Below are positions 1 through 64,000 of a DNA stretch of 64,000 nucleotides, one piece after another. The position numbers and the translations under genes are program-made. The notes below the pieces were generated by a model, which saw only the letters and a list, made by a program, of their open reading frames with translations, did not search any database and had not been told where the DNA came from. Source of the stretch: an uncultured Gemmatimonadaceae bacterium (GTDB lineage: Bacteria; Gemmatimonadota; Gemmatimonadetes; Gemmatimonadales; Gemmatimonadaceae); contig CAWHHI010000010.1 of NCBI GenBank assembly GCA_963829055.1, positions 152,207 through 216,206 of the forward strand, given 5' to 3'. Numbering within the stretch: the first letter of the stretch is position 1; each line of letters starts with the position of its first letter.

Positions 1-12
1 GCCTCCGCGCTC

Positions 13-1467
13 GTGGCCCGAGGGGTAACGACGGGCGACACCGTCGCCACGCTGCTGCCTAACGTGCCGGCGATGTACGAGGCACACTTCGGCGTGCCGA
101 TGACGGGCGCGGTGCTCAACACCCTCAACACACGCCTGGACGCGGCGACCATCCGGTTCATGCTGGAGCATGGCGAGGCGAAGGTGCTCCTCGTCGACCG
201 CGAGTACGCGAGCCTCGCGGCCACGGCGCTTGCCGGGATCGACTCCCGCCCGCTCGTGATCGACGTCGACGATCCCGCCTACGACGGCGACGGCAACCCG
301 TTAGGCGAAGTAGAATACGAGGCGCTACTGCGCGACGGCGATCCGGCGTACGACTGGCAGCCGCCGTCAGACGAATGGAACGCGATCTCCCTCAACTACA
401 CGTCCGGGACCACCGGGAATCCAAAGGGAGTCGTCTACCATCATCGCGGCGCGTATCTCAACGCGATCGGCAACATCCTCTCGTGGAGCATGCCGCGGTA
501 TCCGGTCTATCTCTGGACGTTGCCGATGTTCCACTGCAACGGGTGGTGCTTCCCCTGGAGCATCGCCGCGCAGAGCGGGACGAACGTGTGTCTGCGGAAG
601 GTCGACGCCGAAGTGATCTTCCGCCTGATCGCCAGGCATCGCGTCACGCACTACTGCGGCGCTCCCATCGTACACAACACACTCACGGGCGCGCCGCCCG
701 AGATGCGTGAAGGGATCACGCACCGCATCGCGGCGATGGTGGCTGGTGCCTCGCCACCGCCATCGACGATCGAAGCGCTCGAGGCGATCAATATCGACCT
801 CACGCACACCTACGGGCTCACCGAGGTCTATGGACCCGCGACCGTGTGCACGAAGCAGGAAGAGTGGGACGATCTCGATCCACACGACCAGGCGCTTCGC
901 AACGGGCGACAGGGTGTTCCGTATCTGGTCGAGGAAGATGCCGCGGTACTCGACCCCGAGCGCATGGAGCCGGTGCCCGCCGACGGTGAGACCATCGGCG
1001 AGATCATGTTTCGCGGGAACATCGTGATGAAGGGGTATCTCAAGAACCCGTCCGCCACCGCGAAGGCGTTCGAAGGCGGATGGTTTCACTCGGGCGATCT
1101 CGCCGTCACGCAGCCCGACCAGTACATGAAGATCAAGGACCGCGCGAAGGACATCATCATCTCCGGCGGCGAGAACATCTCGTCACTCGAGGTGGAGGAC
1201 GCCCTGCACCGCCATCCGGCCGTGTTCGCCGCGGCGGTGGTGGCGGAGCCGCACGAGAAGTGGGGCGAGACGCCGTGCGCGTTCGTCGAGCTCAAGCCTA
1301 ACGCTGTGGTGGCAGAGGGCGACCTCATCGAGCACTGCCGGCAACTCCTCGCGCGCTTCAAGGTGCCGCGCCGCATCGTCTTCGGACCGCTCCCGAAGAC
1401 GTCGACGGGGAAGATTCAGAAGTTCATCCTGCGCGAGCGGGCGAAGTCGGCGGCCGCGATCGTCTGA
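13..1467 (+). CDS. Acyl-CoA synthetase (AMP-binding, FACL-like); probably 5'-truncated by window edge
   Basis: YTSGTTGNPKG AMP-binding loop, YGLTE, GWFHSGD, KDIIISGGENISS, PKTSTGKIQK motifs. Confidence 0.93.
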   Translation: MARGVTTGDTVATLLPNVPAMYEAHFGVPMTGAVLNTLNTRLDAATIRFMLEHGEAKVLLVDREYASLAATALAGIDSRPLVIDVDDPAYDGDGNPLGEVEYEALLRDGDPAYDWQPPSDEWNAISLNYTSGTTGNPKGVVYHHRGAYLNAIGNILSWSMPRYPVYLWTLPMFHCNGWCFPWSIAAQSGTNVCLRKVDAEVIFRLIARHRVTHYCGAPIVHNTLTGAPPEMREGITHRIAAMVAGASPPPSTIEALEAINIDLTHTYGLTEVYGPATVCTKQEEWDDLDPHDQALRNGRQGVPYLVEEDAAVLDPERMEPVPADGETIGEIMFRGNIVMKGYLKNPSATAKAFEGGWFHSGDLAVTQPDQYMKIKDRAKDIIISGGENISSLEVEDALHRHPAVFAAAVVAEPHEKWGETPCAFVELKPNAVVAEGDLIEHCRQLLARFKVPRRIVFGPLPKTSTGKIQKFILRERAKSAAAIV

Positions 1468-1468
1468 T

Positions 1469-1789
1469 TCAGGTCGCGGGAAAGAGCATCCGCAGCACAA
1501 ACACTGACAATAGGGCGGCGAGGCTCAGCGCGGCCGGCCAGAAGCGAGCAAGGCGCCGGAGCCGGGTCGGGGCCGATCCCGCCGCGCCAGGATCACGCGC
1601 GCGCAGTTCGGCCAACGCCTGCTCGAACGCACCGGGCGCGATCCCAGCTTCACGTGCCGCCTCGCGCAGCTCGCCAACGGACAGCTCGGCGACACGGGCG
1701 GCCTCGAGCTCGCTCGCTCGCGCGAGGAGCTGCCGGGCCGCCTTCTCAGGCAGCCGCTCAGCGTCGCGGGTCTGATCGCGCTCGGTCAT
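1469..1789 (-). CDS. Small hypothetical protein with C-terminal TM helix
   Basis: ATG at 1789 with GGAGG 6 nt upstream; LLARASELE...ELREAAREAGIAP helical region then hydrophobic tail. Confidence 0.6.
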   Translation of the reverse strand: MTERDQTRDAERLPEKAARQLLARASELEAARVAELSVGELREAAREAGIAPGAFEQALAELRARDPGAAGSAPTRLRRLARFWPAALSLAALLSVFVLRMLFPAT

Positions 1790-1913
1790 CGGCATCCTCC
1801 TGCGAAGTGAGTGCGGCGGGGTGGGCGGCGGGATGCTCGGAAAATAGCGCCGCGGCCGGGAGGCGCCCACTCGACATCCCGGCGAGCCAGGGCGCGTGGC
1901 GTCGAATCAGGGG

Positions 1914-2751
1914 CTACGCGCCTATCGCGAGCGACTCGGCTCCGCGCGGCGCGCTGGGCCCGCGACTCCGCCACCACACCACGAGCCAGCGCGGCGGCGA
2001 GGAGTAACGCGTTCGCCGTCCACATGGCGACAAACGGGGAGACCAGTAGCCGCTCGGCGAGCGCTTCGCCCGCAATGAGGGCGACGTAGTACATCGCAAT
2101 GACGTTGGGGAAAGCGACGATCGCCAACGCGACGCCGTCGTGTGGGGAGAGAAGTGCGAGCGCCACGCCGGTCAGCGCCAGGACCACGGACGCCGCGGAG
2201 AGGGCGTACTTCTTCTGGATCTCGACCTCGTACGAGACCGCGCGCGCCGCGGAGGCCGACCCGGCGTCCGCCCGGGCGCCGCGTGCCGCCGTCCGCAGCT
2301 CGGCGATCGTCATCTCGCGGTCGCCCCGCTCGACTGCGCGGCCCGCCTGCACGAGCCGCCAGCCGCTGGTTCGCGCGGGGGAGGATCTGGTCGTTCGAAC
2401 ACGAACATCAGCGTGGCGACGCCGGCCGCGGCCACGAGTACGGGCACGACCAGGCGGCGGATGCCGTGGTGCTCCGTGCGAGCCGCCGTGAGCACTCCCT
2501 CCCGGCCGAGCTGGGTGAAGACCCAGAGCACGGCGAGGAGGACCGCCATCGGGACCGTCATCGCCGCCGTGAACGGCACCGCGAGCAGCACAGCCGCGAC
2601 GAGGGCGCCGGTCGGGACTCCCCGCGCGCGCAGCTCCGGCAGCTGCTTCGTCGCGTAATTGGCGAGCAGGAACGTCGTCACCGACGACGAAGGCAACGGC
2701 GAAGGCGATGGCGTGGCGGTGCAGGAGCTGCCGGGTCGTGGGGTTCGGCAT
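1914..2751 (-). CDS. LptF/LptG-family permease, short form, frameshifted
   Basis: Pieces in several frames: AVPFTAAMTVPMAVLLAVLWVFTQLGREG; DREMTIAELR; YEVEIQKKYALSAAS; PFVAMWTANAL. Confidence 0.7.
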
Positions 2752-2877
2752 TGACGGACCTCAGGAGATGTGCGCCGTCCTACAGACTGGATACGACCTT
2801 CGCCAGCGAGAGTGTGCGTCGCGGGGTGTGAGCGCCAGTCGTTCGTCAGCTCGGGTCGAGCGGTGGAGACGCTTCCG

Positions 2878-5323
2878 CTACTCCGCGCGAAGCGCTTCCG
2901 CCGGGTCGACGTGCGCCGCCCGCCTCGCGGGGAACCAACTCGCCAGCGAGGCCGTCGCGACGAGCACCAGCGCTGCTCCAGCCAGTGTCAGAGGATCACT
3001 CGGCGTGACGCCATACAGAAATGCTCGCAGGAACGGCGCCGCGATCGCGTAGAGCACGAAACCGGCAGCGACGCCGCTCGCGGTCAACGCCAGTCCGCGC
3101 ATCGCGACTGACTGAGCGAGTTGCTGGGGGGAGGCGCCGAGCGCGACGCGCACGCCGAACTCGCGGGTTCTGAGTGCGACCGTGTACGCCATCACGCCAT
3201 ACAACCCGATCGTTCCGAGCAGCAGCGTGATCGCGGCCGCAGCCAGTCATGAGCGTCAGCGCCAGCGAGAGACGCGACGTGGACGCGCGGACGACGTCGC
3301 TCATGGTCTCGACATTGAAGATCGGAACCGTCGGGTCGAGGTCGCGCACAACCCGCCTAACGGCTGCCACCACGGCGGCCGGCGGCCCGGATGTCCTGAC
3401 GACGAGCGCCATCGTGTGTCGCGCACTCGGTTCCGTCGTCGGATCGATCGGGACGACCTGGGGCACGTAGACCGTTGCGGACGGTGGCGTGGCCAGGTCA
3501 TAGTCGCGCACGTCTCCGACGACGCCGATGATCGTGTATGTCGGTCCCGAAGGCGCCAACCCCAGACGCTTTCCTAACGCGGCCTTGCCGGTGGGATCCT
3601 GCCAGATCGTCGCCGCGGCCCGCTGGCTGATGATCACGTCGCCGTCGCGTTGGAGCCCGAGGCGCTGAAAGCCGCGGCCAGCAACGAGAGGAATCCGCAT
3701 GGTCGCGAAGTATCCGTCGTCGACGACGTTCGTGGGCAGAGACAGCGTTCGCCCTTCGACACGAAACGACTGCTCACGCGTTTCACCGGCGCCAAGCGGG
3801 AGTCGCGTCGTCAGGCCGGCCGCGCGAACACCCGGGAGCTGCCCAGCCAACTCGGTCAGCCGTGCGTAGAAGGCCACGGACGACGAATCGCCATAGCGCG
3901 CGAACGGCAGTTGGGTCCAGATCGTCACGACGTTGGTGGCGTCGAACCCCGGACGCTCCTGATACAATCGGTGGAAGGTGCGCAGCAACAGCGCGGATCC
4001 CACTGAGACCATGAGCGCCACGGCGATCTGAAGGACGGCAATCGCTGCTCGGAGTCGCTGCCGCGTCCTTCCCGCCGTCTCGCCGCGCCCTCCGTCACGC
4101 AGGTTGATCGAAAGGGTCGCGCGTCGAATACGAATCGTGGGCATCACGCCGCAGATGACCGCCCCCAGAATCGAAATGACGACGGCGAATCCCACCGTCG
4201 TTAGGCCCGGCCTCAACTCCGCGAGACGAGGGACGTCGGCCGGACCGAACGCCACCAGCGCGTGGACTGCCCCCCACGCCGCGAGGAGCGCGACAGCGGC
4301 GGCGGCTGCGGTGAGCACGATCGATTCGCCCATGAAATGGGTGGCGATGCGCAGGCGGCTTGCGCCGAGCGCCTCGCGGACCGCGAGCTCGAGTTGGCGC
4401 CCGTCGGCACGGATCAACAGGAGATTGGCGACGTTGGCCCACGCGACGAGCAACACGAGGCCCGCGGCGGCGGCCAGCATCCACAGCGTACGCGCGATTC
4501 CGCTCGTGACCTCGTCGCGCAACGGAAGCACGATGGGCCTGGGGTTCGCCTGATCGAGCCACTCCGCCGTCGCCGTTCCCGATTCCAGACGCGGGAACGA
4601 CTCGGCCATTCGTGGCAGCACGTCCGCGAGCTCGCGCTGCGCCTGCTGGAGTGTGGCGTTAGGCGCGAGCCGCGCCACACTCGAGTAGGTGAAGTCTCCC
4701 AACGCCGGGCTGCTCTGATCGAGCCTCACGGGGAGCCAGAGCCGCGTGTCGGCCGCCGGGAAGACGAACCGCTCCGGCATGACGCCGACAATTTCACGCG
4801 GGACGCTGTTGGCGATCAGCGTCTTTCCGATGACGTCGCGAGCCGCGTTGAAGCGCGTTCGCCACAGGGACTCGCTCAGGATGACGGCGTTCGGACCGTT
4901 CAGCCGCTCCTCATCCGTCGTGAACGAGCGACCGAGAAGCGGCCTCACCTGAAGGAGTGGGATCATCGACGCGGTCACCCACGTCGCGGTCACGCGCTCG
5001 GGGAGGTCGTCGCCGTCACCCATCCAGATATTGGCGTTGCCGGTTCTATAGAAGCCGACATCGTCGAGACGTCGCGCGAAGCGCCTGTAGGTGAAGTAGA
5101 CACCGGGCGGCTGCTGTATGCGGCGGAGCTCGGTCGTTTGCAGGCCGACGCTGACCAGGCGATCCGGGTGTCCGTACGGCAGCGGCTCGAGCAACACGCC
5201 ATACACGATGGCGAACATCGACGTGACCGAGCCGATACCGAGAACGAGTGTGAGGATCACCGCGACGGTGAACACCGGCGTGCGCTTCAGTGATCTCAAC
5301 GCGTGTCGGAGCGAAGTCGGCAT
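2878..5323 (-). CDS. ABC transporter permease, ADOP/MacB-FtsX duplicated family (frameshift near 3240)
   Basis: FTVAVILTLVLGIG, LLVAWANVANLLL, ELAVREALGASR, GLYGVMAYTVALRTREFGVRVALGA, PARRAAHVDPAEALRAE. Confidence 0.9.
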
Positions 5324-5568
5324 GATCAGCTCATTGCTTTCTTCACGAGTGCGCCGATACGTGCTTCTCGGCGAAGCACCTAACGCCTTGACTCAGTATG
5401 ATCTGGTGACGAACCGAACGCACATTGCCTGTCGACGCACCGTCACTGCGCCCTAGATTGGGCTCATTGCCGCCCGAGCGGTAGGACTTCCCAAAGATTC
5501 TGCTCCCGCCCCCTCACGCGGCGATCATCGGTTCGTGCAGATCGCCCGGATAATCCAGGTATCGAGGT

Positions 5569-6900
5569 ATGCGCAGACTCCCCCTCCTCATCGCGGTGCT
5601 CGCTCTCACGGACGGCGCCGTCGGAGCGCAGCAACCGTCGCTCCCGACACCGCCACGAGGACACCCGATCTTGCCCGCGCCGGAATCACCGCGCATGGCT
5701 GAGCTCCGTGAACGATTGCGGCGCGGCGACTCGACAGCGCTCGCGACATTCTGGACGCGCGCCGCGTCCGAGCGGACACCGATCATCGAGACCATTCCTG
5801 GAGATAGCGCTCGCGTTCTCGCGACATTCGTGTACCGGGACACCACACCGCTGTCGAATGTCGTCATCTCCGGCGGCGTCGCAGGCTGGGTCGATGCGCT
5901 CACCGTGATGGAACACGTGGCCGGCACCGACCTGTGGTACAAGAGCGTTCCCGTGCGGAAGGACATACGCATCGGTATCAGTTCCGGAAGAACGACTCCC
6001 TGTTCCCGTGGTTCGTGGATCCGAACTTCGCCAAACGCTGGGCCGCGGGGTTTGCGGATCCGCTGAACCCGAAGGTCGAAGCGCTTCCTGCGGGACCACG
6101 TTCGGCATTCGACGCGGCCGTCGCCCACGCACGCAGCCGTGGGACGCGGTCCGCCGGGGCCGCGCCGGCAAGCTGAGCGCCGCCACGTTCACCAGCTCAC
6201 ACGGCACGAGCAGCGCGATCTCTGGAAGTACACGCCACCGGTTACGACACCACGGCAGCACGGCGAGCGGGTGGCCTGCCAGATCTCGTGCGTTTGACGG
6301 TGGCGCGTGTACGGGACGCCTGGTGCCACACCGCACCATCCTCGACAACATGCTCGCCGATCGTCGGATCGCGCCGATCATCGTCGTGCTTCATCGCCAA
6401 CGGTAGCCAGCGGATGCAGGAGCTTGCCGCGAATCCAGACTTCGCCGACTTCGTCGCCGATGAAGTGATGCCGTGGGTTCGTCAACGTTATGCGGTGACG
6501 TCATCTCCAGGGAAAACAGCGATCGGCGGATCGAGTCACGGCGCCCAGGCAACGTCGTGGCGCTCCGCTACCCGGGGCTGTTCGGCCAGGTGATCTCGCA
6601 GTCCGCGTCGCAGGTGGGGGCCCGAGGGCGAGGACGGCGAGTGGCTTCGCGCCGTCGCGACGATCGCAAGCTCCCGGTGCGGTTCTACAGGGGTCGGAGT
6701 CTACGAGACGGATCGCTCGGCCAACCAGGGGCCGGGCCAGGTGTGGCCAAACCGTCACTTCCGTGACGTGCTGCGAGCGAAGGGATACGACGTCGACTAT
6801 CGCGAGTTCGCCGAAGCGCACGAGTACCTCAACGGCGCGGGACGATCACGAGGCACTCATGCCGATCTTCCCGGCGCCGCATCGCGATCGGCCAACTCGC
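5569..6900 (+). CDS. Secreted enterochelin-esterase (Fes)-like alpha/beta hydrolase, multiply frameshifted; 3' end approximate
   Basis: Signal peptide; TPIIETIPGDSARVLATFVYR, GTDLWY, ILDNMLADRRIAPII, DFVADEVMPWVRQRY, IGGSSHG nucleophile motif. Confidence 0.7.
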
Positions 6901-6916
6901 ACGGAATTTCAGCGCC

Positions 6917-9386
6917 TTACTCCCCGTACGGCACCCAGATGTTCTTGACCTGCGTCGCCTCGCGGAGGAACTCGCGCCCTTCCCCGTGACGCGCGTCGAG
7001 CCAGTCGCGGCGCTGCCACGTCGCCCACGTCCGCTTCATGTTCACCGCCGACGCCTCCTCGACCAGCTTCACGCCGGCCGCGGCACCGAAGTACCAGACC
7101 GCCTCCACGTCATCATGCTCGGCAAGCACGCGCGCGAGCGCGTCCTTCGCGCCGGTGACGATGTTGACGACTCCAGCCGGCACGTCCGACGTCTCGAGCA
7201 CGCTGTAGAAGTCCGTGGCGGAGAGTGGCATGCGGCTCCGACGGGATCACCACCGTCGCGTTTCCCATCGCGATCGCCGGCGCGACGAGCGAGATGAGGC
7301 CGAGCAGCGGACGCTCGGAGGGGCACGCGATGCCGACGACGCCGATCGGCTCGTTCATCGCGAGCGCGACGCCGCGGATCGGCACGTTATGCACGGCGCC
7401 GTCGTACTTGTCCGCCCACGCGGCGTACGTGAACAGCCGCGAGATCGACGCGTCCACTTCACGCGACGCCTCGATCTCGCCGCAGCCGGTCTGGGCATCT
7501 ACTCGCCGCGCGAACTCCTCGGCGCGCGCCGCCAGGTTCTCCCCGATGTAGAACAGGATCTGTGCGCGCAGGTGCCCGGTCGCCTTCCCCCACCCCTTCC
7601 ACGCCGAGTGGGCGGCCTCGACGGCGTTGCGGATGTCCTTGCGGTTGCCTTCGCCAACCTCTCCGATCAGCGCCCCGTTAGGCGCGTGAACGCGGCGGAC
7701 ATGCCCCTGGTCGGGGCGCGTCTGCTTACCGCCGATGAACAGCTTGGGGGTACGGTTGATGGCTGGAACCCGTAGCGGTCGGCGACCGTCGTGCGCGGCG
7801 TTCGCCCGGTCGTTAGGCCCCGATGTGCCACGTCCAAGGTGTCCGGATTCCCATGTGGCGTGCGTCGCGTTGCCTCGATTGCTAGCCTCCCCAGTCCCCA
7901 GTCCCGCGTCCCCAGTCCCCACACCGACGGGCTTCACGTACTCCCACATGCCCTCGCGTCCACCCTCGCGCCCGAATCCACTCTCGCGGTAGCCGCCGAA
8001 CCCGCTCGACGCGTCGAACAGGTTCGTGGAGTTGATCCAGACGACGCCAGCCTTGATCTTCGGCGCGATGTCGAGCGCGAGGTTGATGCTCTCGGTCCAG
8101 ATGCTCGCCGCGAGTCCGAATGGCGTGTTGTTCGCGAGCGCGACCGACTCCTCCGGCGTGCGGAACGTCATCGTCACGAGCACGGGACCGAAGATCTCGA
8201 CCTGCGCGATCATCGACGACGGCTGCACGTCAGTGAACAGCGTCGGCGGATAGAAGTAGCCCTCGGTCGGACACGCCCACGACGGCTGCCACATCGTCGC
8301 GCCCTCGTCGACACCGCGCTGCACGAGACCGCGGATGCGATCGAGCTGCACCGGCGCGACGATGGCGCCCATGTCGATCGCCTTGTCGAGCGGTTGACCG
8401 ATGCGAAGCTTCTCCATCCGCGCGCGCAGCTTCGTCGTCAGGCGATCGGCGATCCCTTCCTGCACGAGCAGACGCGAGCCGGCGCAGCACACCTGCCCCT
8501 GATTGAACCAGATCGCGTCGACGACACCCTCGACGACGCTGTCGAGATCCGCGTCGTCGTAGACGATGAACGGGCTCTTGCCCCCGAGCTCGAGCGACAG
8601 CTTCTTGCCGCTGCCGGCCGTGGCGCGGCGGATGATGCGACCGACTTCCGTCGACCCAGTGAACGCGATCTTGTCGACGTCCGGGTGTTCGACGAGGAGC
8701 TTCCCGGTCTCGCCATCGCCGGTCACGATGTTGAGCACCCCCGCGGGAATCCCCGCCTCGCCCGCGATCTCGGCGAAGAGGAGCGCGGTGAGCGGCGTGA
8801 ACTCCGCCGGCTTGAGCACGACCGTGTTTCCCGCGGCGAGCGCCGGCGCAACTTTCCACGCCAGCATGAGCAGCGGGAAGTTCCACGGAATGATCTGACC
8901 AACGACGCCGACCGACGTGTAGCCGGCGAACTCGCTCTCGAACAGCTGCGCCCAGCCGGCGTGGTGGTAGAAGTGCCGGGCGACGAGCGGGATGTCGAGG
9001 TCGCGCGTCTCGCGGATGGATTTGCCGTTGTCCATGCTCTCGACGACGGCGAACAGGCGCGAGTGCTTCTGGATCTCGCGCGCGAGCGCGTACAGATGCC
9101 GCGCGCGCCCGTGGCCCGAGAGTCCCTTCCATCCGGGGAGCGCCTGCTTCGCGGCGGCAACGGCGGCGTCGATGTCGGGCTTCGCCCCCTGCGACACGCG
9201 CGCGAGCACGGCGGCGGTGGATGGGTCGATGACATCGAACGTCTTCCCCGGGCGCGACCAGATTCCGTCGATGAAGTGTCCGAACTGCTGCTCGCGATGC
9301 GACGCGAGCCAGCGGCGAGCCTCCGCGTCCGACTCGGGCGCAGGACCATACTCCATACTCCGAAAAATCTCAGCGACGGTCGTCAT
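6917..9386 (-). CDS. Aldehyde dehydrogenase, long ALDH16-like form with extra C-terminal ALDH half (frameshift near 7230)
   Basis: IIPWNFP, LKPAEFTP, FTGSTEVG, LELGGKSP, NQGQVCCAG, EIFGPV, FGGYRESGFGRE; second ALDH-like segment ending QVKNIWVPYGE. Confidence 0.92.
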
Positions 9387-9445
9387 GGAGGAGAGGAAAA
9401 GAGGCGATCGTTAGGCGACAAACAGCGTGAACGGCGCAGAACAGA

Positions 9446-9656
9446 ACGGCGCCAAATCCCAGACAGCGCGAAATCCCGAAGAGCGCGGAATCCCGAACGG
9501 CGCCAAATGCCAGACGGCGCGAAATCCCAGACGGCGCCAAACGGCGGTGCCATTCCGCTCTTTGTCGCTGTTCGGGATTTCGCGCAGTCTGGAATTTCGC
9601 GCTGTCTGGGATTCCGCGCCGTTCGGGATTTGGCGCCGTTCGGGATTTGGCGCCGT
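9446..9656. repeat. Foldback array of 17-bp tandem repeats (5 forward + 5 inverted units)
   Basis: Units ACGGCGCCAAATCCCAG-like at 9446, 9463, 9480, 9497, 9514; reverse complements at 9572, 9589, 9606, 9623, 9640. Confidence 0.9.
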
Positions 9657-9675
9657 TCGGCCTTTCGCATTTTCT

Positions 9676-10878
9676 TCATGGCATTGGCATTCGGTATGCC
9701 GCCGCGTATCGGCCCGTCACGAAGTGCTCCAGCTGACGCTCGATGTCGGTGAGCAGCGCGCTGGCGCCGAAGCGGAACAGGTCCGCGCGGAGCCAACGGT
9801 CGCCGAGCTCCTCCTTCATCAGATAGAGGTACTCGAGCGCCGTCTTGGCCGAGCGGATGCCGCCGGCGGGCTTGAAGCCGATGGCGTACCCCGTGCGCTC
9901 CTGGTATTCGCGGATCATCCGACACATCACGAGGGCGAACGGCAGCGTCGCGTTGACGCCTTCCTTCCCCGTCGACGTCTTGATGAAGTCCGCGCCGGCC
10001 TGCATGGCGACCATGCTCGCGCGGGCGACGTTGCCTAACGTCGCGAGCTCGCCGGTCGCGAGAATCGCCTTCATGTGCGCGTCGCCACACGCCTCGCGGA
10101 ACTGCCGCACCTCGTCGTACAGCGCGGCATAGTTGCCCGTGAGCACGTGGGCGCGCGTGATGACGATGTCGATCTCGCGCGCGCCGGCGGCCACCGAGGC
10201 GCGGATCTCGGACACGCGCTCCTCGAGCGGGCTCAGGCCGGCGGGAAATCCCGTCGACACCGCCGCCACCGGGATGTCCGTCCCGGCGAGTGCGTCGACC
10301 GCCGTCGGCACCATCGCGTGGTACACGCAGACCGCACCGACCGTGATCCCGAGCTGCTCGACGCCTAACGACCGAGCGAGGTCGTCGCGCAACGGCCGGC
10401 GTGCCTTCGCGCACAGGCGCCGCACCGTGCCGGGCGTGTCGTCGCCGGAGAGCGTGGTGAGGTCCATGAGCGTGATCGCGCGCAGCAGCCACGCCGCCTG
10501 CCACTCCTTCTTGACGGTGCGACGCGTCGGGATCGTCGCCGCCCGACGCTCGACGGCGCTCCGGTTGACGCGGATTGCGCGTACGACGTCGAGGTCCAGA
10601 GGAATGCCTGGGTTCCGCGCCGGATGATGATCCGAGGCCCCGGAGCGCTGAGGCAGCGCTTCCCGACCGTCGTCTCGTGCGACTTCGACGACGGGCTGCT
10701 CGCGCGCCGTCTCGGGCGCGGATTCGCGCAGCGCCTCGTGGTCCTGCTCACGCTCTGCCGGCGGCGCGGTGCTCACCAGGCGCGGCCCCGTCTCAGACGG
10801 GATCGGCGGGGAATTCTGCTCGCCAGGCGGCGACGGGACAGGCTCGATGAACCGCTTCAAGGACATGACGACCACCAC
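9676..10878 (-). CDS. deoC: Deoxyribose-phosphate aldolase (long type, with low-complexity N-terminal extension; start uncertain)
   Basis: DLTTLSGDDT, GAVCVYH, GFPAG, GAREIDIVI, KAILATGEL, GADFIKTSTGK, GFKPAGGIR, FRFGAS. Confidence 0.95.
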   Translation of the reverse strand: MVVVMSLKRFIEPVPSPPGEQNSPPIPSETGPRLVSTAPPAEREQDHEALRESAPETAREQPVVEVARDDGREALPQRSGASDHHPARNPGIPLDLDVVRAIRVNRSAVERRAATIPTRRTVKKEWQAAWLLRAITLMDLTTLSGDDTPGTVRRLCAKARRPLRDDLARSLGVEQLGITVGAVCVYHAMVPTAVDALAGTDIPVAAVSTGFPAGLSPLEERVSEIRASVAAGAREIDIVITRAHVLTGNYAALYDEVRQFREACGDAHMKAILATGELATLGNVARASMVAMQAGADFIKTSTGKEGVNATLPFALVMCRMIREYQERTGYAIGFKPAGGIRSAKTALEYLYLMKEELGDRWLRADLFRFGASALLTDIERQLEHFVTGRYAAAYRMPMP

Positions 10879-11164
10879 GGAACCGCGGGGGAGAAACCGG
10901 CGTAGCCCTTCGAGGACAAGCTACTCTAAGGTAGGAGCAGGGACGCGCCGCGTGGAGGGGGACTATCTACCCGACGGTCTGCCTTCCCCGCTGGGCATGA
11001 ACGCCGCCGGCCTCCTCGGGACGCTGGGCGTAGAGTACGCTCGGGCCTGCTCCACCGGTGCTCGCGCAGCTCGAATACCGCACGATGCTCGGTCTCGCCA
11101 CAGTACGGTAGACATACACGATCGCGTGTCGCGCCTAACGCCTGATGTTCGGTTGCGGCGTCCT

Positions 11165-11710
11165 TCAGCGCGTTTCGTCTTTGGGTCCGAACAGGAGGAT
11201 GCCAAGCAGGAACACGACGACGCTGAAGAAGAAACCGCCGGTGATCATCAGGATCCAATCGAGTACGGGCACGTCGATCCGCCAGCCGAGCAGGAACACC
11301 CCAGCGGCAGCCAGTCCCATGAGCAGAATCGTGAAGTAGTCGCCCAGCCTCGGAGGCGGGATCGGCCCGGACTCGATCGGATCACTGGGAAGGTGAACGT
11401 CAGGTCCCTGCGGATCGTACACCACCAGCTCATGCTCGCGGGCAAGCTCGAGGATCGCATCGATGACGGCGTTGTCCGCTCCCCAGCGGATGTCGAGAAG
11501 CAGGACGCGGTCGGATTGTTCCGGTGGGGTGTCCGCCCATGGTCCGTCGTCCGCGTCCGGAAATCGCCGGAGCAATTCCTTCGACACCGTGGCGATGTCA
11601 GCGCTGGATTGGAACGCGCTGTCATCGCCACGGTTGTAGTACGGCTGCAGAAGGGCCTCCGCCTTGTCCGGATCATCGACGACGGGCGCCTTCCAGAGGA
11701 TCAGCGTCAT
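11165..11710 (-). CDS. Hypothetical membrane protein (two C-terminal TM helices)
   Basis: Open frame with coding-like composition; ELAREHELVVYDPQ followed by two hydrophobic stretches. Confidence 0.7.
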   Translation of the reverse strand: MTLILWKAPVVDDPDKAEALLQPYYNRGDDSAFQSSADIATVSKELLRRFPDADDGPWADTPPEQSDRVLLLDIRWGADNAVIDAILELAREHELVVYDPQGPDVHLPSDPIESGPIPPPRLGDYFTILLMGLAAAGVFLLGWRIDVPVLDWILMITGGFFFSVVVFLLGILLFGPKDETR

Positions 11711-11792
11711 GCTCACGGCACAGACGCTACCGCAATGCTGCCCACATCACCAGATCAGCCGCGACGGTGCATCGATCGGTGTTGCGACCTGG

Positions 11793-12272
11793 TTAGACTG
11801 CTGGCACACGGAGGTCCAACTCGTAGAAGAGCGTCGCGCCGAACTCCGTCGCGCGGTACGGATCGACTGACCGGAAGCCCAGGCTCGCGTAGAGGCGCTG
11901 CGCGGCATGCATGGTGGTCAGCGTGCCGAGGCGCAGACGTTCGTAGCCTAACGCGCGTGCATCCGCGATCGCGTGCTGGACGAGCGCGCGGGCGACGCCC
12001 GCACCGCGGCTCGCTGGGCGGACGTACATGCGCTTGATCTCTGCGACGCCAGGGATCAGTTGCTGGAGCGCGATACAGCCGACCGCGTCGGGGCCGTCCC
12101 ACGCGAGCCACAGACCGCCCGTCGGTGGCTGGTACGGCGCGGGGAGCGCAGCCAGCAAGGCGGCTGTGGCCGCGGCGTCCTGAGCAGCGGAGTGGGCTTC
12201 GACGTGCGCGCGGATGAGCGCCCGCGCCTCTGTGAGCGCTTGGGGCTCGGTGACACGGCGGATCTCGATCAT
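11793..12272 (-). CDS. GNAT-family N-acetyltransferase
   Basis: AEIKRMYVRPASRGAGVARAL acetyl-CoA motif; AQRLYASLGF. Confidence 0.92.
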   Translation of the reverse strand: MIEIRRVTEPQALTEARALIRAHVEAHSAAQDAAATAALLAALPAPYQPPTGGLWLAWDGPDAVGCIALQQLIPGVAEIKRMYVRPASRGAGVARALVQHAIADARALGYERLRLGTLTTMHAAQRLYASLGFRSVDPYRATEFGATLFYELDLRVPAV

Positions 12273-12433
12273 TCTCCGAAGTTAAGCGCTATGCGGGAAG
12301 CGCTTCGCGCGCGCCGGGATCGAAGCGCGGATCCCCAGGTCCCTCGCTGGTGGCCGGGATGACAGGACGCAGATCGAGGTGACAACCGGCTCCCCGTCGC
12401 ACATCTTGATCGCGTCCCGTCGGAGCCAACCAA

Positions 12434-13644
12434 ATGTCCAATCGGCGTACCTTCCTGAAGCAGACCGCCGCGATCGGCGGGGCCCTCAGCCTTTCACCGC
12501 TCGCAAAGCTCCCGCTCGAGGCGGCCGTGCCACTCACGCGGCCGAATCCCGGACGCGCACCCGCGCCGCTCAACATTCTCATCCTCGGCGGCACCGGCTT
12601 CACCGGCCCGGAGCAGGTCGAGTACGCGATCGCGCGCGGCCATCGCGTGACACTCTTCAATCGCGGCAAGACGCGGCCCGGCATGTTCAAGGGAAAGGTC
12701 GCCGAAGAGCTCATCGGTGACCTCAACGGCGACACGAGCGCGCTGAAAGGAAAGAAGTTCGACGTCGTGATCGACAATCCGACGACGCTTCCCTTCTGGG
12801 TGAAGAACGCCGCGCAGTACCTCAAGGGGAATACCAAGCACTACATCTTCATCTCGACGACGTCGGTCTACGCCGATCAGAGCGAGATCGGCATCAACGA
12901 GAACAGTCCGACGGTGCCGATGCCCGCCGGCCTCGATCCGTATCAGCCCGACCAGCGCAACACGGCGCAGCTCGCGGCGTCGAGTAACCCGGGGAACTAC
13001 GGCGCGTTCAAGGCGCGCGCCGAAGTGGAAGTGCAGAATCAGTATCCGGGCATCAACACGATCATCCGGCCGTGCCTCATCGTCGGGCCGCTCGATCGCA
13101 CCGACCGTTTCACGTACTGGCCGGCGCGTATCGACAAGGGCGGCGAAGTGCTCGCGCCCGACAAGCCGGACGATCCGTGTCAGTTCATCGACTCACGCGA
13201 TCTCGCCGAGTTCATGATCCGCATGGCGGAGATGCGCGAATTCGGAACGTACAACGCGATCGGTCCCGAGAAGCCGATGACGATCGCCGAGATGTTGTAC
13301 GGCGTCAAAGCGCGTCACCACGGCCGGCGCACAGTTCACGTGGGTGCCGTGGGAGTTCCTGCAGGCGCAGGGCGTCCGCCCGTGGACGCAGCATGACGGT
13401 CTGGCAGCCGCCGTACGGGCGCACCGCGGGCTACCAGCGGCGCAGCGCGGCGAAGGCACTCGCGAAAGGCCTAACGTTCCGCCCGCTCGCCGTCACGGCG
13501 AAAGACACGCTCGACTGGCACAAGACGCGTCCCGCAGAAGAGCAGGCCGCGACGCTCGAAGGCAAGATCAACGGCCTGTCGATGAAACGAGAAGCCGAGG
13601 TGCTCGCGGCGTGGAAAGAGGAGGTGGCGAAGCAGAGCAAGTGA
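12434..13644 (+). CDS. Tat-exported NAD-dependent epimerase/dehydratase (atypical SDR), frameshifted near 13310-13390
   Basis: SNRRTFLK Tat motif; ILILGGTGFTG; FISTTSVY; YGAFKA; RPCLIVGP; C-terminus GLTFRPLAVTAKDTLDW. Confidence 0.88.
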
Positions 13645-13672
13645 GAATTCACGACGATGCTACACGACGGTG

Positions 13673-14062
13673 CTATCTGACGGCGTCGGGATTTTGCGCG
13701 ACCAGCCACGCAAGCGCTGCATCCCGATCGGTGAAGATCGCATCGCGGCTGTACTGCTCCGAAAAAACCTGGTACTGGCGCGACACGCCGTAGGCGACAG
13801 GAGCAGATACCAGGATTGCGGTGGCCCACGTTCTATTCTGGATCGCGGGCCGCGCGATCGCCTCGATCAGCGTCGATAGCTCGGCACCGGTAAATGCTAT
13901 GTGCGCATCGAGAAGATCCACGAGCGTCCGCCTGCAGCGCATGACCTCCGGATCCGTGAGATAGGTGCGCCAGTATGCCGCGAGCTCGCCGGCGGTGACG
14001 GTTCCGGTCCAGGACTCGTTGATGATGTTGTGAACGCGGTCCACGGTGTATGCAATCGGCAA
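13673..14062 (-). CDS. Hypothetical SpoIIAA/STAS-like small protein
   Basis: 129-aa ORF; AILVSAPVAYGVSRQY...IFTDRDAALAWL pattern. Confidence 0.65.
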   Translation of the reverse strand: MPIAYTVDRVHNIINESWTGTVTAGELAAYWRTYLTDPEVMRCRRTLVDLLDAHIAFTGAELSTLIEAIARPAIQNRTWATAILVSAPVAYGVSRQYQVFSEQYSRDAIFTDRDAALAWLVAQNPDAVR

Positions 14063-14076
14063 CCATCACCTCCAAC

Positions 14077-15612
14077 TCATTGTGAAAAACGATCGATGAC
14101 TCTCCGCACACCTTCGTGTTCTGGTTGGTGTTCGTTGGCCTGCAGATGCGCGCCGGCTTCGAGAAGCGCGCGCACGCAGTCTTCGTAGTCACCACCGGCG
14201 TCGCGCACAAAATCTGCCCCCCAGCACGCCCAGCCCAGCGGTGTCGACGAGTGTTCTGCATCGCGGATGTCCGTCGCCGCTCCAGCCTCCAACAGCAGGC
14301 GAACCTGCTGCGCACGTCCGTGAAGAGCGCTGAAGTGGAGCGCAGATGCGCCGGAAGTGTCCGTGGTGTTGACAGGAAAGCCGGCTGCGACACAGGCCGA
14401 CACGGTCGCCTCTCTGCCGAGTGTCGCCGCTTCGATGAGGAGTTGGTGATCCGACGGCGCGAGCGCCGCCAACACATCAGGTGACGCGAGCTGACGCGCC
14501 GCTTCGACATCACCTCGCCCGCACGCAGCGAGCAGCAGGTCGACGGCAGAGAGACGCTGTGTTTCCGCGCCGAGCGATTCGAGCAGCGACGCGATGTCGT
14601 CGAAGCCACCGCGTCGCGCGAGTAGCCATGGTGTCGCGCCATCACCGCGACGTGCGTGGATGTCGGCGCCGTGGTCCAGGAGGAGCCGAATGACGTCGAC
14701 ACTCTGTCCGCGGCGCGCCGCGACGTGCAGCGCCGGCTCTCGCTCTTGTGCACTCGGGACGTTTGGATTGGCTCCGTGGTTCAGCAGCCACTCGAAACCC
14801 TGTTTGACGCGTGTCTCGCGATCGAGGTTCCAGTTGCGCAGGAGAAAGTACAGCGCGGTGTTTCCCCAATCGCCAACGAAGTTCAGGTCTGCGCCAGCAC
14901 GCAGCAGAAGCTCCAGTGCGTCTTCGTGAAACCGTTCGGCCGCATGAAAAATGGATTCGCCGTCAGTTGGGTTCGCGCCCGCATCGAGCAGCACGCGTGC
15001 GAGCGGCAACACGTTTCGCATGCCCGTGACCGCGTACAGAGCTGGAACACTGTACTGCGCATCGCGCGTATTCGGGTCGGCGCCCGCGGCGAGCAGGACG
15101 CGCGCTGTCGCCAGCAGTCCCGCATCGCGGGCCTCGCTCTCGCCATGGAATGGTGAGTAGCAGAGGAAGAGCAGCGGATCGGCAGGTGAATGGCCGGCGC
15201 GCTCGGAGACGAGCCCTGGATTCGCAGCGACGAGTCGCGCGACGGCAGCGTCGAGTCCAAGCGCGGCTGCGACATGCACACTCGTTGTCGCGATGTGCGG
15301 GTGAACACGGAGCACTTCGCGAGCGCGTTCCAGGTTCTGTTCCTGAACGGCCGAGAGGAAAGCCTCGACGCCGTCATCGTTGCTGCGCGACGCTTGCACG
15401 TGCGAGCGCAACTGCGCCCACGTGTGAAAGCCATACTCGCGGGCGATCACGCGCTGCGCGAACAAGAGCTTTCGTTCGGGGGTGTCGCCGATCGCGTCGC
15501 GGACGCGCTGAAGGGCAACCGGGTCGTCAGCCTGCCAGGCCTTATGAAGGGTCTTCGCTTCGCGCTTCAGGTGATCGAGATGCGGGCGGGCAGGCAGCTC
15601 ACGTGCCGACAT
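14077..15612 (-). CDS. Ankyrin-repeat protein with LPARP-type N-terminal helical domain
   Basis: AGGAGG RBS before ATG 15612; LPARPHLDHLKREAK...IAREYGFHTWAQL; repeated LLxAGADPN, PALHVAA, TPLGWA. Confidence 0.9.
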   Translation of the reverse strand: MSARELPARPHLDHLKREAKTLHKAWQADDPVALQRVRDAIGDTPERKLLFAQRVIAREYGFHTWAQLRSHVQASRSNDDGVEAFLSAVQEQNLERAREVLRVHPHIATTSVHVAAALGLDAAVARLVAANPGLVSERAGHSPADPLLFLCYSPFHGESEARDAGLLATARVLLAAGADPNTRDAQYSVPALYAVTGMRNVLPLARVLLDAGANPTDGESIFHAAERFHEDALELLLRAGADLNFVGDWGNTALYFLLRNWNLDRETRVKQGFEWLLNHGANPNVPSAQEREPALHVAARRGQSVDVIRLLLDHGADIHARRGDGATPWLLARRGGFDDIASLLESLGAETQRLSAVDLLLAACGRGDVEAARQLASPDVLAALAPSDHQLLIEAATLGREATVSACVAAGFPVNTTDTSGASALHFSALHGRAQQVRLLLEAGAATDIRDAEHSSTPLGWACWGADFVRDAGGDYEDCVRALLEAGAHLQANEHQPEHEGVRRVIDRFSQ

Positions 15613-15745
15613 GACAAACCTCCTTTCGTGGCTCGCCCGGGTCCGCGTCATCGGGCTGAAAGAAGGCTGTGTTGGCTATCGCCTGCTTCTACAGGTGGAC
15701 TGAGTCCTGTCCGCGGACGGAAGCGCCCTGGCGCGCTCCGTCCAA
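15613..15745 (-). promoter_or_regulatory. Candidate structured RNA leader of ankyrin gene
   Basis: Hairpin 15715-15743 overlaps a GTCCGCG/CGCGGAC long-range pairing (15712-15718 with 15641-15647); small hairpin 15697-15707. Confidence 0.4.
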
Positions 15746-15754
15746 CATAGTGCA

Positions 15755-15900
15755 TCAGGGCCGTGGTAGGCGAATCGTGTCGAGCATCTCGCGGACGGAC
15801 TCGATGACGAGCTCGGGCTGGTCGCGTTGGATGTAGTGCTTGCTTTTCTCGGCGAGGATCCACGAGGTACGGTCCGACCAGCCGGCCGGGCGCGTGCCAT
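15755..15900 (-). pseudogene. C-terminal remnant of an alpha/beta hydrolase
   Basis: ILAEKSKHYIQRDQPELVIESVREML resembles the catalytic-His end of ABH proteins; no intact N-terminus. Confidence 0.45.
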
Positions 15901-16160
15901 CGCGAGTCATCGCGCCGATGAAGGACGCGGGCGTACACCTGCCAGCAGTCGCCGGTCTCCAGCTCCCGTGCTCACATCCGCGTAGAGAGACGAGCCGTCC
16001 GCATTGAACACGATCTCGGCCATCTTCGCCCCCGGCCGCGCGAGAACGCGCACCGACTTCGCCGAGCCGATCGTTACGTCGACGTACGCTGTGTCGCCGC
16101 GTTGGTACGCAACTGACGGAACAGCGTGTCGCGATCCGGGCCGGTGTTACGGTTGACGTC

Positions 16161-17309
16161 TCATTTCGTCTTCGGCGCTCGCTGGCGGACACCGTTCTGG
16201 ACGAACACCAGGCCGGTCACCTTCCCGGCAGGATCGGTCTCGAACTCGATTTTCACGTCGACCACTTTCAGTGAGAAAACCGTCGGTGAGTCTGCATACA
16301 GCTGAAATTTCGGCTGACCCGTCGCCTGGACGAACAGCTTGTCCCCGTCGCGCGTGATGGTCATGACGAACGTCGGCGCGACAGGATAGTCCCCGACAAA
16401 GCGCTCGAGCTCGGGACGAGGGGTCGCTGCCGACAGGACAGCGCGAATCTCTGATGTTACGAGATCAGGCTCCGTCACGTGGACGAAGTGACTGCTGGCC
16501 GACGTCAACACGAGATGCGCTCTTGCCGACCGGCGAGTAAGCCGAGAAAAATGCTCGACGCGTTGATCGAACGTCGTTTGAAAGTACAAATCAGCGTCGC
16601 CGGGGAATTTGACTCCCGGCGCAAGCGGCTCTCTCTTGCCCGCGAGGAGGATGCTCATCGGCACATCCGGCGGATCCCCCGCTTCGCGATACTCGACGAA
16701 GCCGCCGCGTTCCACGCGCTCGATCTCCTGATACTCCGCGCGGAGCCCCGCCGGCGCTGCCGCCAGCGCTGGTTTGGTCATGCTTGCGATCGCGTCGTGG
16801 CCGTTCGTCATACCGGCCTTCGCGTAGATCGCTTGCATATCGGCTTCCGTCTGCGTGAAATCACTCGGATCGATGTAGACGAGACCTACTACTTCCCGGG
16901 GGAACATTGCACCGAACGTGTGGATGATTGGTCCTCCATAGGAGTGACCGACGAGCACGTACGGCGGGGGCGCGTCGAGCTTGGCGAGGAGGTCGTGGAG
17001 CTCTGTGGCGATCTGTTTTACGGTTCGCTGCGTGGTCGCGGGATCCGACTTGCCGACGCCCGCCCGATCGTATGCGATCGTTCGCGTCACCGCCGCGATG
17101 TCAGACTGCAGCCCGTTCCAGGTTGCGACCTGCGACCCGAGGCCACTTTCGAACACGACGGTCGGCACGCCCGGTCTGGCCGTTCCGGCCACCTGTACGT
17201 TGACTTTCCGACCGCCGACCTCGACGAGCGAAGGTGTGGGGACCTGAGAGCTCGCGATACGCGCCACCGTGACGAAGCCGAGCGTGGCGAGAAGGCTGGT
17301 TCTGATCAT
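16161..17309 (-). CDS. Secreted alpha/beta hydrolase with C-terminal DUF3471-like domain
   Basis: Signal peptide; VVFESGLG, YDRAGVGKSD, LVGHSYGG, SSHFVH; C-terminal ERFVGDY...LFVQATGQPKF. Confidence 0.88.
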   Translation of the reverse strand: MIRTSLLATLGFVTVARIASSQVPTPSLVEVGGRKVNVQVAGTARPGVPTVVFESGLGSQVATWNGLQSDIAAVTRTIAYDRAGVGKSDPATTQRTVKQIATELHDLLAKLDAPPPYVLVGHSYGGPIIHTFGAMFPREVVGLVYIDPSDFTQTEADMQAIYAKAGMTNGHDAIASMTKPALAAAPAGLRAEYQEIERVERGGFVEYREAGDPPDVPMSILLAGKREPLAPGVKFPGDADLYFQTTFDQRVEHFSRLTRRSARAHLVLTSASSHFVHVTEPDLVTSEIRAVLSAATPRPELERFVGDYPVAPTFVMTITRDGDKLFVQATGQPKFQLYADSPTVFSLKVVDVKIEFETDPAGKVTGLVFVQNGVRQRAPKTK

Positions 17310-17370
17310 TGAACGCCTGTAGTTGGTAGGAGGGGCAAGCTGTAGCGGAACAGCCAGGCTCGCCAGGGAC

Positions 17371-19231
17371 TCAGCCCGGAGCGGTCCGCACGTACTCGTC
17401 GACGTTCTTCGCCAGCACGTCGAGCGGCACGTTGCCTCCGCGCACGACGGTGTCGTTGAACGCCTTCAGATCGAACCTCGCGCCGAGTGCTGCCGTCGCC
17501 TTCTCGCGCTGCCGGTTGATCTCGCTGTGACCAACCTTGTAGCCGCATGCCTGTCCCGGCCACGCGCAGTAGCGGTCGACTTCACTCGCGACCTCGAGCG
17601 GATTCGATCCGTTGATGTCCACGAAGTACTGGACGCCCTGCTCACGCGTCCAGCGCTTGGCGTGGAGGCCCGTGTCGACGACCAGCCGGCACGCGCGGAA
17701 CGCGAGCGATTGCAGATACCCAAGGCGACCGACGCGATCGTCCGCGTAGGCCCCGAGCTCGTCGGCGAGCTGCTCGGCGTATAGCGCCCATCCTTCGGAG
17801 TACGCGTTGAAGTCGAGCATCTGCCGGATGAGCGGCATCTGGTGCGTGTACTCGCCCTGCCACACGTGTCCGGGAATCGCTTCATGGAAGGCCAGGTCCG
17901 CCAGGCTGTACTTGCTGTGGAGCTCCGTAGTCCGGAGGTTGATCCACATCCGACCTGGGATCTTGCCATCGATCGACCCCGCGCCGCCGTACGCCGCAGG
18001 AGCACCGGGCTCCTCCTCGGGCGGCAGCCGCTTCACTTCCATGTTCGGATCCACGACCGTGTTGAATGCGCGCGGCATCTGTGCGCGAATCCATGCCAGG
18101 CGTTCGTTGATGAAGGCCATGATGTCGGCGCGGCCCTTGTCGCCTTCAGCGAACTTGTAGCGGGGATCGTTCGCCAGCGCCTTCATTCGTTCGCCGACGG
18201 TGCCCTTCGAGAAGCCGATCTCCTTCAGGATCGTGTCCATCTGCGCGTGCAGCCGCTTCACTTCGCTCTCGCCTAACGCGTGGATCTCGTCGGGCGACAT
18301 GGTCGTGGTGGTCGAAGCCCTGAGCGCCCACCGATAGATACTCCTCGCCGTGCGGCCGAGCCGCGATCCCCGCGTCGTTCGTCGCTATCGACCGCTGTGA
18401 CTGCAGCTCGCTGAGCTGGCGCTCGAGCGCCGGCGCAATCTCCTGCGTGACGATCGTCCGCGCGCGCCCCGCCCAGTCCCCGGGGATGTTCTTCGACCGC
18501 CGCACGATCGACTCCACGAGCGACCCGCCATTCCGCGCGTTGCTCGCGGCGAGCGTCATCTGGCGCACGGCCTTGTCGATCAGGAACGCCGGTGGGACGA
18601 GACCTGCCGCGCGCGCCGCCTGCATCCGTTCGCGCTCTCCATCGAGCTGCTTCGCATACGACTGCAGCCGCGCGAGATACGCCTCGGCGTCAGGAGCGCT
18701 CTCGACGCGATGATCGGCATCGAGGAAACGCGGGATGTCGAGATAGGCGCCGACATTCTGGATGACGACGTACGGCGTGTTGCGCCAGCCGCCGACGGCG
18801 ACGTCGCCATACGGAAGCGCGAAACCGTCGAGCGCTGTCGCATACGCGCTCCGCACGACCTCGAAGCTGGTGCGCGTCGCGTGCGAGAGGCCGCTCGTGT
18901 CGAAGGCGTTGACGCGATCGAGATCCACCCGAAGCTGTTTCGCCAAACGCCGCTGGCCCTCCGCGGAGCGATCGGCGAGCACGGATCGCAGTGCGGCTCT
19001 CGCGCCGGTGTCGATGCCCAGCGAGGTCGCCTGCTCTGGCTTCAGGCGAATGAGATTTTCAGCCATCTCATCGAGTAGCGTGAGCGCACTGGCCTCGTTC
19101 GACTTGGTCGGCATGGGCTCACCGGAACGCCCGCAGGCAGAAAACAACGGGAGGGCGGCGGCGGAGACAACAGCCGCGATCATCTCACGACGACTGAGTG
19201 TCGTGTCGGAACGCGCGCGATCTTCGGTCAT
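17371..19231 (-). CDS. DUF885-family Tat lipoprotein (metallopeptidase-like), frameshift near 18330
   Basis: LSRREMI Tat + lipobox; HEAIPGH, AYSEGWALYAE, RACRLVVDTGLH, EVDRYCAWPGQACGYKVG. Confidence 0.9.
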
Positions 19232-19680
19232 GCTGCTCATTGAAGTGAATACGTGGGCGATTTTGCTCTTTCTACTTTCTCGGCCGCGTGACGATGCACG
19301 TCTTCGTCCGCCCCACGCCACTCCGTTGCGCGATCATATCACGCACGACGTCGCGCAGGCGACCGTCTGGCGTGGATGGCGAGCGATGAAGCCAATGCTG
19401 CGTCGCGGCCCTTCCGCGACGGCGTTCACGCCGGCGGCACGACGCCACCTCTGCATCCCATGGCGCCTGCGCGCCGAGCTCGCCCGGTGCGGGCTGGCTC
19501 CGGAACGCGACGCGTACACGAACTTCCTCGTGTACCCGCTCGACTGGCTGTGGCCACGGGCGAACCAGGCACTGTCCCAGTTGTTGACGCGCATGTCGGT
19601 CGTTCGAATCGTGGCATGCACGGGGTGTCAGTACATGGTGGCGGCGCGAAGGCCACGATGACCTCTGCCGACGCCGTCAG

Positions 19681-21015
19681 CTAGAGCGCGACTGCCTCCT
19701 CGCGCGGAGCGACGCGGGCGGGCGCCGCGTCCCTGGTGATCCGTCGGTGCTGCGCACGGCCGAGCCAGATGCCGAGCACACCCCACACGAGAGCGAGCGG
19801 CACTGTCACCGAGACCAACGCGGCCAGCCCCATTCCAAGACGGCCGAGCAGCCCCTCCAACTGGGCGCCAACCACGTCGCCAGTGCGATAGACGAACGTG
19901 TCGATGAACGCCTTGGACTTGTACTTGTCTTCGCGCGGTACGACGGTGAACAACGTTTCTCGCGCGGGCCGGATAATGGATCGCTGCACGGCACTGAACG
20001 TCGCCTGAAGGACTATCAGCGCGGCCAGCGATGCCGAGATGGCCAGCCCCACGAAGCCGAGGGCGACTATCACAGGCAGCAGCGCCAGCGTTATGTGAAC
20101 GCCAAGCCGCTTCATCAGCTGCCCCGTCACGACAGCCTGTAGCACGAGCGTCGTGAGCTGGGTGTAGAAGTCGATGCGCGCGAACACCCCCGTTCGCATG
20201 TCGAGGTCGGTCCCGAGCGCGGCAACCATCTGCAGGCGTGTGAAGTAGATGAACGTGCTGACCACCGTGAGGATCAGCACGTACGCAGAGATACCGAGCA
20301 GGTATGGTGAGCCGAACACGGCGCGGAATCCGCGCCAGGCGCTCCCGCCGATGATGGCGCGGTCATCCACTACTGGAGGTGCGTTGGGATCGTCAGTCGC
20401 CTCCGGCTTCCGGTGCTGGAGTCGCGTTACGACCCATGCGGCGACCACCGCGAGCCCGAGCGAGGTCGCTGCCACCGGGAGCAGTCCCGCCGTCCCGAGC
20501 GGACGCACGAGCTTCGACGCCAGCCAGGGACCGGCGATCGCGCCGAGCGTCCCGCCCACGCTGATGATGCCGAAGAGTCGCTTGCTCTGCTCCAGCGAGA
20601 ACCGGTCGGCCATGAGCGCCCAGAACACCATCGTGGCGAACAGGTTGAACACGCTGAACCAGACGAAGAACACCATCCCGCTCACCTGGCCGATCGCGTT
20701 CGGGGCGCTCACGAGGACGACATAGAAGGCGAGCAGGCTCACGGCGAAGAACAGGTAAGTGGCCGTGATGAACACGATGCGCCGGTAGCGGCTCACCATC
20801 AGCGCGAACACCGGGTTCACCGCCAGCGTGACGACGGCCGTCCCGATGAAGAGCCAGCGCACCGCCTCGATCCCCCGCTGCATGCCGAGCGCCTCGCGGG
20901 CGGGGCGGATCACCATGAGGGCGGTGAGGATGAAGAAGAACGAGAGGGAGGACGCCACCACGGCGGCCCCTTCCCCTCGGCGAACCTGGATGAAGCGCTG
21001 GAGAAGGGGCGTCAT
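19681..21015 (-). CDS. MFS-like NTP/NDP exchange (TLC/AAA family) transporter
   Basis: VFFVWFSVFNLF, FWALMADRFSLEQSKRLFG, RPARETLFTVVPREDKYKSKAFIDTFVYRTGD; many TM helices. Confidence 0.88.
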   Translation of the reverse strand: MTPLLQRFIQVRRGEGAAVVASSLSFFFILTALMVIRPAREALGMQRGIEAVRWLFIGTAVVTLAVNPVFALMVSRYRRIVFITATYLFFAVSLLAFYVVLVSAPNAIGQVSGMVFFVWFSVFNLFATMVFWALMADRFSLEQSKRLFGIISVGGTLGAIAGPWLASKLVRPLGTAGLLPVAATSLGLAVVAAWVVTRLQHRKPEATDDPNAPPVVDDRAIIGGSAWRGFRAVFGSPYLLGISAYVLILTVVSTFIYFTRLQMVAALGTDLDMRTGVFARIDFYTQLTTLVLQAVVTGQLMKRLGVHITLALLPVIVALGFVGLAISASLAALIVLQATFSAVQRSIIRPARETLFTVVPREDKYKSKAFIDTFVYRTGDVVGAQLEGLLGRLGMGLAALVSVTVPLALVWGVLGIWLGRAQHRRITRDAAPARVAPREEAVAL

Positions 21016-21182
21016 GGGTCTAGCGCACTCCGGAGCTGGCGATCGCGATGTCGTGCGTCCGCACGGATCGACGTCAACTCCAGTCTACGTTGCGCTGAAA
21101 GCGGTCGTTGAGCCGGAGTGATCAGGATCGGCGTATGTGGTATGGTCCGGCTTCCAGCGCTGTCAGGGAGCGAGACGAGCTC

Positions 21183-22325
21183 TCACCGGTTGGACACCTT
21201 CAGCGGGAACCGCTTGAGGGCGGGGCCGAGCTTCTGGTTGCAGGCGGCACCGGCCAGCTCTGGCTCCCACTCCACCGTCGTGGTCGCGGCGAGCTCGGCG
21301 CCCAAGCCAGCGCGCGCGACCTTGAGCGGTGTGCGCACGCCGTTCTGCACGAGCGTCGCCGCCGTGGTGTAGACGCCGTGCGGCAGATCGTTGATCGCCA
21401 GGTTCGAGCCGAAGCGGACGACGCGCGTGATCGCGCTCCCCGCGCTCCCATCCACGAGCGGTCCCTGGGGCGTGAACTGCACCTCGATCTCATCGCCGGT
21501 GCGGATCCCTGAGACGTCCCACGTATCCACGTCCACACCGGCGCCGAAGACGTTGGCGGAGGCATCGGGGATGCGGCCGGTGAGCTGCCAGCGGAAGTCG
21601 CGCACCACGGTGCTGCCGGGCACGAACGCATCGTAGTCGGCGTCGTTAGGCATCCCCAGGCGCACGCAGTACGACTGGCCGCGGTAGGCAACCTCGGTCC
21701 ACGCCTTGACCTGGTGCGACAGGCCCGCGGGGAGCCCGCGCACGACGTAGCGGCCGTCGGCGCCGGTGCGCGTCGCCACGACGTTCGGATTGAACACCAT
21801 CTTGACCTCGACCAGCGCGTTCGCGATCGGCTGGCCGCGGGCGTCGCGCGCGACGCCGGTGACGACGCCGGCTTCGGACTGCGGTGGCGGGGCCGCCGCG
21901 GCAACGCGCGCGGTGAACGTGGTGGTGACGTTCGGTACGCCGGCAGCGGTGCCGATCAGCGTGATCGGGTAGTCGCCCGCGGGCACGCTCGCGGCGGCCT
22001 GCACGCTCAGCGTCGCCGAGGCGGCAGTCACCGGATCGTTAGGCGCGGTGACGGCCAGCCCTGCGGGCGCGCCCGCGGCGACGAGCGTCACCGCACCGGT
22101 GAAGTTGGTACGAGCCAGCGAGACGGTCGCGGTCCCGCGCTGCCCCTGCTCCACGGTGATGGCCGCGGGAGTGACGGTCAGCCCGAGCGACGGAGCCGGG
22201 TCCGCTGACGGGGGTGGCGTTGGTACGGTAGCGGCTTCGCCGTTGGTGCACGCACCGGCGAGGGTGATCATGAGGAGCGCGATGTATGGGGCGCCGGAGG
22301 CGCGCGAGAAACGACTGGCAGGCAT
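21183..22325 (-). CDS. Lipoprotein with Ig-like and carboxypeptidase-regulatory-like domains
   Basis: Lipobox LAGAC; beta-rich segments; VTGVARDARGQPIANALV...TGADGRY. Confidence 0.75.
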   Translation of the reverse strand: MPASRFSRASGAPYIALLMITLAGACTNGEAATVPTPPPSADPAPSLGLTVTPAAITVEQGQRGTATVSLARTNFTGAVTLVAAGAPAGLAVTAPNDPVTAASATLSVQAAASVPAGDYPITLIGTAAGVPNVTTTFTARVAAAAPPPQSEAGVVTGVARDARGQPIANALVEVKMVFNPNVVATRTGADGRYVVRGLPAGLSHQVKAWTEVAYRGQSYCVRLGMPNDADYDAFVPGSTVVRDFRWQLTGRIPDASANVFGAGVDVDTWDVSGIRTGDEIEVQFTPQGPLVDGSAGSAITRVVRFGSNLAINDLPHGVYTTAATLVQNGVRTPLKVARAGLGAELAATTTVEWEPELAGAACNQKLGPALKRFPLKVSNR

Positions 22326-22418
22326 TGGAGTGTGTGGTGGATTGCGGAGGTTGGAGAGGCCGCCGCGGCGGCTGCGTACCACGTGCGCCGAGTGTACGGG
22401 CTGCCGGCGTGGCGCGCG

Positions 22419-22448
22419 TGGGAAGTTCGACCCGGGTCAAACTTCCCA
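22419..22448. promoter_or_regulatory. 30-bp near-perfect palindrome, candidate operator
   Basis: TGGGAAGTTCGACCCGGGTCAAACTTCCCA, about 95 nt upstream of the 22325 start. Confidence 0.45.
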
Positions 22449-22623
22449 TGTACCGGCGCTGACGAGGCCGGCCTGCCCGAACGGGCGCACGATCATCTCC
22501 GATCTGCCTGGCGACCTCTACGCATTGCCGATCGCCGGTAGCAATTCGTCGTTAGGCTGCACCGGTGCGAACTTGCCGTGCAGCAGCCGCTCGCACTCTG
22601 ACCGGACCGGAGTCCAGCATCTA

Positions 22624-23706
22624 TCAGCCGACGACCTGCGTGAGCACGCGCTGCACGTTGCCGCCCAGCACCTTTGCGACCTCCGCCCGGGTGAACCCCT
22701 TCGCCTGGAGCCCGTTAGCCCAAGAGGTGACCTCCGCATACGTGCTCAACACGGGCTTGAAGTTGCCATCCATGTCAGTCCCCAAGCCAACATGGTCGAT
22801 CCCGACTACATCGATGAGACGCTTGGTATTGTCGACGAATTCGTCGAAGCTGGCGTTGAAGCCGCTCGGCCAGGCTCCGATCACGCCACCCGTCTTTGCT
22901 ACGAGCTTCGCATGCTCCTCGCTGATGGCTCGAGCCGCCAGCGGTCGGCTGTCATCGATCTTCAGAATGCTGTGCGACAGGATGAGCGGCGCGGACGTTT
23001 GAGACGCGACATCCCGCACGGTGTCGAAGGCCGCATGGGCCACATCGAGGACCATGCCCGCTGCCGTCGCTCGCTTGACCACGGCCTTGCCGAGCGGCGA
23101 CAGCCCACCGTGTTGCCGGGGCTGGGTCTGCAGATCCCCGAGGGCGCTGGGTACGTAGTGCACGAGCTGTAGGGAGCGGACACCGTCCGCGTACAGCTGG
23201 TCGATGCGCTCCGGCTTGCCATCCAGGAACTCGCCTCCTTCACAAGCCAGAAACGCGGCTACCTTCTGTTCGCGTTGCGCCCGAAGCAGATCGGATGATC
23301 GCGTCGCCAGGAACGCGGGCGTCGCGGTCAAGAGTTGTCGCAGGATACTCAGCTGCCGGTGGTACTCGCGCGCGGCATCTCCAGCCGCATAGGTGCCGCG
23401 TGGAACGATGCCAGTCGGCGTGCGCTCGATCAGCGGTGCATCGGCCACGAGGCTGAAGAACGCGCCGGTCAGCTTTGCGTCGCGCATACCGGTCACCGTC
23501 TTCAACACGGCCGCGTCGCCCGCGTACTCCGGACGTCCTTTGTCGAAGAAGGCGCCAGGATGCGCGTGCAAGTCGAACGAGACCGGCGCGCCCTGCCCCA
23601 ACGCTTCACCCGCGGCGGCTGCGGCGGGCAGGAGCCTGAGACCCGCGGCGGCCACCAGGCTGTCCTGCAGAAATCGGCGGCGGTTGATCACGATCGTTGC
23701 TGGCAT
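22624..23706 (-). CDS. Membrane dipeptidase (M19), Tat-exported
   Basis: NRRRFLQ; DLHAHP, LACEGG, LQLVHY, LDVAHA, ILSHS, IDHVGLGTDMDG, KVLGGN. Confidence 0.92.
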   Translation of the reverse strand: MPATIVINRRRFLQDSLVAAAGLRLLPAAAAAGEALGQGAPVSFDLHAHPGAFFDKGRPEYAGDAAVLKTVTGMRDAKLTGAFFSLVADAPLIERTPTGIVPRGTYAAGDAAREYHRQLSILRQLLTATPAFLATRSSDLLRAQREQKVAAFLACEGGEFLDGKPERIDQLYADGVRSLQLVHYVPSALGDLQTQPRQHGGLSPLGKAVVKRATAAGMVLDVAHAAFDTVRDVASQTSAPLILSHSILKIDDSRPLAARAISEEHAKLVAKTGGVIGAWPSGFNASFDEFVDNTKRLIDVVGIDHVGLGTDMDGNFKPVLSTYAEVTSWANGLQAKGFTRAEVAKVLGGNVQRVLTQVVG

Positions 23707-23720
23707 TGGGTTGAAGGTGA

Positions 23721-25713
23721 CTAGCGGCTGACTTTCTTGAACACGATGTCGCGTGCCCTGCCGTTGCCGGCCTCGAACCCGGTGACATTGCCTTGCGCAT
23801 CGCGGCGGAAGACGACCTGGCTCACAGGCAATGTCGCGGAGAAGCTGTCCCCGCTGGTGTGCGTCAGCGCGACCGGTCCGAAACGACGGTGCCGGATGAC
23901 GAGTTGCCCGCCCTCGACACTCAGGTCATAGAATGTCTCCAGCTCCTCGCTGAAGTAGCGTCCCGCGTAGTTGGTGAGGTCCACCACCGCCGCTTTTTCT
24001 ACGACGCGTTTTCCCGGGTGCTGGGCGCCGTCCTGCTGGAAGGTGATCCCCTCCACTGCTCCGTCCGCTGCCGTGTTGAACGTGATCTGCGCCGGCGCGC
24101 CGACCACTTCGAAGGTGGTCATGGACGTCGGCCGCAGCGGGAGCGCCGGCTGGCCCGGAAGCTGGAGTCGCAGCTGACCGCCCTGCAGTTCCACAGTCAG
24201 GAGCAGGCCGCCGAGCGTCGTCATCTCGTATTTGCCGGCATAGCGCCGCAGCGTCGCGGCAGGCACGTCGACGCCCGAGGTCGCGCTCGCGGTCGCGGTC
24301 GGGCGCTGGGGCGCGGCCGTCATCTGCTCGCCGAAGAAGGCATCCGCCACCACGTTGGCGATTCCGCCCGGTACGCCCTGGTAGTTGCTGAACACGACGT
24401 AGCCGGCGTCGAGGTCGGGGTAGTACACGAACGTGGAGCTGTGCGCGACATCGTTGCCGCCGTGCTGCCACCGCTGCAGGCCGCGGTTCGTGTCGAGGAA
24501 CACGACCATAGCCGTAGTTCGATGGCTTTCCGTTGTTGAGCACGAACGACGTCGTCATCTCCTTGATGACTGCCGGCCCGCCCAGCTCCCCAGTCTTGAA
24601 ATTGCGCAACCACTTTGCGACGTCGCCCGGCGTCGTGTTGATGCCGCCCGCGCCCTGCGACGCGTGGAGATCGCGCACTTCGCGGAAGCCGCCCTCACCG
24701 GCGATGTACCCGATCGATCGGCCGTGGATGATCTGGCCCGGATTCGCGCGCACCCACGTCTTCGTCATGCCCAGCGGCAGGAACACCTCGTCGCGCATCC
24801 ACTCCGCGAACGGGCGGCCGGTGACTCGCTCCACCACGATGGTCGCCAGGCTGAACGCCGAGTTGTTGTAGTTGAACTCCGCGCCGGGCTCGTTCTGCAG
24901 CGTCGGCTGCCGGTTGATCACCTTGATGACTTCGTCCGGGGCGATGTAATCGCCCTCCAGCACCTGACGTCCCTCGATGATCAGCGTGTTGATGAACTCG
25001 CGGTAGCCGGTGGTGTGCGACAGCAGATGTCGCACGGTGATCTTCTTGCCGAAGTCCTTGAGCTCGGGAATGTGCTTCCGCACGTCGTCGTCCAGCGAGA
25101 GCTTCCCGCGCGACGCCAGCAGGGCGAGTGCGAACCCGGTGAACTGCTTCGACGAGGAACCGATGTTCGTCGGCGTCTCCGGCGTGAACGGCATCCCGTA
25201 CGTCAGGTCCGCGGCGCCATACGCCTTCACGAACGACAGCTTGCCGCCCTTGATCACGCCCACGACGGCTCCCGGCGTGTCCTTGTACAACTGTGCGGCG
25301 GCCTGGTCCACCTTGCCTTCCGGTGTCGTCGCCACCGGCTCGGAACGCGTGAGCTGCACACGCACCGCGCCGCCTTTGCCCGCCGTCGCCGGCGTGACCT
25401 CGATCACGTACCGGCCCGCCGTGTCCGTCGCGAACGCAAACGTCTCCGGGCCGCCTCGCCCGACGCGCGCCGCCCGCTGCACACGCTTGCCTGCCGGGCC
25501 CGTGATCGTCACCGTTGCGTCGACCCCGTCCTGATCCACTCGGCCGGCGACGAAGTGGCTTTTCGGCAAATTCAGTTCGTATCGGAGCGTACCGTCCGCT
25601 GCCAGCGTCGCGCGCACAGGCGTTCCGACCTGCAGCCGCGACGCTTGTTGAGCGTGGACGCCGCTGACGCAGAGGAGAAGGAGCGCGAAACCGCCCGTAA
25701 TGCAGGCTCTCAT
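23721..25713 (-). CDS. Serine hydrolase (beta-lactamase/PBP class C family) with N-terminal PPC-like and C-terminal DUF3471-like domains; frameshift near 24505
   Basis: GSSSKQFT (SxxK), HLLSHTTG, FNYNNS (YxN), WQHGG. Confidence 0.88.
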
Positions 25714-25945
25714 GACTGATCCTTGGAAGGCAGGACCGCCTCCAGGGAGGAGGACGGTGGTGTGATCGTGTACCATTTTGGTATACAGAATAGTCGCCGC
25801 GCAAGGACGGCTGCACCACTTCCGCGCGAGGTGCGGACCACGGTTTGTGCGATGACGATTTCGCAGGGTATTGGTGCGAGTCGCGGCCACCTCGGAAGAG
25901 AGGGGCGGACATCAGCGCTGTTCGTCGTGCACCGGTCGGTGCGCC

Positions 25946-26044
25946 GCCTAACGCCCCAGTTACGCCGCACAGGGGTCATACACGAGTGATGCGAAAGGCA
26001 TCACAATGCAATGAACCCTTTGTCGGCGTCAGCGCTCGTTAGGC
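25946..26044 (-). mobile_element. Integron attC site
   Basis: Minus strand GCCTAAC-GAGCG-CTGACGCCGAC...GCGGCGTAA-CTGGGGC-GTTAGGC: R''/L''/L'/R' boxes with two extrahelical bases. Confidence 0.85.
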
Positions 26045-26117
26045 CGCCCGCGCGGGCATGGCAAGCCGGCAGCATTCATGCTATCGAAGGCCGGCGCCGG
26101 CAGGTGCACGCGGCACA

Positions 26118-26582
26118 TCAGTCCGCGCGCGTGTACGTCAGAGCCAGATCGGGTTCCCACGGCGCACCATTGCGCGACAATTCCCCGCGGCTGACGATCG
26201 TGTGCCGGTCCGCCGCGATCGTGCCGACGAACCGCTGGGAGAAGTCCGGCGCATTGCGCCACCACTGCCATTCATTGGAGTGGATGCGCGTCTCGTACCG
26301 GCGCGAGACGCCACGCTCGTCGAAGTACAACATCGAGCACTCGCTCGTCGTATCGTCGGTACCGAAGATGGCGATACCGCTTGGAATTTCGGGTTCGTCG
26401 ATTCGCGATTCCATGAGCAGGAACGCTCCGCTCGCGATCCAGCTGAACGAGGTGCGGCCGTGAAACGTCTTCCCCGGGGCGAGCGGATGTGTCCCGACCG
26501 TATTCCACGTGCCAACCAGGATGCTAAAGGGCTGAAGCAGCGGATTGGGCTTTGCGGCCTCATTGTCAGCAAACATGGCCAT
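26118..26582 (-). CDS. Cassette-borne hypothetical protein (DUF1579-like beta-barrel)
   Basis: LVGTWNT...MLYFDERGVSR...FSQRFVGT...WEPDLALTYTR; starts about 20 nt after an attC R' and is followed by an attC. Confidence 0.8.
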   Translation of the reverse strand: MAMFADNEAAKPNPLLQPFSILVGTWNTVGTHPLAPGKTFHGRTSFSWIASGAFLLMESRIDEPEIPSGIAIFGTDDTTSECSMLYFDERGVSRRYETRIHSNEWQWWRNAPDFSQRFVGTIAADRHTIVSRGELSRNGAPWEPDLALTYTRAD

Positions 26583-26601
26583 GCGTACTCCGGATGTGGT
26601 G

Positions 26602-26697
26602 GCCTAACGCTGGAGTTCAGCTGCAAGCGCGCAGGGTTGGAGCCATGCTGCCGAGAGGAGCGTCCGCGCGCTCGTCAGCTGCATCGATTCGTTAGCG
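26602..26697 (-). mobile_element. Integron attC site
   Basis: Minus strand CGCTAAC-GAATCG-ATGCAGCTGAC...GCAGCTGAA-CTCCAGC-GTTAGGC. Confidence 0.88.
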
Positions 26698-26734
26698 CGC
26701 TCGACGATGTTTGTCATTCACCCGCGGCGGTCGC

Positions 26735-27096
26735 CTAACTCCACCAGCGGCTCGCCCGCACGAAGGATCTCGACCGCACGACTCCGGCTGCCGTGACGAG
26801 CGCGCGGAGGGCGACGTTCGTCACGTTGCCGGTCGTCACCCAGACGACTTGCGGCGGCGGGCCACGGCGTCCAGCAGATCGACGAAGTCGGCGTCCTTCG
26901 TTACGACGACCGCTCCAGCGGTGCGCGCCGCGTCGAAGATCGCGGCGTCGCTCGCCCCGAGCAGCCCGAGGTCGAACGTGTGCGCCGCCTCGATGCCAGG
27001 GACCTCGCCGCGCCACTTCGCCAGGGCCGGCGGCAGTTGCGCGTCGACCCACACGCGCAGGACCGGCCGCACCGCTCCGCCGCCGGCGCCCGACAC
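26735..27096 (-). CDS. DUF5615/PIN-like (VapC45-type) toxin, frameshifted
   Basis: VWVDAQLPPALA, GASDAAIFDAA, VVVTKDADF, GPPPQVVWVTTGNVTN. Confidence 0.8.
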
Positions 27097-27316
27097 CTAC
27101 GCCGCGACCGTGGGGTGATCCAGGCGCCGAGCGGCGTACTCCAGGGCGGCCGAATGTCCTCCCGCTCGAGGTACGGGAAGTCGGCCAAAATCTGGTCCGG
27201 CGTGTCGCCCGCCGCCAGCAGTTGCAGCACGTCTATCACCCGCGCCGATCCCACGATGCAGGGCGGCCGCCGCACTGCTCAGGGTTGACCGTGATTCGGT
27301 CTAGGAGCGAGGCCAT
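27097..27316 (-). CDS. DUF433 antitoxin (VapB45-type), frameshifted
   Basis: MASLLDRITVNPEQCGGRPCI...RVIDVLQLLAAGDTPDQILADFPYLEREDI...LEYAARRLDHP. Confidence 0.85.
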
Positions 27317-27388
27317 ACGAGGAGTTCGGTCGGGGACACAGGAAGATAGCCCGTCGGGAGCGTGCCTGCAGGCGGGGCTGCGCGGTCG

Positions 27389-27515
27389 CGCTAACGCCAA
27401 GTTCAGCTGCGGAGCGCCCCGGTTGCGGGCGTCGCAGACTCGAATCTCCTACCAAGGCGACCGGCGCACAACCTGATGCCGGTCGCTCCGTCAGAATGCA
27501 ACGCACGCGTTAGGC
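27389..27515 (-). mobile_element. Integron attC site
   Basis: Minus strand GCCTAAC-GCGTGCG-TTGCATTCTGACGGAGCG...CGCTCCGCAGCTGAA-CTTGGC-GTTAGCG. Confidence 0.8.
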
Positions 27516-27529
27516 GGCTGGTCGCAACG

Positions 27530-27860
27530 CTCGTGTGGGGAGCACTGAGTCGCGAACCGTATGCGTACTCCGGGCCATAACGAGTTCCTGCAAACCGCCG
27601 GCCCGCGTCCCGGTCAACCCCGCCTCCCAACCTGGCACCACCACCCCGCGGCCACGACGAAGGTGAATGGTTCTGGCGAGGGGGTGCCGTCACTCGCTCG
27701 CCGTTCGGCAGCCGGGCTTCGAACCGGACGGTCAGCTCACAGGCGGACTGCGCGGCGGGACCGGTGCCTGTCGCTAGGTCGCGATAGTACAGCCGCGGGT
27801 GTACGCGAACTCCTTCGGCGTGACCTCCAGTCGCGCGCCCCGCACGGTTTCACGCCGGGC
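27530..27860 (-). pseudogene. FKBP-type peptidyl-prolyl isomerase remnant (not in ORF track)
   Basis: Manual translation across frameshifts: LYYRDLATGTGPAAQ..ELTVRFEARLPNGERV..EPFTFVV..VVPGWEAGLTGTRAGG..PEYAYG; lacks start and C-terminus. Confidence 0.65.
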
Positions 27861-27866
27861 AGGTGC

Positions 27867-27910
27867 GCGCCAACGAAAGCGCGTCAACGTCCCGTACACG
27901 TTCCGTCAAC
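27867..27910 (-). promoter_or_regulatory. Left copy of 44-bp inverted repeat made of three 11-bp direct units
   Basis: Minus strand GTTGACGGAAC GTGTACGGGAC GTTGACGCGCT TTCGTTGGCGC; 38/44 identical to 29919-29962. Confidence 0.65.
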
Positions 27911-27950
27911 CAGCGTTGAGACCTCTTCGTGACCGGCGCGCGCCGAGGTA

Positions 27951-29103
27951 TTGTGGACGCATGCGGGCGGTGAATCGGTGACCGAGACCTCGGGACGAGT
28001 CGACGGCCCGGCGGCGCTCTTCGGGCGCCGTTGGGCGCACGTCGCGTGGTGGCTGCTCGCGTGGAACGCGGCCGTGCCGATCCGGCTCGTCGGCATGGTC
28101 ATCGATTCCGCGGGCCGCCCCGGCTTCAGAGCGGGAGCGCAGATCGGGGGCCTGATCCTGGATCAGACGTCGTGGGCCGTCGCGACGTACGTGATGTTCC
28201 GTCTCGCGCTCGTGGCCCGTCGGGCGCCGCTGCGACGGGTCGTGACGCTCCTCGGCCTGCTGGCCGTCCCGCTGATGGTGCTCAGGTACTGGGCGACGTC
28301 CTCCATCCTGCAGGCGCTCGGCCGGCCTGCGGTGCCGGTCGGCCGCATGCTCTTGTTCAATGGCCCGTTCTACTTCTTCCTGCTGATGGCCGCGGCGGCG
28401 CTGGGGCTCCTCGTGGTGTACATGCAGCGCGAGCGCGATAACGCCGTCTTTCAAGCGACCCTCCAGGGCGAGCTCGCGTCGGCACGGCTCCAGACACTCC
28501 GGCTTCAGCTCAACCCGCACTTCCTGTTCAACGCGCTGAACTCGATCGCGAGCCTCGTGCACTCCGACGCGTCGAAGGCCGACACCGCGATTGCGGCACT
28601 CTCCTCGTTCCTCCGGGCGTCGCTCTCCGTCACGCGCGGCGAGGAGACGACGCTGGAGAACGAGCTCCGGCTCGTCGACGCCTACCTCGAGATCGAGGTG
28701 CTGCGCTTCGAGTGGCTGACGGTGGATCTCGACGTGCCGGACGCGCTGCGCTCGGCGTGTGTTCCGGCGTTCGTGCTGCAACTGCTCGTGGAGAACGCGA
28801 TCCGCCACGGGTTGGCGCCGCGCCGCACGCCGGGTCGCGTGACGATCGCCGCTCGCCTCGACGGCGATCGGCTGGTGCTCTGCGTGTCCGACGACGGCGT
28901 GGGGTTCGGCGCGCGATCGCAGCGATCCGTCGCTCGGGATCGGGTTGCAGAACGTGCGGGCGCGGCTCGCGCAGCTGCACGGCACCGACGGCCTGCTCGC
29001 GCTCGAGTCGTCGACCCCGCGCGGCACGGTCGCGACGATACGCATCCCGTATCGCGTCTGCCCTTCCGAACCGACGCCGACTTCCGCCGCCGCCGACGCA
29101 TGA
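27951..29103 (+). CDS. LytS/AlgZ-type membrane sensor histidine kinase (frameshift near 28915)
   Basis: TM N-terminus; LQLNPHFLFNALNSI, LQLLVENAIRHG, VSDDGVG; the other frame gives GIGLQNVRARLAQLHG ending TGA 29101-29103. Confidence 0.88.
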
Positions 29104-29894
29104 CTTCCATGCGCGTGTTGATCGTGGACGACGAGCCGCTCGCGAGACAGCGGCTGCGTCACCTCCTCGACGAGATCCCGGGAACGGAGGTCGTCGGCGA
29201 ATGTGGCGACGGCACCGACGCGGCGAAGGCGATCGTCGACCTCGCACCCGACGTCGTCCTCCTCGACGTGCAGATGCGCGAGATGGGAGGCTTCGCACTC
29301 GTCGAGACAATCGGCGCGAACCACATGCCGCCCGTGGTCTTCGTTACCGCGCACGACCAGTTCGCGCTTCGAGCATTCGACGTCAGCGCCGTCGACTACC
29401 TCCTCAAGCCCGTGCAGACGCCGCAGCTCGCGCGCGCGCTGCAACGCGCCGCCGACCGGCGACGGGCGACGGATCCGGCGCTGTACGGCAACCTGCGAGC
29501 GCTGCTGGACACGGTGCGAACGATGCTCGGCGACGCCGCCGCGCCGCCAACGGTAGCGGCGCCCGCGCCAGAGCGTCCGCCGGTGCAGCCCGGCATCGTC
29601 ACGTTCTCCGACGTCGTCGTCGACCTGCGCGCCCACACCGTGCATCGCAACGGCGTCGCCGTCGCCCTGTCTCCCCGCGGCTATGCGCTCCTCGCGACGC
29701 TAGTCGTTAGGCCGGACGAGGTCATCACGCGCGAGCAGCTGCTGCGCGAGATCTGGGGGTATTCCTCGGACGTGATGTCACGCACCGTCGACATGCACAT
29801 CATGGAGCTTCGCCGGAAGCTCGAAGTCGACCCGGCGAACCCGCGCCACTTTCACACCGTGCGGAAGACCGGGTATCGCTTCACGCGAGGATAG
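29100..29894 (+). CDS. Response regulator: LytTR-type receiver fused to OmpR/PhoB winged-helix output
   Basis: ATGA overlap with kinase; VDDEPLAR, LLDVQM, FVTAHDQFALRAFDVSAVDYLLKP; then ITREQLLREIWG...SRTVDMHIMELRRKLE..TVRKTGYRF. Confidence 0.9.
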   Translation: MTSMRVLIVDDEPLARQRLRHLLDEIPGTEVVGECGDGTDAAKAIVDLAPDVVLLDVQMREMGGFALVETIGANHMPPVVFVTAHDQFALRAFDVSAVDYLLKPVQTPQLARALQRAADRRRATDPALYGNLRALLDTVRTMLGDAAAPPTVAAPAPERPPVQPGIVTFSDVVVDLRAHTVHRNGVAVALSPRGYALLATLVVRPDEVITREQLLREIWGYSSDVMSRTVDMHIMELRRKLEVDPANPRHFHTVRKTGYRFTRG

Positions 29895-29918
29895 TCGGCG
29901 ATAGTCGCGGGTTCGAGC

Positions 29919-29962
29919 GTTGACGGAACATGAACGGGACGTTTACACGCGTTCGTTTGCGC
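29919..29962 (+). promoter_or_regulatory. Right copy of 44-bp inverted repeat, upstream of the aldo/keto reductase
   Basis: GTTGACGGAAC ATGAACGGGAC GTTTACACGCG TTCGTTTGCGC. Confidence 0.65.
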
Positions 29963-30033
29963 CGTCCGGCTCTCCGGTTCCACAATGCGTCACAGCATTG
30001 CGTGGTTTCCGGAACCCCGACCCTAACGCCTCA

Positions 30034-31028
30034 ATGGTCAACCGTCGCGAATTCCTCGGCCTCACGCTCGGCGCCGGCGCTACGCTGGCGCTCACGCCGG
30101 AGCTGCTCCGCGCATTCAGACACTCGAGCAGCCGAGTGGAAAGCTCATTCAGCGGGCCATCCCGTCTACCGGCGAGATGCTCCCGGCCGTCGGACTCTCG
30201 TTCAGCAACCACCCGGGGTGCGCGGATCACGCCGCGCTCACGGAGGTCCTGAAGACGTTTGCCGACAGCGGCGGCAGAGTCTTCGACGCGATGCACGTCA
30301 ACCCGGCGTCGGAGCAGTTCCACATCACGGCTGCCACGGAGCTCGGGATTCAGAACAAGCTCTTCTGGTCGACGCGAGGTACTCCCGGCAACGCCGCGCC
30401 GCAGCCCGGCGCCGCCTTCGTGAACGGGCACATCGATTCGTTGTTGGCGAGGATCAAGGCGCCGAGGATCGACCTGGTCATGCTGCCCGTGGCGGCCGAT
30501 CCGACGAACCTCGCCGCCCTGAAGGAGGAGAAGAAGGCGGGGCGCGTTCGGTACATCGGCGTGCAGACGATTTCGGTGAACGTCCAGTCTGCCCAGCTCG
30601 AGGCACTCATGCGCAACGAGCCGATCGACTTCATCGGCGTCGACTACGACGTGAGCAATCGTCGCGTCGAGGACACCATCCTGCCGCTCGCCCAGGAGCG
30701 GAAGATCGGTGTGATGGCGTTCTTCCCCTTCAACAACGCTCGAGGACTCAGTTGCACTGGTGGCACGAGCCTCTTCTCGCGCGTCGCCAACAGGCCCGTT
30801 CCGGAGTGGGCCGCCGATTTCGACGCCAGGACCTGGGCGCAGTTCTTCCTCAAGTACGTCATCAGCCACCCGGCAGTCACCGTGGCGCGTACGGGGACGA
30901 CCAAGGCGACGCACATGGTCGACAACCTCGGCGGCGGCATCGGCCGGCTGCCTAACGGCGCGATGCGGAAGCGGATGGCGGAGTTCATCGATGCACTCCC
31001 ACCCGCGCCTGCGCCGCAGCGTGGGTAA
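30034..31028 (+). CDS. Tat-exported aldo/keto reductase (frameshift near 30120)
   Basis: MVNRREFLG; GEMLPAVGL, GRVRYIGV, ILPLAQERKIGV, TWAQFFLKYVISHPAVT. Confidence 0.85.
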
Positions 31029-31127
31029 GCACGTCCGCCACCGCTGGAACGAAAGTAGCGCCGCGCCTAACGGGCCATCCGACGTACGTGGTGGATCCGG
31101 CATCACTCGATACATGGGGAGGATAGT

Positions 31128-31367
31128 ATGAAGAGCGTCGTGGTCATGCCGCTTCTCGCGGCTGCGCTGTTCGCCGCCGCATGCGGAGGGGACGGCGATC
31201 CGACGGCAGTAGACACGACGGCACGCGTGCGTTTCTTCAACGCGACGACGGGAATGGCGGGCAGTGGTGGTTTCACGACGAACGGACAGTTCGCAACCGG
31301 TTCCGCACTCGCGTTCGGTCAATCCACGCAAGCGTGCGCCACGGTGAATGCCGGCTCGACATCGTAG
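31128..31367 (+). pseudogene. Truncated lipoprotein (DUF4397-like N-terminus)
   Basis: Lipobox FAAAC; ARVRFFNA motif; premature stop after 79 aa. Confidence 0.5.
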
Positions 31368-31499
31368 CGCAGCCACGCTCAACTTGCAGGGTGGCACTGT
31401 CAACACGGTTGCGATCGTTCCGATCGAGTCGGGTGGTTTCCAGCTGATCAACATTCAGCGCTGCTAACGCAGCAAACCGAGGTTCCAATGGTTGGCTGG

Positions 31500-32657
31500 A
31501 TGAAAAGATCGGTCTCGAGCACGTGCCCACGCCGCCGTAGCTCGACGCGGATCGTCGCCGCCCTCGCCCTGGTGGTCTGCGCCGCGTGCGGCGACAGCGG
31601 ACCCGCCGCACCCGCTTCTGAGATATCGGTCGACTCTGCCTTCGTGACCGCGCTCCGCGCGCGACTCGAAGCCGTCACGCAGGCCGGCGAGTTCTCCGGC
31701 GCTGTGCTGGTCATCCGCGACGGGCGCACGCTGTTCGAGGGTGCCTACGGACTCGCCGATCGGGAGCGAGGCGTCCCGAACACGCCGCTCACGCAGTTCC
31801 GCGTCGGGTCGATGAACAAGATGATGACCGCGGTTGCGACGCTGCAGCTCGTGCAGGCCGGGACGCTGCGCCTCGACGCGCCGCTCGGCACGTACTTGCG
31901 AGACTACCCGAACGCGGAGGTCGCGTCGACCGTGACGGCGCACCACCTGCTCACCCACACCGGCGGCACGGGCGACATCTTCGGACCGGAGTTCATGACG
32001 CACCGGTTGGAGCTTCGCACCACGTCGGATTACCTCCGCCTCTACGGCACGCGGGGCACGCAGTTCACGCCGGGGGCGCAGTGGGTGTACAGCAACTACG
32101 GCTTCATACTCCTCGGCGCTCTGATCGAGCAGCTGAGCGGGAATAGCTACTACGACCACGTCGCGGCGCGCGTGCTCGCGCCGGCGGGCATGATGGCCAC
32201 CGGCTTCGCGCCAGAAGACTCGCTCGTGCCCGGGCGGTCGGTCGGCTACACGCGGCTGCTGGTGCCCGGCGCGCTCGTGTCGAACGCGCCGACGCTGCCC
32301 TACCGCGGCACGCCCGCGGGGGGCGGGTACTCCACGGTGGGGGACTTCGCGCGCTTCGCCGTTGCGATTCGGGAGCGCCGACTGCTGGATTCGGCGCACA
32401 CGACGCTGCTCCTCACCGGGAAGGTCGCGGTCGGCCAGGGGGTGCAGTACGCGTACGGGTTCTTCGACCACGTCGTGCGCGGCCGACGATTCGTCGGGCA
32501 CAGCGGAGGTGCGGCGGGGATGAGCGGCGACCTCGAGTTCGAGCCGAACGGCGGGTACGTGATCGTCGTGCTGTCGAACTTCGACTCGGCGGCGACACAG
32601 GTGGCGACCTTCATCCTCGATCGCCTGCCGGCCACGCCCGCGGGAGGCGGCATATGA
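31500..32657 (+). CDS. Serine hydrolase (beta-lactamase family) lipoprotein
   Basis: FRVGSMNK, HLLTHTGG, YSNYGF, VGHSGG. Confidence 0.9.
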   Translation: MKRSVSSTCPRRRSSTRIVAALALVVCAACGDSGPAAPASEISVDSAFVTALRARLEAVTQAGEFSGAVLVIRDGRTLFEGAYGLADRERGVPNTPLTQFRVGSMNKMMTAVATLQLVQAGTLRLDAPLGTYLRDYPNAEVASTVTAHHLLTHTGGTGDIFGPEFMTHRLELRTTSDYLRLYGTRGTQFTPGAQWVYSNYGFILLGALIEQLSGNSYYDHVAARVLAPAGMMATGFAPEDSLVPGRSVGYTRLLVPGALVSNAPTLPYRGTPAGGGYSTVGDFARFAVAIRERRLLDSAHTTLLLTGKVAVGQGVQYAYGFFDHVVRGRRFVGHSGGAAGMSGDLEFEPNGGYVIVVLSNFDSAATQVATFILDRLPATPAGGGI

Positions 32658-33970
32658 GACGCGCTACAGCATTGTCGACGATTCCGATCGCGTGTCTCGC
32701 GGTTCTGCTTTCCTGCCGCGGAGAGCCGACGACCCCGGCCTCCAAGCCGGTTACGACTCCTGCGCAGCAGGAGATTCCGATCACCGGCGCCGCGGTGCCG
32801 GGAATGAAGTCGTACGATCAGGTCATCCCCGATTTGATGCGGAAGTACGCGATTCCCGGTGGCGCGGTTGCCGTGATGCGCGATGGCAAGTTGATCTACG
32901 CGCGCGGCTTTGGTTACGCGGATGTCGAGAACAAGACGCCGGTGCAGCCTGACGCCCTGTTCCGGATCGCCAGCGTGTCCAAGACGCTCACCAGCGCCGC
33001 CATCATGAAGCTCGTCGAGGAGGGCAAGCTCAAACTCGACGATCGCGTCGCGCCACTCATTGCCTACCTCACGCCCGCACCGGGAGCGACCGTCGACCCG
33101 CGGTGGGAGCAGATCACCATTCGGCATCTGCTCAACCACACCGGGGGCTGGGATCGTGAGAAACCGAATGGCGGATTCGACCCGATAGATCGGCCGGCGA
33201 TCGCCGCGGCCGCGGTCGACGCGCCCGCGCCGGCATCGGCGTGAAACGCTGATCCGCTACATGAAGGGAATGCCGCTCGACTTCAATCCGGGCGAACGGT
33301 TCGCCTACTCGAATTTTGGCTACATCATTCTCGGCCGCGTGATCGAGCGTGTGAGCGGCATGCCGTACAAGGAGTACGTGCGCGCACGCGTGCTCGCGCC
33401 CGTGGGCGCCAATCGCACGCAGCAGGGCAAGTCGCGCATGAGCGACGCGCTCCCGGACGAGGTGAAGTACTACTGGCCCGGGGCTGGGCGTGAACGCGCC
33501 GCTGGTGCCATCCGTTTTCCCGGGCGAAGGCCTGGTGCCCCTCAACTACGGGGGCTACCACCACGAAGCGGGTGATGCAAGCGGCGCCTGGGTCTCGTCG
33601 ACCGTCGATCTTCTGCGATTCCTGGGCGGCGTCGATGGCCGCCCCAATCGTCCGGACATCCTCAGCGCTGAACTCGTCGCGGCAGATGACCAGCTACGGC
33701 GCGCAGGTATGTGCCAGTGGCGCGTGCTATTACGCAGCCGGCTGGTTTGTTCGCCCAACCCAGGGCGACGCGAACTGGTGGCACGGGGGAACGCTGCCCG
33801 GCACGACGAGCATGCTCGTGCGCACGTATAACAACTTCTCGTGGGTCGGTCTGTTCAACACTCGCTCCCTGACAGCCAACCTCGAGGCCGAGCTCGATGC
33901 CGCGCTCTGGAATGCGCTCGCGGGCGTCACATCATTTCCGACGCACGACCTGTTTTCGACCTTCCGATGA
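32654..33970 (+). CDS. Serine hydrolase (beta-lactamase family) lipoprotein, frameshifted
   Basis: FRIASVSK, HLLNHTGG, AYSNFGY, WWHGGTLPG spread over four ORFs. Confidence 0.85.
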
Positions 33971-34094
33971 CATGAGCCGCAGCATCAACGTGTCTGCGGC
34001 TCTGTGTTGAACAGAACGGCGCTCCGCAACTCACGCTTTCCCCGGACAGCGTCGTCGTGGGTGTATTCGAATCGTCGCCGCTGATCGCCACGGT

Positions 34095-34499
34095 TTGGGT
34101 TTTAGCTGGGGCGGCGCGACGGGTGCGCTGTTCGTCGGCATTGAACGGCGCCTTAAAACGGCGGTGCTCGTAGTCGGACACGGCGGTCACGTCTCGCACG
34201 CCACGGGTCCGGAAGGGTTCAAATACATTGCCGGTTTCTCGTGTGCCAGACGTGTCGCCTGGATTCGAGCGATGGCACCGATAGAGCCGATTCGATTCGT
34301 TGGGCATGCTAACATCCCGTTGTTGTTGCAAAACGGGACGTTGGACGCCCTGATACCGCGTCCCGATGCGGAGGCGATACACGCAGCCGCGCCGCAGCCC
34401 AAGGAGGTTCGCTGGTATGACGCGGGACACGGCCTCACTCCGCAGGCCGGCGACGACAGGTATGCGTGGCTGCATCAGCACATTGGCATAGACCCCTGA
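34095..34499 (+). pseudogene. C-terminal half of an alpha/beta hydrolase
   Basis: GFSWGG nucleophile, LLLQNGTLD, WYDAGHGL; the upstream sequence is unrelated. Confidence 0.6.
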
Positions 34500-34883
34500 A
34501 GTCCGTGCAATGACACCGGCAATCGCGGTCGTCGCGGTGACGGATTCCGGGTGCGGAGCCTCGATCGCAACGTCAGCCGGGATCGCCGGAAGATACCGGA
34601 TGCTGGCGAGAAACTCGATGCTCGCAGCGCTCGTCAGGTTCAGCGCACGTTAGGCCGCGACGTAAGTGGCCTCTCGGCCGGCTAGACTAGAGTGACCGGC
34701 GCAACGTGTCGACCTCCACGTCGGTCCAGCGCGTCCATGCCGGCGACAGTGAATTGGAGCGCGCGCCCGGTCAACGGGACCTCGGCTAAATAACGCGGAT
34801 CGCGTTGTCGCCCGAACTCAGAAGCATACTGGTGGCCTGCGTGAGTCTCGCCCGGGAAGGTTCGCGCACCGTCGTATCGGGAT

Positions 34884-35894
34884 TTAAAAAGGACAGGGGC
34901 GGAAGCGGAATCCCGTTCGCGCCCACACCGGCAAGTCCTCCAGCGTCAGCTCGCTGAATGTCCCGCCGTTGTTGTGCCAGTGGCTCATGATTCGATCCTC
35001 CGCCGCGCCGTTCACCCAACGCCGCCCCAGCGAGATCGCGACATGCTCGTTTTGGTCCCAGTACATCACGTCTCCCTCTTGTGGCACCAGGCCGGGGTGC
35101 GGAGCGAATGGGACGCTGTCATAGAAGCCTAACGCGTGGCTGAGGGCTCGGCCGTAATGCTCTTCGCCGTTACCGCCACGAAGGTGATTGAACTCATTCA
35201 CGAACGCCGCCCGCCGGTGCGTGAATCTGAGCCAGTCCAGGGTCACGAGGTTCGCCCGGTAGGCCGAGTACAACACGGCTTCCCAACAGTTCATGTGGGC
35301 CCGGGGGCTCGGGATGGGGCCGTTGCGGTTTATCCACTCCGCGAAGTGGTTTCGCCGCATTCCCGCGCCGTGATTCCAAAGTTGTTTCGGCTGGTACATG
35401 GGCCCGGCGTTAGGCACCAGCGCCAGTAGTCCCTGGTTGACGGGCCCCGACGGGACCCAGGTGAACCACCCGTTCATTAGACGGGCAGTCGCGGCGAGTT
35501 GCACCCCGCGCCCCGTTGCTCGCTCCGTGCGCAGCCGGCGTAGTCGCTGGACATGCGCGAGGTACACATTGGGCGCGGGCGGCGGTGGGGGGGCCGCGGG
35601 CGGTCCCGGGAGCTGGAGTGCCAAGGCCTGGGCTCGGGACGCGGCTTGGTTGTCGATCAAGGACCAGGCGTCGCAACGGTTGATGAACGCATTGCGGACC
35701 TGATCGGGTACCACCGCCACCATCGGCAGATCGTTGGCGAGCTCCGACAACACGGCATCGCGGAAGAGGTCTTCGCTGTCGGCGTCGTTATTGACGTAGA
35801 TCTGGACCAGCTGGAGGACTAGCGGCGCGTGTGCAACGAGGTTGGGACGGCCCACTCCAGTGAAAATTTGCTGGACCTGCAACAAGGTCAGCAT
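34884..35894 (-). CDS. Hypothetical protein with putative papain-like/NlpC-P60 Cys-His domain
   Basis: 336-aa ORF; MNCWEAVL ... EGDVMYW..EHVAISLG; Pro-rich linker. Confidence 0.65.
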   Translation of the reverse strand: MLTLLQVQQIFTGVGRPNLVAHAPLVLQLVQIYVNNDADSEDLFRDAVLSELANDLPMVAVVPDQVRNAFINRCDAWSLIDNQAASRAQALALQLPGPPAAPPPPPAPNVYLAHVQRLRRLRTERATGRGVQLAATARLMNGWFTWVPSGPVNQGLLALVPNAGPMYQPKQLWNHGAGMRRNHFAEWINRNGPIPSPRAHMNCWEAVLYSAYRANLVTLDWLRFTHRRAAFVNEFNHLRGGNGEEHYGRALSHALGFYDSVPFAPHPGLVPQEGDVMYWDQNEHVAISLGRRWVNGAAEDRIMSHWHNNGGTFSELTLEDLPVWARTGFRFRPCPF

Positions 35895-36572
35895 GCCGGT
35901 GGCCTCTCAGTGGTGCGCGAGTAGAATGTCGAGGGGAACGTCGAGCTTTTGTTCCTAGATCCCCTGAAATTGTGCGTCACTGCCTCGTGCAGCAATGGCT
36001 CCCCATCATCGGGCATGAACCGGGCGGTCGAACTCCACGACGTTGATCGCCTAACGCGTCAACCAGCGAGCACCGGGGCCGAGATCCGTATGACAGTCTG
36101 AAATGTGTGTTGCCGCATAACGCCTCTATTGACCTGCGAGGGCAGATCATAAGATGCGGCGGCGCAGTCGCGCCCAAACGCTGAGGCTCTGGCGTTGCTA
36201 TCAACGGCATCCGAAGAGATCCGGGGCTACGGCTCATTGCCTCGTTCAGAGCTTCTGGAGAAGTTGATGGCTCGCGCTGACACGCCTAACCACGGCGGGA
36301 AGAGTCCCATGCTCGCGCCGAACGCACGTAGCAGCATCACGCGGTGCCCGCAGGCTGGGACGGTCGCCCGGGCGGGAGGCGGAAGTCTCGTTCGGCCGCG
36401 GCGAACAAGGTCAGGTCGCTGACGGTGGTGGCGGACAGTGCGACAGAACATCGTGAGGGTCATTGCAGGGAGTACAACGCATCCAAGAGGTCGCAGCTCC
36501 GATGTACGTCGGCCAGATTAGGTCAGGACTGCGGAGAGATGACGTGCGTGTGAAACACGGGGCTGCGTGGCC

Positions 36573-36632
36573 GCCTAACGCCTGAGTCAAGCCGAGTCGC
36601 GAAGCGGCTTCGGCTCGAATGAATTGCTAGGC
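36573..36632 (-). mobile_element. 60-bp integron attC site (short type; R'' altered to GCCTAGC)
   Basis: Minus strand GCCTAGCAATTCATTCGAGCCGAAGCCGCTTCGCGACTCGGCTTGACTCAGGCGTTAGGC. Confidence 0.85.
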
Positions 36633-36662
36633 CGCACTTGCCGCGCCATTTCAGTGTCGCCC

Positions 36663-36805
36663 TTAGGACTGCGGGCGGCGGGCTTCCACCGCGATACGAC
36701 CATCGACCACGAAGTCCGGGGCATGTTGCCGTCCGGCTCGTACACGACGTTGGCGTAGCCGGAATGCCTGAGGTAGCGCTCGACTAGAGCTTTGGTATCG
36801 TCCAT
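36663..36805 (-). pseudogene. Truncated cassette gene, PD-(D/E)xK-like N-terminus
   Basis: MDDTKALVERYLRHSGYANVVYEPDGNMP / PDFVVDGRIAVEARR then stop; lies between two attC sites. Confidence 0.55.
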
Positions 36806-36855
36806 CGCAGGAGATATGATCGCACGCTTGTTTCAGCACGCGGAGTACCGAGGCG

Positions 36856-36951
36856 GCCTAACGCCTTAGCTAAGCTGCAAGCGGATCAAATAAAACGCGA
36901 GCGTAGCGAGCTTCATTAAATGGCTTGTCAGCTTCAGCGTGTGTTTTAGGT
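36856..36951 (-). mobile_element. Integron attC site (R'' degenerate)
   Basis: Minus strand ACCTAAAAC-ACACG-CTGAAGCTGACAAGC...GCTTGCAGCTTAG-CTAAGGC-GTTAGGC. Confidence 0.78.
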
Positions 36952-36996
36952 GGCGCTCCGACACCGCGAAACCTTCATGGTTTGATCGGAACGCAG

Positions 36997-37932
36997 TTAC
37001 TTGGAATGCCCAATGAGTCGCCTCACCTCGTCGGCAACGATCTCGGGAATTGCTTGCTCCATGAAGTGCGGTACGTCGCTCATGACGAGAAGCCGTCCAG
37101 GGGAAAAGCGCTCGACGAAGGCGCGCTGCTCAGCCCGGATAGCAATTGCCATCTTCTCAACAGGCCACGAAGGGTCAAGGTCGATCCGCGTGGTCGCAAT
37201 GTAGGTGACCGGAATGTTGACCTTTCGGCGCCGCATCGCGTGTGCTTGCCTGTAAGTCGTAAGCTGATCAAACTGCTCGACGTTCCGTTTCCAGTCGTTC
37301 GGTTGCATGCGCGCTTCGCTTGGCAGAAATCGCTCGTCAATCGTACTGACATCATCGGGCAGACTTGCGTCGAGCAGGACCATTCCGTTGACGTCATCAG
37401 GGTAAGTGGCGGCGTACATTACAGCGATGAGGCCGCCGAAGGAGGCGCCAAGGAGGATGAACGGACCGCGAATGTGCGCAGCCGCGAGCAGCCTACGAAG
37501 ATCCGTCACGGCGTCCTTACCAGTAAGCGGACCCCGAACCTTGTCACTAAATCCGACATTAGCGCGGTCGTAGATGCACACACGAGCTCGATCGCGCAGA
37601 TAGCTCGGAATTAGCCCTGAGTTTTGACTGCTACCGCGGGTCACGATGATCCCGTGCATGTAGACGACTGTGTGTGGCCCGCCGCCCTCACATCTGAGAT
37701 ACAACTTGTGGCCACCGACATCGAACAGTCCTTCTACAACAGGCAGGACCATCGTCGACTGCGGCCGCTCTCCAGCAGCCTGGCGCGACACGGTTCCGGA
37801 TCCCCCGCGTTGAGTGACGGTTGTAACGGATGAGCAACCGCCGAGCATGACGGTCAACGCCGCGACTGTGAAGAGTGTCTCACGGACAAAACTCTCACGC
37901 ATACTGCACATGACCTCTGCGACTCTAGACAT
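36997..37932 (-). CDS. Cassette-borne alpha/beta hydrolase lipoprotein
   Basis: Lipobox LGGC; DVGGHKLYLRCEG, YDRANVGFSD, LGASFGG, PHF; lower GC; between attC sites. Confidence 0.85.
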   Translation of the reverse strand: MSRVAEVMCSMRESFVRETLFTVAALTVMLGGCSSVTTVTQRGGSGTVSRQAAGERPQSTMVLPVVEGLFDVGGHKLYLRCEGGGPHTVVYMHGIIVTRGSSQNSGLIPSYLRDRARVCIYDRANVGFSDKVRGPLTGKDAVTDLRRLLAAAHIRGPFILLGASFGGLIAVMYAATYPDDVNGMVLLDASLPDDVSTIDERFLPSEARMQPNDWKRNVEQFDQLTTYRQAHAMRRRKVNIPVTYIATTRIDLDPSWPVEKMAIAIRAEQRAFVERFSPGRLLVMSDVPHFMEQAIPEIVADEVRRLIGHSK

Positions 37933-37961
37933 TCAGCCACTTGATTCGTAGGTGAAATGCC

Positions 37962-38057
37962 GCCTAACGCCCCAGTTCAGCTGCGTCGGCGCGGGCTGCA
38001 GCTGTGACTGCGGTTGCAGCGGTGCGCGCCCACGTCAGCTGCAACGATCCGTTGTGC
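37962..38057 (-). mobile_element. Integron attC site
   Basis: Minus strand GCACAAC-GGATCG-TTGCAGCTGACGT...ACGCAGCTGAA-CTGGGGC-GTTAGGC. Confidence 0.88.
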
Positions 38058-38071
38058 GGCGCCGCAATGGA

Positions 38072-38900
38072 CTATCCTGCCGTGCCGACGCGCCGGAGTG
38101 ATGGCGTGACGTGGAATTCAATCAGGGCTCTCATCGAATCATGCCACGAGAAGTTACCCGGCAGTGGGTCCCCATCGAACCATGCAGCTGGACCTCGCGT
38201 GGGGTAGAGCGGGATGTGAATACCTGCCCAGATCACGATCTGCCATTCCTCGGTAGGCCAAAACGCCACTAGCAGGAGCAGCTTCCCGAGTTGAAGGCTG
38301 ATCTTGTAGGCACCCTCGTTCGTCTGACGCAGACTCGCCTCGTTCTCCGCGCTATCGGAGAAGAACCTCCACACGGCGTTTTGCTGCCAGTAGAATTGCC
38401 GTGTCCCGTATGTTGCTGTCCGAACACCTTCACGCCCTCGGCAGGACGCGTTGGGTCTAGGAAGAGAGACTGGAAGTGCTCGGGCGGAACGTTCGCGTGA
38501 TAGTTCGACGCGTTATTCAGAACAATGGCGGTCTTGAACGCCCAGGTGGCAACGGTGTGACGCTCAGCCTCTGTGAGGTGGACGACTTCGAGTTCGCCGT
38601 CGATCAGTGGGATCAGCAGGGGCTTCGCTCGCCCCTCTAACTGACTCATCCATCCGTTGTTGCAACGCTTGCAGACACGCCCTGCAAGAAAGTTCCCGAG
38701 GTCGTGCTTGCGTTGCGTGACGAGTGTTCCATCGGGCCGCATGTGCGACGGACGCACCTCCGCATTGCGGATTCCCAAGTGCTCAAGCACCCACTGCGGG
38801 AGGACATGCTCGCGCGCCCGGCCACCTGACAAGGGCCGGTCGCAGAACACACATATTCGGGCCGGGCGCGATGCTGGGGGTAGTGGCAAGCTCTCGTCCG
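38072..38900 (-). CDS. Cassette-borne HNH-like zinc-binding protein, frameshift near 38400; start uncertain
   Basis: CVFC...REHVLPQW...VCKRCNNGWMSQLE...WAFKTA; stop just before an attC. Confidence 0.7.
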
Positions 38901-39389
38901 GGTACGCGAGACTAGTGTGTCCGCCCAACGCCAGTTAGGCGCTCTTGATATGCAGCGAAGACTGCGTGAAGTACGGCGAGCGCTCGCTGCGAATATCCGA
39001 GTTCGCCAGCGACACGTCAGTGCAGTCGAAGGGTGGGTCCCACCTCGGCAATCGACGAGGGTGCGCCGTGAATGTTATGCAGCGAGGCGCGGGCTGCATA
39101 AGAGGTTAGGGAAACGCCATTTGCGTGTACCATCGCCGGACGAGCACTCACAACCGGTCCGGCTGTCTGCGCACCTGAACGACCGCGATTCGACCCGATT
39201 GCACCAACGCTCTAGCCAACCGCACCCGCAGCGGCGGGACGTACGCGCCGGTCGAGACCGCGGCCGCTTACAAATCGACACGGACACCGTTCCCCATCAC
39301 CCACACCTGCGTCGTGTCACCGCGCGGCGAGACCGTGCCCATCCTTGTTAGGCACGTGCCGCTACTGGCGACGGATTGTGCGGCTCACG

Positions 39390-41349
39390 TCACCGCGCCG
39401 CGGCCGACCGCTTGAGCATCCATCCGTACAGGAAAACGATCGCGCCCACGAAGCCGAGCACGCCGAGCCACGGCGCCGAGCGCGAAGGTCTCGGGCACGA
39501 GCGCGATGCGGCGCGTCCTTCGCCCAGGCCGACGATCAGGCCGGCGTTGATCACGCCCCACAGACTCTCGCCGACGATCAATCCGGACGCGACGAGCGTA
39601 CCCAGTCGCTCGGCGCGCTCTGGATTCGCCGCCGACCGCGCGCGGCCGTCGTACCAGTGCGAGATGACGGCGCCGACGATCACCGCGAACGTCGCCGACA
39701 TCGGCAGATAGATCCCGATGCCGACCGCGAGCGGCGGGATGCGCAGCTTCTTCATCGCGCCGAGCGTCGCGTCGACCAGAATGAGCGCGACGCCCACGAG
39801 CGCGCCGATGCCGATCATCTTCCATTCGAGCTGGCCTCCGATCACGCCCTGGGCGAGCGCGGAGATGAGCGTCGCCTGTGGCGCCGGCAGCGGGTTCGGC
39901 GCGACGACGCCGACGTTCGCGGCACCGGCGAACCCGTACGCCTTGGCGAGCAGGTTGAGCACCGGCGGAATCACCGCCGCGCCCGCCGCCACGCCGACGA
40001 TGAGCGCGATCTGCTGACGCATCGGCGAGGCGCCGACGAGCTGCCCTGTCTTCAGATCCTGCAGGTTGTCGTTCGAGATCGTCGCGCAGGCGAAGATGAT
40101 CGCGGTGACGAACAGAGCGAAGGCGACGAGCGCGGGCCGCGTCGTCGTCGTCGGCGTGACCGCGAGCGCGAGCAGTCGAGGCGCAGAGCACGATCGAGAG
40201 AATGCCGACGCCCGAGATCGGGCTGTTCGACGCGCCGATGAGCCCCGCCATGTAGCCGCAGACCCCGGCGATGAGAAAGCCGACGATCAGCACGAGCGGC
40301 ACGGCGATGACCGTGAGCGTCACCGCGTTAGGCGCGAGCACCGTCGAGCGCGCGAACGTGAAGGCGAGCCAGCCGGCAATGACCAGGCAACCGGCCGTGA
40401 GCGCGAGAATCCACGGTGGCGAGAGGTCGCGATCGGTCTCGTCGCCCGTGCCTTCGCGGCTCGGGACGCGGCGAGCGTGCTCACCAGCCCTCCGACGACC
40501 GGCTTCGCGAGCCGGCCGAGGGTGTAGATCGCGGCGACCGCAATCGTGCCGGCGCCGATGAAGCGCACCTGCGTGCGCCAGATCGTCGTCGTGTGCGCGG
40601 CGAGCGTGATGCCGTCGGCGGCGGGCTGCATCGACGTCAGGATCGGCACGGCGATCACCCACGAGATCACCTGGCCCACGAGCATCGCCATGCCGACCGA
40701 CAGCCCGACGAGATGTCCCGCGCCGAGCAGCGCGAGCGACCACGCGATGTTGTACCCGGTCGACGCATGCCCGCCGAGGCGGACGAAGCCGTTGAACTCA
40801 GCCGCGGCGATGCGCGTCGCCGTCACGATCGCGAGCCCCGCCGACGCGACGGAGCCGAGTATCACGGCGATGAGCCCTTCGCGCGCTTCGCCCGTCTCGT
40901 CCTTCGTCTCACCGCGCGTGCCCGATCCGACCTTCAGCACCTCGGCGGCCGCGACGCCCTTCGGGGTAGGGCAGGTCGGACGTCGTGACGAGGGCGCGCC
41001 GCAGCGGGATCGTGAACAGCACGCCGAGGATGCCGCCGCTCACGCAGATGAGGAACGATTGCCAGAACGGGAATCCCGTCCACCAGCCGACGATCACGAG
41101 TCCCGGCAGCACGAAGATGATCGCCGAGAGTGTGCCGGCCGCGGACGCGACGGTCTGCACGATGTTGTTCTCGAGGATCGACGAGTCCTTCACGGCGCTC
41201 AGGATGGCCATCGAGATCACGGCCGCGGGGATCGACGACGCGAACGTGAGCCCGACCTTGAGGCCGAGGTAGACGTTGGCCGCGGTGAAGACGGTGGTGA
41301 TGAGCGCGCCGAGAATCAGGCCGCGTAGCGTGAGCTCTTTGGGTTTCAT
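39390..41349 (-). CDS. OPT-family oligopeptide transporter, frameshifted
   Basis: ELTLRGLILG, YLGLKVGLTFASSIPAAVIS, ENNIVQTVASA, LPYPEG, SNSPISG, PAPQATL, GLIVGESL. Confidence 0.92.
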
Positions 41350-41417
41350 GGGCCCAATCCTACGACCGGCGAGGACCTTCGTCGAGTATGCGCGGTTCTC
41401 GAGATCAACGCGCCCTG

Positions 41418-43883
41418 CTACCGCTCTACCATCACCCTCACCCGCGCCGTGTCCCCGCGCGCCGAGACCGCGTGAATCTCGTGCGTTCCGGGAACCAGCG
41501 CCCAGCGGTCGCGCGCGTACGGCTTACCGTCGATCGACCAGCGCACCTGCTCCGCGCCCATCCCACCTGCGCGCAGCTCGATGCTCGCGTATGCGCGCCT
41601 CGACGCCGGCCGGGATCGAGTAGCGATCGCCGTCGAGCGGCGAGGTGATCCGGAATTGCGCTGCTCCGGTGACTCGAGCGGGCGCCGGCCGGGCGTTCGC
41701 AGCCGGCGTTAGGCGTGCGTCACCGTTCGACACCGCACGCGCCGCGGCGAAGGCGCGCGTGACCTCGTCGCCCGACGCACGTTGCCCGTGACGCGACCAC
41801 TCGACGTACTCGTCAGGCAGATTCACGCGCCCGCCGCGCTCCCAGTCGTCCTCACGCGTTGGCTCCGTACCGGGCACGAACCACTCCGTGAGCTGCGCGC
41901 ACTCGGGCGTCGCGCGCAGCCCCGAGAGCCGGCACACCGGCACGCTCACCGCTCCCGCCTCGGCCGGCGTTGTCAGCACGCCAGGCGCGACGTGACGCGA
42001 GACCGCCATCACCGCGCGATGCAGAAGCGGGCCGGCGCCGGTCACGCCGCTCACGCCCTCCATCGCACGGCCGCTGAAGTTGCCGGCCCACACGGCCACG
42101 GTGAACGCCCGCGTCGTTCCCACTGCCCAGTTGTCGGTGAAGTGGCGGCTCGTGCCGGTCTTCACTGCCACGGGGAACGGGAAGTCGAACGGCGTGCTCG
42201 TCCCGAAGCCGGGGATGCGCGCCGCCGGGTCACTGAGAATGTCCAGCACGATCGCACTCGCGGCCGGCGAGACCACGCGCCGCGATCGACCCGCGATGCT
42301 TCCTGGCCGAGACGTGCCACTCGTCAGGCGCCACGTCCACGGCCGCCACTCGCCGCCGTTCGCCAGCGCGCGATACCCGTTCGCGAGCTCGATCAGCGTG
42401 ACGTCGCCGTTGCCGAGTGCGAGGCCGAGTCCGTAGTAGTCGGCGTCGCGACGCAGCGACTCGAAGCCCGCCGAGATGCAGGGTCTGCAACAGCGCTCCC
42501 GCACCTAACGACGACGCCACGTCCACCGCGGGGACGTTGTAGGAGCTCGCGAGTGCCTCGCGCATGCGCGTGGGACCGCGGAAGCGGCGATCGTAGTTGC
42601 GCGGCTGGTACGGGCCGGTCGCCGTCGGGTACGACTTCGGAATGTCGGGCAGAACGCTCGCCGCCGTGAAGCCGCGGTCGAGCGCGACGCCGTACAGGAA
42701 CGGCTTGAGCGCGGACCCGGGCTGGCGCGCGGAGACGACCATGTCGGTCTGCCCGTCCTTCGCCGCCCAGAAATCAGGCGAGCCGACCCACGCGAGCACC
42801 TCACCGGTCTCGTTGTCGAGCACGACGGCGGCGGCCTGTTCCACGTTGCGGCCACGCAGCACGTCCACCGTATGGCGCACCTCGGCCTCCAGCTCACGCT
42901 GCAGCTCGACGTCGAGCGATGTGCGAATGCGCCCGACCGCGCCTAACGCTTCCTCACCTTCGGCCCACGACAGCACACGCGCCGTGAAGTGCGGAGCGGC
43001 GAACGGAGTGACGCGACCGTTCGAAGCGAGCGACTCCTCGGGGGCACGTGCAATGTCATCGCGCGTCGCGAACCCGAGCCGCCGCATCCGTGCGAGCGCG
43101 ACTGCCTGACGCCGCCGTGCACGAGTGGGTGAGACATGCGGATTGTCGCGCGACGGCGCGTGCGCGAGACCGGCGATCGTGGCCGCCTGCGCGATGCTGA
43201 GCTCCGACGCGGAGGCGCCGAAGTAGAGCGCGCTCGCCGCGCCGATGCCTACCGTTCCTTCGCCGAGCCCAACGCGATTCAGGTACTGCTCCATGATCTG
43301 CTGCTTGCTCAGATGGGCCTCGAGTCGCAGCGCCCAGAGTGTCTGTGCGAGCTTTCCGCTCCAGCTCCGCTCCGCGGGTTGCAGCAGGCGAGCGAGCTGC
43401 ATCGTGATGGTGGACGCGCCCGAGACTGTCTTGCGTGCGCGGAGGTTGGCCTTCGATCGCGCGGCCCACGGCGAGCATGTCTATGCCGGAGTGCTCCCAG
43501 AAGCGTTTGTCCTCGACGGCGACGAACGCGTTGATGAGGTCGGGGTCGATGCGGTCGTAGGCGACCCACCGCGCGTCGCTGCCATCGGCCGCGCGGGTGG
43601 AGCGGAGCGGAATGCCGTGGCGGTCCTCGATCGTCACGCCGAGGCCGGCCTCGCGCGTTACGAGTAACGTCGGGACCGGGCGAGCGATCCAGATCCCGGT
43701 GGCAACAGTAGCGATGCCTAACGTACCAGCAACGGCTACTGCCAGCCGCGTCAGCATGCGCCGAGCGGCAGATCCCTCTATCCGGACGATCGCGATTCCT
43801 CGACTGCGCGCCTTCGGCGCTTCGCTCGGAATGACACGGCTCTGCGCGCGGGCTTCGCTCGGAATGACATCCTTCCCCTTCAT
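41418..43883 (-). CDS. pbpC: Penicillin-binding protein 1C, frameshifted
   Basis: AVEDKRFWEHSGID, RQPGSALKPF, ALASSYNVPAV, VAVKTGTS, VSGVTGAGP; ATGA-coupled to alpha-2-macroglobulin gene. Confidence 0.9.
43790..43869 (-). repeat. Two GTCATTCCGAGCGAAGC REP-like units inside the pbpC 5' end
   Basis: Translate as VIPSEA twice; related to the 57197-57297 element. Confidence 0.7.
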
Positions 43884-46800
43884 GGCGCTTTCGGGGTCAC
43901 GACGAACGTTCCGCCGTCGCTGCGGCCATTCACGGCCGGGTTGTACATCTCCTCCGCATGCGCGGGCGGGCGCACGAACGTCCCCGGCGTCGTCGCACGC
44001 GCGACGTACGTCGCCGTGTACGTCCCCGGCCAGAGCACGTTCGCCGAATACACGACGCGATCGTCACGGATCTCCCGATAGTCGAACGGAGACCACCAGC
44101 CGGAATCCCAGCGGCCAAAGCCCCACTGCGGCTCGCCTTCCCTTCCCTCCTGCTCGGCCGGCTCCTGCGCCGCAGTGCCCGGGCCCGGCATCGCCGACGC
44201 GGTCCGGAGACTCAGGTCCACCGCCTCGAGACCCGCCGGCAGCGCATCGTCCACCACGACGAACTGACGGGTCGATGGAACCGTGATGCGAAGGCGCACG
44301 CGCACGAGCTCACCCTCCGCGATGCGCGTGATCGGCGCGGCACCACCGTCGAAGCGCTCGTACCACCGCTCGACGCGGATGCCCGCGTCCTCCGGCGTGA
44401 CCGGCGGCGCCAACGGCACCTCGGCCACGGTGAAGTAGTAGTAGACCGCGCCCGTCGCCGGCGCCCGCGTCGAGCGAAAGGCGAAGCACTGGCGCGTTCG
44501 ACCCGTTAGGCACGAGGCCCGCGAGCGAGATCGTCGAGTCGCGCCCGGTCGCGGCGGTGCTCGGCCTGCAGGATCACGCGATTTCCACTCCGCACGCGAA
44601 CCGTGCGCTCACCCTGCTCGCGACGACGCCGGTCGAGCGCGGCGAGCGCGGTGACGGCGGACGCGTAGTCCTGCGTGTTCCACATCCACAGTCCCCGCTC
44701 CGCACGTCCCTGCTGCGCGAGCGTCTCCGCCAGCGGCCCCACGAGCGCGTGCTCCGGATCGATCGCGAGCGTCGCCATGAGGATCCGGGCGACAGGACGA
44801 ATCGGCGACTCGAAGTAGAACCGCGCGATCGACGAATCGGGGACGACGGCGCGCGTCCCCTCGACGCGCACTCGCGACCACGTCGCGTCCATCAGCCGCC
44901 GCGCCGCCGCCATCTGCTGCGCGACGCGCGAGCACCTCGGCCAGCCGCGCGCGGTCCTCGAGCGTCAGAAGCGCCGCGGAGCGCAGGAGCTCGTTCTCCG
45001 ATGCGACCTCGGGGCGGCGTAGCCGACTGAGGAAGTCGACGGCCGCCACACGCTCACGCAGCCGCATCTCCGGCCGATCATAGTAGCTCGCGACGGGAGA
45101 GAACACCGGCTTCGATTCGCCGCGCAGCTCGGCCGATACGTACGTCGCGAGGCGACTGAGCACCATCGTGTCCACGGCGACGCCCGCCTCACGCGCGTCG
45201 AGCAGCACGATGCCGGCGTAGGAGCTGAGCCAGACGCTCGTCCAGTCGGTCGACGACCAGTACCCGATCCCGCCGTCCACGCGCTGACGCCGCGTGAGCA
45301 TCTCGACGGCGCGCGTGATGTCGCGGCGCTGCCCGTCGTTCGTGCCCGTCGCGCCAGCCTGCCGTTGCGCGCGGTAGAGCGCGATGATCGGCGTGGCCGC
45401 GCTGACGACCTGCTCCGTGCAGTAGTACGGGTAGACGTGGAGGTACTCCTGCATGCCGCGGATCGTCGCGAGCGGTGACGTGCCGAGGTTGAGCGACAGA
45501 CGCGAGCGTTCGGGGTCGATCCCTGCCGGGAGCGCGAAGTCGACGGTCGCGCTGTCGCGCAGCACGCCCGCGATCGTGTGTGCGCGCGGGTGATAGTCCG
45601 GACGCACGGGGAGTGACACGCGCACCGCGTCGGCGTCGCCGCCGCCGGTGACGTCGAAGCGGAACGTGGCGCTGTCGACACGCGAAGCGCGGAACGGGAA
45701 GCGCACTTCGGTGCCTCGACCGGCCGCGAGCGTAGCGGTGCGCGCCGCGTCTCCGCGCAGCGTGACGCCCGTCGCCGCGGCGGTGACCCTAACGCTGGCC
45801 GCGGTGCCGTCGCGTCGATTGATCACGGCACCGGCCGTGAAGTCGTCGCCGGGCCTGACGAATCTCGGCAATGCCTGACGCGCGAGCAACGGACGCGTGA
45901 CGAGCAGCGACGACTGTCCCTTGCCGTAGCGATCGCCGGCGGTGACCGCGACGGCCATGACGCGGAACGTCGTGAGGTTGTCCGGGAGCTTCGCCGTCAC
46001 CGTCGCGTTCCCCTGCGCGTCGGTGACCACGGAGCCGAGGAAGAACGCCGTCGTCTGGAAGCGCGAGCGGAGAATGTCGGCGCCCGCCGCTCCTCCGCCG
46101 CCGCCCGGCTCGCGCGCGCCCTTCACTCCCTCGGGCACCTGCGGCGCGACCGTCGTCATGTTGCTCGCGAGCCGCATTCCGAGCCCGCGCTCCTGGTAGA
46201 TGAGATCGATCGGGTCCGGCGTCGTGTAGCCGGTGAGCGAGAGCACGCCTTCGTCCACGGCCCAGAGCGTGACTTCGCTTCGCGGCGCCGCCGCCCTTCG
46301 CGTCGCGGACGCGCACGGCAACGCGAGCCGAGTCGCCGGGGCGATACTCGTTGCGCTCCGGCGCGAGCGTCACCGCGAGCCGCTTCACTTCCGGCGTCAC
46401 GCGCAGCTCCGCGTAGCCGACGCGAATCGTCGGGCGGCCGGGATCATCCTGCGGGCCCGGTGGCGCACTGCGACCACGCGCGACCAGAATGGAGACGAAC
46501 GCGTTAGGTGCGTACGCCTCGGTGATCGGGAACTTGAGCGTCGTCGAGCCCGACGTGAGCTTGAGGCGCCGCTGCTCGATGATCCCCTCGCGCTCGACGG
46601 TGATCCACGCTTCGGCGTTCGTGAACGGCGAGGCGAACAGCACCGTGGCCGTATCGCCAACCGAGTAGCGGGTGCGATCGGGGATCACGTCCATCTTGAA
46701 CTGCGACTCGTCGTTCCACGGCACCCAGTCCGTGCCCGACGCCCAGCGCTGGAAGCTCGTCGTCGCCGTGCGGCCGTTGCGGTCGGTGGCGGTGAGCGTC

Positions 46801-49617
46801 ACGGTGTACGTGCCGCCGGCGTTAGGCGTGAACGCGCACGGCACCTGCGATTCCGCCGTCGTCACGGTGCAGCGGGCGACCGTGTCGGCCACCCAGTCAC
46901 CGACGACCTCGGTGAGCCCGCCACGCTCGCGGCGCACCCGATGCCATTCGCGCCGGACGACCGTGCCCTGCACGCGGACACCGGTCACCTTCTGTCCGTC
47001 CGGTCGGACCGTGAGCACCGCGACCGACTGCGGTGTGCCTGCCTTCCAGAAGTAGTCCGTGCCTGACGGCTTCGCCGCGACGTAGAACTCCGCCGGATGC
47101 ACGATCGTCGACCGCGTCGCGCCGACCGCCTGACGATTCACGTCCGTCACGCCGACCTCGAGCGTCACGCGCGCCGGCCTACCCTTGGGCGTCGCCGGAA
47201 GTGTGACCGAGAGCGCCCGCTCACCACGCGCGTCGAGCGTGTCGACGCCGCTCGCGATGACCTGCGCGGGCTCCTCGCTGATTGTCCTCCCACCAGGAGC
47301 CGGTCTCGCCGAGGTACCAGTCGTCCATCCCGGGAATCTCGAGCTCCCATGGTGACACGGGTGCCTGACGCGCCATCCACGTGACGGGAGAGCGCGCCAT
47401 CGGTGCGCCGAACAGGTAGCGCGCCTGCACCGTCGCGCCGAATCGGTCGCCGGGAAGCTTCGTCGCGTTCTCCGCGTTCAACTCCACGAGGAATTCAGGC
47501 GGCCGATACTCGGCCACGCGATACGACGTCTGCGCGACCGTCCGCCACTTGCCCTGACGCTTCGCCTGGATGTCGACGCCGTATTGCCCGACCGCAACGG
47601 TAGTGGGGAGTTGCAGCGACTGGTCGGCGGTGCCGAACGCGGAGGACGCGACCGTGCGTTCTCGCAGGACACCGTCCTCGCGGTCGTGGAAGATCCACTT
47701 GATGGAGTCGCCGGCCGCCGGCACGCGCAGGGCGCCGAGCGATCCGTCGCGGACGATGGCCTTGGCGAATACACGCTCGCCCGGGCGATAGATACCGCGC
47801 TCCGTGAACACCGCGCCGGCGAGCGGAATTCGCTGGTCGCCCCACGCGCTGTGGACGTTGAAGCGCCACGGCGAGAGGTCCGGGTCCCAGCGGTTGATCG
47901 CCGTCACGGCGCGGTCGCTACCTAACGTGACACGGACGTAGCCCTCGAAGCCGGTATCACCTTCCTCGTCATCGTCTTCATCGGATGCAGTCGCGCTCGC
48001 CCAGCCCGTGAGACGAGCGAGACCGCGCGCGTCGGTGGTCGCGGACGCGAGGCGACGTCCCTGCGCATCGTACAGGACGACGGTGGCGCCGGCCTTCGAC
48101 ACGCCGTCGTTGACGCCAGTCACCCACACGGTGCCTTCGGTGGTACCGATGCGCGCGTGGACGCCGAGGTCGGTGACCTGGACGAGGGAGAGCGAGCTGC
48201 CGGCGACGGTGTCCTTGCCCGCGCGACCGCTGATCTCGACGGCATAGAGCGCCGGACTGCCGGCACGTGCGGCGTCCGATACCGGAAGGCGAACGCTCGT
48301 GAGCATCGCGCGCTCGGGCGTCGCGCGCAGCGCGATGCGCTGCGTGGTGGCGTTGCGCGCGAGCGACTTCCAGACGCTGTCGTCACCGTAGCCGAAGCGC
48401 GTGAGCATCTTCGACTCGAGGCTGTCCGGCACCGGCGCGATGACGGCGATGAGTGTGTCGACGTTGACGTGCTGCACCGACAGCGTGCGGAATCCGGTGC
48501 GCTCGACGAGCAGACGGCCGAAGGGATGGACGATCGAGGGCTCGTAGCCCGTCGTGCGGAAGGCGGCCGCCGGGTTTCCTCGCAGCCCTTGCCCGAACAC
48601 GTCGTGAAGCGCGGTGTCAGCGATTACCGCGTAGGTCACGTGTGGCAGCAAGCGGGCCTCGAGCGTCCAGGTGGTGGACTCCGAGATCGTGTCGCGGACC
48701 GCGAGCTTCGCTTCGGGCAGAAGCCTAACGTGACGGAGCACCTCCGCTCCGCGCACCGGGTTCGTGAACTCCACGCTCAGCGGGCCGGACGGGCAGAACT
48801 TGTCCCCACCGCAGTTGACGGTGGCGATGCGCAGATCACCGTACGTCTCGAACGCCCAGCGCGTCGCCGTGTTGCAGGACGTCGTCCTGCGACTTCCGTC
48901 GGCGCCACGAGCTCCGCGGCGCAACCGCGCGGCAGCGCGCCCTCGGGGGCGAGCTGTACGACGCGCCGCAGCGAGTCGACGGAGCGATCGCGCTGGTATC
49001 CGCCGGCCTCCCGGATATTCCACGCGTCGTCGTCGCGGATCCGGCGCTGCGCGGTCGCGCGGAGCCTAACGATCTTCTGACCGCCGCACGCCGCGTTGAG
49101 CTCGACGTAGGCGGCGCTGGAGAGCTTCGCGAGGTCTACAGGTCTCGTGTAGACGAGGTCGAAGCGCTGATTCGGCACGACGTGCTGAGACGTTCGTGTC
49201 CGCGCCGACGGGAGTGCCGGTCAGCAACTGCGGTCCCTGCGCGCGGAACGTGAACCGGAACGGCTCGGCCAGCGCGCTCCCGTCCATGGCGCGGAAGCTG
49301 TTCGCGACGGTGACCGTGTAGCGCGCGCCGGACGTCAGTGCCTCGGCGGGCCGCAGGCGGATGGTGACGGGATCGCGCCACTCGATGCGACCGCGCACGG
49401 CGGGCTCGATGCGGAGGATCGTGGTCGGATCGATGCTGCGATCCAGCGACCCCGCGACGGGCCGGTCGAACGTGACGGTGATCTCGGCGGTCGGGACGGC
49501 GTCGCCGGTCGGGGCGGATCGGATGACGCGGAGCGGCGAGGGGCTCTGCGCGAGAGCGTTCGTGGCGAGGGCCGTCGTTAGGACGGCCAGGGCGAACTGG
49601 AGGCGGGCGGAGCGCAT
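43880..49617 (-). CDS. Bacterial alpha-2-macroglobulin family protein (Ig-like + MG2 domains), multiply frameshifted
   Basis: VFTERGIYRPGE, VAEYRPPEF, AVDEGVLSLTGY, LPDNLTTFRVMA, LPRFVRPGD, YPYYCTEQ (no CxEQ thioester G-motif variant check possible), EIRDDRV, AHAEEMYNP. Confidence 0.92.
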
Positions 49618-49722
49618 GATTTTCCGGAGAGGCGACCGGAACATTATACCCCTCCGCCGGCGTTTTGCCCTCCTCCTTTGGGGCGTCGGCAGTTGGCCGA
49701 CGGCAGATCGCCGCTCACTACA

Positions 49723-51186
49723 CTACTTCAAGCTGCCGTTCGAGTACGCGGACGTGAACGGGAGCGGTATCGTGTTCCCCGTTTCGACCTCGATCAGCTC
49801 CCACCCGTCGTATCGGGCCAGCAGCCACTTCGAGTCCGCCGTCCAGGTGATGGGGCCTTCGCCGTAGAGCCGAGTGGTCGAGCCGATCACGCGCGCGTTG
49901 GTGCCGTCGGCGTTGATCACACGGAGTGGTCCGCCGAATTGCGTGATGTACGCGATCCGTGACCCGTCGGGCGACCAACTCGGATACTGGCCGGGGACGC
50001 TCCACGCGGAGACGGTTTTCGTCGCGTAGTCGAACACCCGGATGATTGGCCCGGCATTCACGAATGCCACCTTGGACCCATCGGGAGACGCGGACGGGCG
50101 CCAGCTCACCTGAAGTGGGGCGATGAACGTGCCGAGGAGTTCGGGGTTCGCGCCGTCGATTCCCGATCGATGCAGGCAATAGAAGTCGGGCCCGCACCTG
50201 GTGTCGTAGGCACTGAAGTACAGCACGGGCGCGCTCGCGCTGGGCGAAGGCTCCGCCTGATGCGTCATCGTCGCGGGCCGATCGGGAAACAGCGTGGCCA
50301 CCTTCCCGTCCTGATCGACGGTCCGCAATACCTGATACGTACCGTCGTAGTGCGAATAGATGATGGTGTTCGTACCGGGAATCCACCGAGGCTTGGGCCC
50401 GATTCCGCCATCGGAAACACCCGTGAGGTCGCGAAAGCCGGATCCGTCCAGACCGACCGCGATGATGCGCAGTCCAGAGGGACCGTTGTACACCGCCGTT
50501 AGCGTCCCTTGCGGGACTACGCTCACGTCACTCGACCCGGAGAGACTGCCCGCCTTCCCGGTGACCCTGTATCTCCCGATCGCGGACGCCGTGACCACGC
50601 CGGCGCCGGTAACCGACACTCCGGGAGCCGACGCCGTGTACGTGACCGGATCGGTGCGCACGTTGTCGAAGCGATCGACGACGCCGCCGCGCATGGTGAA
50701 CGTGCGACCGACGTACACCGCCGTGTCGGCGGGTGCGAGCAGGATGCGGGAGATGTTCCCCGGTTGCACCGTGTACCGCGCGGTGTCCTGGACCCCAAGC
50801 GTCGGTACCGAGATAGCGATGCGGGCGGGACCAGCGACGGTGCCGAACTGCACGAGAACGCCGGCCCGTCCTGCGGCGTCCGTCCCCCCGGAAGCGAAGG
50901 GCGCGAACACGGTGGAGCTCAGGCTCTCGACGAGCATCTCGGGCACGCCCTTGGCGCCAGGCACTCCCGTGAAGCGCACCACGGTTCCCTGTGGCGCGAT
51001 TGCCCCGGTCGAGTCATGCACCTCGACGATGAGCGCCGTCGTGGGTCTGGCGGTGATGGTGTCGCTAACGCCGAAGCCGCCGATCAGTCGGACGGCTGCA
51101 CCCGCGGCTGGGCCCTTCGGGCCGGAAGAGTCGTTGCACGACGCCGCAATGAGTGACGCGACCGTCAGCCACAGGAATTTTCGCAT
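49723..51186 (-). CDS. Lipoprotein with Ig-like domains and TolB-like/PD40 beta-propeller
   Basis: Lipobox IAASC; PSASPDGSKVAF, PSWSPDGSRIAY. Confidence 0.82.
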   Translation of the reverse strand: MRKFLWLTVASLIAASCNDSSGPKGPAAGAAVRLIGGFGVSDTITARPTTALIVEVHDSTGAIAPQGTVVRFTGVPGAKGVPEMLVESLSSTVFAPFASGGTDAAGRAGVLVQFGTVAGPARIAISVPTLGVQDTARYTVQPGNISRILLAPADTAVYVGRTFTMRGGVVDRFDNVRTDPVTYTASAPGVSVTGAGVVTASAIGRYRVTGKAGSLSGSSDVSVVPQGTLTAVYNGPSGLRIIAVGLDGSGFRDLTGVSDGGIGPKPRWIPGTNTIIYSHYDGTYQVLRTVDQDGKVATLFPDRPATMTHQAEPSPSASAPVLYFSAYDTRCGPDFYCLHRSGIDGANPELLGTFIAPLQVSWRPSASPDGSKVAFVNAGPIIRVFDYATKTVSAWSVPGQYPSWSPDGSRIAYITQFGGPLRVINADGTNARVIGSTTRLYGEGPITWTADSKWLLARYDGWELIEVETGNTIPLPFTSAYSNGSLK

Positions 51187-51324
51187 GGCGCAAACGTAGG
51201 GTCGGTCTTAGTGCGGCACCAGTTCGATTGCGTCACTTAAGGTCCGAGCGGACCGGCACTCAGTCCGCTCGGGATGCCACGCTCCTTCGTCTGGCCTCCT
51301 TCCTCTGGCCCCCTTCCTCCTTCC

Positions 51325-54101
51325 TCAATCCGTCCGGAGCGCCTCCATGGGATCGACCCGCATTGCCCGGCGCGCGGGGACGTAGCAGGCAGCGAATGCT
51401 ATTGCGACGACGAGCAAGGCGATGGCGACGAAGCTCAGCGGGTCCACTGGGCTCACGCCGTACAGCAGGCTCGCGAGCACGCGCGTGCTCGCCACCGCGG
51501 CGACGACCCCGAGGATGACGCCTAACGTCGTCAGCCTGAGGCCGCCGCCCACGATCAAGCGCTTCACCGACCTGGCGTCGGCGCCGAGCGCGACGCGCAC
51601 GCCGATCTCGCGCGTGCGCTGCGTGACCGAGTACGCGATCACCCCGTAGAGGCCCGACGCCGGAGAGCACGAGCGCGATGCCGGCAAAGGCGGCGAGCAG
51701 CGCCATCGCGAAGCGCGTCGGCGCCAGACTCTCGCTGAGATACGTATCGCCGACGGTCACCTGCTGAACGAGCGCCCCCGCCGGCATCCCGCTCGCGATC
51801 TTGAGCTCGGCGCCGAAGTCGGCCACGATCCGGCGAATCGACGCCACGGCTTCCCGCTCCGGCAATGTCGTGCGCAAGAGGATCGTGGGGTATCCGGGGA
51901 GGCGAGCCGGCGGGGGCTGGTAGATCTCGACCAGCCCTGTAGACATGCGGTGCCCGGCAATCTGAATGTCCTCGACGATGCCGACGACGGTATACATCTC
52001 GCTGATCCCGCGCCCACCAGTGTTCGAGTAGAGATGTGCGCCGATCACGCGACCGTCCGGCCAGAGGCGTCGCGCGGTCGAGCGGCTCACGACGACTTCC
52101 TGCGGGATCGCCTGCTGACCGTTGCCGCCCGCCGGCAACGGCAGCGAGTCCGGCGATCGCCCCGCGATGAGCCGCATGCCCGCTATCCGGAAGTAGTTTG
52201 GGCCGGCGAAGATCGTGGCGTACTCGGAGACGCGGCGCGAGTTCCCACTGGCGTCCCGCTCCGTCTCGAGCGGAGCCCCCGACTTCCAGCCCTCGCCGGG
52301 CATGATCCCGATCGTTGCCGCAGTCACACCAGGCATTGCTCGCAACCGATTGACGATCTCGTTCCGATACGACGCGCGAGTCTCGAGGCTCCAGTCGCGG
52401 CGCAACTGCATGATCACGTCGGCCTCGACGAGTCCGTGCGGCTCGAAGCCGAGTGGAATTCGCTGCAGCGCGACGAACGAGCGCACGAGCAACCCTGCCC
52501 CGACGAGCAGCACGAGCGACATCGCGATCTCGAGCACGATGAGTGTCGAGCGCATGCGACGCGCCGCGGTACCGCCTGCCGCGCCTCGTGTTTCGCTGCG
52601 CAACACGTCCCCGGCGGATCGCGCGGCCGCGAACAGCGCCGGCGCGCATCCGAAGAGAATACCCGTGAGCACCGAGATGCCGGCGCTCCAGAGCAGCACC
52701 GTGGATTCGACGCGCACACTGGCGAGATTCTCGAGCGACGGCGGCCTGAGCGCGATGATGATCTTGAGCGTGAGCCACGCGACACCGACGCCGAGCACCC
52801 CGCCGGCGAGCGCGAGCAGCACGCTTTCCGTGAGCACCTGGCGAGCGAGACGGCCGCGTCCGGCACCTAACGCGGTTCGAACCGCGAACTCGCGCCGCCT
52901 GGTCCACGCGCGCGACATGAGCAGGTTGGCGACGTTCGCGCACGCGATGAGCAACAGCACGCCGACCGCGACGAACAGCACCTGGACGGTCTGCGTCTCG
53001 CGAGGATCGAGGAAGTCCTGTGCGCGCATGGCACGGGCGCGGGCCTGGGCGCCGTTGAAGGTGCCCAATTGCGCGCGAGGAGAGCGAGCCCCGCTCTCCT
53101 CGCTCTCCATAATTGCCTGCAACTCGTCCGATGCCTGACGGGCCGAGACGCCGGGGCGAAGCCTGGCGAACAGGTAGCCACCGCCGATGGAATCGTGACT
53201 CGCGGGCAACCAGACGGCTGGTTCCGGATGGCGCAGCTTCCCGCTCGCGCCACCGGGCTGCGACATTGGGATCGACATCTCCGGCGGAGTGACGCCCACG
53301 ATCGTGAACCGGCGTTCTCCCTGGTCGGCGACCTGGATCGTCTTGCCGAGCACGTCGGGCGCGCCGCCGAATTCTCGCTGCCACTTGCCGTAGCTGATCA
53401 TGGCCACGGGAGGCGCGCCTGGTCGCACTTCATCCACCGTGAACGCGCGTCCGAGCGCCGGGCGGACGTCGAGCAGCCTGAGATAGTTCCACGTGATGAA
53501 CGCGGGGATCGTGTCCTGCGTGTCCCCGAAGTCCTGGACGTAGATCGCGTCCACGTTGACGGCGGCGATGTTCTCGATCGAATGCGCGCGCGCCAGCCAC
53601 GCCTTTACCACCGCCTGATCGGGGGCACCATAGTTGTCGCCCTCGCCCACCACCAGCTTCACGATGCGGTTGCCGTCGGGGTACGGCAGCGGAGCGATCA
53701 GCAGGCGATGCACGACGGTGAAGATGGCCGTGTTGGCGCCGATGCCTAACGCCAGCGTCAGCACGGCGAGCGCCGTGAAGCCGACGTTCCGACGGAATTG
53801 CCGGCCGGCGTACCTGATGTCCTGCAGCCAGTCTTCGACCCAATCGACTGCGTCGTGCCAGCGCGTCTGACGCGCCACGCGGCGCTCGGTGTACGCGCTG
53901 TATTCGTCGGTATCCCCGAATCGTCGCAGGGCTTCGGCCTGCGCGTCCGCCTCGCTCATGCCCAGCGCGCGCAGGTGGTCGACCCGCATCGCGAGGTGCT
54001 CTCGCATCTCCTCGTCCATTCTCGCGAGCCAGGCGGGCGCGACTCCGCGGAAGCCGCAGCAGGCGTCGGACGCCGTTAGGGAGTCTCTGTGAGAATGCCA
54101 T
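51325..54101 (-). CDS. ABC transporter permease, ADOP family, frameshifted
   Basis: MDEEMREHL..ALRRFGD, LALGIGANTAIFTVV, IACANVANLL, GLYGVIAYSVTQRTREIGVRVALGA. Confidence 0.9.
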
Positions 54102-54107
54102 GGCGCC

Positions 54108-54440
54108 TCACGCGGGGTCGAGGACGCCCGAGATCGCCGCGACGTAGCGCTTCCACGTCGCCGTCTCGGTGCGCAGCATCTGCCGCCCGCGGGTGGTGAG
54201 CGAGTAGTACTTCGCGCGGCGGTTGTTGTCGGACACACCCCACTCGGCCACGATGGCCCCGTTGTCCTCGAGGCGGTGGAGCGCCTTGTAGAGCGCGGAG
54301 TCGACGATCTCGAGCTCGTTGCGGGTGCGCTGCTCGATCCACTTGCTCAAGCCGAAGCCATGCATTGGCTGCGTGGCGAGGGCCTTCAGGACGAGAAGGT
54401 CGAGCGTTCCGTGAAGCAAGTCGCTGGTGTCGCGAGCCAC
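54108..54440 (-). CDS. PadR-family transcriptional regulator (ADOP-associated)
   Basis: GTLDLLVLKAL, MHGFG, ALYKALHRLE, EWGVSDNNRRAKYYSLT. Confidence 0.95.
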   Translation of the reverse strand: MARDTSDLLHGTLDLLVLKALATQPMHGFGLSKWIEQRTRNELEIVDSALYKALHRLEDNGAIVAEWGVSDNNRRAKYYSLTTRGRQMLRTETATWKRYVAAISGVLDPA

Positions 54441-54586
54441 GCGTCTCTCCCTGCACGAGGTTAGGGGAGAAGGTGTGCAGGCGCACGTGCGGCGTCAAGA
54501 GTCCGGCGAATGGCCGATCTCGCCACGATTTCACGTTTACCAGGCTGAGCGCGCCCCAAGGACGAATGGAAACGAAGAGGAACGAC

Positions 54587-55366
54587 ATGAGCAGGACTGC
54601 GTCACATTCCGGATACTCCGCAGGCTCGACGTATTCGCTCCACACGCGTCGCCGATCACCCCTCATCGTAACCATGGCCACGCTCGGCCTGCTCGCGCTT
54701 GCCGCATGCGGGCACGACGCCCCGACGACCGCGATCGCCGAGGCGCGGATCATTGTCGTGTCTGGCAACGGGCAGTCAGGCATCGTCGATTCGACGCTGC
54801 CCGTCGCCTTCGTCGTCGAGCTCACCGACGGTACCGGCCACGGGATACCTAACGCGGCCCTCGACTGGCAGGTCACGTCGGGAGCCGGCGACCTGCTGCG
54901 CGTCACCGGTAGGGCGCCGTTCACGACCACGGACGCGTTCGGGCGCGCCGCCGTGCTCCTGCGTCCCACAAAGCTCGGGCCAGTCACCGTGACCGCGTCG
55001 GCGCCGGCGCTGCCGGGTGCAAAGGCGACGTTCTCCGCATTCGGGAGGAGAGTGCCTGACGTCGTGGTCGATATCGTCCCGGGCTTCGACTGCGGAGACC
55101 CGTCGAGCTTCGAAGGGCCGGATGGGTCGAGCACCGTCACCGTGCGAGTCGGAGAAGTGGTGGAGTGGGTCTACGCGAAGTTGGTCACGTCGGCCTGGGG
55201 CTGCACGGCGCGGTTGCGGTCGCCCGTTGTACCTCCCGGCGGGTCGACGGTGGACGCACCCCTGAGCGCGGGGGACCGGTTTCAGTTCATGCCTGACGTG
55301 GCGGGGACGTGGGTGTTCGTCGATGCGAACAATGGGGGGCGTGGAACGGTGACTGTGCGGGAGTAG
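54587..55366 (+). CDS. Lipoprotein with Big_1-like Ig domain and cupredoxin-like C-terminal fold
   Basis: Lipobox LAAC; VSGNGQSG..LPVAFVV; VTVRVGEVVEW...FQFMPDVAGTW. Confidence 0.65.
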   Translation: MSRTASHSGYSAGSTYSLHTRRRSPLIVTMATLGLLALAACGHDAPTTAIAEARIIVVSGNGQSGIVDSTLPVAFVVELTDGTGHGIPNAALDWQVTSGAGDLLRVTGRAPFTTTDAFGRAAVLLRPTKLGPVTVTASAPALPGAKATFSAFGRRVPDVVVDIVPGFDCGDPSSFEGPDGSSTVTVRVGEVVEWVYAKLVTSAWGCTARLRSPVVPPGGSTVDAPLSAGDRFQFMPDVAGTWVFVDANNGGRGTVTVRE

Positions 55367-55376
55367 CTTTGCCTGC

Positions 55377-57131
55377 ATGCGCGTCCTCTACGGCTACCTG
55401 AAGCCGCACCGCCTGCTCGTTCTCCTCGCGCTCGGCCTCGCGGTGACCAGCCAGGTCTTCTCGCTGCTCGACCCGCTGATCTTCCGCTACATCATCGACC
55501 AGTACGCGACGCGCTACGACCGCTACACCGCCGGCGAGTTCACCCGCGGCGTGCTCCTGATGCTCGGCGCTTCTGTCGGGGTAAATCTCCTCTCACGGGT
55601 CGCGCTCAACTTTCAGGACTACGTCGTCAACGTCGTGAGCCAGCGGCTCGGAGCGCAACTCTACACCGACGGGATTCGCCATTCGCTCGCGATGCCGTAC
55701 CAGGTCTTCGAGGACCAGCGGAGCGGCGAGACGTTAGGCAGGCTGCAGCGGACGCGCGTCGACGTCGAGCGGTTCATCGCGACGTTCGTGAGCGTGCTCC
55801 CGCCGGCGCTCGTGGGCGTCGCGTTCATCATGATCTACTCGGCCACCGTCCACTGGGCGATCGCGCCAGCGTTCCTGCTCGCGATTCTGCTGCTGGCCGG
55901 GTTGAGCTTCGCCCTGAGCCGCAAGATCAAGACGATGCAGAAGGTCATCGTCGCCGAGACGACCGCGCTCGCGGGCGCGACGACGGAGTCACTCCGAAAC
56001 ATCGAGCTCGTGAAGAGCTTAGGGCTGACGGATCAGGAAGTCAGGCGGCTCAACTCGACGACGACCAGGATTCTCGGGCTCGAGCTCAAGAAGGTGCGCT
56101 ACCTCCGGAGCCTGAGCTTCGTGCAGGGGACGGCCGTGAACATCATGCGGACGGCGATCCTCTTTCTCATGCTGTTCCTGATCGTGCGGCAGCAGATCTC
56201 GATCGGGGAGTTCTTCGCGATTCTCTTCTACTCGTTCTACGTCTTTGGCCCACTGCAGGAGGTGGGGAACGTCATCAGCACGTGGCGGATCACGGAGGCG
56301 TCACTCGCGAACTTCCAGGCGATCCTCGACACGCCGGTGGACGCGAAGCCGACGAACCCGCAGGCCGTGCACGACCTGCGTGACCTCGAGTTCCGCGACG
56401 TGAGCTTCATGCACCAGACCGCGTCCACGTCCGCGCTCGCGGAGGTGTCGTTCCGTGCGAGTCGCGGCGAGACGGTCGCGTTCGTCGGCCCATCCGGCGC
56501 GGGAAAGACGACGCTCGTGAAGCTGCTCGTCGGATTGTACGCGCCGAAGGCGGGCTGTGTGCTCTACAACGGCATCGCGAGCACGGCGGTCGATCTCGAC
56601 GGATTCCGCGAGCGCATCGGCCTCGTCACGCAGGATGCACAGCTCTTCTCCGGCTCCCTGCGCGAGAACCTGCTGTTCGTCAGGCCTAACGCCACGGATG
56701 GAGAGTGCCTCGACGTGCTCCGTCGCGCGGCGGCGCACTCACTGCTCGAGCGCGCCGACCGTGGGCTCGACACGGTGATCGGTGAGGGCGGGATGAAGAT
56801 CTCGGGCGGGGAGAAGCAGCGGCTGTCGATCGCGCGCGCCCTGCTCCGCCGGCCGCACCTGCTGGTGTTCGACGAGGCGACGTCGGCGCTGGACTCACTG
56901 ACGGAGGAAGAGATCGGGCGCACGATGCGCGAGGTATCGGCGTCGAGCGACGTGATCACGGTGATGATCGCGCACCGGCTATCGACGATCATGCACGCGG
57001 ATCGGATCTACGTGCTCGAGCGCGGCCGGATCGTGGACACGGGCCAGCATGATGATCTGGTGGCCGCGAAAGGACTGTATTACGCGATGTGGCGGCAGCA
57101 GGTAGGGGAGGCCGTAGGAAGGAGGCCGTAG
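55377..57131 (+). CDS. ABC exporter, fused permease/ATP-binding protein
   Basis: TM domain; GPSGAGKT, ISGGEKQR, LVFDEATSALD, IAHRLST. Confidence 0.95.
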   Translation: MRVLYGYLKPHRLLVLLALGLAVTSQVFSLLDPLIFRYIIDQYATRYDRYTAGEFTRGVLLMLGASVGVNLLSRVALNFQDYVVNVVSQRLGAQLYTDGIRHSLAMPYQVFEDQRSGETLGRLQRTRVDVERFIATFVSVLPPALVGVAFIMIYSATVHWAIAPAFLLAILLLAGLSFALSRKIKTMQKVIVAETTALAGATTESLRNIELVKSLGLTDQEVRRLNSTTTRILGLELKKVRYLRSLSFVQGTAVNIMRTAILFLMLFLIVRQQISIGEFFAILFYSFYVFGPLQEVGNVISTWRITEASLANFQAILDTPVDAKPTNPQAVHDLRDLEFRDVSFMHQTASTSALAEVSFRASRGETVAFVGPSGAGKTTLVKLLVGLYAPKAGCVLYNGIASTAVDLDGFRERIGLVTQDAQLFSGSLRENLLFVRPNATDGECLDVLRRAAAHSLLERADRGLDTVIGEGGMKISGGEKQRLSIARALLRRPHLLVFDEATSALDSLTEEEIGRTMREVSASSDVITVMIAHRLSTIMHADRIYVLERGRIVDTGQHDDLVAAKGLYYAMWRQQVGEAVGRRP

Positions 57132-57360
57132 GAAGGAGGAGGGCGGAAGGCGGAGGGCGGAGGGCGGACGGCGTCGTCATGCCGAGCGAGGCGTCATGTC
57201 ATCCCGAGCGCAGCGAGGGATCTTCTGTGCACGTTCTCGTAGCTGTGACCGCCACGATGACGGCTCGAGAAGATCCCTCGCTGCGCTCGGGATGACAACG
57301 CTGCCGCCGTCCGCCCTCCTCCTTCCTAAGGCCTCCTTCCTTCGGCCTCCTTCCTAAGGC
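57111..57360. repeat. Nested foldback element: perfect 30-bp REP-like inverted repeat inside inverted purine/pyrimidine tandem repeats
   Basis: TGTCATCCCGAGCGCAGCGAGGGATCTTCT at 57197-57226 with its exact reverse complement at 57268-57297; outer arms GCCGTAGGAAGGAG / CTCCTTCCTAAGGC. Confidence 0.9.
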
Positions 57361-57603
57361 TCTAAACGCCGTTCGAGGTACGCATCGATCGCACGCAGCG
57401 ACACGAAGTTCTCGATCGTCACATCCTCCGCTGGCACGTCGATGGCTGAGATCCTGCTCGATGAAGTGAATCAGCGACATCACGCTCAGCGAATCGAGCA
57501 GACCACTCGCCAGCAGATCCTCGTCTTCCCCGATGACGAGATCCCCCTGATTGAGCAAGTCGGTCGCGATGTAGCGCGCGAGTCGCTCTCTCCGCTCGCT
57601 CAC
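57354..57603 (-). CDS. Acyl/peptidyl carrier protein, frameshifted
   Basis: DLLASGLLDSLSVMSLIHFIEQ then VPAEDVTIENFVSLRAI in the shifted frame. Confidence 0.85.
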
Positions 57604-59192
57604 GTCGGCTCCATGGTCAGGCTGCGCTCCTGCGCCCGCCGAGCGAGCTCGCGGCGATCGATCTTCCCCGTAGACGTTCGCGGCACCGCATCCACGATGT
57701 CGAGCCGCACCGGGATCGCGTACCGGGGCAGCGTCGTCGCCACATGCGCGCGCAACGCCTCCTGCGTCACAGCGTGCCCGTCGCGCAGCGTCACCGTCGC
57801 CTCGATGTGCAATGATCCGTCCTCATCAGGCACACCGTAGGCTGCCGCGGACTCGACCGCGTTATGCGAGCCGAGCGCGACTTCGACCTCGTCGAGCTCG
57901 ACGCGGTAGCCGCGGGCCTTGATCTGACGATCCTTTCGTCCATGAAACTCGAGCAGGCCATCGGCGCGACGTCGGACCAGGTCGCCCGTGCGAAGATAGA
58001 CATCCTCGAAATGTCCGAAGACGGGGCGCTTGCAGAACGCTCGCGCGTCGAGGTCGGGGCGCGCCCAGTAGCCGCGCATCATCGTCGGCGTGCGCACGAG
58101 CAGCTCGCCCGGCTCGCCTTCGGCCACCCGCTCATCATCTTCACCGACGATGCGGACTTCGACGTTCGCGTACGGAACCCCAATCGGGATCGGGGCATCA
58201 TCGTCGGGCGACAGCGGTGGGACGATCCAGTACGTCACGCCGTTCACCTCCGTCGGACCGTAGACGTTCGAGAAGCGCGCGTTAGGTAACGCGGCCATGA
58301 GCGAGCGCAGATGTGGCGTCGGGAAGGGCTCGCCGCCGAACAGCACCCATCGCACCGACGAGAGGTCGCGCTTGTCGATCGCGCCATGCAGCAGCAGGTG
58401 CGTCAGCGCCAGCGGGACCGCATACAGCACCGTCAGGCGCTCGGCCTCGATGAGCGCGGCGTACGATGCCGGCATTCGCGTGTGCGCGTCAGGGATGATC
58501 ACCGTCGTCGCACCCGCGAGTGCCGACGAGAAGTAATCCATCGTCGACAGGTCGAAATGGAGCGGCGCGTGATTGCTCAACCGGTCGTCGCTCGTGAATC
58601 CGTACGTGTCGGCGGCGACGCGCGCGAACGCGAGCGCGCTCCGGTGCGAGTGCGCGACGCCCTTCGGCGTCCCCGTCGAGCCAGACGTGTAGAGCACGTA
58701 CGCGAGATCCATCTCCACGAGGTCGGGATCGTGCGTTGCCGCCGAGTGGGCGTCCACGTCGCTCCACGTGAACGCGCGAGCTCCCGGCGCGAACTCGGCG
58801 TCGACGCCCACCACGCACTCGACAGGCACTCCTTCCGCGAGCAGTTGACGCAGTGCAGCGCGACGCGACGGCTCCGTCACGACGTGTCGGATCCCGCAGT
58901 CGCGCAGGATGAACGCCTGCCTCGCTGGTGGCGACGATGGATCGAGCGGCACGTACGCGGCGCCAGCCTTCATGATGCCATAGAGCGCCACTCCCGCGGC
59001 GAGTCCCTTGCCGGCATGAATCGCGACGCGGTCGCCTCGACGCACGCCCTGCGCGCGAAGCAAACCCGCCAGCCGATCCGACCGCTCGGCTAGCGCCGCA
59101 TAGGTGAGCGACTCGCCTGCATAACGCATCGCCTCGTGGTCCGGCGCGCGATGCGCGGCACGATCGACGGCGTGTGGGAGCAGATACAGCAT
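57600..59192 (-). CDS. Stand-alone amino-acid adenylation domain protein
   Basis: LTYAAL, GAAYVPLD, LAYVLYTSGSTGTPKG, LHFDLS, NVYGPTE, YLRTGD, RGYRVELDEVE, STGKIDR. Confidence 0.93.
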   Translation of the reverse strand: MLYLLPHAVDRAAHRAPDHEAMRYAGESLTYAALAERSDRLAGLLRAQGVRRGDRVAIHAGKGLAAGVALYGIMKAGAAYVPLDPSSPPARQAFILRDCGIRHVVTEPSRRAALRQLLAEGVPVECVVGVDAEFAPGARAFTWSDVDAHSAATHDPDLVEMDLAYVLYTSGSTGTPKGVAHSHRSALAFARVAADTYGFTSDDRLSNHAPLHFDLSTMDYFSSALAGATTVIIPDAHTRMPASYAALIEAERLTVLYAVPLALTHLLLHGAIDKRDLSSVRWVLFGGEPFPTPHLRSLMAALPNARFSNVYGPTEVNGVTYWIVPPLSPDDDAPIPIGVPYANVEVRIVGEDDERVAEGEPGELLVRTPTMMRGYWARPDLDARAFCKRPVFGHFEDVYLRTGDLVRRRADGLLEFHGRKDRQIKARGYRVELDEVEVALGSHNAVESAAAYGVPDEDGSLHIEATVTLRDGHAVTQEALRAHVATTLPRYAIPVRLDIVDAVPRTSTGKIDRRELARRAQERSLTMEPT

Positions 59193-59197
59193 GCGCG

Positions 59198-60347
59198 TCA
59201 GAGACCCAGCAGTCGCGCGATGATGTTGCGCTGGATGTCCGACGTGCCAGCGTACAGCACGCCGCCCACGGCGTCGCGAAGGTCGCGCTCCACTCCGGTC
59301 TCACTCAAGTAACCAACGCCGCCGTGGATGCGGATGGCGTCCATCCCCGATTCCACGAACGCTTCGCTCAGATAGAGCTTGAGCATCGCCGCTTCCATCA
59401 TCGCTGGCTGCCCGCGCTCGACCAGCCACGCCACCTTGTACAGCAGCAGCCGCGCCGTCTCGAGACGAACTTTCATGTCGGCAACGCGGTTCGACACCGA
59501 CTGGAATTTGCCGATCGCCTGACCGAACTGCTTTCGCGAGCGCGCGTACTCGATCGAGCGTTGCAGTTGCCGCTCCATTGCCCCGAGCTGCGACGCGAGG
59601 ATGCAGCAGCGCTCCACTTCCAGCGAATGCGTCGCGATGCTCACGCCGGCGCCCTCGGGACCAAGCCGTGCGCTCTCGGGAACAACGCAGTCCTCGAAGT
59701 GAAGCTCACCGATCGGAACGGTGCGCAGTCCCATTCTTGTGCTGCATTGCGGACGCGCGGACGCCGGGCGTGGTTCGCTCGACCACGAACGCGGAGACGC
59801 CCCACTTGCCTGCCGCGGGATTCGTGCTCGCGAAGACCAAGGCGACGTCGGCGACGGGCGCGAGCGTCACGAGGCACTTCGTGCCATTGAGGACGTATGC
59901 ATCCCCTCGGCGCTCGGCGCGCATCGTTAGGCTGAACGCGTCGGAGCCCGCGTCCGGTTCCGTGAGCGCATGGGCGCCGAGGAGCGTCCCGTTACAGAGG
60001 CCCGGCAGGTAACGCTGCTTCTGTGCGTCGCTCCCGAACCGCACGATGGGACGTTGCACGGTCCAGAGCTGCGCGTTCAGCGCGAACGCGAGGCCATTGT
60101 CTGGGCAGCCTTCGCCGAGTCCCTCCATGACGAGCATCGCCGTGGGAAGGTCGATCTCGGCGCCACCGAATTCAGCAGGGACAGATAGGCCGAGGATGCC
60201 GAAGCGCGCGCAGCGCTCCCAGAGCTCTCGCGCGAAGCGGCCCTCGTGGTCGCGCTCGACCAGCGTCTCATCGCCAAGCTCGCGTTGCGCGAAGCCGCAC
60301 GCCGCGGCGCGACGCGCCAGCTGCTCGTCGGTCCACCCGAAGTCCAT
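59198..60347 (-). CDS. Acyl-CoA dehydrogenase family, prolyl-PCP dehydrogenase-like (frameshift near 59735)
   Basis: MEGLGEGCPDNGLAFAL, ALTEPDAGSD, MGLRT, RKQFGQAIGKFQ, IHGGVGY, YAGTSDIQR. Confidence 0.88.
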
Positions 60348-60354
60348 GCCTCTC

Positions 60355-61578
60355 CTACGTCGTCGAGGCGGTCTCGGATTTCATGCCCAGCATCGCCTTC
60401 GCGATCGGGATGAGCGGCACGTTGAACCCCACCGACCGCTCCATCACCCAGAGCAGGCCAATAGCGATCAGCCCGACGGAGCCCAGACGGAACGCGTAGT
60501 TGTACACGCGCAGCCGTCGCGCGAAAAAGAGCACCGGGAAGACCGCGGCGATGATCGCGACCTGTCCGATCTCCACACCGACGTTGAAGCCGAGCAGCGA
60601 CAGGACGAGGTGGTCGGTGCCGAGGCCGAGCGATCCGAGCACAGAGGCGAAGCCGAAGCCGTGGAACAGCCCGAACACGAACGCGATCGCGGCCTCGTTG
60701 ATACGCGCCAGCGGGAAGAGGTTGTGCAGCGCTGCAATGGCGATCGACAGCGCAATCACCGACTCCACGAGCCGGGAGGGGACGTCCACCACACCTAACG
60801 CCGCGAGGGAGAGCGTGATCGTGTGGGCGATCGTGAAGCACGAGACGATCGTCAGGATCTTGACGAGCGCCTTGCTGAAGCTCTGCGCGGGAAGCCACCG
60901 TCCGCCTTCGCGTCGCAGCACCGACGGCAACACGAGCGCCATGAGGAAGAGGATGTGGTCGATCCCGATCCAGATGTGCCACACGCCGAGGCGAACGAGC
61001 GCCAGGAACCCGCGCCAGACCGATGACTTGCTGAGGTCGAGCACCTGCGTCGGTTCCTCGGGCGAGAACACCATCGAGACGTTCATGTCGTTCCCGAGTA
61101 TCCCGGCGCGCCAGTTGTGCTGAATCACGAGCATGTTGCGGCGCGTGGACTCGTTGAACTCGAAGAACGGCTTCATTGTGATGGGCACGCGCGCGCCTAA
61201 CGGTTTGGCGATGGCGTACTGCAGCAGCAGGAAGTTGCCCGACTCGGTCGGGCGGAAGTCGAAGCCGCGGTAGACAGGCGTCGCGAGGTCGGCGCCGGCA
61301 CCGAGCGCGAAGCGCGGCTCGACGTAGCCGCGGATGGCGGGGAGACTCGCCTCGACCTGCTCGCGCGTCGGCATGGCCTTCGGGTCCCACGACAGCGAAA
61401 GAGCGCGCGCGACGTCGGTGGTGGCGAGCTCGAGACGCACGACCGTCGAGTCGCTGTACACCATCAGGAACATGTATCCCTGCAAAGGCGCGTGCGCAGC
61501 CGCGACTGCATTCGTCGGCGCGGCGGCTGCGCCGAATGCGATCAGCGACATGAAAAGCGCAAGGCGAATCTTGTTCAT
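60355..61578 (-). CDS. HupE/UreJ family protein with periplasmic N-terminal domain
   Basis: LGVWHIWIGIDHILFL, FTIAHTITL, VESVIALSI, FGLFHGFGFA, GFNVGVEIGQ. Confidence 0.92.
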   Translation of the reverse strand: MNKIRLALFMSLIAFGAAAAPTNAVAAAHAPLQGYMFLMVYSDSTVVRLELATTDVARALSLSWDPKAMPTREQVEASLPAIRGYVEPRFALGAGADLATPVYRGFDFRPTESGNFLLLQYAIAKPLGARVPITMKPFFEFNESTRRNMLVIQHNWRAGILGNDMNVSMVFSPEEPTQVLDLSKSSVWRGFLALVRLGVWHIWIGIDHILFLMALVLPSVLRREGGRWLPAQSFSKALVKILTIVSCFTIAHTITLSLAALGVVDVPSRLVESVIALSIAIAALHNLFPLARINEAAIAFVFGLFHGFGFASVLGSLGLGTDHLVLSLLGFNVGVEIGQVAIIAAVFPVLFFARRLRVYNYAFRLGSVGLIAIGLLWVMERSVGFNVPLIPIAKAMLGMKSETASTT

Positions 61579-61588
61579 CGTCTCCCGG

Positions 61589-62290
61589 TCATCGGATTCT
61601 ATCTGCCATGGTGCATCGCACGAGCTCCCACCCTGCCCCTTCGGCCGCGACGCACGCCGCGTAGCCAGGAAGGTCGTTCACCTCGGTCAGCGTCCATCGG
61701 TCCTGCAACTCGGCGGACGCCTCACGCGCGTGGCGAAAGACACCGCCGATCCCTTCACCCGTGGCCTTCGCCAGGGCTTCCTTGCGCGTCCACAGCGCAA
61801 AGAATGCGCGCTCTCGGTGCGCCTGCGCGAGACCTGTGATGGCCGCAAGCTCGCTGGGCGTACAGATACGCGCCGCAACGCTTTCGAGATCCGGCATGGG
61901 CCGCAGCTGTTCCACGTCGACCCCAACCTGTCGACCGCGCGCCACAGCGATGAGTGCGAGATCACCGCTATGCGACAGGTTGAACTCAATGTCCGCATCC
62001 TCCACGAACGGCTTCCCGTTCTCCTGGGCGCCAAAGCGCAGGGCGCGCGGGTCGCACGTTAGGTAGTCGGCAAGCACCAGTCGGAGCGCTCCATGCGCGA
62101 ACAAGTAGCGCTCGCCGTCGTCTCGCCGGTAGAAGCGGGACGCGCGTTCGCGCTCGGCATCAGTCGTGCCGGCAAGCCAGCGCGCCGCGTCACCGGACGG
62201 CGGAACCAGATTTGCGACCCAGACGTGCACCTTGTCCGGTTCCGGCGAGCGCAGGTCGTAATAGCGGTGGGACAGCGGTGGTTGTGACAC
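61589..62290 (-). CDS. Sfp-type 4'-phosphopantetheinyl transferase
   Basis: NGKP, FNLSHSG, VGVDVE, WTRKEALAKATGEG. Confidence 0.93.
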   Translation of the reverse strand: MSQPPLSHRYYDLRSPEPDKVHVWVANLVPPSGDAARWLAGTTDAERERASRFYRRDDGERYLFAHGALRLVLADYLTCDPRALRFGAQENGKPFVEDADIEFNLSHSGDLALIAVARGRQVGVDVEQLRPMPDLESVAARICTPSELAAITGLAQAHRERAFFALWTRKEALAKATGEGIGGVFRHAREASAELQDRWTLTEVNDLPGYAACVAAEGAGWELVRCTMADRIR

Positions 62291-62386
62291 CTAACGGCCT
62301 TCCGGGTCCCGGTGACGGTTCCTATCATTTGGCGGGGTGCCCGTCCCCCCACTCCCATCCCGTTCTCGAGTCGAGACCAGCCGCCG

Positions 62387-64000
62387 ATGCAGAATCTCCA
62401 TCGTGACGATGACGACACGAGGAGTACGACGGACGTATCCGTGGGAAACGGCGATTGGAGCCACGACCGGACAGGAAGTGAGCTGACCGCGAGCGAACAG
62501 CTCATCTGGACCGGGCAACGACTGGATCCGGCGGCACCGCTGTACAATATGGCGCTGTCCATCGAGATCGCCACGGCGATCGACGTGCCGGCGTTTCTGC
62601 GGGCCTTCCAGCACCTGGTCGACGCGACCGACGCGCTCCGTACAACGTTTGTCGACATTGGCGGACGTCCGCGTCGAGTGGTTAGGCAGCATGTGCCTGC
62701 GCGAGTGGAAGTGCTGTGCCTCCCCGAGGACGACGTCGACGACGCGGCGGTGCTGGCCAGCCTCGAGGCGCGCACGCGCCGGGTGTTCGCGCTGGACGGC
62801 GTGCTGTTCGACTGCTGCCTGATCGAGCGGCGCCGCGATCGCTTCGTCTGGTATCTCAACCAGCACCATCTCATTACCGACGCGTGGTCGGTCGGTGTGC
62901 TGAACCGCCGGATGTCGGCGTTGTACGAGGCCGCGGTCGGGCAGCTGCGCCACGGGCGGCTCGGCACCCTGGACCACGACGACGAAAACGGTGACGCGCA
63001 GGGTCCGAGCGTCCCCCAGTTCGATGCGTACGCGGAGCATCAACGTTCGCTTCATGGCTCCGCCCGACTCTCGCGCGCGCTCGCGTACTGGGATGGCGCT
63101 CAGGGCTCGCGGAGTGTTCCCCTCTATGGGGACGCACGCGGCGGCAACGGGCGCACGCGGCGTATCCGCGTGCGGCTGAGCCGCGAACGTACGGCGGCGC
63201 TGAAGGTGGCCGCGGGCGCCGCGCCGTTCCGAGCGCTGACGCCCGAGCAGTCGAAATTCCAGCTCTTCGCGACGCTCCTTCTGGCGTGGCAGCACCGCAT
63301 TTCGGACGCGGAGTCCGTCGCGATCGGCACGCCGTGGCACAACCGATCGACGCCGTCGTTCCGCGATACGGCGGGCCTCTTCGTCGAGCTGTTTCCGCTT
63401 CGCGTCACGATCGACGATGGCGAGACGTTCGCGTCCCTCGGCGCGAAGGTCGCCGCGCGGACGTCCGAGGTAATGCGGCACGTCGTACCCGGCGCGAGCG
63501 CGTCTCCGGGCGCGCGCACGTTTGGCGTCGTCCTGAACTACATCACGGCTCGGCTCGGTGACTTCGCCGGCGTTCCCGTCCGCGCCGACTGGATTCACTC
63601 GGGGCACGGCGATCACGACCACCGCGTGCGGCTCCAGGTCCACGACTTCGACCTTGTCGGCGATCCGGTGCTCGACTTCGATCTCGACGAGGCAGCGTTC
63701 GGGGAAGTAGAGCGCGCGTGGGCGGTGCGACACTTCCTCGCCCTGTTCGACGCGCTCGTCGCGGACCCGCTGGCGCCGCTGGCGTCTGTGCGCCTAACAA
63801 GCTGGGAGGAGGAGGCGACGTTCGCCCCGCGTGGCGAGGTGGTTCAGAGTCCGGAGTCGGTGCTGACGCTGGTTCGCCAGTCGATGCAATCGGCGCCTGA
63901 CGCGGTCGCCATTCGTGCGGGTGACCGGAGCATGACGTTCGCGGAGCTCGACGCGGCGTCGCACGAGCTTGCTGATCGACTCCGAGCGTTGGGGGTTGGA
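62387..64000 (+). CDS. Non-ribosomal peptide synthetase (C domain + start of A domain); runs off window
   Basis: Manual translation (absent from ORF track because no stop): LTASEQLIWTGQRLDPAAPLYNMA, QHHLITDAWS, then APDAVAI..MTFAELD..LRALGVG in the same frame at the window end. Confidence 0.9.
   Translation, partial: MQNLHRDDDDTRSTTDVSVGNGDWSHDRTGSELTASEQLIWTGQRLDPAAPLYNMALSIEIATAIDVPAFLRAFQHLVDATDALRTTFVDIGGRPRRVVRQHVPARVEVLCLPEDDVDDAAVLASLEARTRRVFALDGVLFDCCLIERRRDRFVWYLNQHHLITDAWSVGVLNRRMSALYEAAVGQLRHGRLGTLDHDDENGDAQGPSVPQFDAYAEHQRSLHGSARLSRALAYWDGAQGSRSVPLYGDARGGNGRTRRIRVRLSRERTAALKVAAGAAPFRALTPEQSKFQLFATLLLAWQHRISDAESVAIGTPWHNRSTPSFRDTAGLFVELFPLRVTIDDGETFASLGAKVAARTSEVMRHVVPGASASPGARTFGVVLNYITARLGDFAGVPVRADWIHSGHGDHDHRVRLQVHDFDLVGDPVLDFDLDEAAFGEVERAWAVRHFLALFDALVADPLAPLASVRLTSWEEEATFAPRGEVVQSPESVLTLVRQSMQSAPDAVAIRAGDRSMTFAELDAASHELADRLRALGVG

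What the first reader, a model, noticed from the sequence alone, without database searches (positions are those of the whole stretch)
58..62296. Window-wide iterated 7-mer CCTAACG/CGTTAGG, identical to the integron core site and embedded in ordinary genes
Seen: by eye about 61 exact copies (~36 CCTAACG, ~25 CGTTAGG), e.g. 58, 299, 1297, 3356, 3573, 4199, 4657, 7676, 10034, 13470, 18272, 29705, 42504, 46502, 47921, 52866, 55732, 58280, 60794, 62290. A simple base-composition estimate at ~68% GC predicts about 7. Most lie inside housekeeping CDSs, in different frames, and force codons that are rare at this GC (CCG TTA GGC at 299, GGC CTA ACG at 13470, GTC GTT AGG at 29705, ACG TTA GGC at 55732), so selection or mutation acts on the DNA word, not the protein. 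Both orientations occur, unlike strongly polarised Chi/KOPS motifs. I saw none in about 13.5-18.2 kb or 31.1-34.6 kb. Established: GCCTAAC/GTTAGGC fits the attC R''/R' consensus, and HIP1 and DNA-uptake sequences are precedents for coding-embedded iterated words. Inference: this may be an undescribed lineage-specific genome tag (uptake signal, methylation/repair-driven motif, protein-binding site), or a genome-wide set of integrase secondary sites feeding the local mosaic.
Basis: partly seen in the sequence, partly recalled or inferred. Interest (0 to 1): 0.88.

Follow-up and report, generated by a model that had tools for sequence, protein, structure and literature searches.

The report
Genome-wide DNA word that viruses copy
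This soil bacterium, some relatives and an unrelated group of soil bacteria have written the word CGTTAGG about once per kilobase through their genes, and several kinds of viruses carry it even more densely, which suggests an undescribed 'self' tag read inside the cell; what reads it is still unknown.

Summary
Confirmed: 61 copies in the window (chance 3.4), 6,391 in the genome, a Gemmatimonadaceae MAG. The word, (C>T)GTTA(G>T)G(C>T), arises by substitution inside genes: 62% of TTA codons lie in it, and it is 14-fold above a synonymous-codon shuffle. It is kept between congeners (48/62 vs 35% for any 7-mer), is not polar (51.8% leading strand) and thins out within ~300 bp of another copy. It is patchy across Gemmatimonadales, fills 37 of 61 Verrucomicrobiota-related genomes, and occurs in the cultured strain Gemmatirosa kalamazoonensis KBS708, whose published m6A motifs exclude it. 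It spells the attC core, but under 1% of copies sit in attC sites and intI does not track it. New here: eight virus-like contigs (tailed phages, a rolling-circle element, a possible linear replicon) carry 2.2-4.4 copies/kb, mostly evenly spaced, above all 24 cellular contigs caught by the same kind of search (at most 1.6/kb). Best reading (0.45): a self tag read inside the cell that protects nearby DNA and that viruses mimic. Rivals: uptake sequence (0.25), repair ratchet (0.15), integrase targets (0.08).

The parts
58..62296 (.). 61 dispersed copies of CGTTAGG/CCTAACG (36 on +, 25 on -), part of 6,391 in the genome; consensus (C>T)GTTA(G>T)G(C>T)
299..305 (+). Example copy forcing CCG TTA GGC (Pro-Leu-Gly) in an AMP-binding enzyme gene (13-1467 +)
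55732..55738 (+). Example copy forcing ACG TTA GGC (Thr-Leu-Gly) in an ABC transporter gene (55377-57131 +)
25946..26045 (-). attC-like site with the word as both R'' and R'
   Evidence: sequence; model R1 hit (in the training set)
26602..26697 (-). attC-like site, R' = CGTTAGGC; a 154-aa cassette-like ORF at 26118-26582 follows it
27389..27515 (-). attC-like site, R'' carries the word, R' is CGTTAGCG
34570..34655 (-). Half attC (R''/L'' arm only), decayed
   Evidence: read by eye; similar arms in congeners
36573..36633 (-). Short (about 60 bp) attC-like site, R' = CGTTAGGC
36856..36950 (-). attC-like site, R' = CGTTAGGC
37962..38057 (-). attC-like site, R' = CGTTAGGC, directly upstream of an alpha/beta-hydrolase cassette gene (36997-37932 -)
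13477..18271 (.).
31073..34647 (.). Second word-free gap; within the normal gap distribution

Best explanation
The word is a sequence-encoded self tag read inside the cell. SHOWN: it is selected at DNA level, works on either strand, its benefit saturates within about 300 bp, it is the same in two phyla, it is not an m6A motif of the one cultured carrier, and viruses of several kinds carry it more densely than cells. INFERRED: a host protein binds (C/T)GTTA(G/T)G(C/T) in double-stranded DNA and shields a few hundred bases around it from a partner that degrades, blocks or silences untagged DNA. Chromosomes and megaplasmids gain copies by substitution wherever the protein sequence allows. Viruses, whose whole genome is tested at each infection, are pushed to one copy per about 300 bp.
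For: Codon-aware excess: 3,256 copies in high-confidence CDS vs about 232 after within-gene synonymous shuffles; 1,304 of 2,097 TTA codons and 938 of 1,487 PN[VADEG] tripeptides use it; PN[VADEG] is about 2x enriched, other PNx about 1x. Purifying selection: 48 of 62 aligned sites intact in congeners at 83% identity vs 35% of any 7-mer or other TA-words (sites not all independent). Local saturation: pair correlation 0.24 below 50 bp, about 0.9 from 300 bp; occupancy of [ATSP]LG sites 0.03 when another copy is under 50 bp away vs 0.42 at 500-750 bp; variants TGTTAGG and CGTTATG are repelled too, control words are not. Non-polar: 1,800 vs 1,678 leading/lagging, while KOPS tracks GC skew (rho 0.65). 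Viruses: L251 (terminase, portal, scaffold), L321/L340/L356 (virion proteins, endolysin), L548/L571 (own DNA polymerase, primase, SSB, exonuclease), L564 (Rep_1), L555 (Atlas look-alikes include telomere-associated Tap and polB-like clusters, a lead only). They carry 2.2-4.4/kb after subtracting the matches that selected them, vs 0-1.59/kb in all 24 cellular contigs of at least 4 kb from the metagenome scan. Spacing is more even than random in 7 of 8 (CV 0.52-0.68, p at most 0.02; L555 p 0.058); the word is kept 23 of 24 times between L321 and L340 vs 53% of any 7-mer. 78 relatives of L321 hold 6 copies in 870 kb and 5 relatives of L548 hold 4 in 94 kb, so density follows something outside the phage family. 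One L548 gene is 68-72% identical to a Gemmatimonadaceae gene family, best in the genus of the densest host. The phage with its own replisome is still dense, so the word is not a host priming site (inference).
Against: No reader or effector gene was found. The host chromosome tolerates word-free stretches of 7-16 kb holding core genes, so absence is not lethal in cis. Hosts of the viruses are not proven, and the L548 link could be a prophage flank. The three tailed-phage pieces may belong to one family, so the independent cases may be only three. Densest hosts reach 1.77/kb genome-wide (G014) and 2.35/kb locally (L313), so the viral excess is about 1.3-2.5x over them, and lower viral GC (55-66%) makes the needed codons cheaper. 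Other virus contigs and the small element G303:C4 sit at host-like 0.7-1.0/kb without even spacing. Dense contigs were rare: 8 among the 259 viral and metagenome loci from the four pattern scans with up to 10 kb flanks plus the relatives scans.
Confidence: 0.45

Rival explanations
1. A DNA-uptake sequence (DUS/USS-like): a competence receptor prefers DNA carrying the word, perhaps to harvest attC-bearing gene cassettes, and uptake plus recombination drives it through the chromosome.
For: Same signature as USS/DUS in PMC2817400 (passages read): non-palindromic, both orientations, more even than random, doubling of encoded tripeptides. ComEA-like genes lie next to pilB/pilT/pilC in G000 and G303. 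Natural transformation shuffles integron cassettes (PMC12614218, abstract listing and passages).
Against: Uptake drive gives no clear benefit to virion-injected DNA, yet viruses are denser than cells. ComEA hits occur equally in motif-poor G292 and G363. No excess of inverted terminator pairs; close pairs are depleted in every orientation. Density is lower, not higher, in core-gene regions.
Confidence: 0.25
2. A HIP1-type repair ratchet: a mark or nick at the word directs mismatch repair over about 300 bp, so errors that make a new word far from others are fixed and errors that destroy one are repaired; any DNA replicating in the cell, viral DNA included, accumulates it with no fitness benefit.
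For: Would give substitution-born sites, apparent conservation, repulsion near existing sites and accumulation in viruses. The model for HIP1 is summarised in PMC13756078 (abstract, introduction and start of results read).
Against: No strand mark found: the KBS708 methylome lists only RGATCY, ATGCAC and CCAGN7TCA (PMC3974934, whole text), though its plasmids carry 34 and 32 copies per 50 kb. No C5 methylase hit in G000 (86% complete) or G303 (100%). One-off neighbours around TTA are not depleted (O/E about 1). m5C and non-methyl marks were not excluded.
Confidence: 0.15
3. The copies are integrase secondary (attG-like) targets or scars: IntI itself reads the word and cassette traffic spreads it or exploits it.
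For: The word and its two strongest variants are the R' (CGTTAGGC) and R'' (TGTTAGGC) of attC sites even in motif-poor G027. G000 has an intI with attC sites spread over about 110 kb of C20. attG integration is established (cited in PMC12614218; the primary paper was not read).
Against: 25 model hits (150 of 10,167 candidates scored) vs 6,391 copies. intI over cut-off in 4 of 8 motif-rich, 3 of 5 intermediate and 17 of 28 motif-poor genomes, with no clade special to motif-rich genomes. The C20 intI has changes at the catalytic K and first H. No excess of R''...R' pairs at attC distances. The common attC cores GTTAGAC and GTTAGCC are not enriched. Sites in rpoB arise without indels. No empty-site junction was seen in five congeners (synteny was poor).
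Confidence: 0.08
4. A structural or topological site (nucleoid protein, DNA bridging, sequence-specific topoisomerase) needed every few hundred bases on any DNA in the cell.
For: Fits even spacing, no polarity and presence in viruses. TopoIB occurs in 8 of 8 motif-rich Gemmatimonadaceae (G014 only a fragment) and 29 of 37 motif-rich vs 6 of 24 motif-poor Verrucomicrobiota relatives.
Against: TopoIB is also in 9 of 28 motif-poor Gemmatimonadales, was not found in 3 of 5 intermediate ones, and its tree follows the hosts, not the motif. No periodicity in the pair correlation up to 3 kb. A structural need does not explain why viruses exceed hosts.
Confidence: 0.07

Closest known systems
Uptake sequences: USS of Pasteurellaceae, DUS of Neisseriaceae
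   Same: Non-palindromic, about 1 per kb, both orientations, more even than random, born by substitution, doubles the tripeptides it encodes (PMC2817400 passages)
   Different: 7-8 bp with no extended flanks; no terminator dyads; same word in two phyla; denser in viruses than cells; uptake untested
Chi (RecBCD/AddAB)
   Same: Unmodified short word; phages lacking their own recombinase or inhibitor over-represent it (PMC3784561 passages; PMC12315714 passages: phage LLS 2.5x host density)
   Different: Chi is 2-3x over-represented and polar (20:3 in LLS); this word is 25-70x enriched and non-polar in the host (51.8%) and at most weakly skewed in viruses. Carriers differ in resection enzyme: AddAB in G000, RecBCD in G322, neither seen in G303, AddAB also in motif-poor G292
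HIP1 (GCGATCGC) of cyanobacteria
   Same: Highly iterated, coding-embedded, conserved, polyphyletic, spread by substitution (PMC13756078 introduction)
   Different: Not palindromic; no linked methylase found; no quasi-period
Integron attC core (R'/R'', GTTRRRY) and attG secondary sites
   Same: Letter-for-letter the commonest R' (CGTTAGGC) and R'' of attC sites in this order
   Different: Over 99% of copies have no L boxes or hairpin; intI does not co-occur; narrower than GTTRRRY

Membership tests
DUS/USS uptake sequences | Strong over-representation, both orientations, even spacing, proteome imprint | tested here: met
DUS/USS uptake sequences | Raises DNA binding or uptake by competent cells | not testable with these tools
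   needs a transformation assay
DUS/USS uptake sequences | Frequent inverted pairs in terminators | tested here: not met
   close pairs depleted in all orientations; only two hairpin pairs seen, C18:97494 and C20:163143
DUS/USS uptake sequences | Specific receptor (ComP-type pilin) confined to carriers | tested here: inconclusive
   only ComEA-type HHH_3 searched; hits in motif-rich and motif-poor genomes alike; pilins not tested
Chi | Polarity with replication direction | tested here: not met
   51.8% on the leading strand
Chi | Read by one resection enzyme shared by carriers | tested here: not met
   AddAB in G000 and motif-poor G292, RecBCD in G322, none seen in G303
Chi | Over-represented in some phages of the host | tested here: met
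   hosts not proven
HIP1 | Palindrome | tested here: not met
   sequence
HIP1 | Methylated by a co-occurring methyltransferase | tested here: not met
   not among the m6A motifs of KBS708; no PF00145 hit in G000 or G303; m5C in vivo not measured
attC sites | R''-L''...L'-R' hairpin with extrahelical bases | tested here: not met
   met by about 25 sites in the genome, not by the other ~6,350 copies
attG integrase secondary sites | Used by IntI for cassette integration | tested here: inconclusive
   no empty-site junction found in five congeners, poor synteny; no assay possible
KOPS / dif | Polarised to the terminus, or part of dif | tested here: not met
   KOPS flips near C16:560 kb where an ordinary dif-like site lacking the word lies
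R-M / BREX methylation motif | m6A or m4C at the motif; phages avoid the site | tested here: not met
   viruses gain rather than lose it

The most novel reading that the evidence does not exclude
A methylation-free self/non-self system shared across phyla: the cell licenses DNA by the density of an unmodified word equal to the integron core site, so cassettes pass as self, whole genomes are rewritten to carry it, viruses evolve to tile it every 300 bp, and as a side effect any gene between two copies becomes a ready substrate for new gene cassettes.
Probability: 0.3. Interest if true: 0.95.

Novelty: new variant of a known kind. Interest (0 to 1): 0.82.

Why it matters
Hyper-abundant selected words are known from few groups (USS/DUS, HIP1, Chi). 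This one is the same word in two phyla of abundant soil bacteria, has reshaped codon use and the proteome, and is copied by viruses more densely than by cells, which points to an unknown DNA-surveillance mechanism. It is directly testable: a cultured type strain (Gemmatirosa kalamazoonensis KBS708) carries it, and motif-rich and motif-poor species exist within one genus. It also offers a host-prediction marker for soil viruses, a practical rule for getting DNA into these hard-to-engineer bacteria, and a handle on where integron cassettes come from.

Tried and rejected
Basecalling or assembly artefact: rejected. Codon or amino-acid bias: rejected. Depletion of one-off neighbours seen was a model artefact; an independence fit gave O/E about 1 and motif-poor genomes had as few CHTTAGG. 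'Dialects' in G022 and G035 were tandem heptamer arrays. Candidate readers: IntI; extra tyrosine recombinases (G000 has only XerC, XerD and intI); dif; C5 methylase; ComEA; AddAB/RecBCD; radical-SAM TIGR03916 (over cut-off in 5 of 41, all in the own genus, not in G014; 15 of 37 motif-rich vs 1 of 24 motif-poor Verrucomicrobiota relatives), associated but missing from most carriers; TopoIB. A motif-pattern list of G000 helicases and ATPases gave no obvious candidate. My first two attC scans were too strict. No prophage relative of the L251 portal in 5 carriers (uninformative) and no other IMG/VR relative. L533 (8/kb) is an odd low-complexity stretch and was left out of the virus count. The Atlas search of a window protein gave no useful taxonomy. 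Literature: 'CCTAACG' as a whole word in 1 unrelated paper; nothing on this word in the listings; most subscription papers and supplements were not searched.
Full report
1. Observation. The window holds exactly 61 copies (36 CCTAACG, 25 CGTTAGG) against 3.39 in dinucleotide shuffles, none of 100 reaching it. The window is G000:C10:152207-216206. rpoB from a congener retrieves Gemmatimonadaceae records as closest, so I treat the host as a member of that family.

2. Genome-wide. All 20 contigs carry it, 6,391 copies, 0.64-1.09 per kb, the top 7-mer at 26x an order-2 Markov model. A table of all words around TTA gives CGTTAGG 71x, TGTTAGG 17x, CGTTATG 7x, AGTTAGG 4x, GGTTAGG 3x and all others about 1; the next base is C in 78% and T in 13%. 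In 3,638 high-confidence genes from my own gene caller (69% coding coverage, the assembly has frameshifts) there are 3,256 copies in all four stop-free frames vs about 232 after synonymous shuffles; 1,304 of 2,097 TTA codons and 938 of 1,487 PN[VADEG] tripeptides use it. PN[VADEG] tripeptides are 1.7-2.1x enriched, other PNx 0.7-1.2x. In rpoB the sites arise by mostly synonymous substitution without indels, on separate branches. Between congeners at 83% identity 48 of 62 aligned sites are intact, vs 35% of any 7-mer.

3. Arrangement. Not polar: 51.8% on the leading strand. Copies repel each other: pair correlation 0.24 below 50 bp, 0.45 at 100-150 bp, about 0.9 from 300 bp, flat to 3 kb. A permissive [ATSP]LG site is used 3% of the time if another copy is under 50 bp away and 42% at 500-750 bp. 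The variants TGTTAGG and CGTTATG are repelled as well; control words are not. The three longest word-free stretches (31-50 kb) look like foreign DNA (8 vs 417 copies per Mb), but host stretches of 7-16 kb with core genes also lack it.

4. Distribution. Among 41 relatives: all 7 genomes of the genus 0.48-0.89/kb, G014 1.77/kb, five at 0.16-0.35, 28 below 0.09. Among 301 genomes of the phylum, 4 are at 0.6/kb or more, 10 at 0.11-0.29, the rest below 0.1; G239 and G296 are rich while G292 of the same genus has 111 copies. One of 80 rpoB loci from many phyla, a Verrucomicrobiae MAG, had 22 copies in 23 kb; its genome G322 has 3,804; 37 of 61 genomes around it have 0.49-1.57/kb and 24 have at most 0.06/kb. 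Named plasmids of Gemmatirosa kalamazoonensis KBS708 carry 34 and 32 copies per 50 kb vs 3 and 1 for the reversed control; that strain's PacBio methylome lists three m6A motifs, none containing the word (PMC3974934, whole text). Unpublished genomes (G013, G084, G123, G202, G329, G353) are counted in these tallies; no conclusion depends on them.

5. Integron link. The window has a decayed cassette cluster at 25.9-38.1 kb, top strand minus, R' mostly GCGTTAGGC. In motif-poor G027 attC sites end in CGTTAGGC and mostly begin GCCTAACA, the two strongest genome-wide forms, so the match is more than one word. But a covariance model built from 17 sites (8 from G000) gave 25 hits (150 of 10,167 candidates scored). 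intI passes the cut-off in 4 of 8 rich, 3 of 5 intermediate and 17 of 28 poor genomes and forms no carrier-specific clade. IntI activity is therefore not the driver; a reader with similar specificity remains possible (inference).

6. Viruses. Pattern scans for spaced pairs or triples in IMG/VR and JGI metagenomes, plus a relatives scan, returned mostly chance hits and cellular contigs, but also eight virus-like contigs with very high density: L251 (39 in 17 kb; terminase, portal, scaffold), L321/L340/L356 (26, 24, 14; virion proteins, endolysin), L548/L571 (49, 33; DNA polymerase A, D5 primase, SSB, DUF2800 exonuclease), L564 (19; Rep_1 and a transglutaminase-like protein) and L555 (23; Atlas look-alikes only). 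After removing the selecting matches they hold 2.2-4.4/kb; the 24 cellular contigs of at least 4 kb hold 0-1.59/kb (L533 left out as low-complexity). The word is the top or, in L555, joint-top 7-mer in the five tested, spacing is more even than random in 7 of 8, and it is conserved between related phages (23/24, 10/11, 31/31). Strand bias is weak (only L251, 27:12, p 0.02). Relatives of these phages lack it. A gene of L548 matches a Gemmatimonadaceae family at 68-72% DNA identity in many of 151 genomes, best in the genus of G014. Against over-reading: hosts are unproven, the tailed pieces may be one family, dense hosts reach 1.8-2.4/kb, and other viral contigs and G303:C4 sit at host-like 0.7-1.0/kb.

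7. Mechanism. Selection on the word, saturation at about 300 bp, no polarity and viral over-shoot together fit best with a protein that binds the word inside the cell and protects nearby DNA (0.45). An uptake sequence fits the chromosome equally well (PMC2817400, passages) but not the viruses (0.25). A repair ratchet as proposed for HIP1 (PMC13756078, abstract to start of results) fits the repulsion but lacks a mark (0.15). Chi is the known precedent for viral mimicry (PMC3784561 and PMC12315714, passages) but is polar, far less enriched and read by enzymes that differ among these carriers. Every candidate reader I could test failed: IntI, other tyrosine recombinases, C5 methylase, ComEA, AddAB/RecBCD, TIGR03916 and TopoIB.

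8. Novelty. I found no paper on this word (open-access library only, supplements not searched). Five earlier notes of this scan report the same word, the second phylum and the attC match in other genomes; they are not independent support, and I checked those claims here. Verdict: a real, undescribed member of the class of hyper-abundant selected DNA words that fails defining tests for Chi, HIP1 and attC and is untested for uptake. Interest 0.82.

Noticed in passing
L068 (CATPAW010000139.1, Chthoniobacterales MAG): A different iterated word, about AAGATCGACAAT, 18 core copies in 22 kb on both strands; possibly a second tag in a sister lineage.
   Followed up: no
G000 C6:5,440-55,038; C11:1-44,055; C6:591,808-623,330: Three long word-free stretches whose genes look foreign to the host by my reading (second copies of core genes; Rhizobiales-like content); probably chimeric joins, usable as a contamination marker.
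   Followed up: partly
G000 C20:208,009-208,986 (-): intI in the same orientation as its downstream cassettes, with changes at the catalytic K and first H and a short deletion in the IntI insertion; attC sites scattered from 97 to 207 kb.
   Followed up: partly
L188 (IMGVR_UViG_3300023212_000464) 131-4,004: Array of 14 same-strand CCCATCGCCTAACGG repeats about 250 bp apart in a 118-kb viral contig; a different phenomenon.
   Followed up: no
L212/L213 (IMGVR_UViG_3300005659_000030) 10.0-14.8 kb: 13 attC-like arms in one orientation inside a contig called viral: an integron array on or beside a virus.
   Followed up: no
G000 C11:689,292-692,594: TIGR03916 radical-SAM gene and its neighbour, 68% identical to the copy in G322 from another phylum; enriched in carriers but not universal.
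   Followed up: partly
L533 (JGI10216J12902_106184151): 3-kb stretch of odd composition rich in TA/CG words with almost no genes and 24 copies of the word.
   Followed up: no
window, several genes (e.g. 17371-19321, 39390-41349, 44609-49644): Many genes are split by frameshifts; contigs from public runs show single-base indels at some such places, so these are likely assembly errors.
   Followed up: partly
G000 high-confidence genes: 147 of 454 TAA stops and 114 of 963 TAG stops are part of the word.
   Followed up: no
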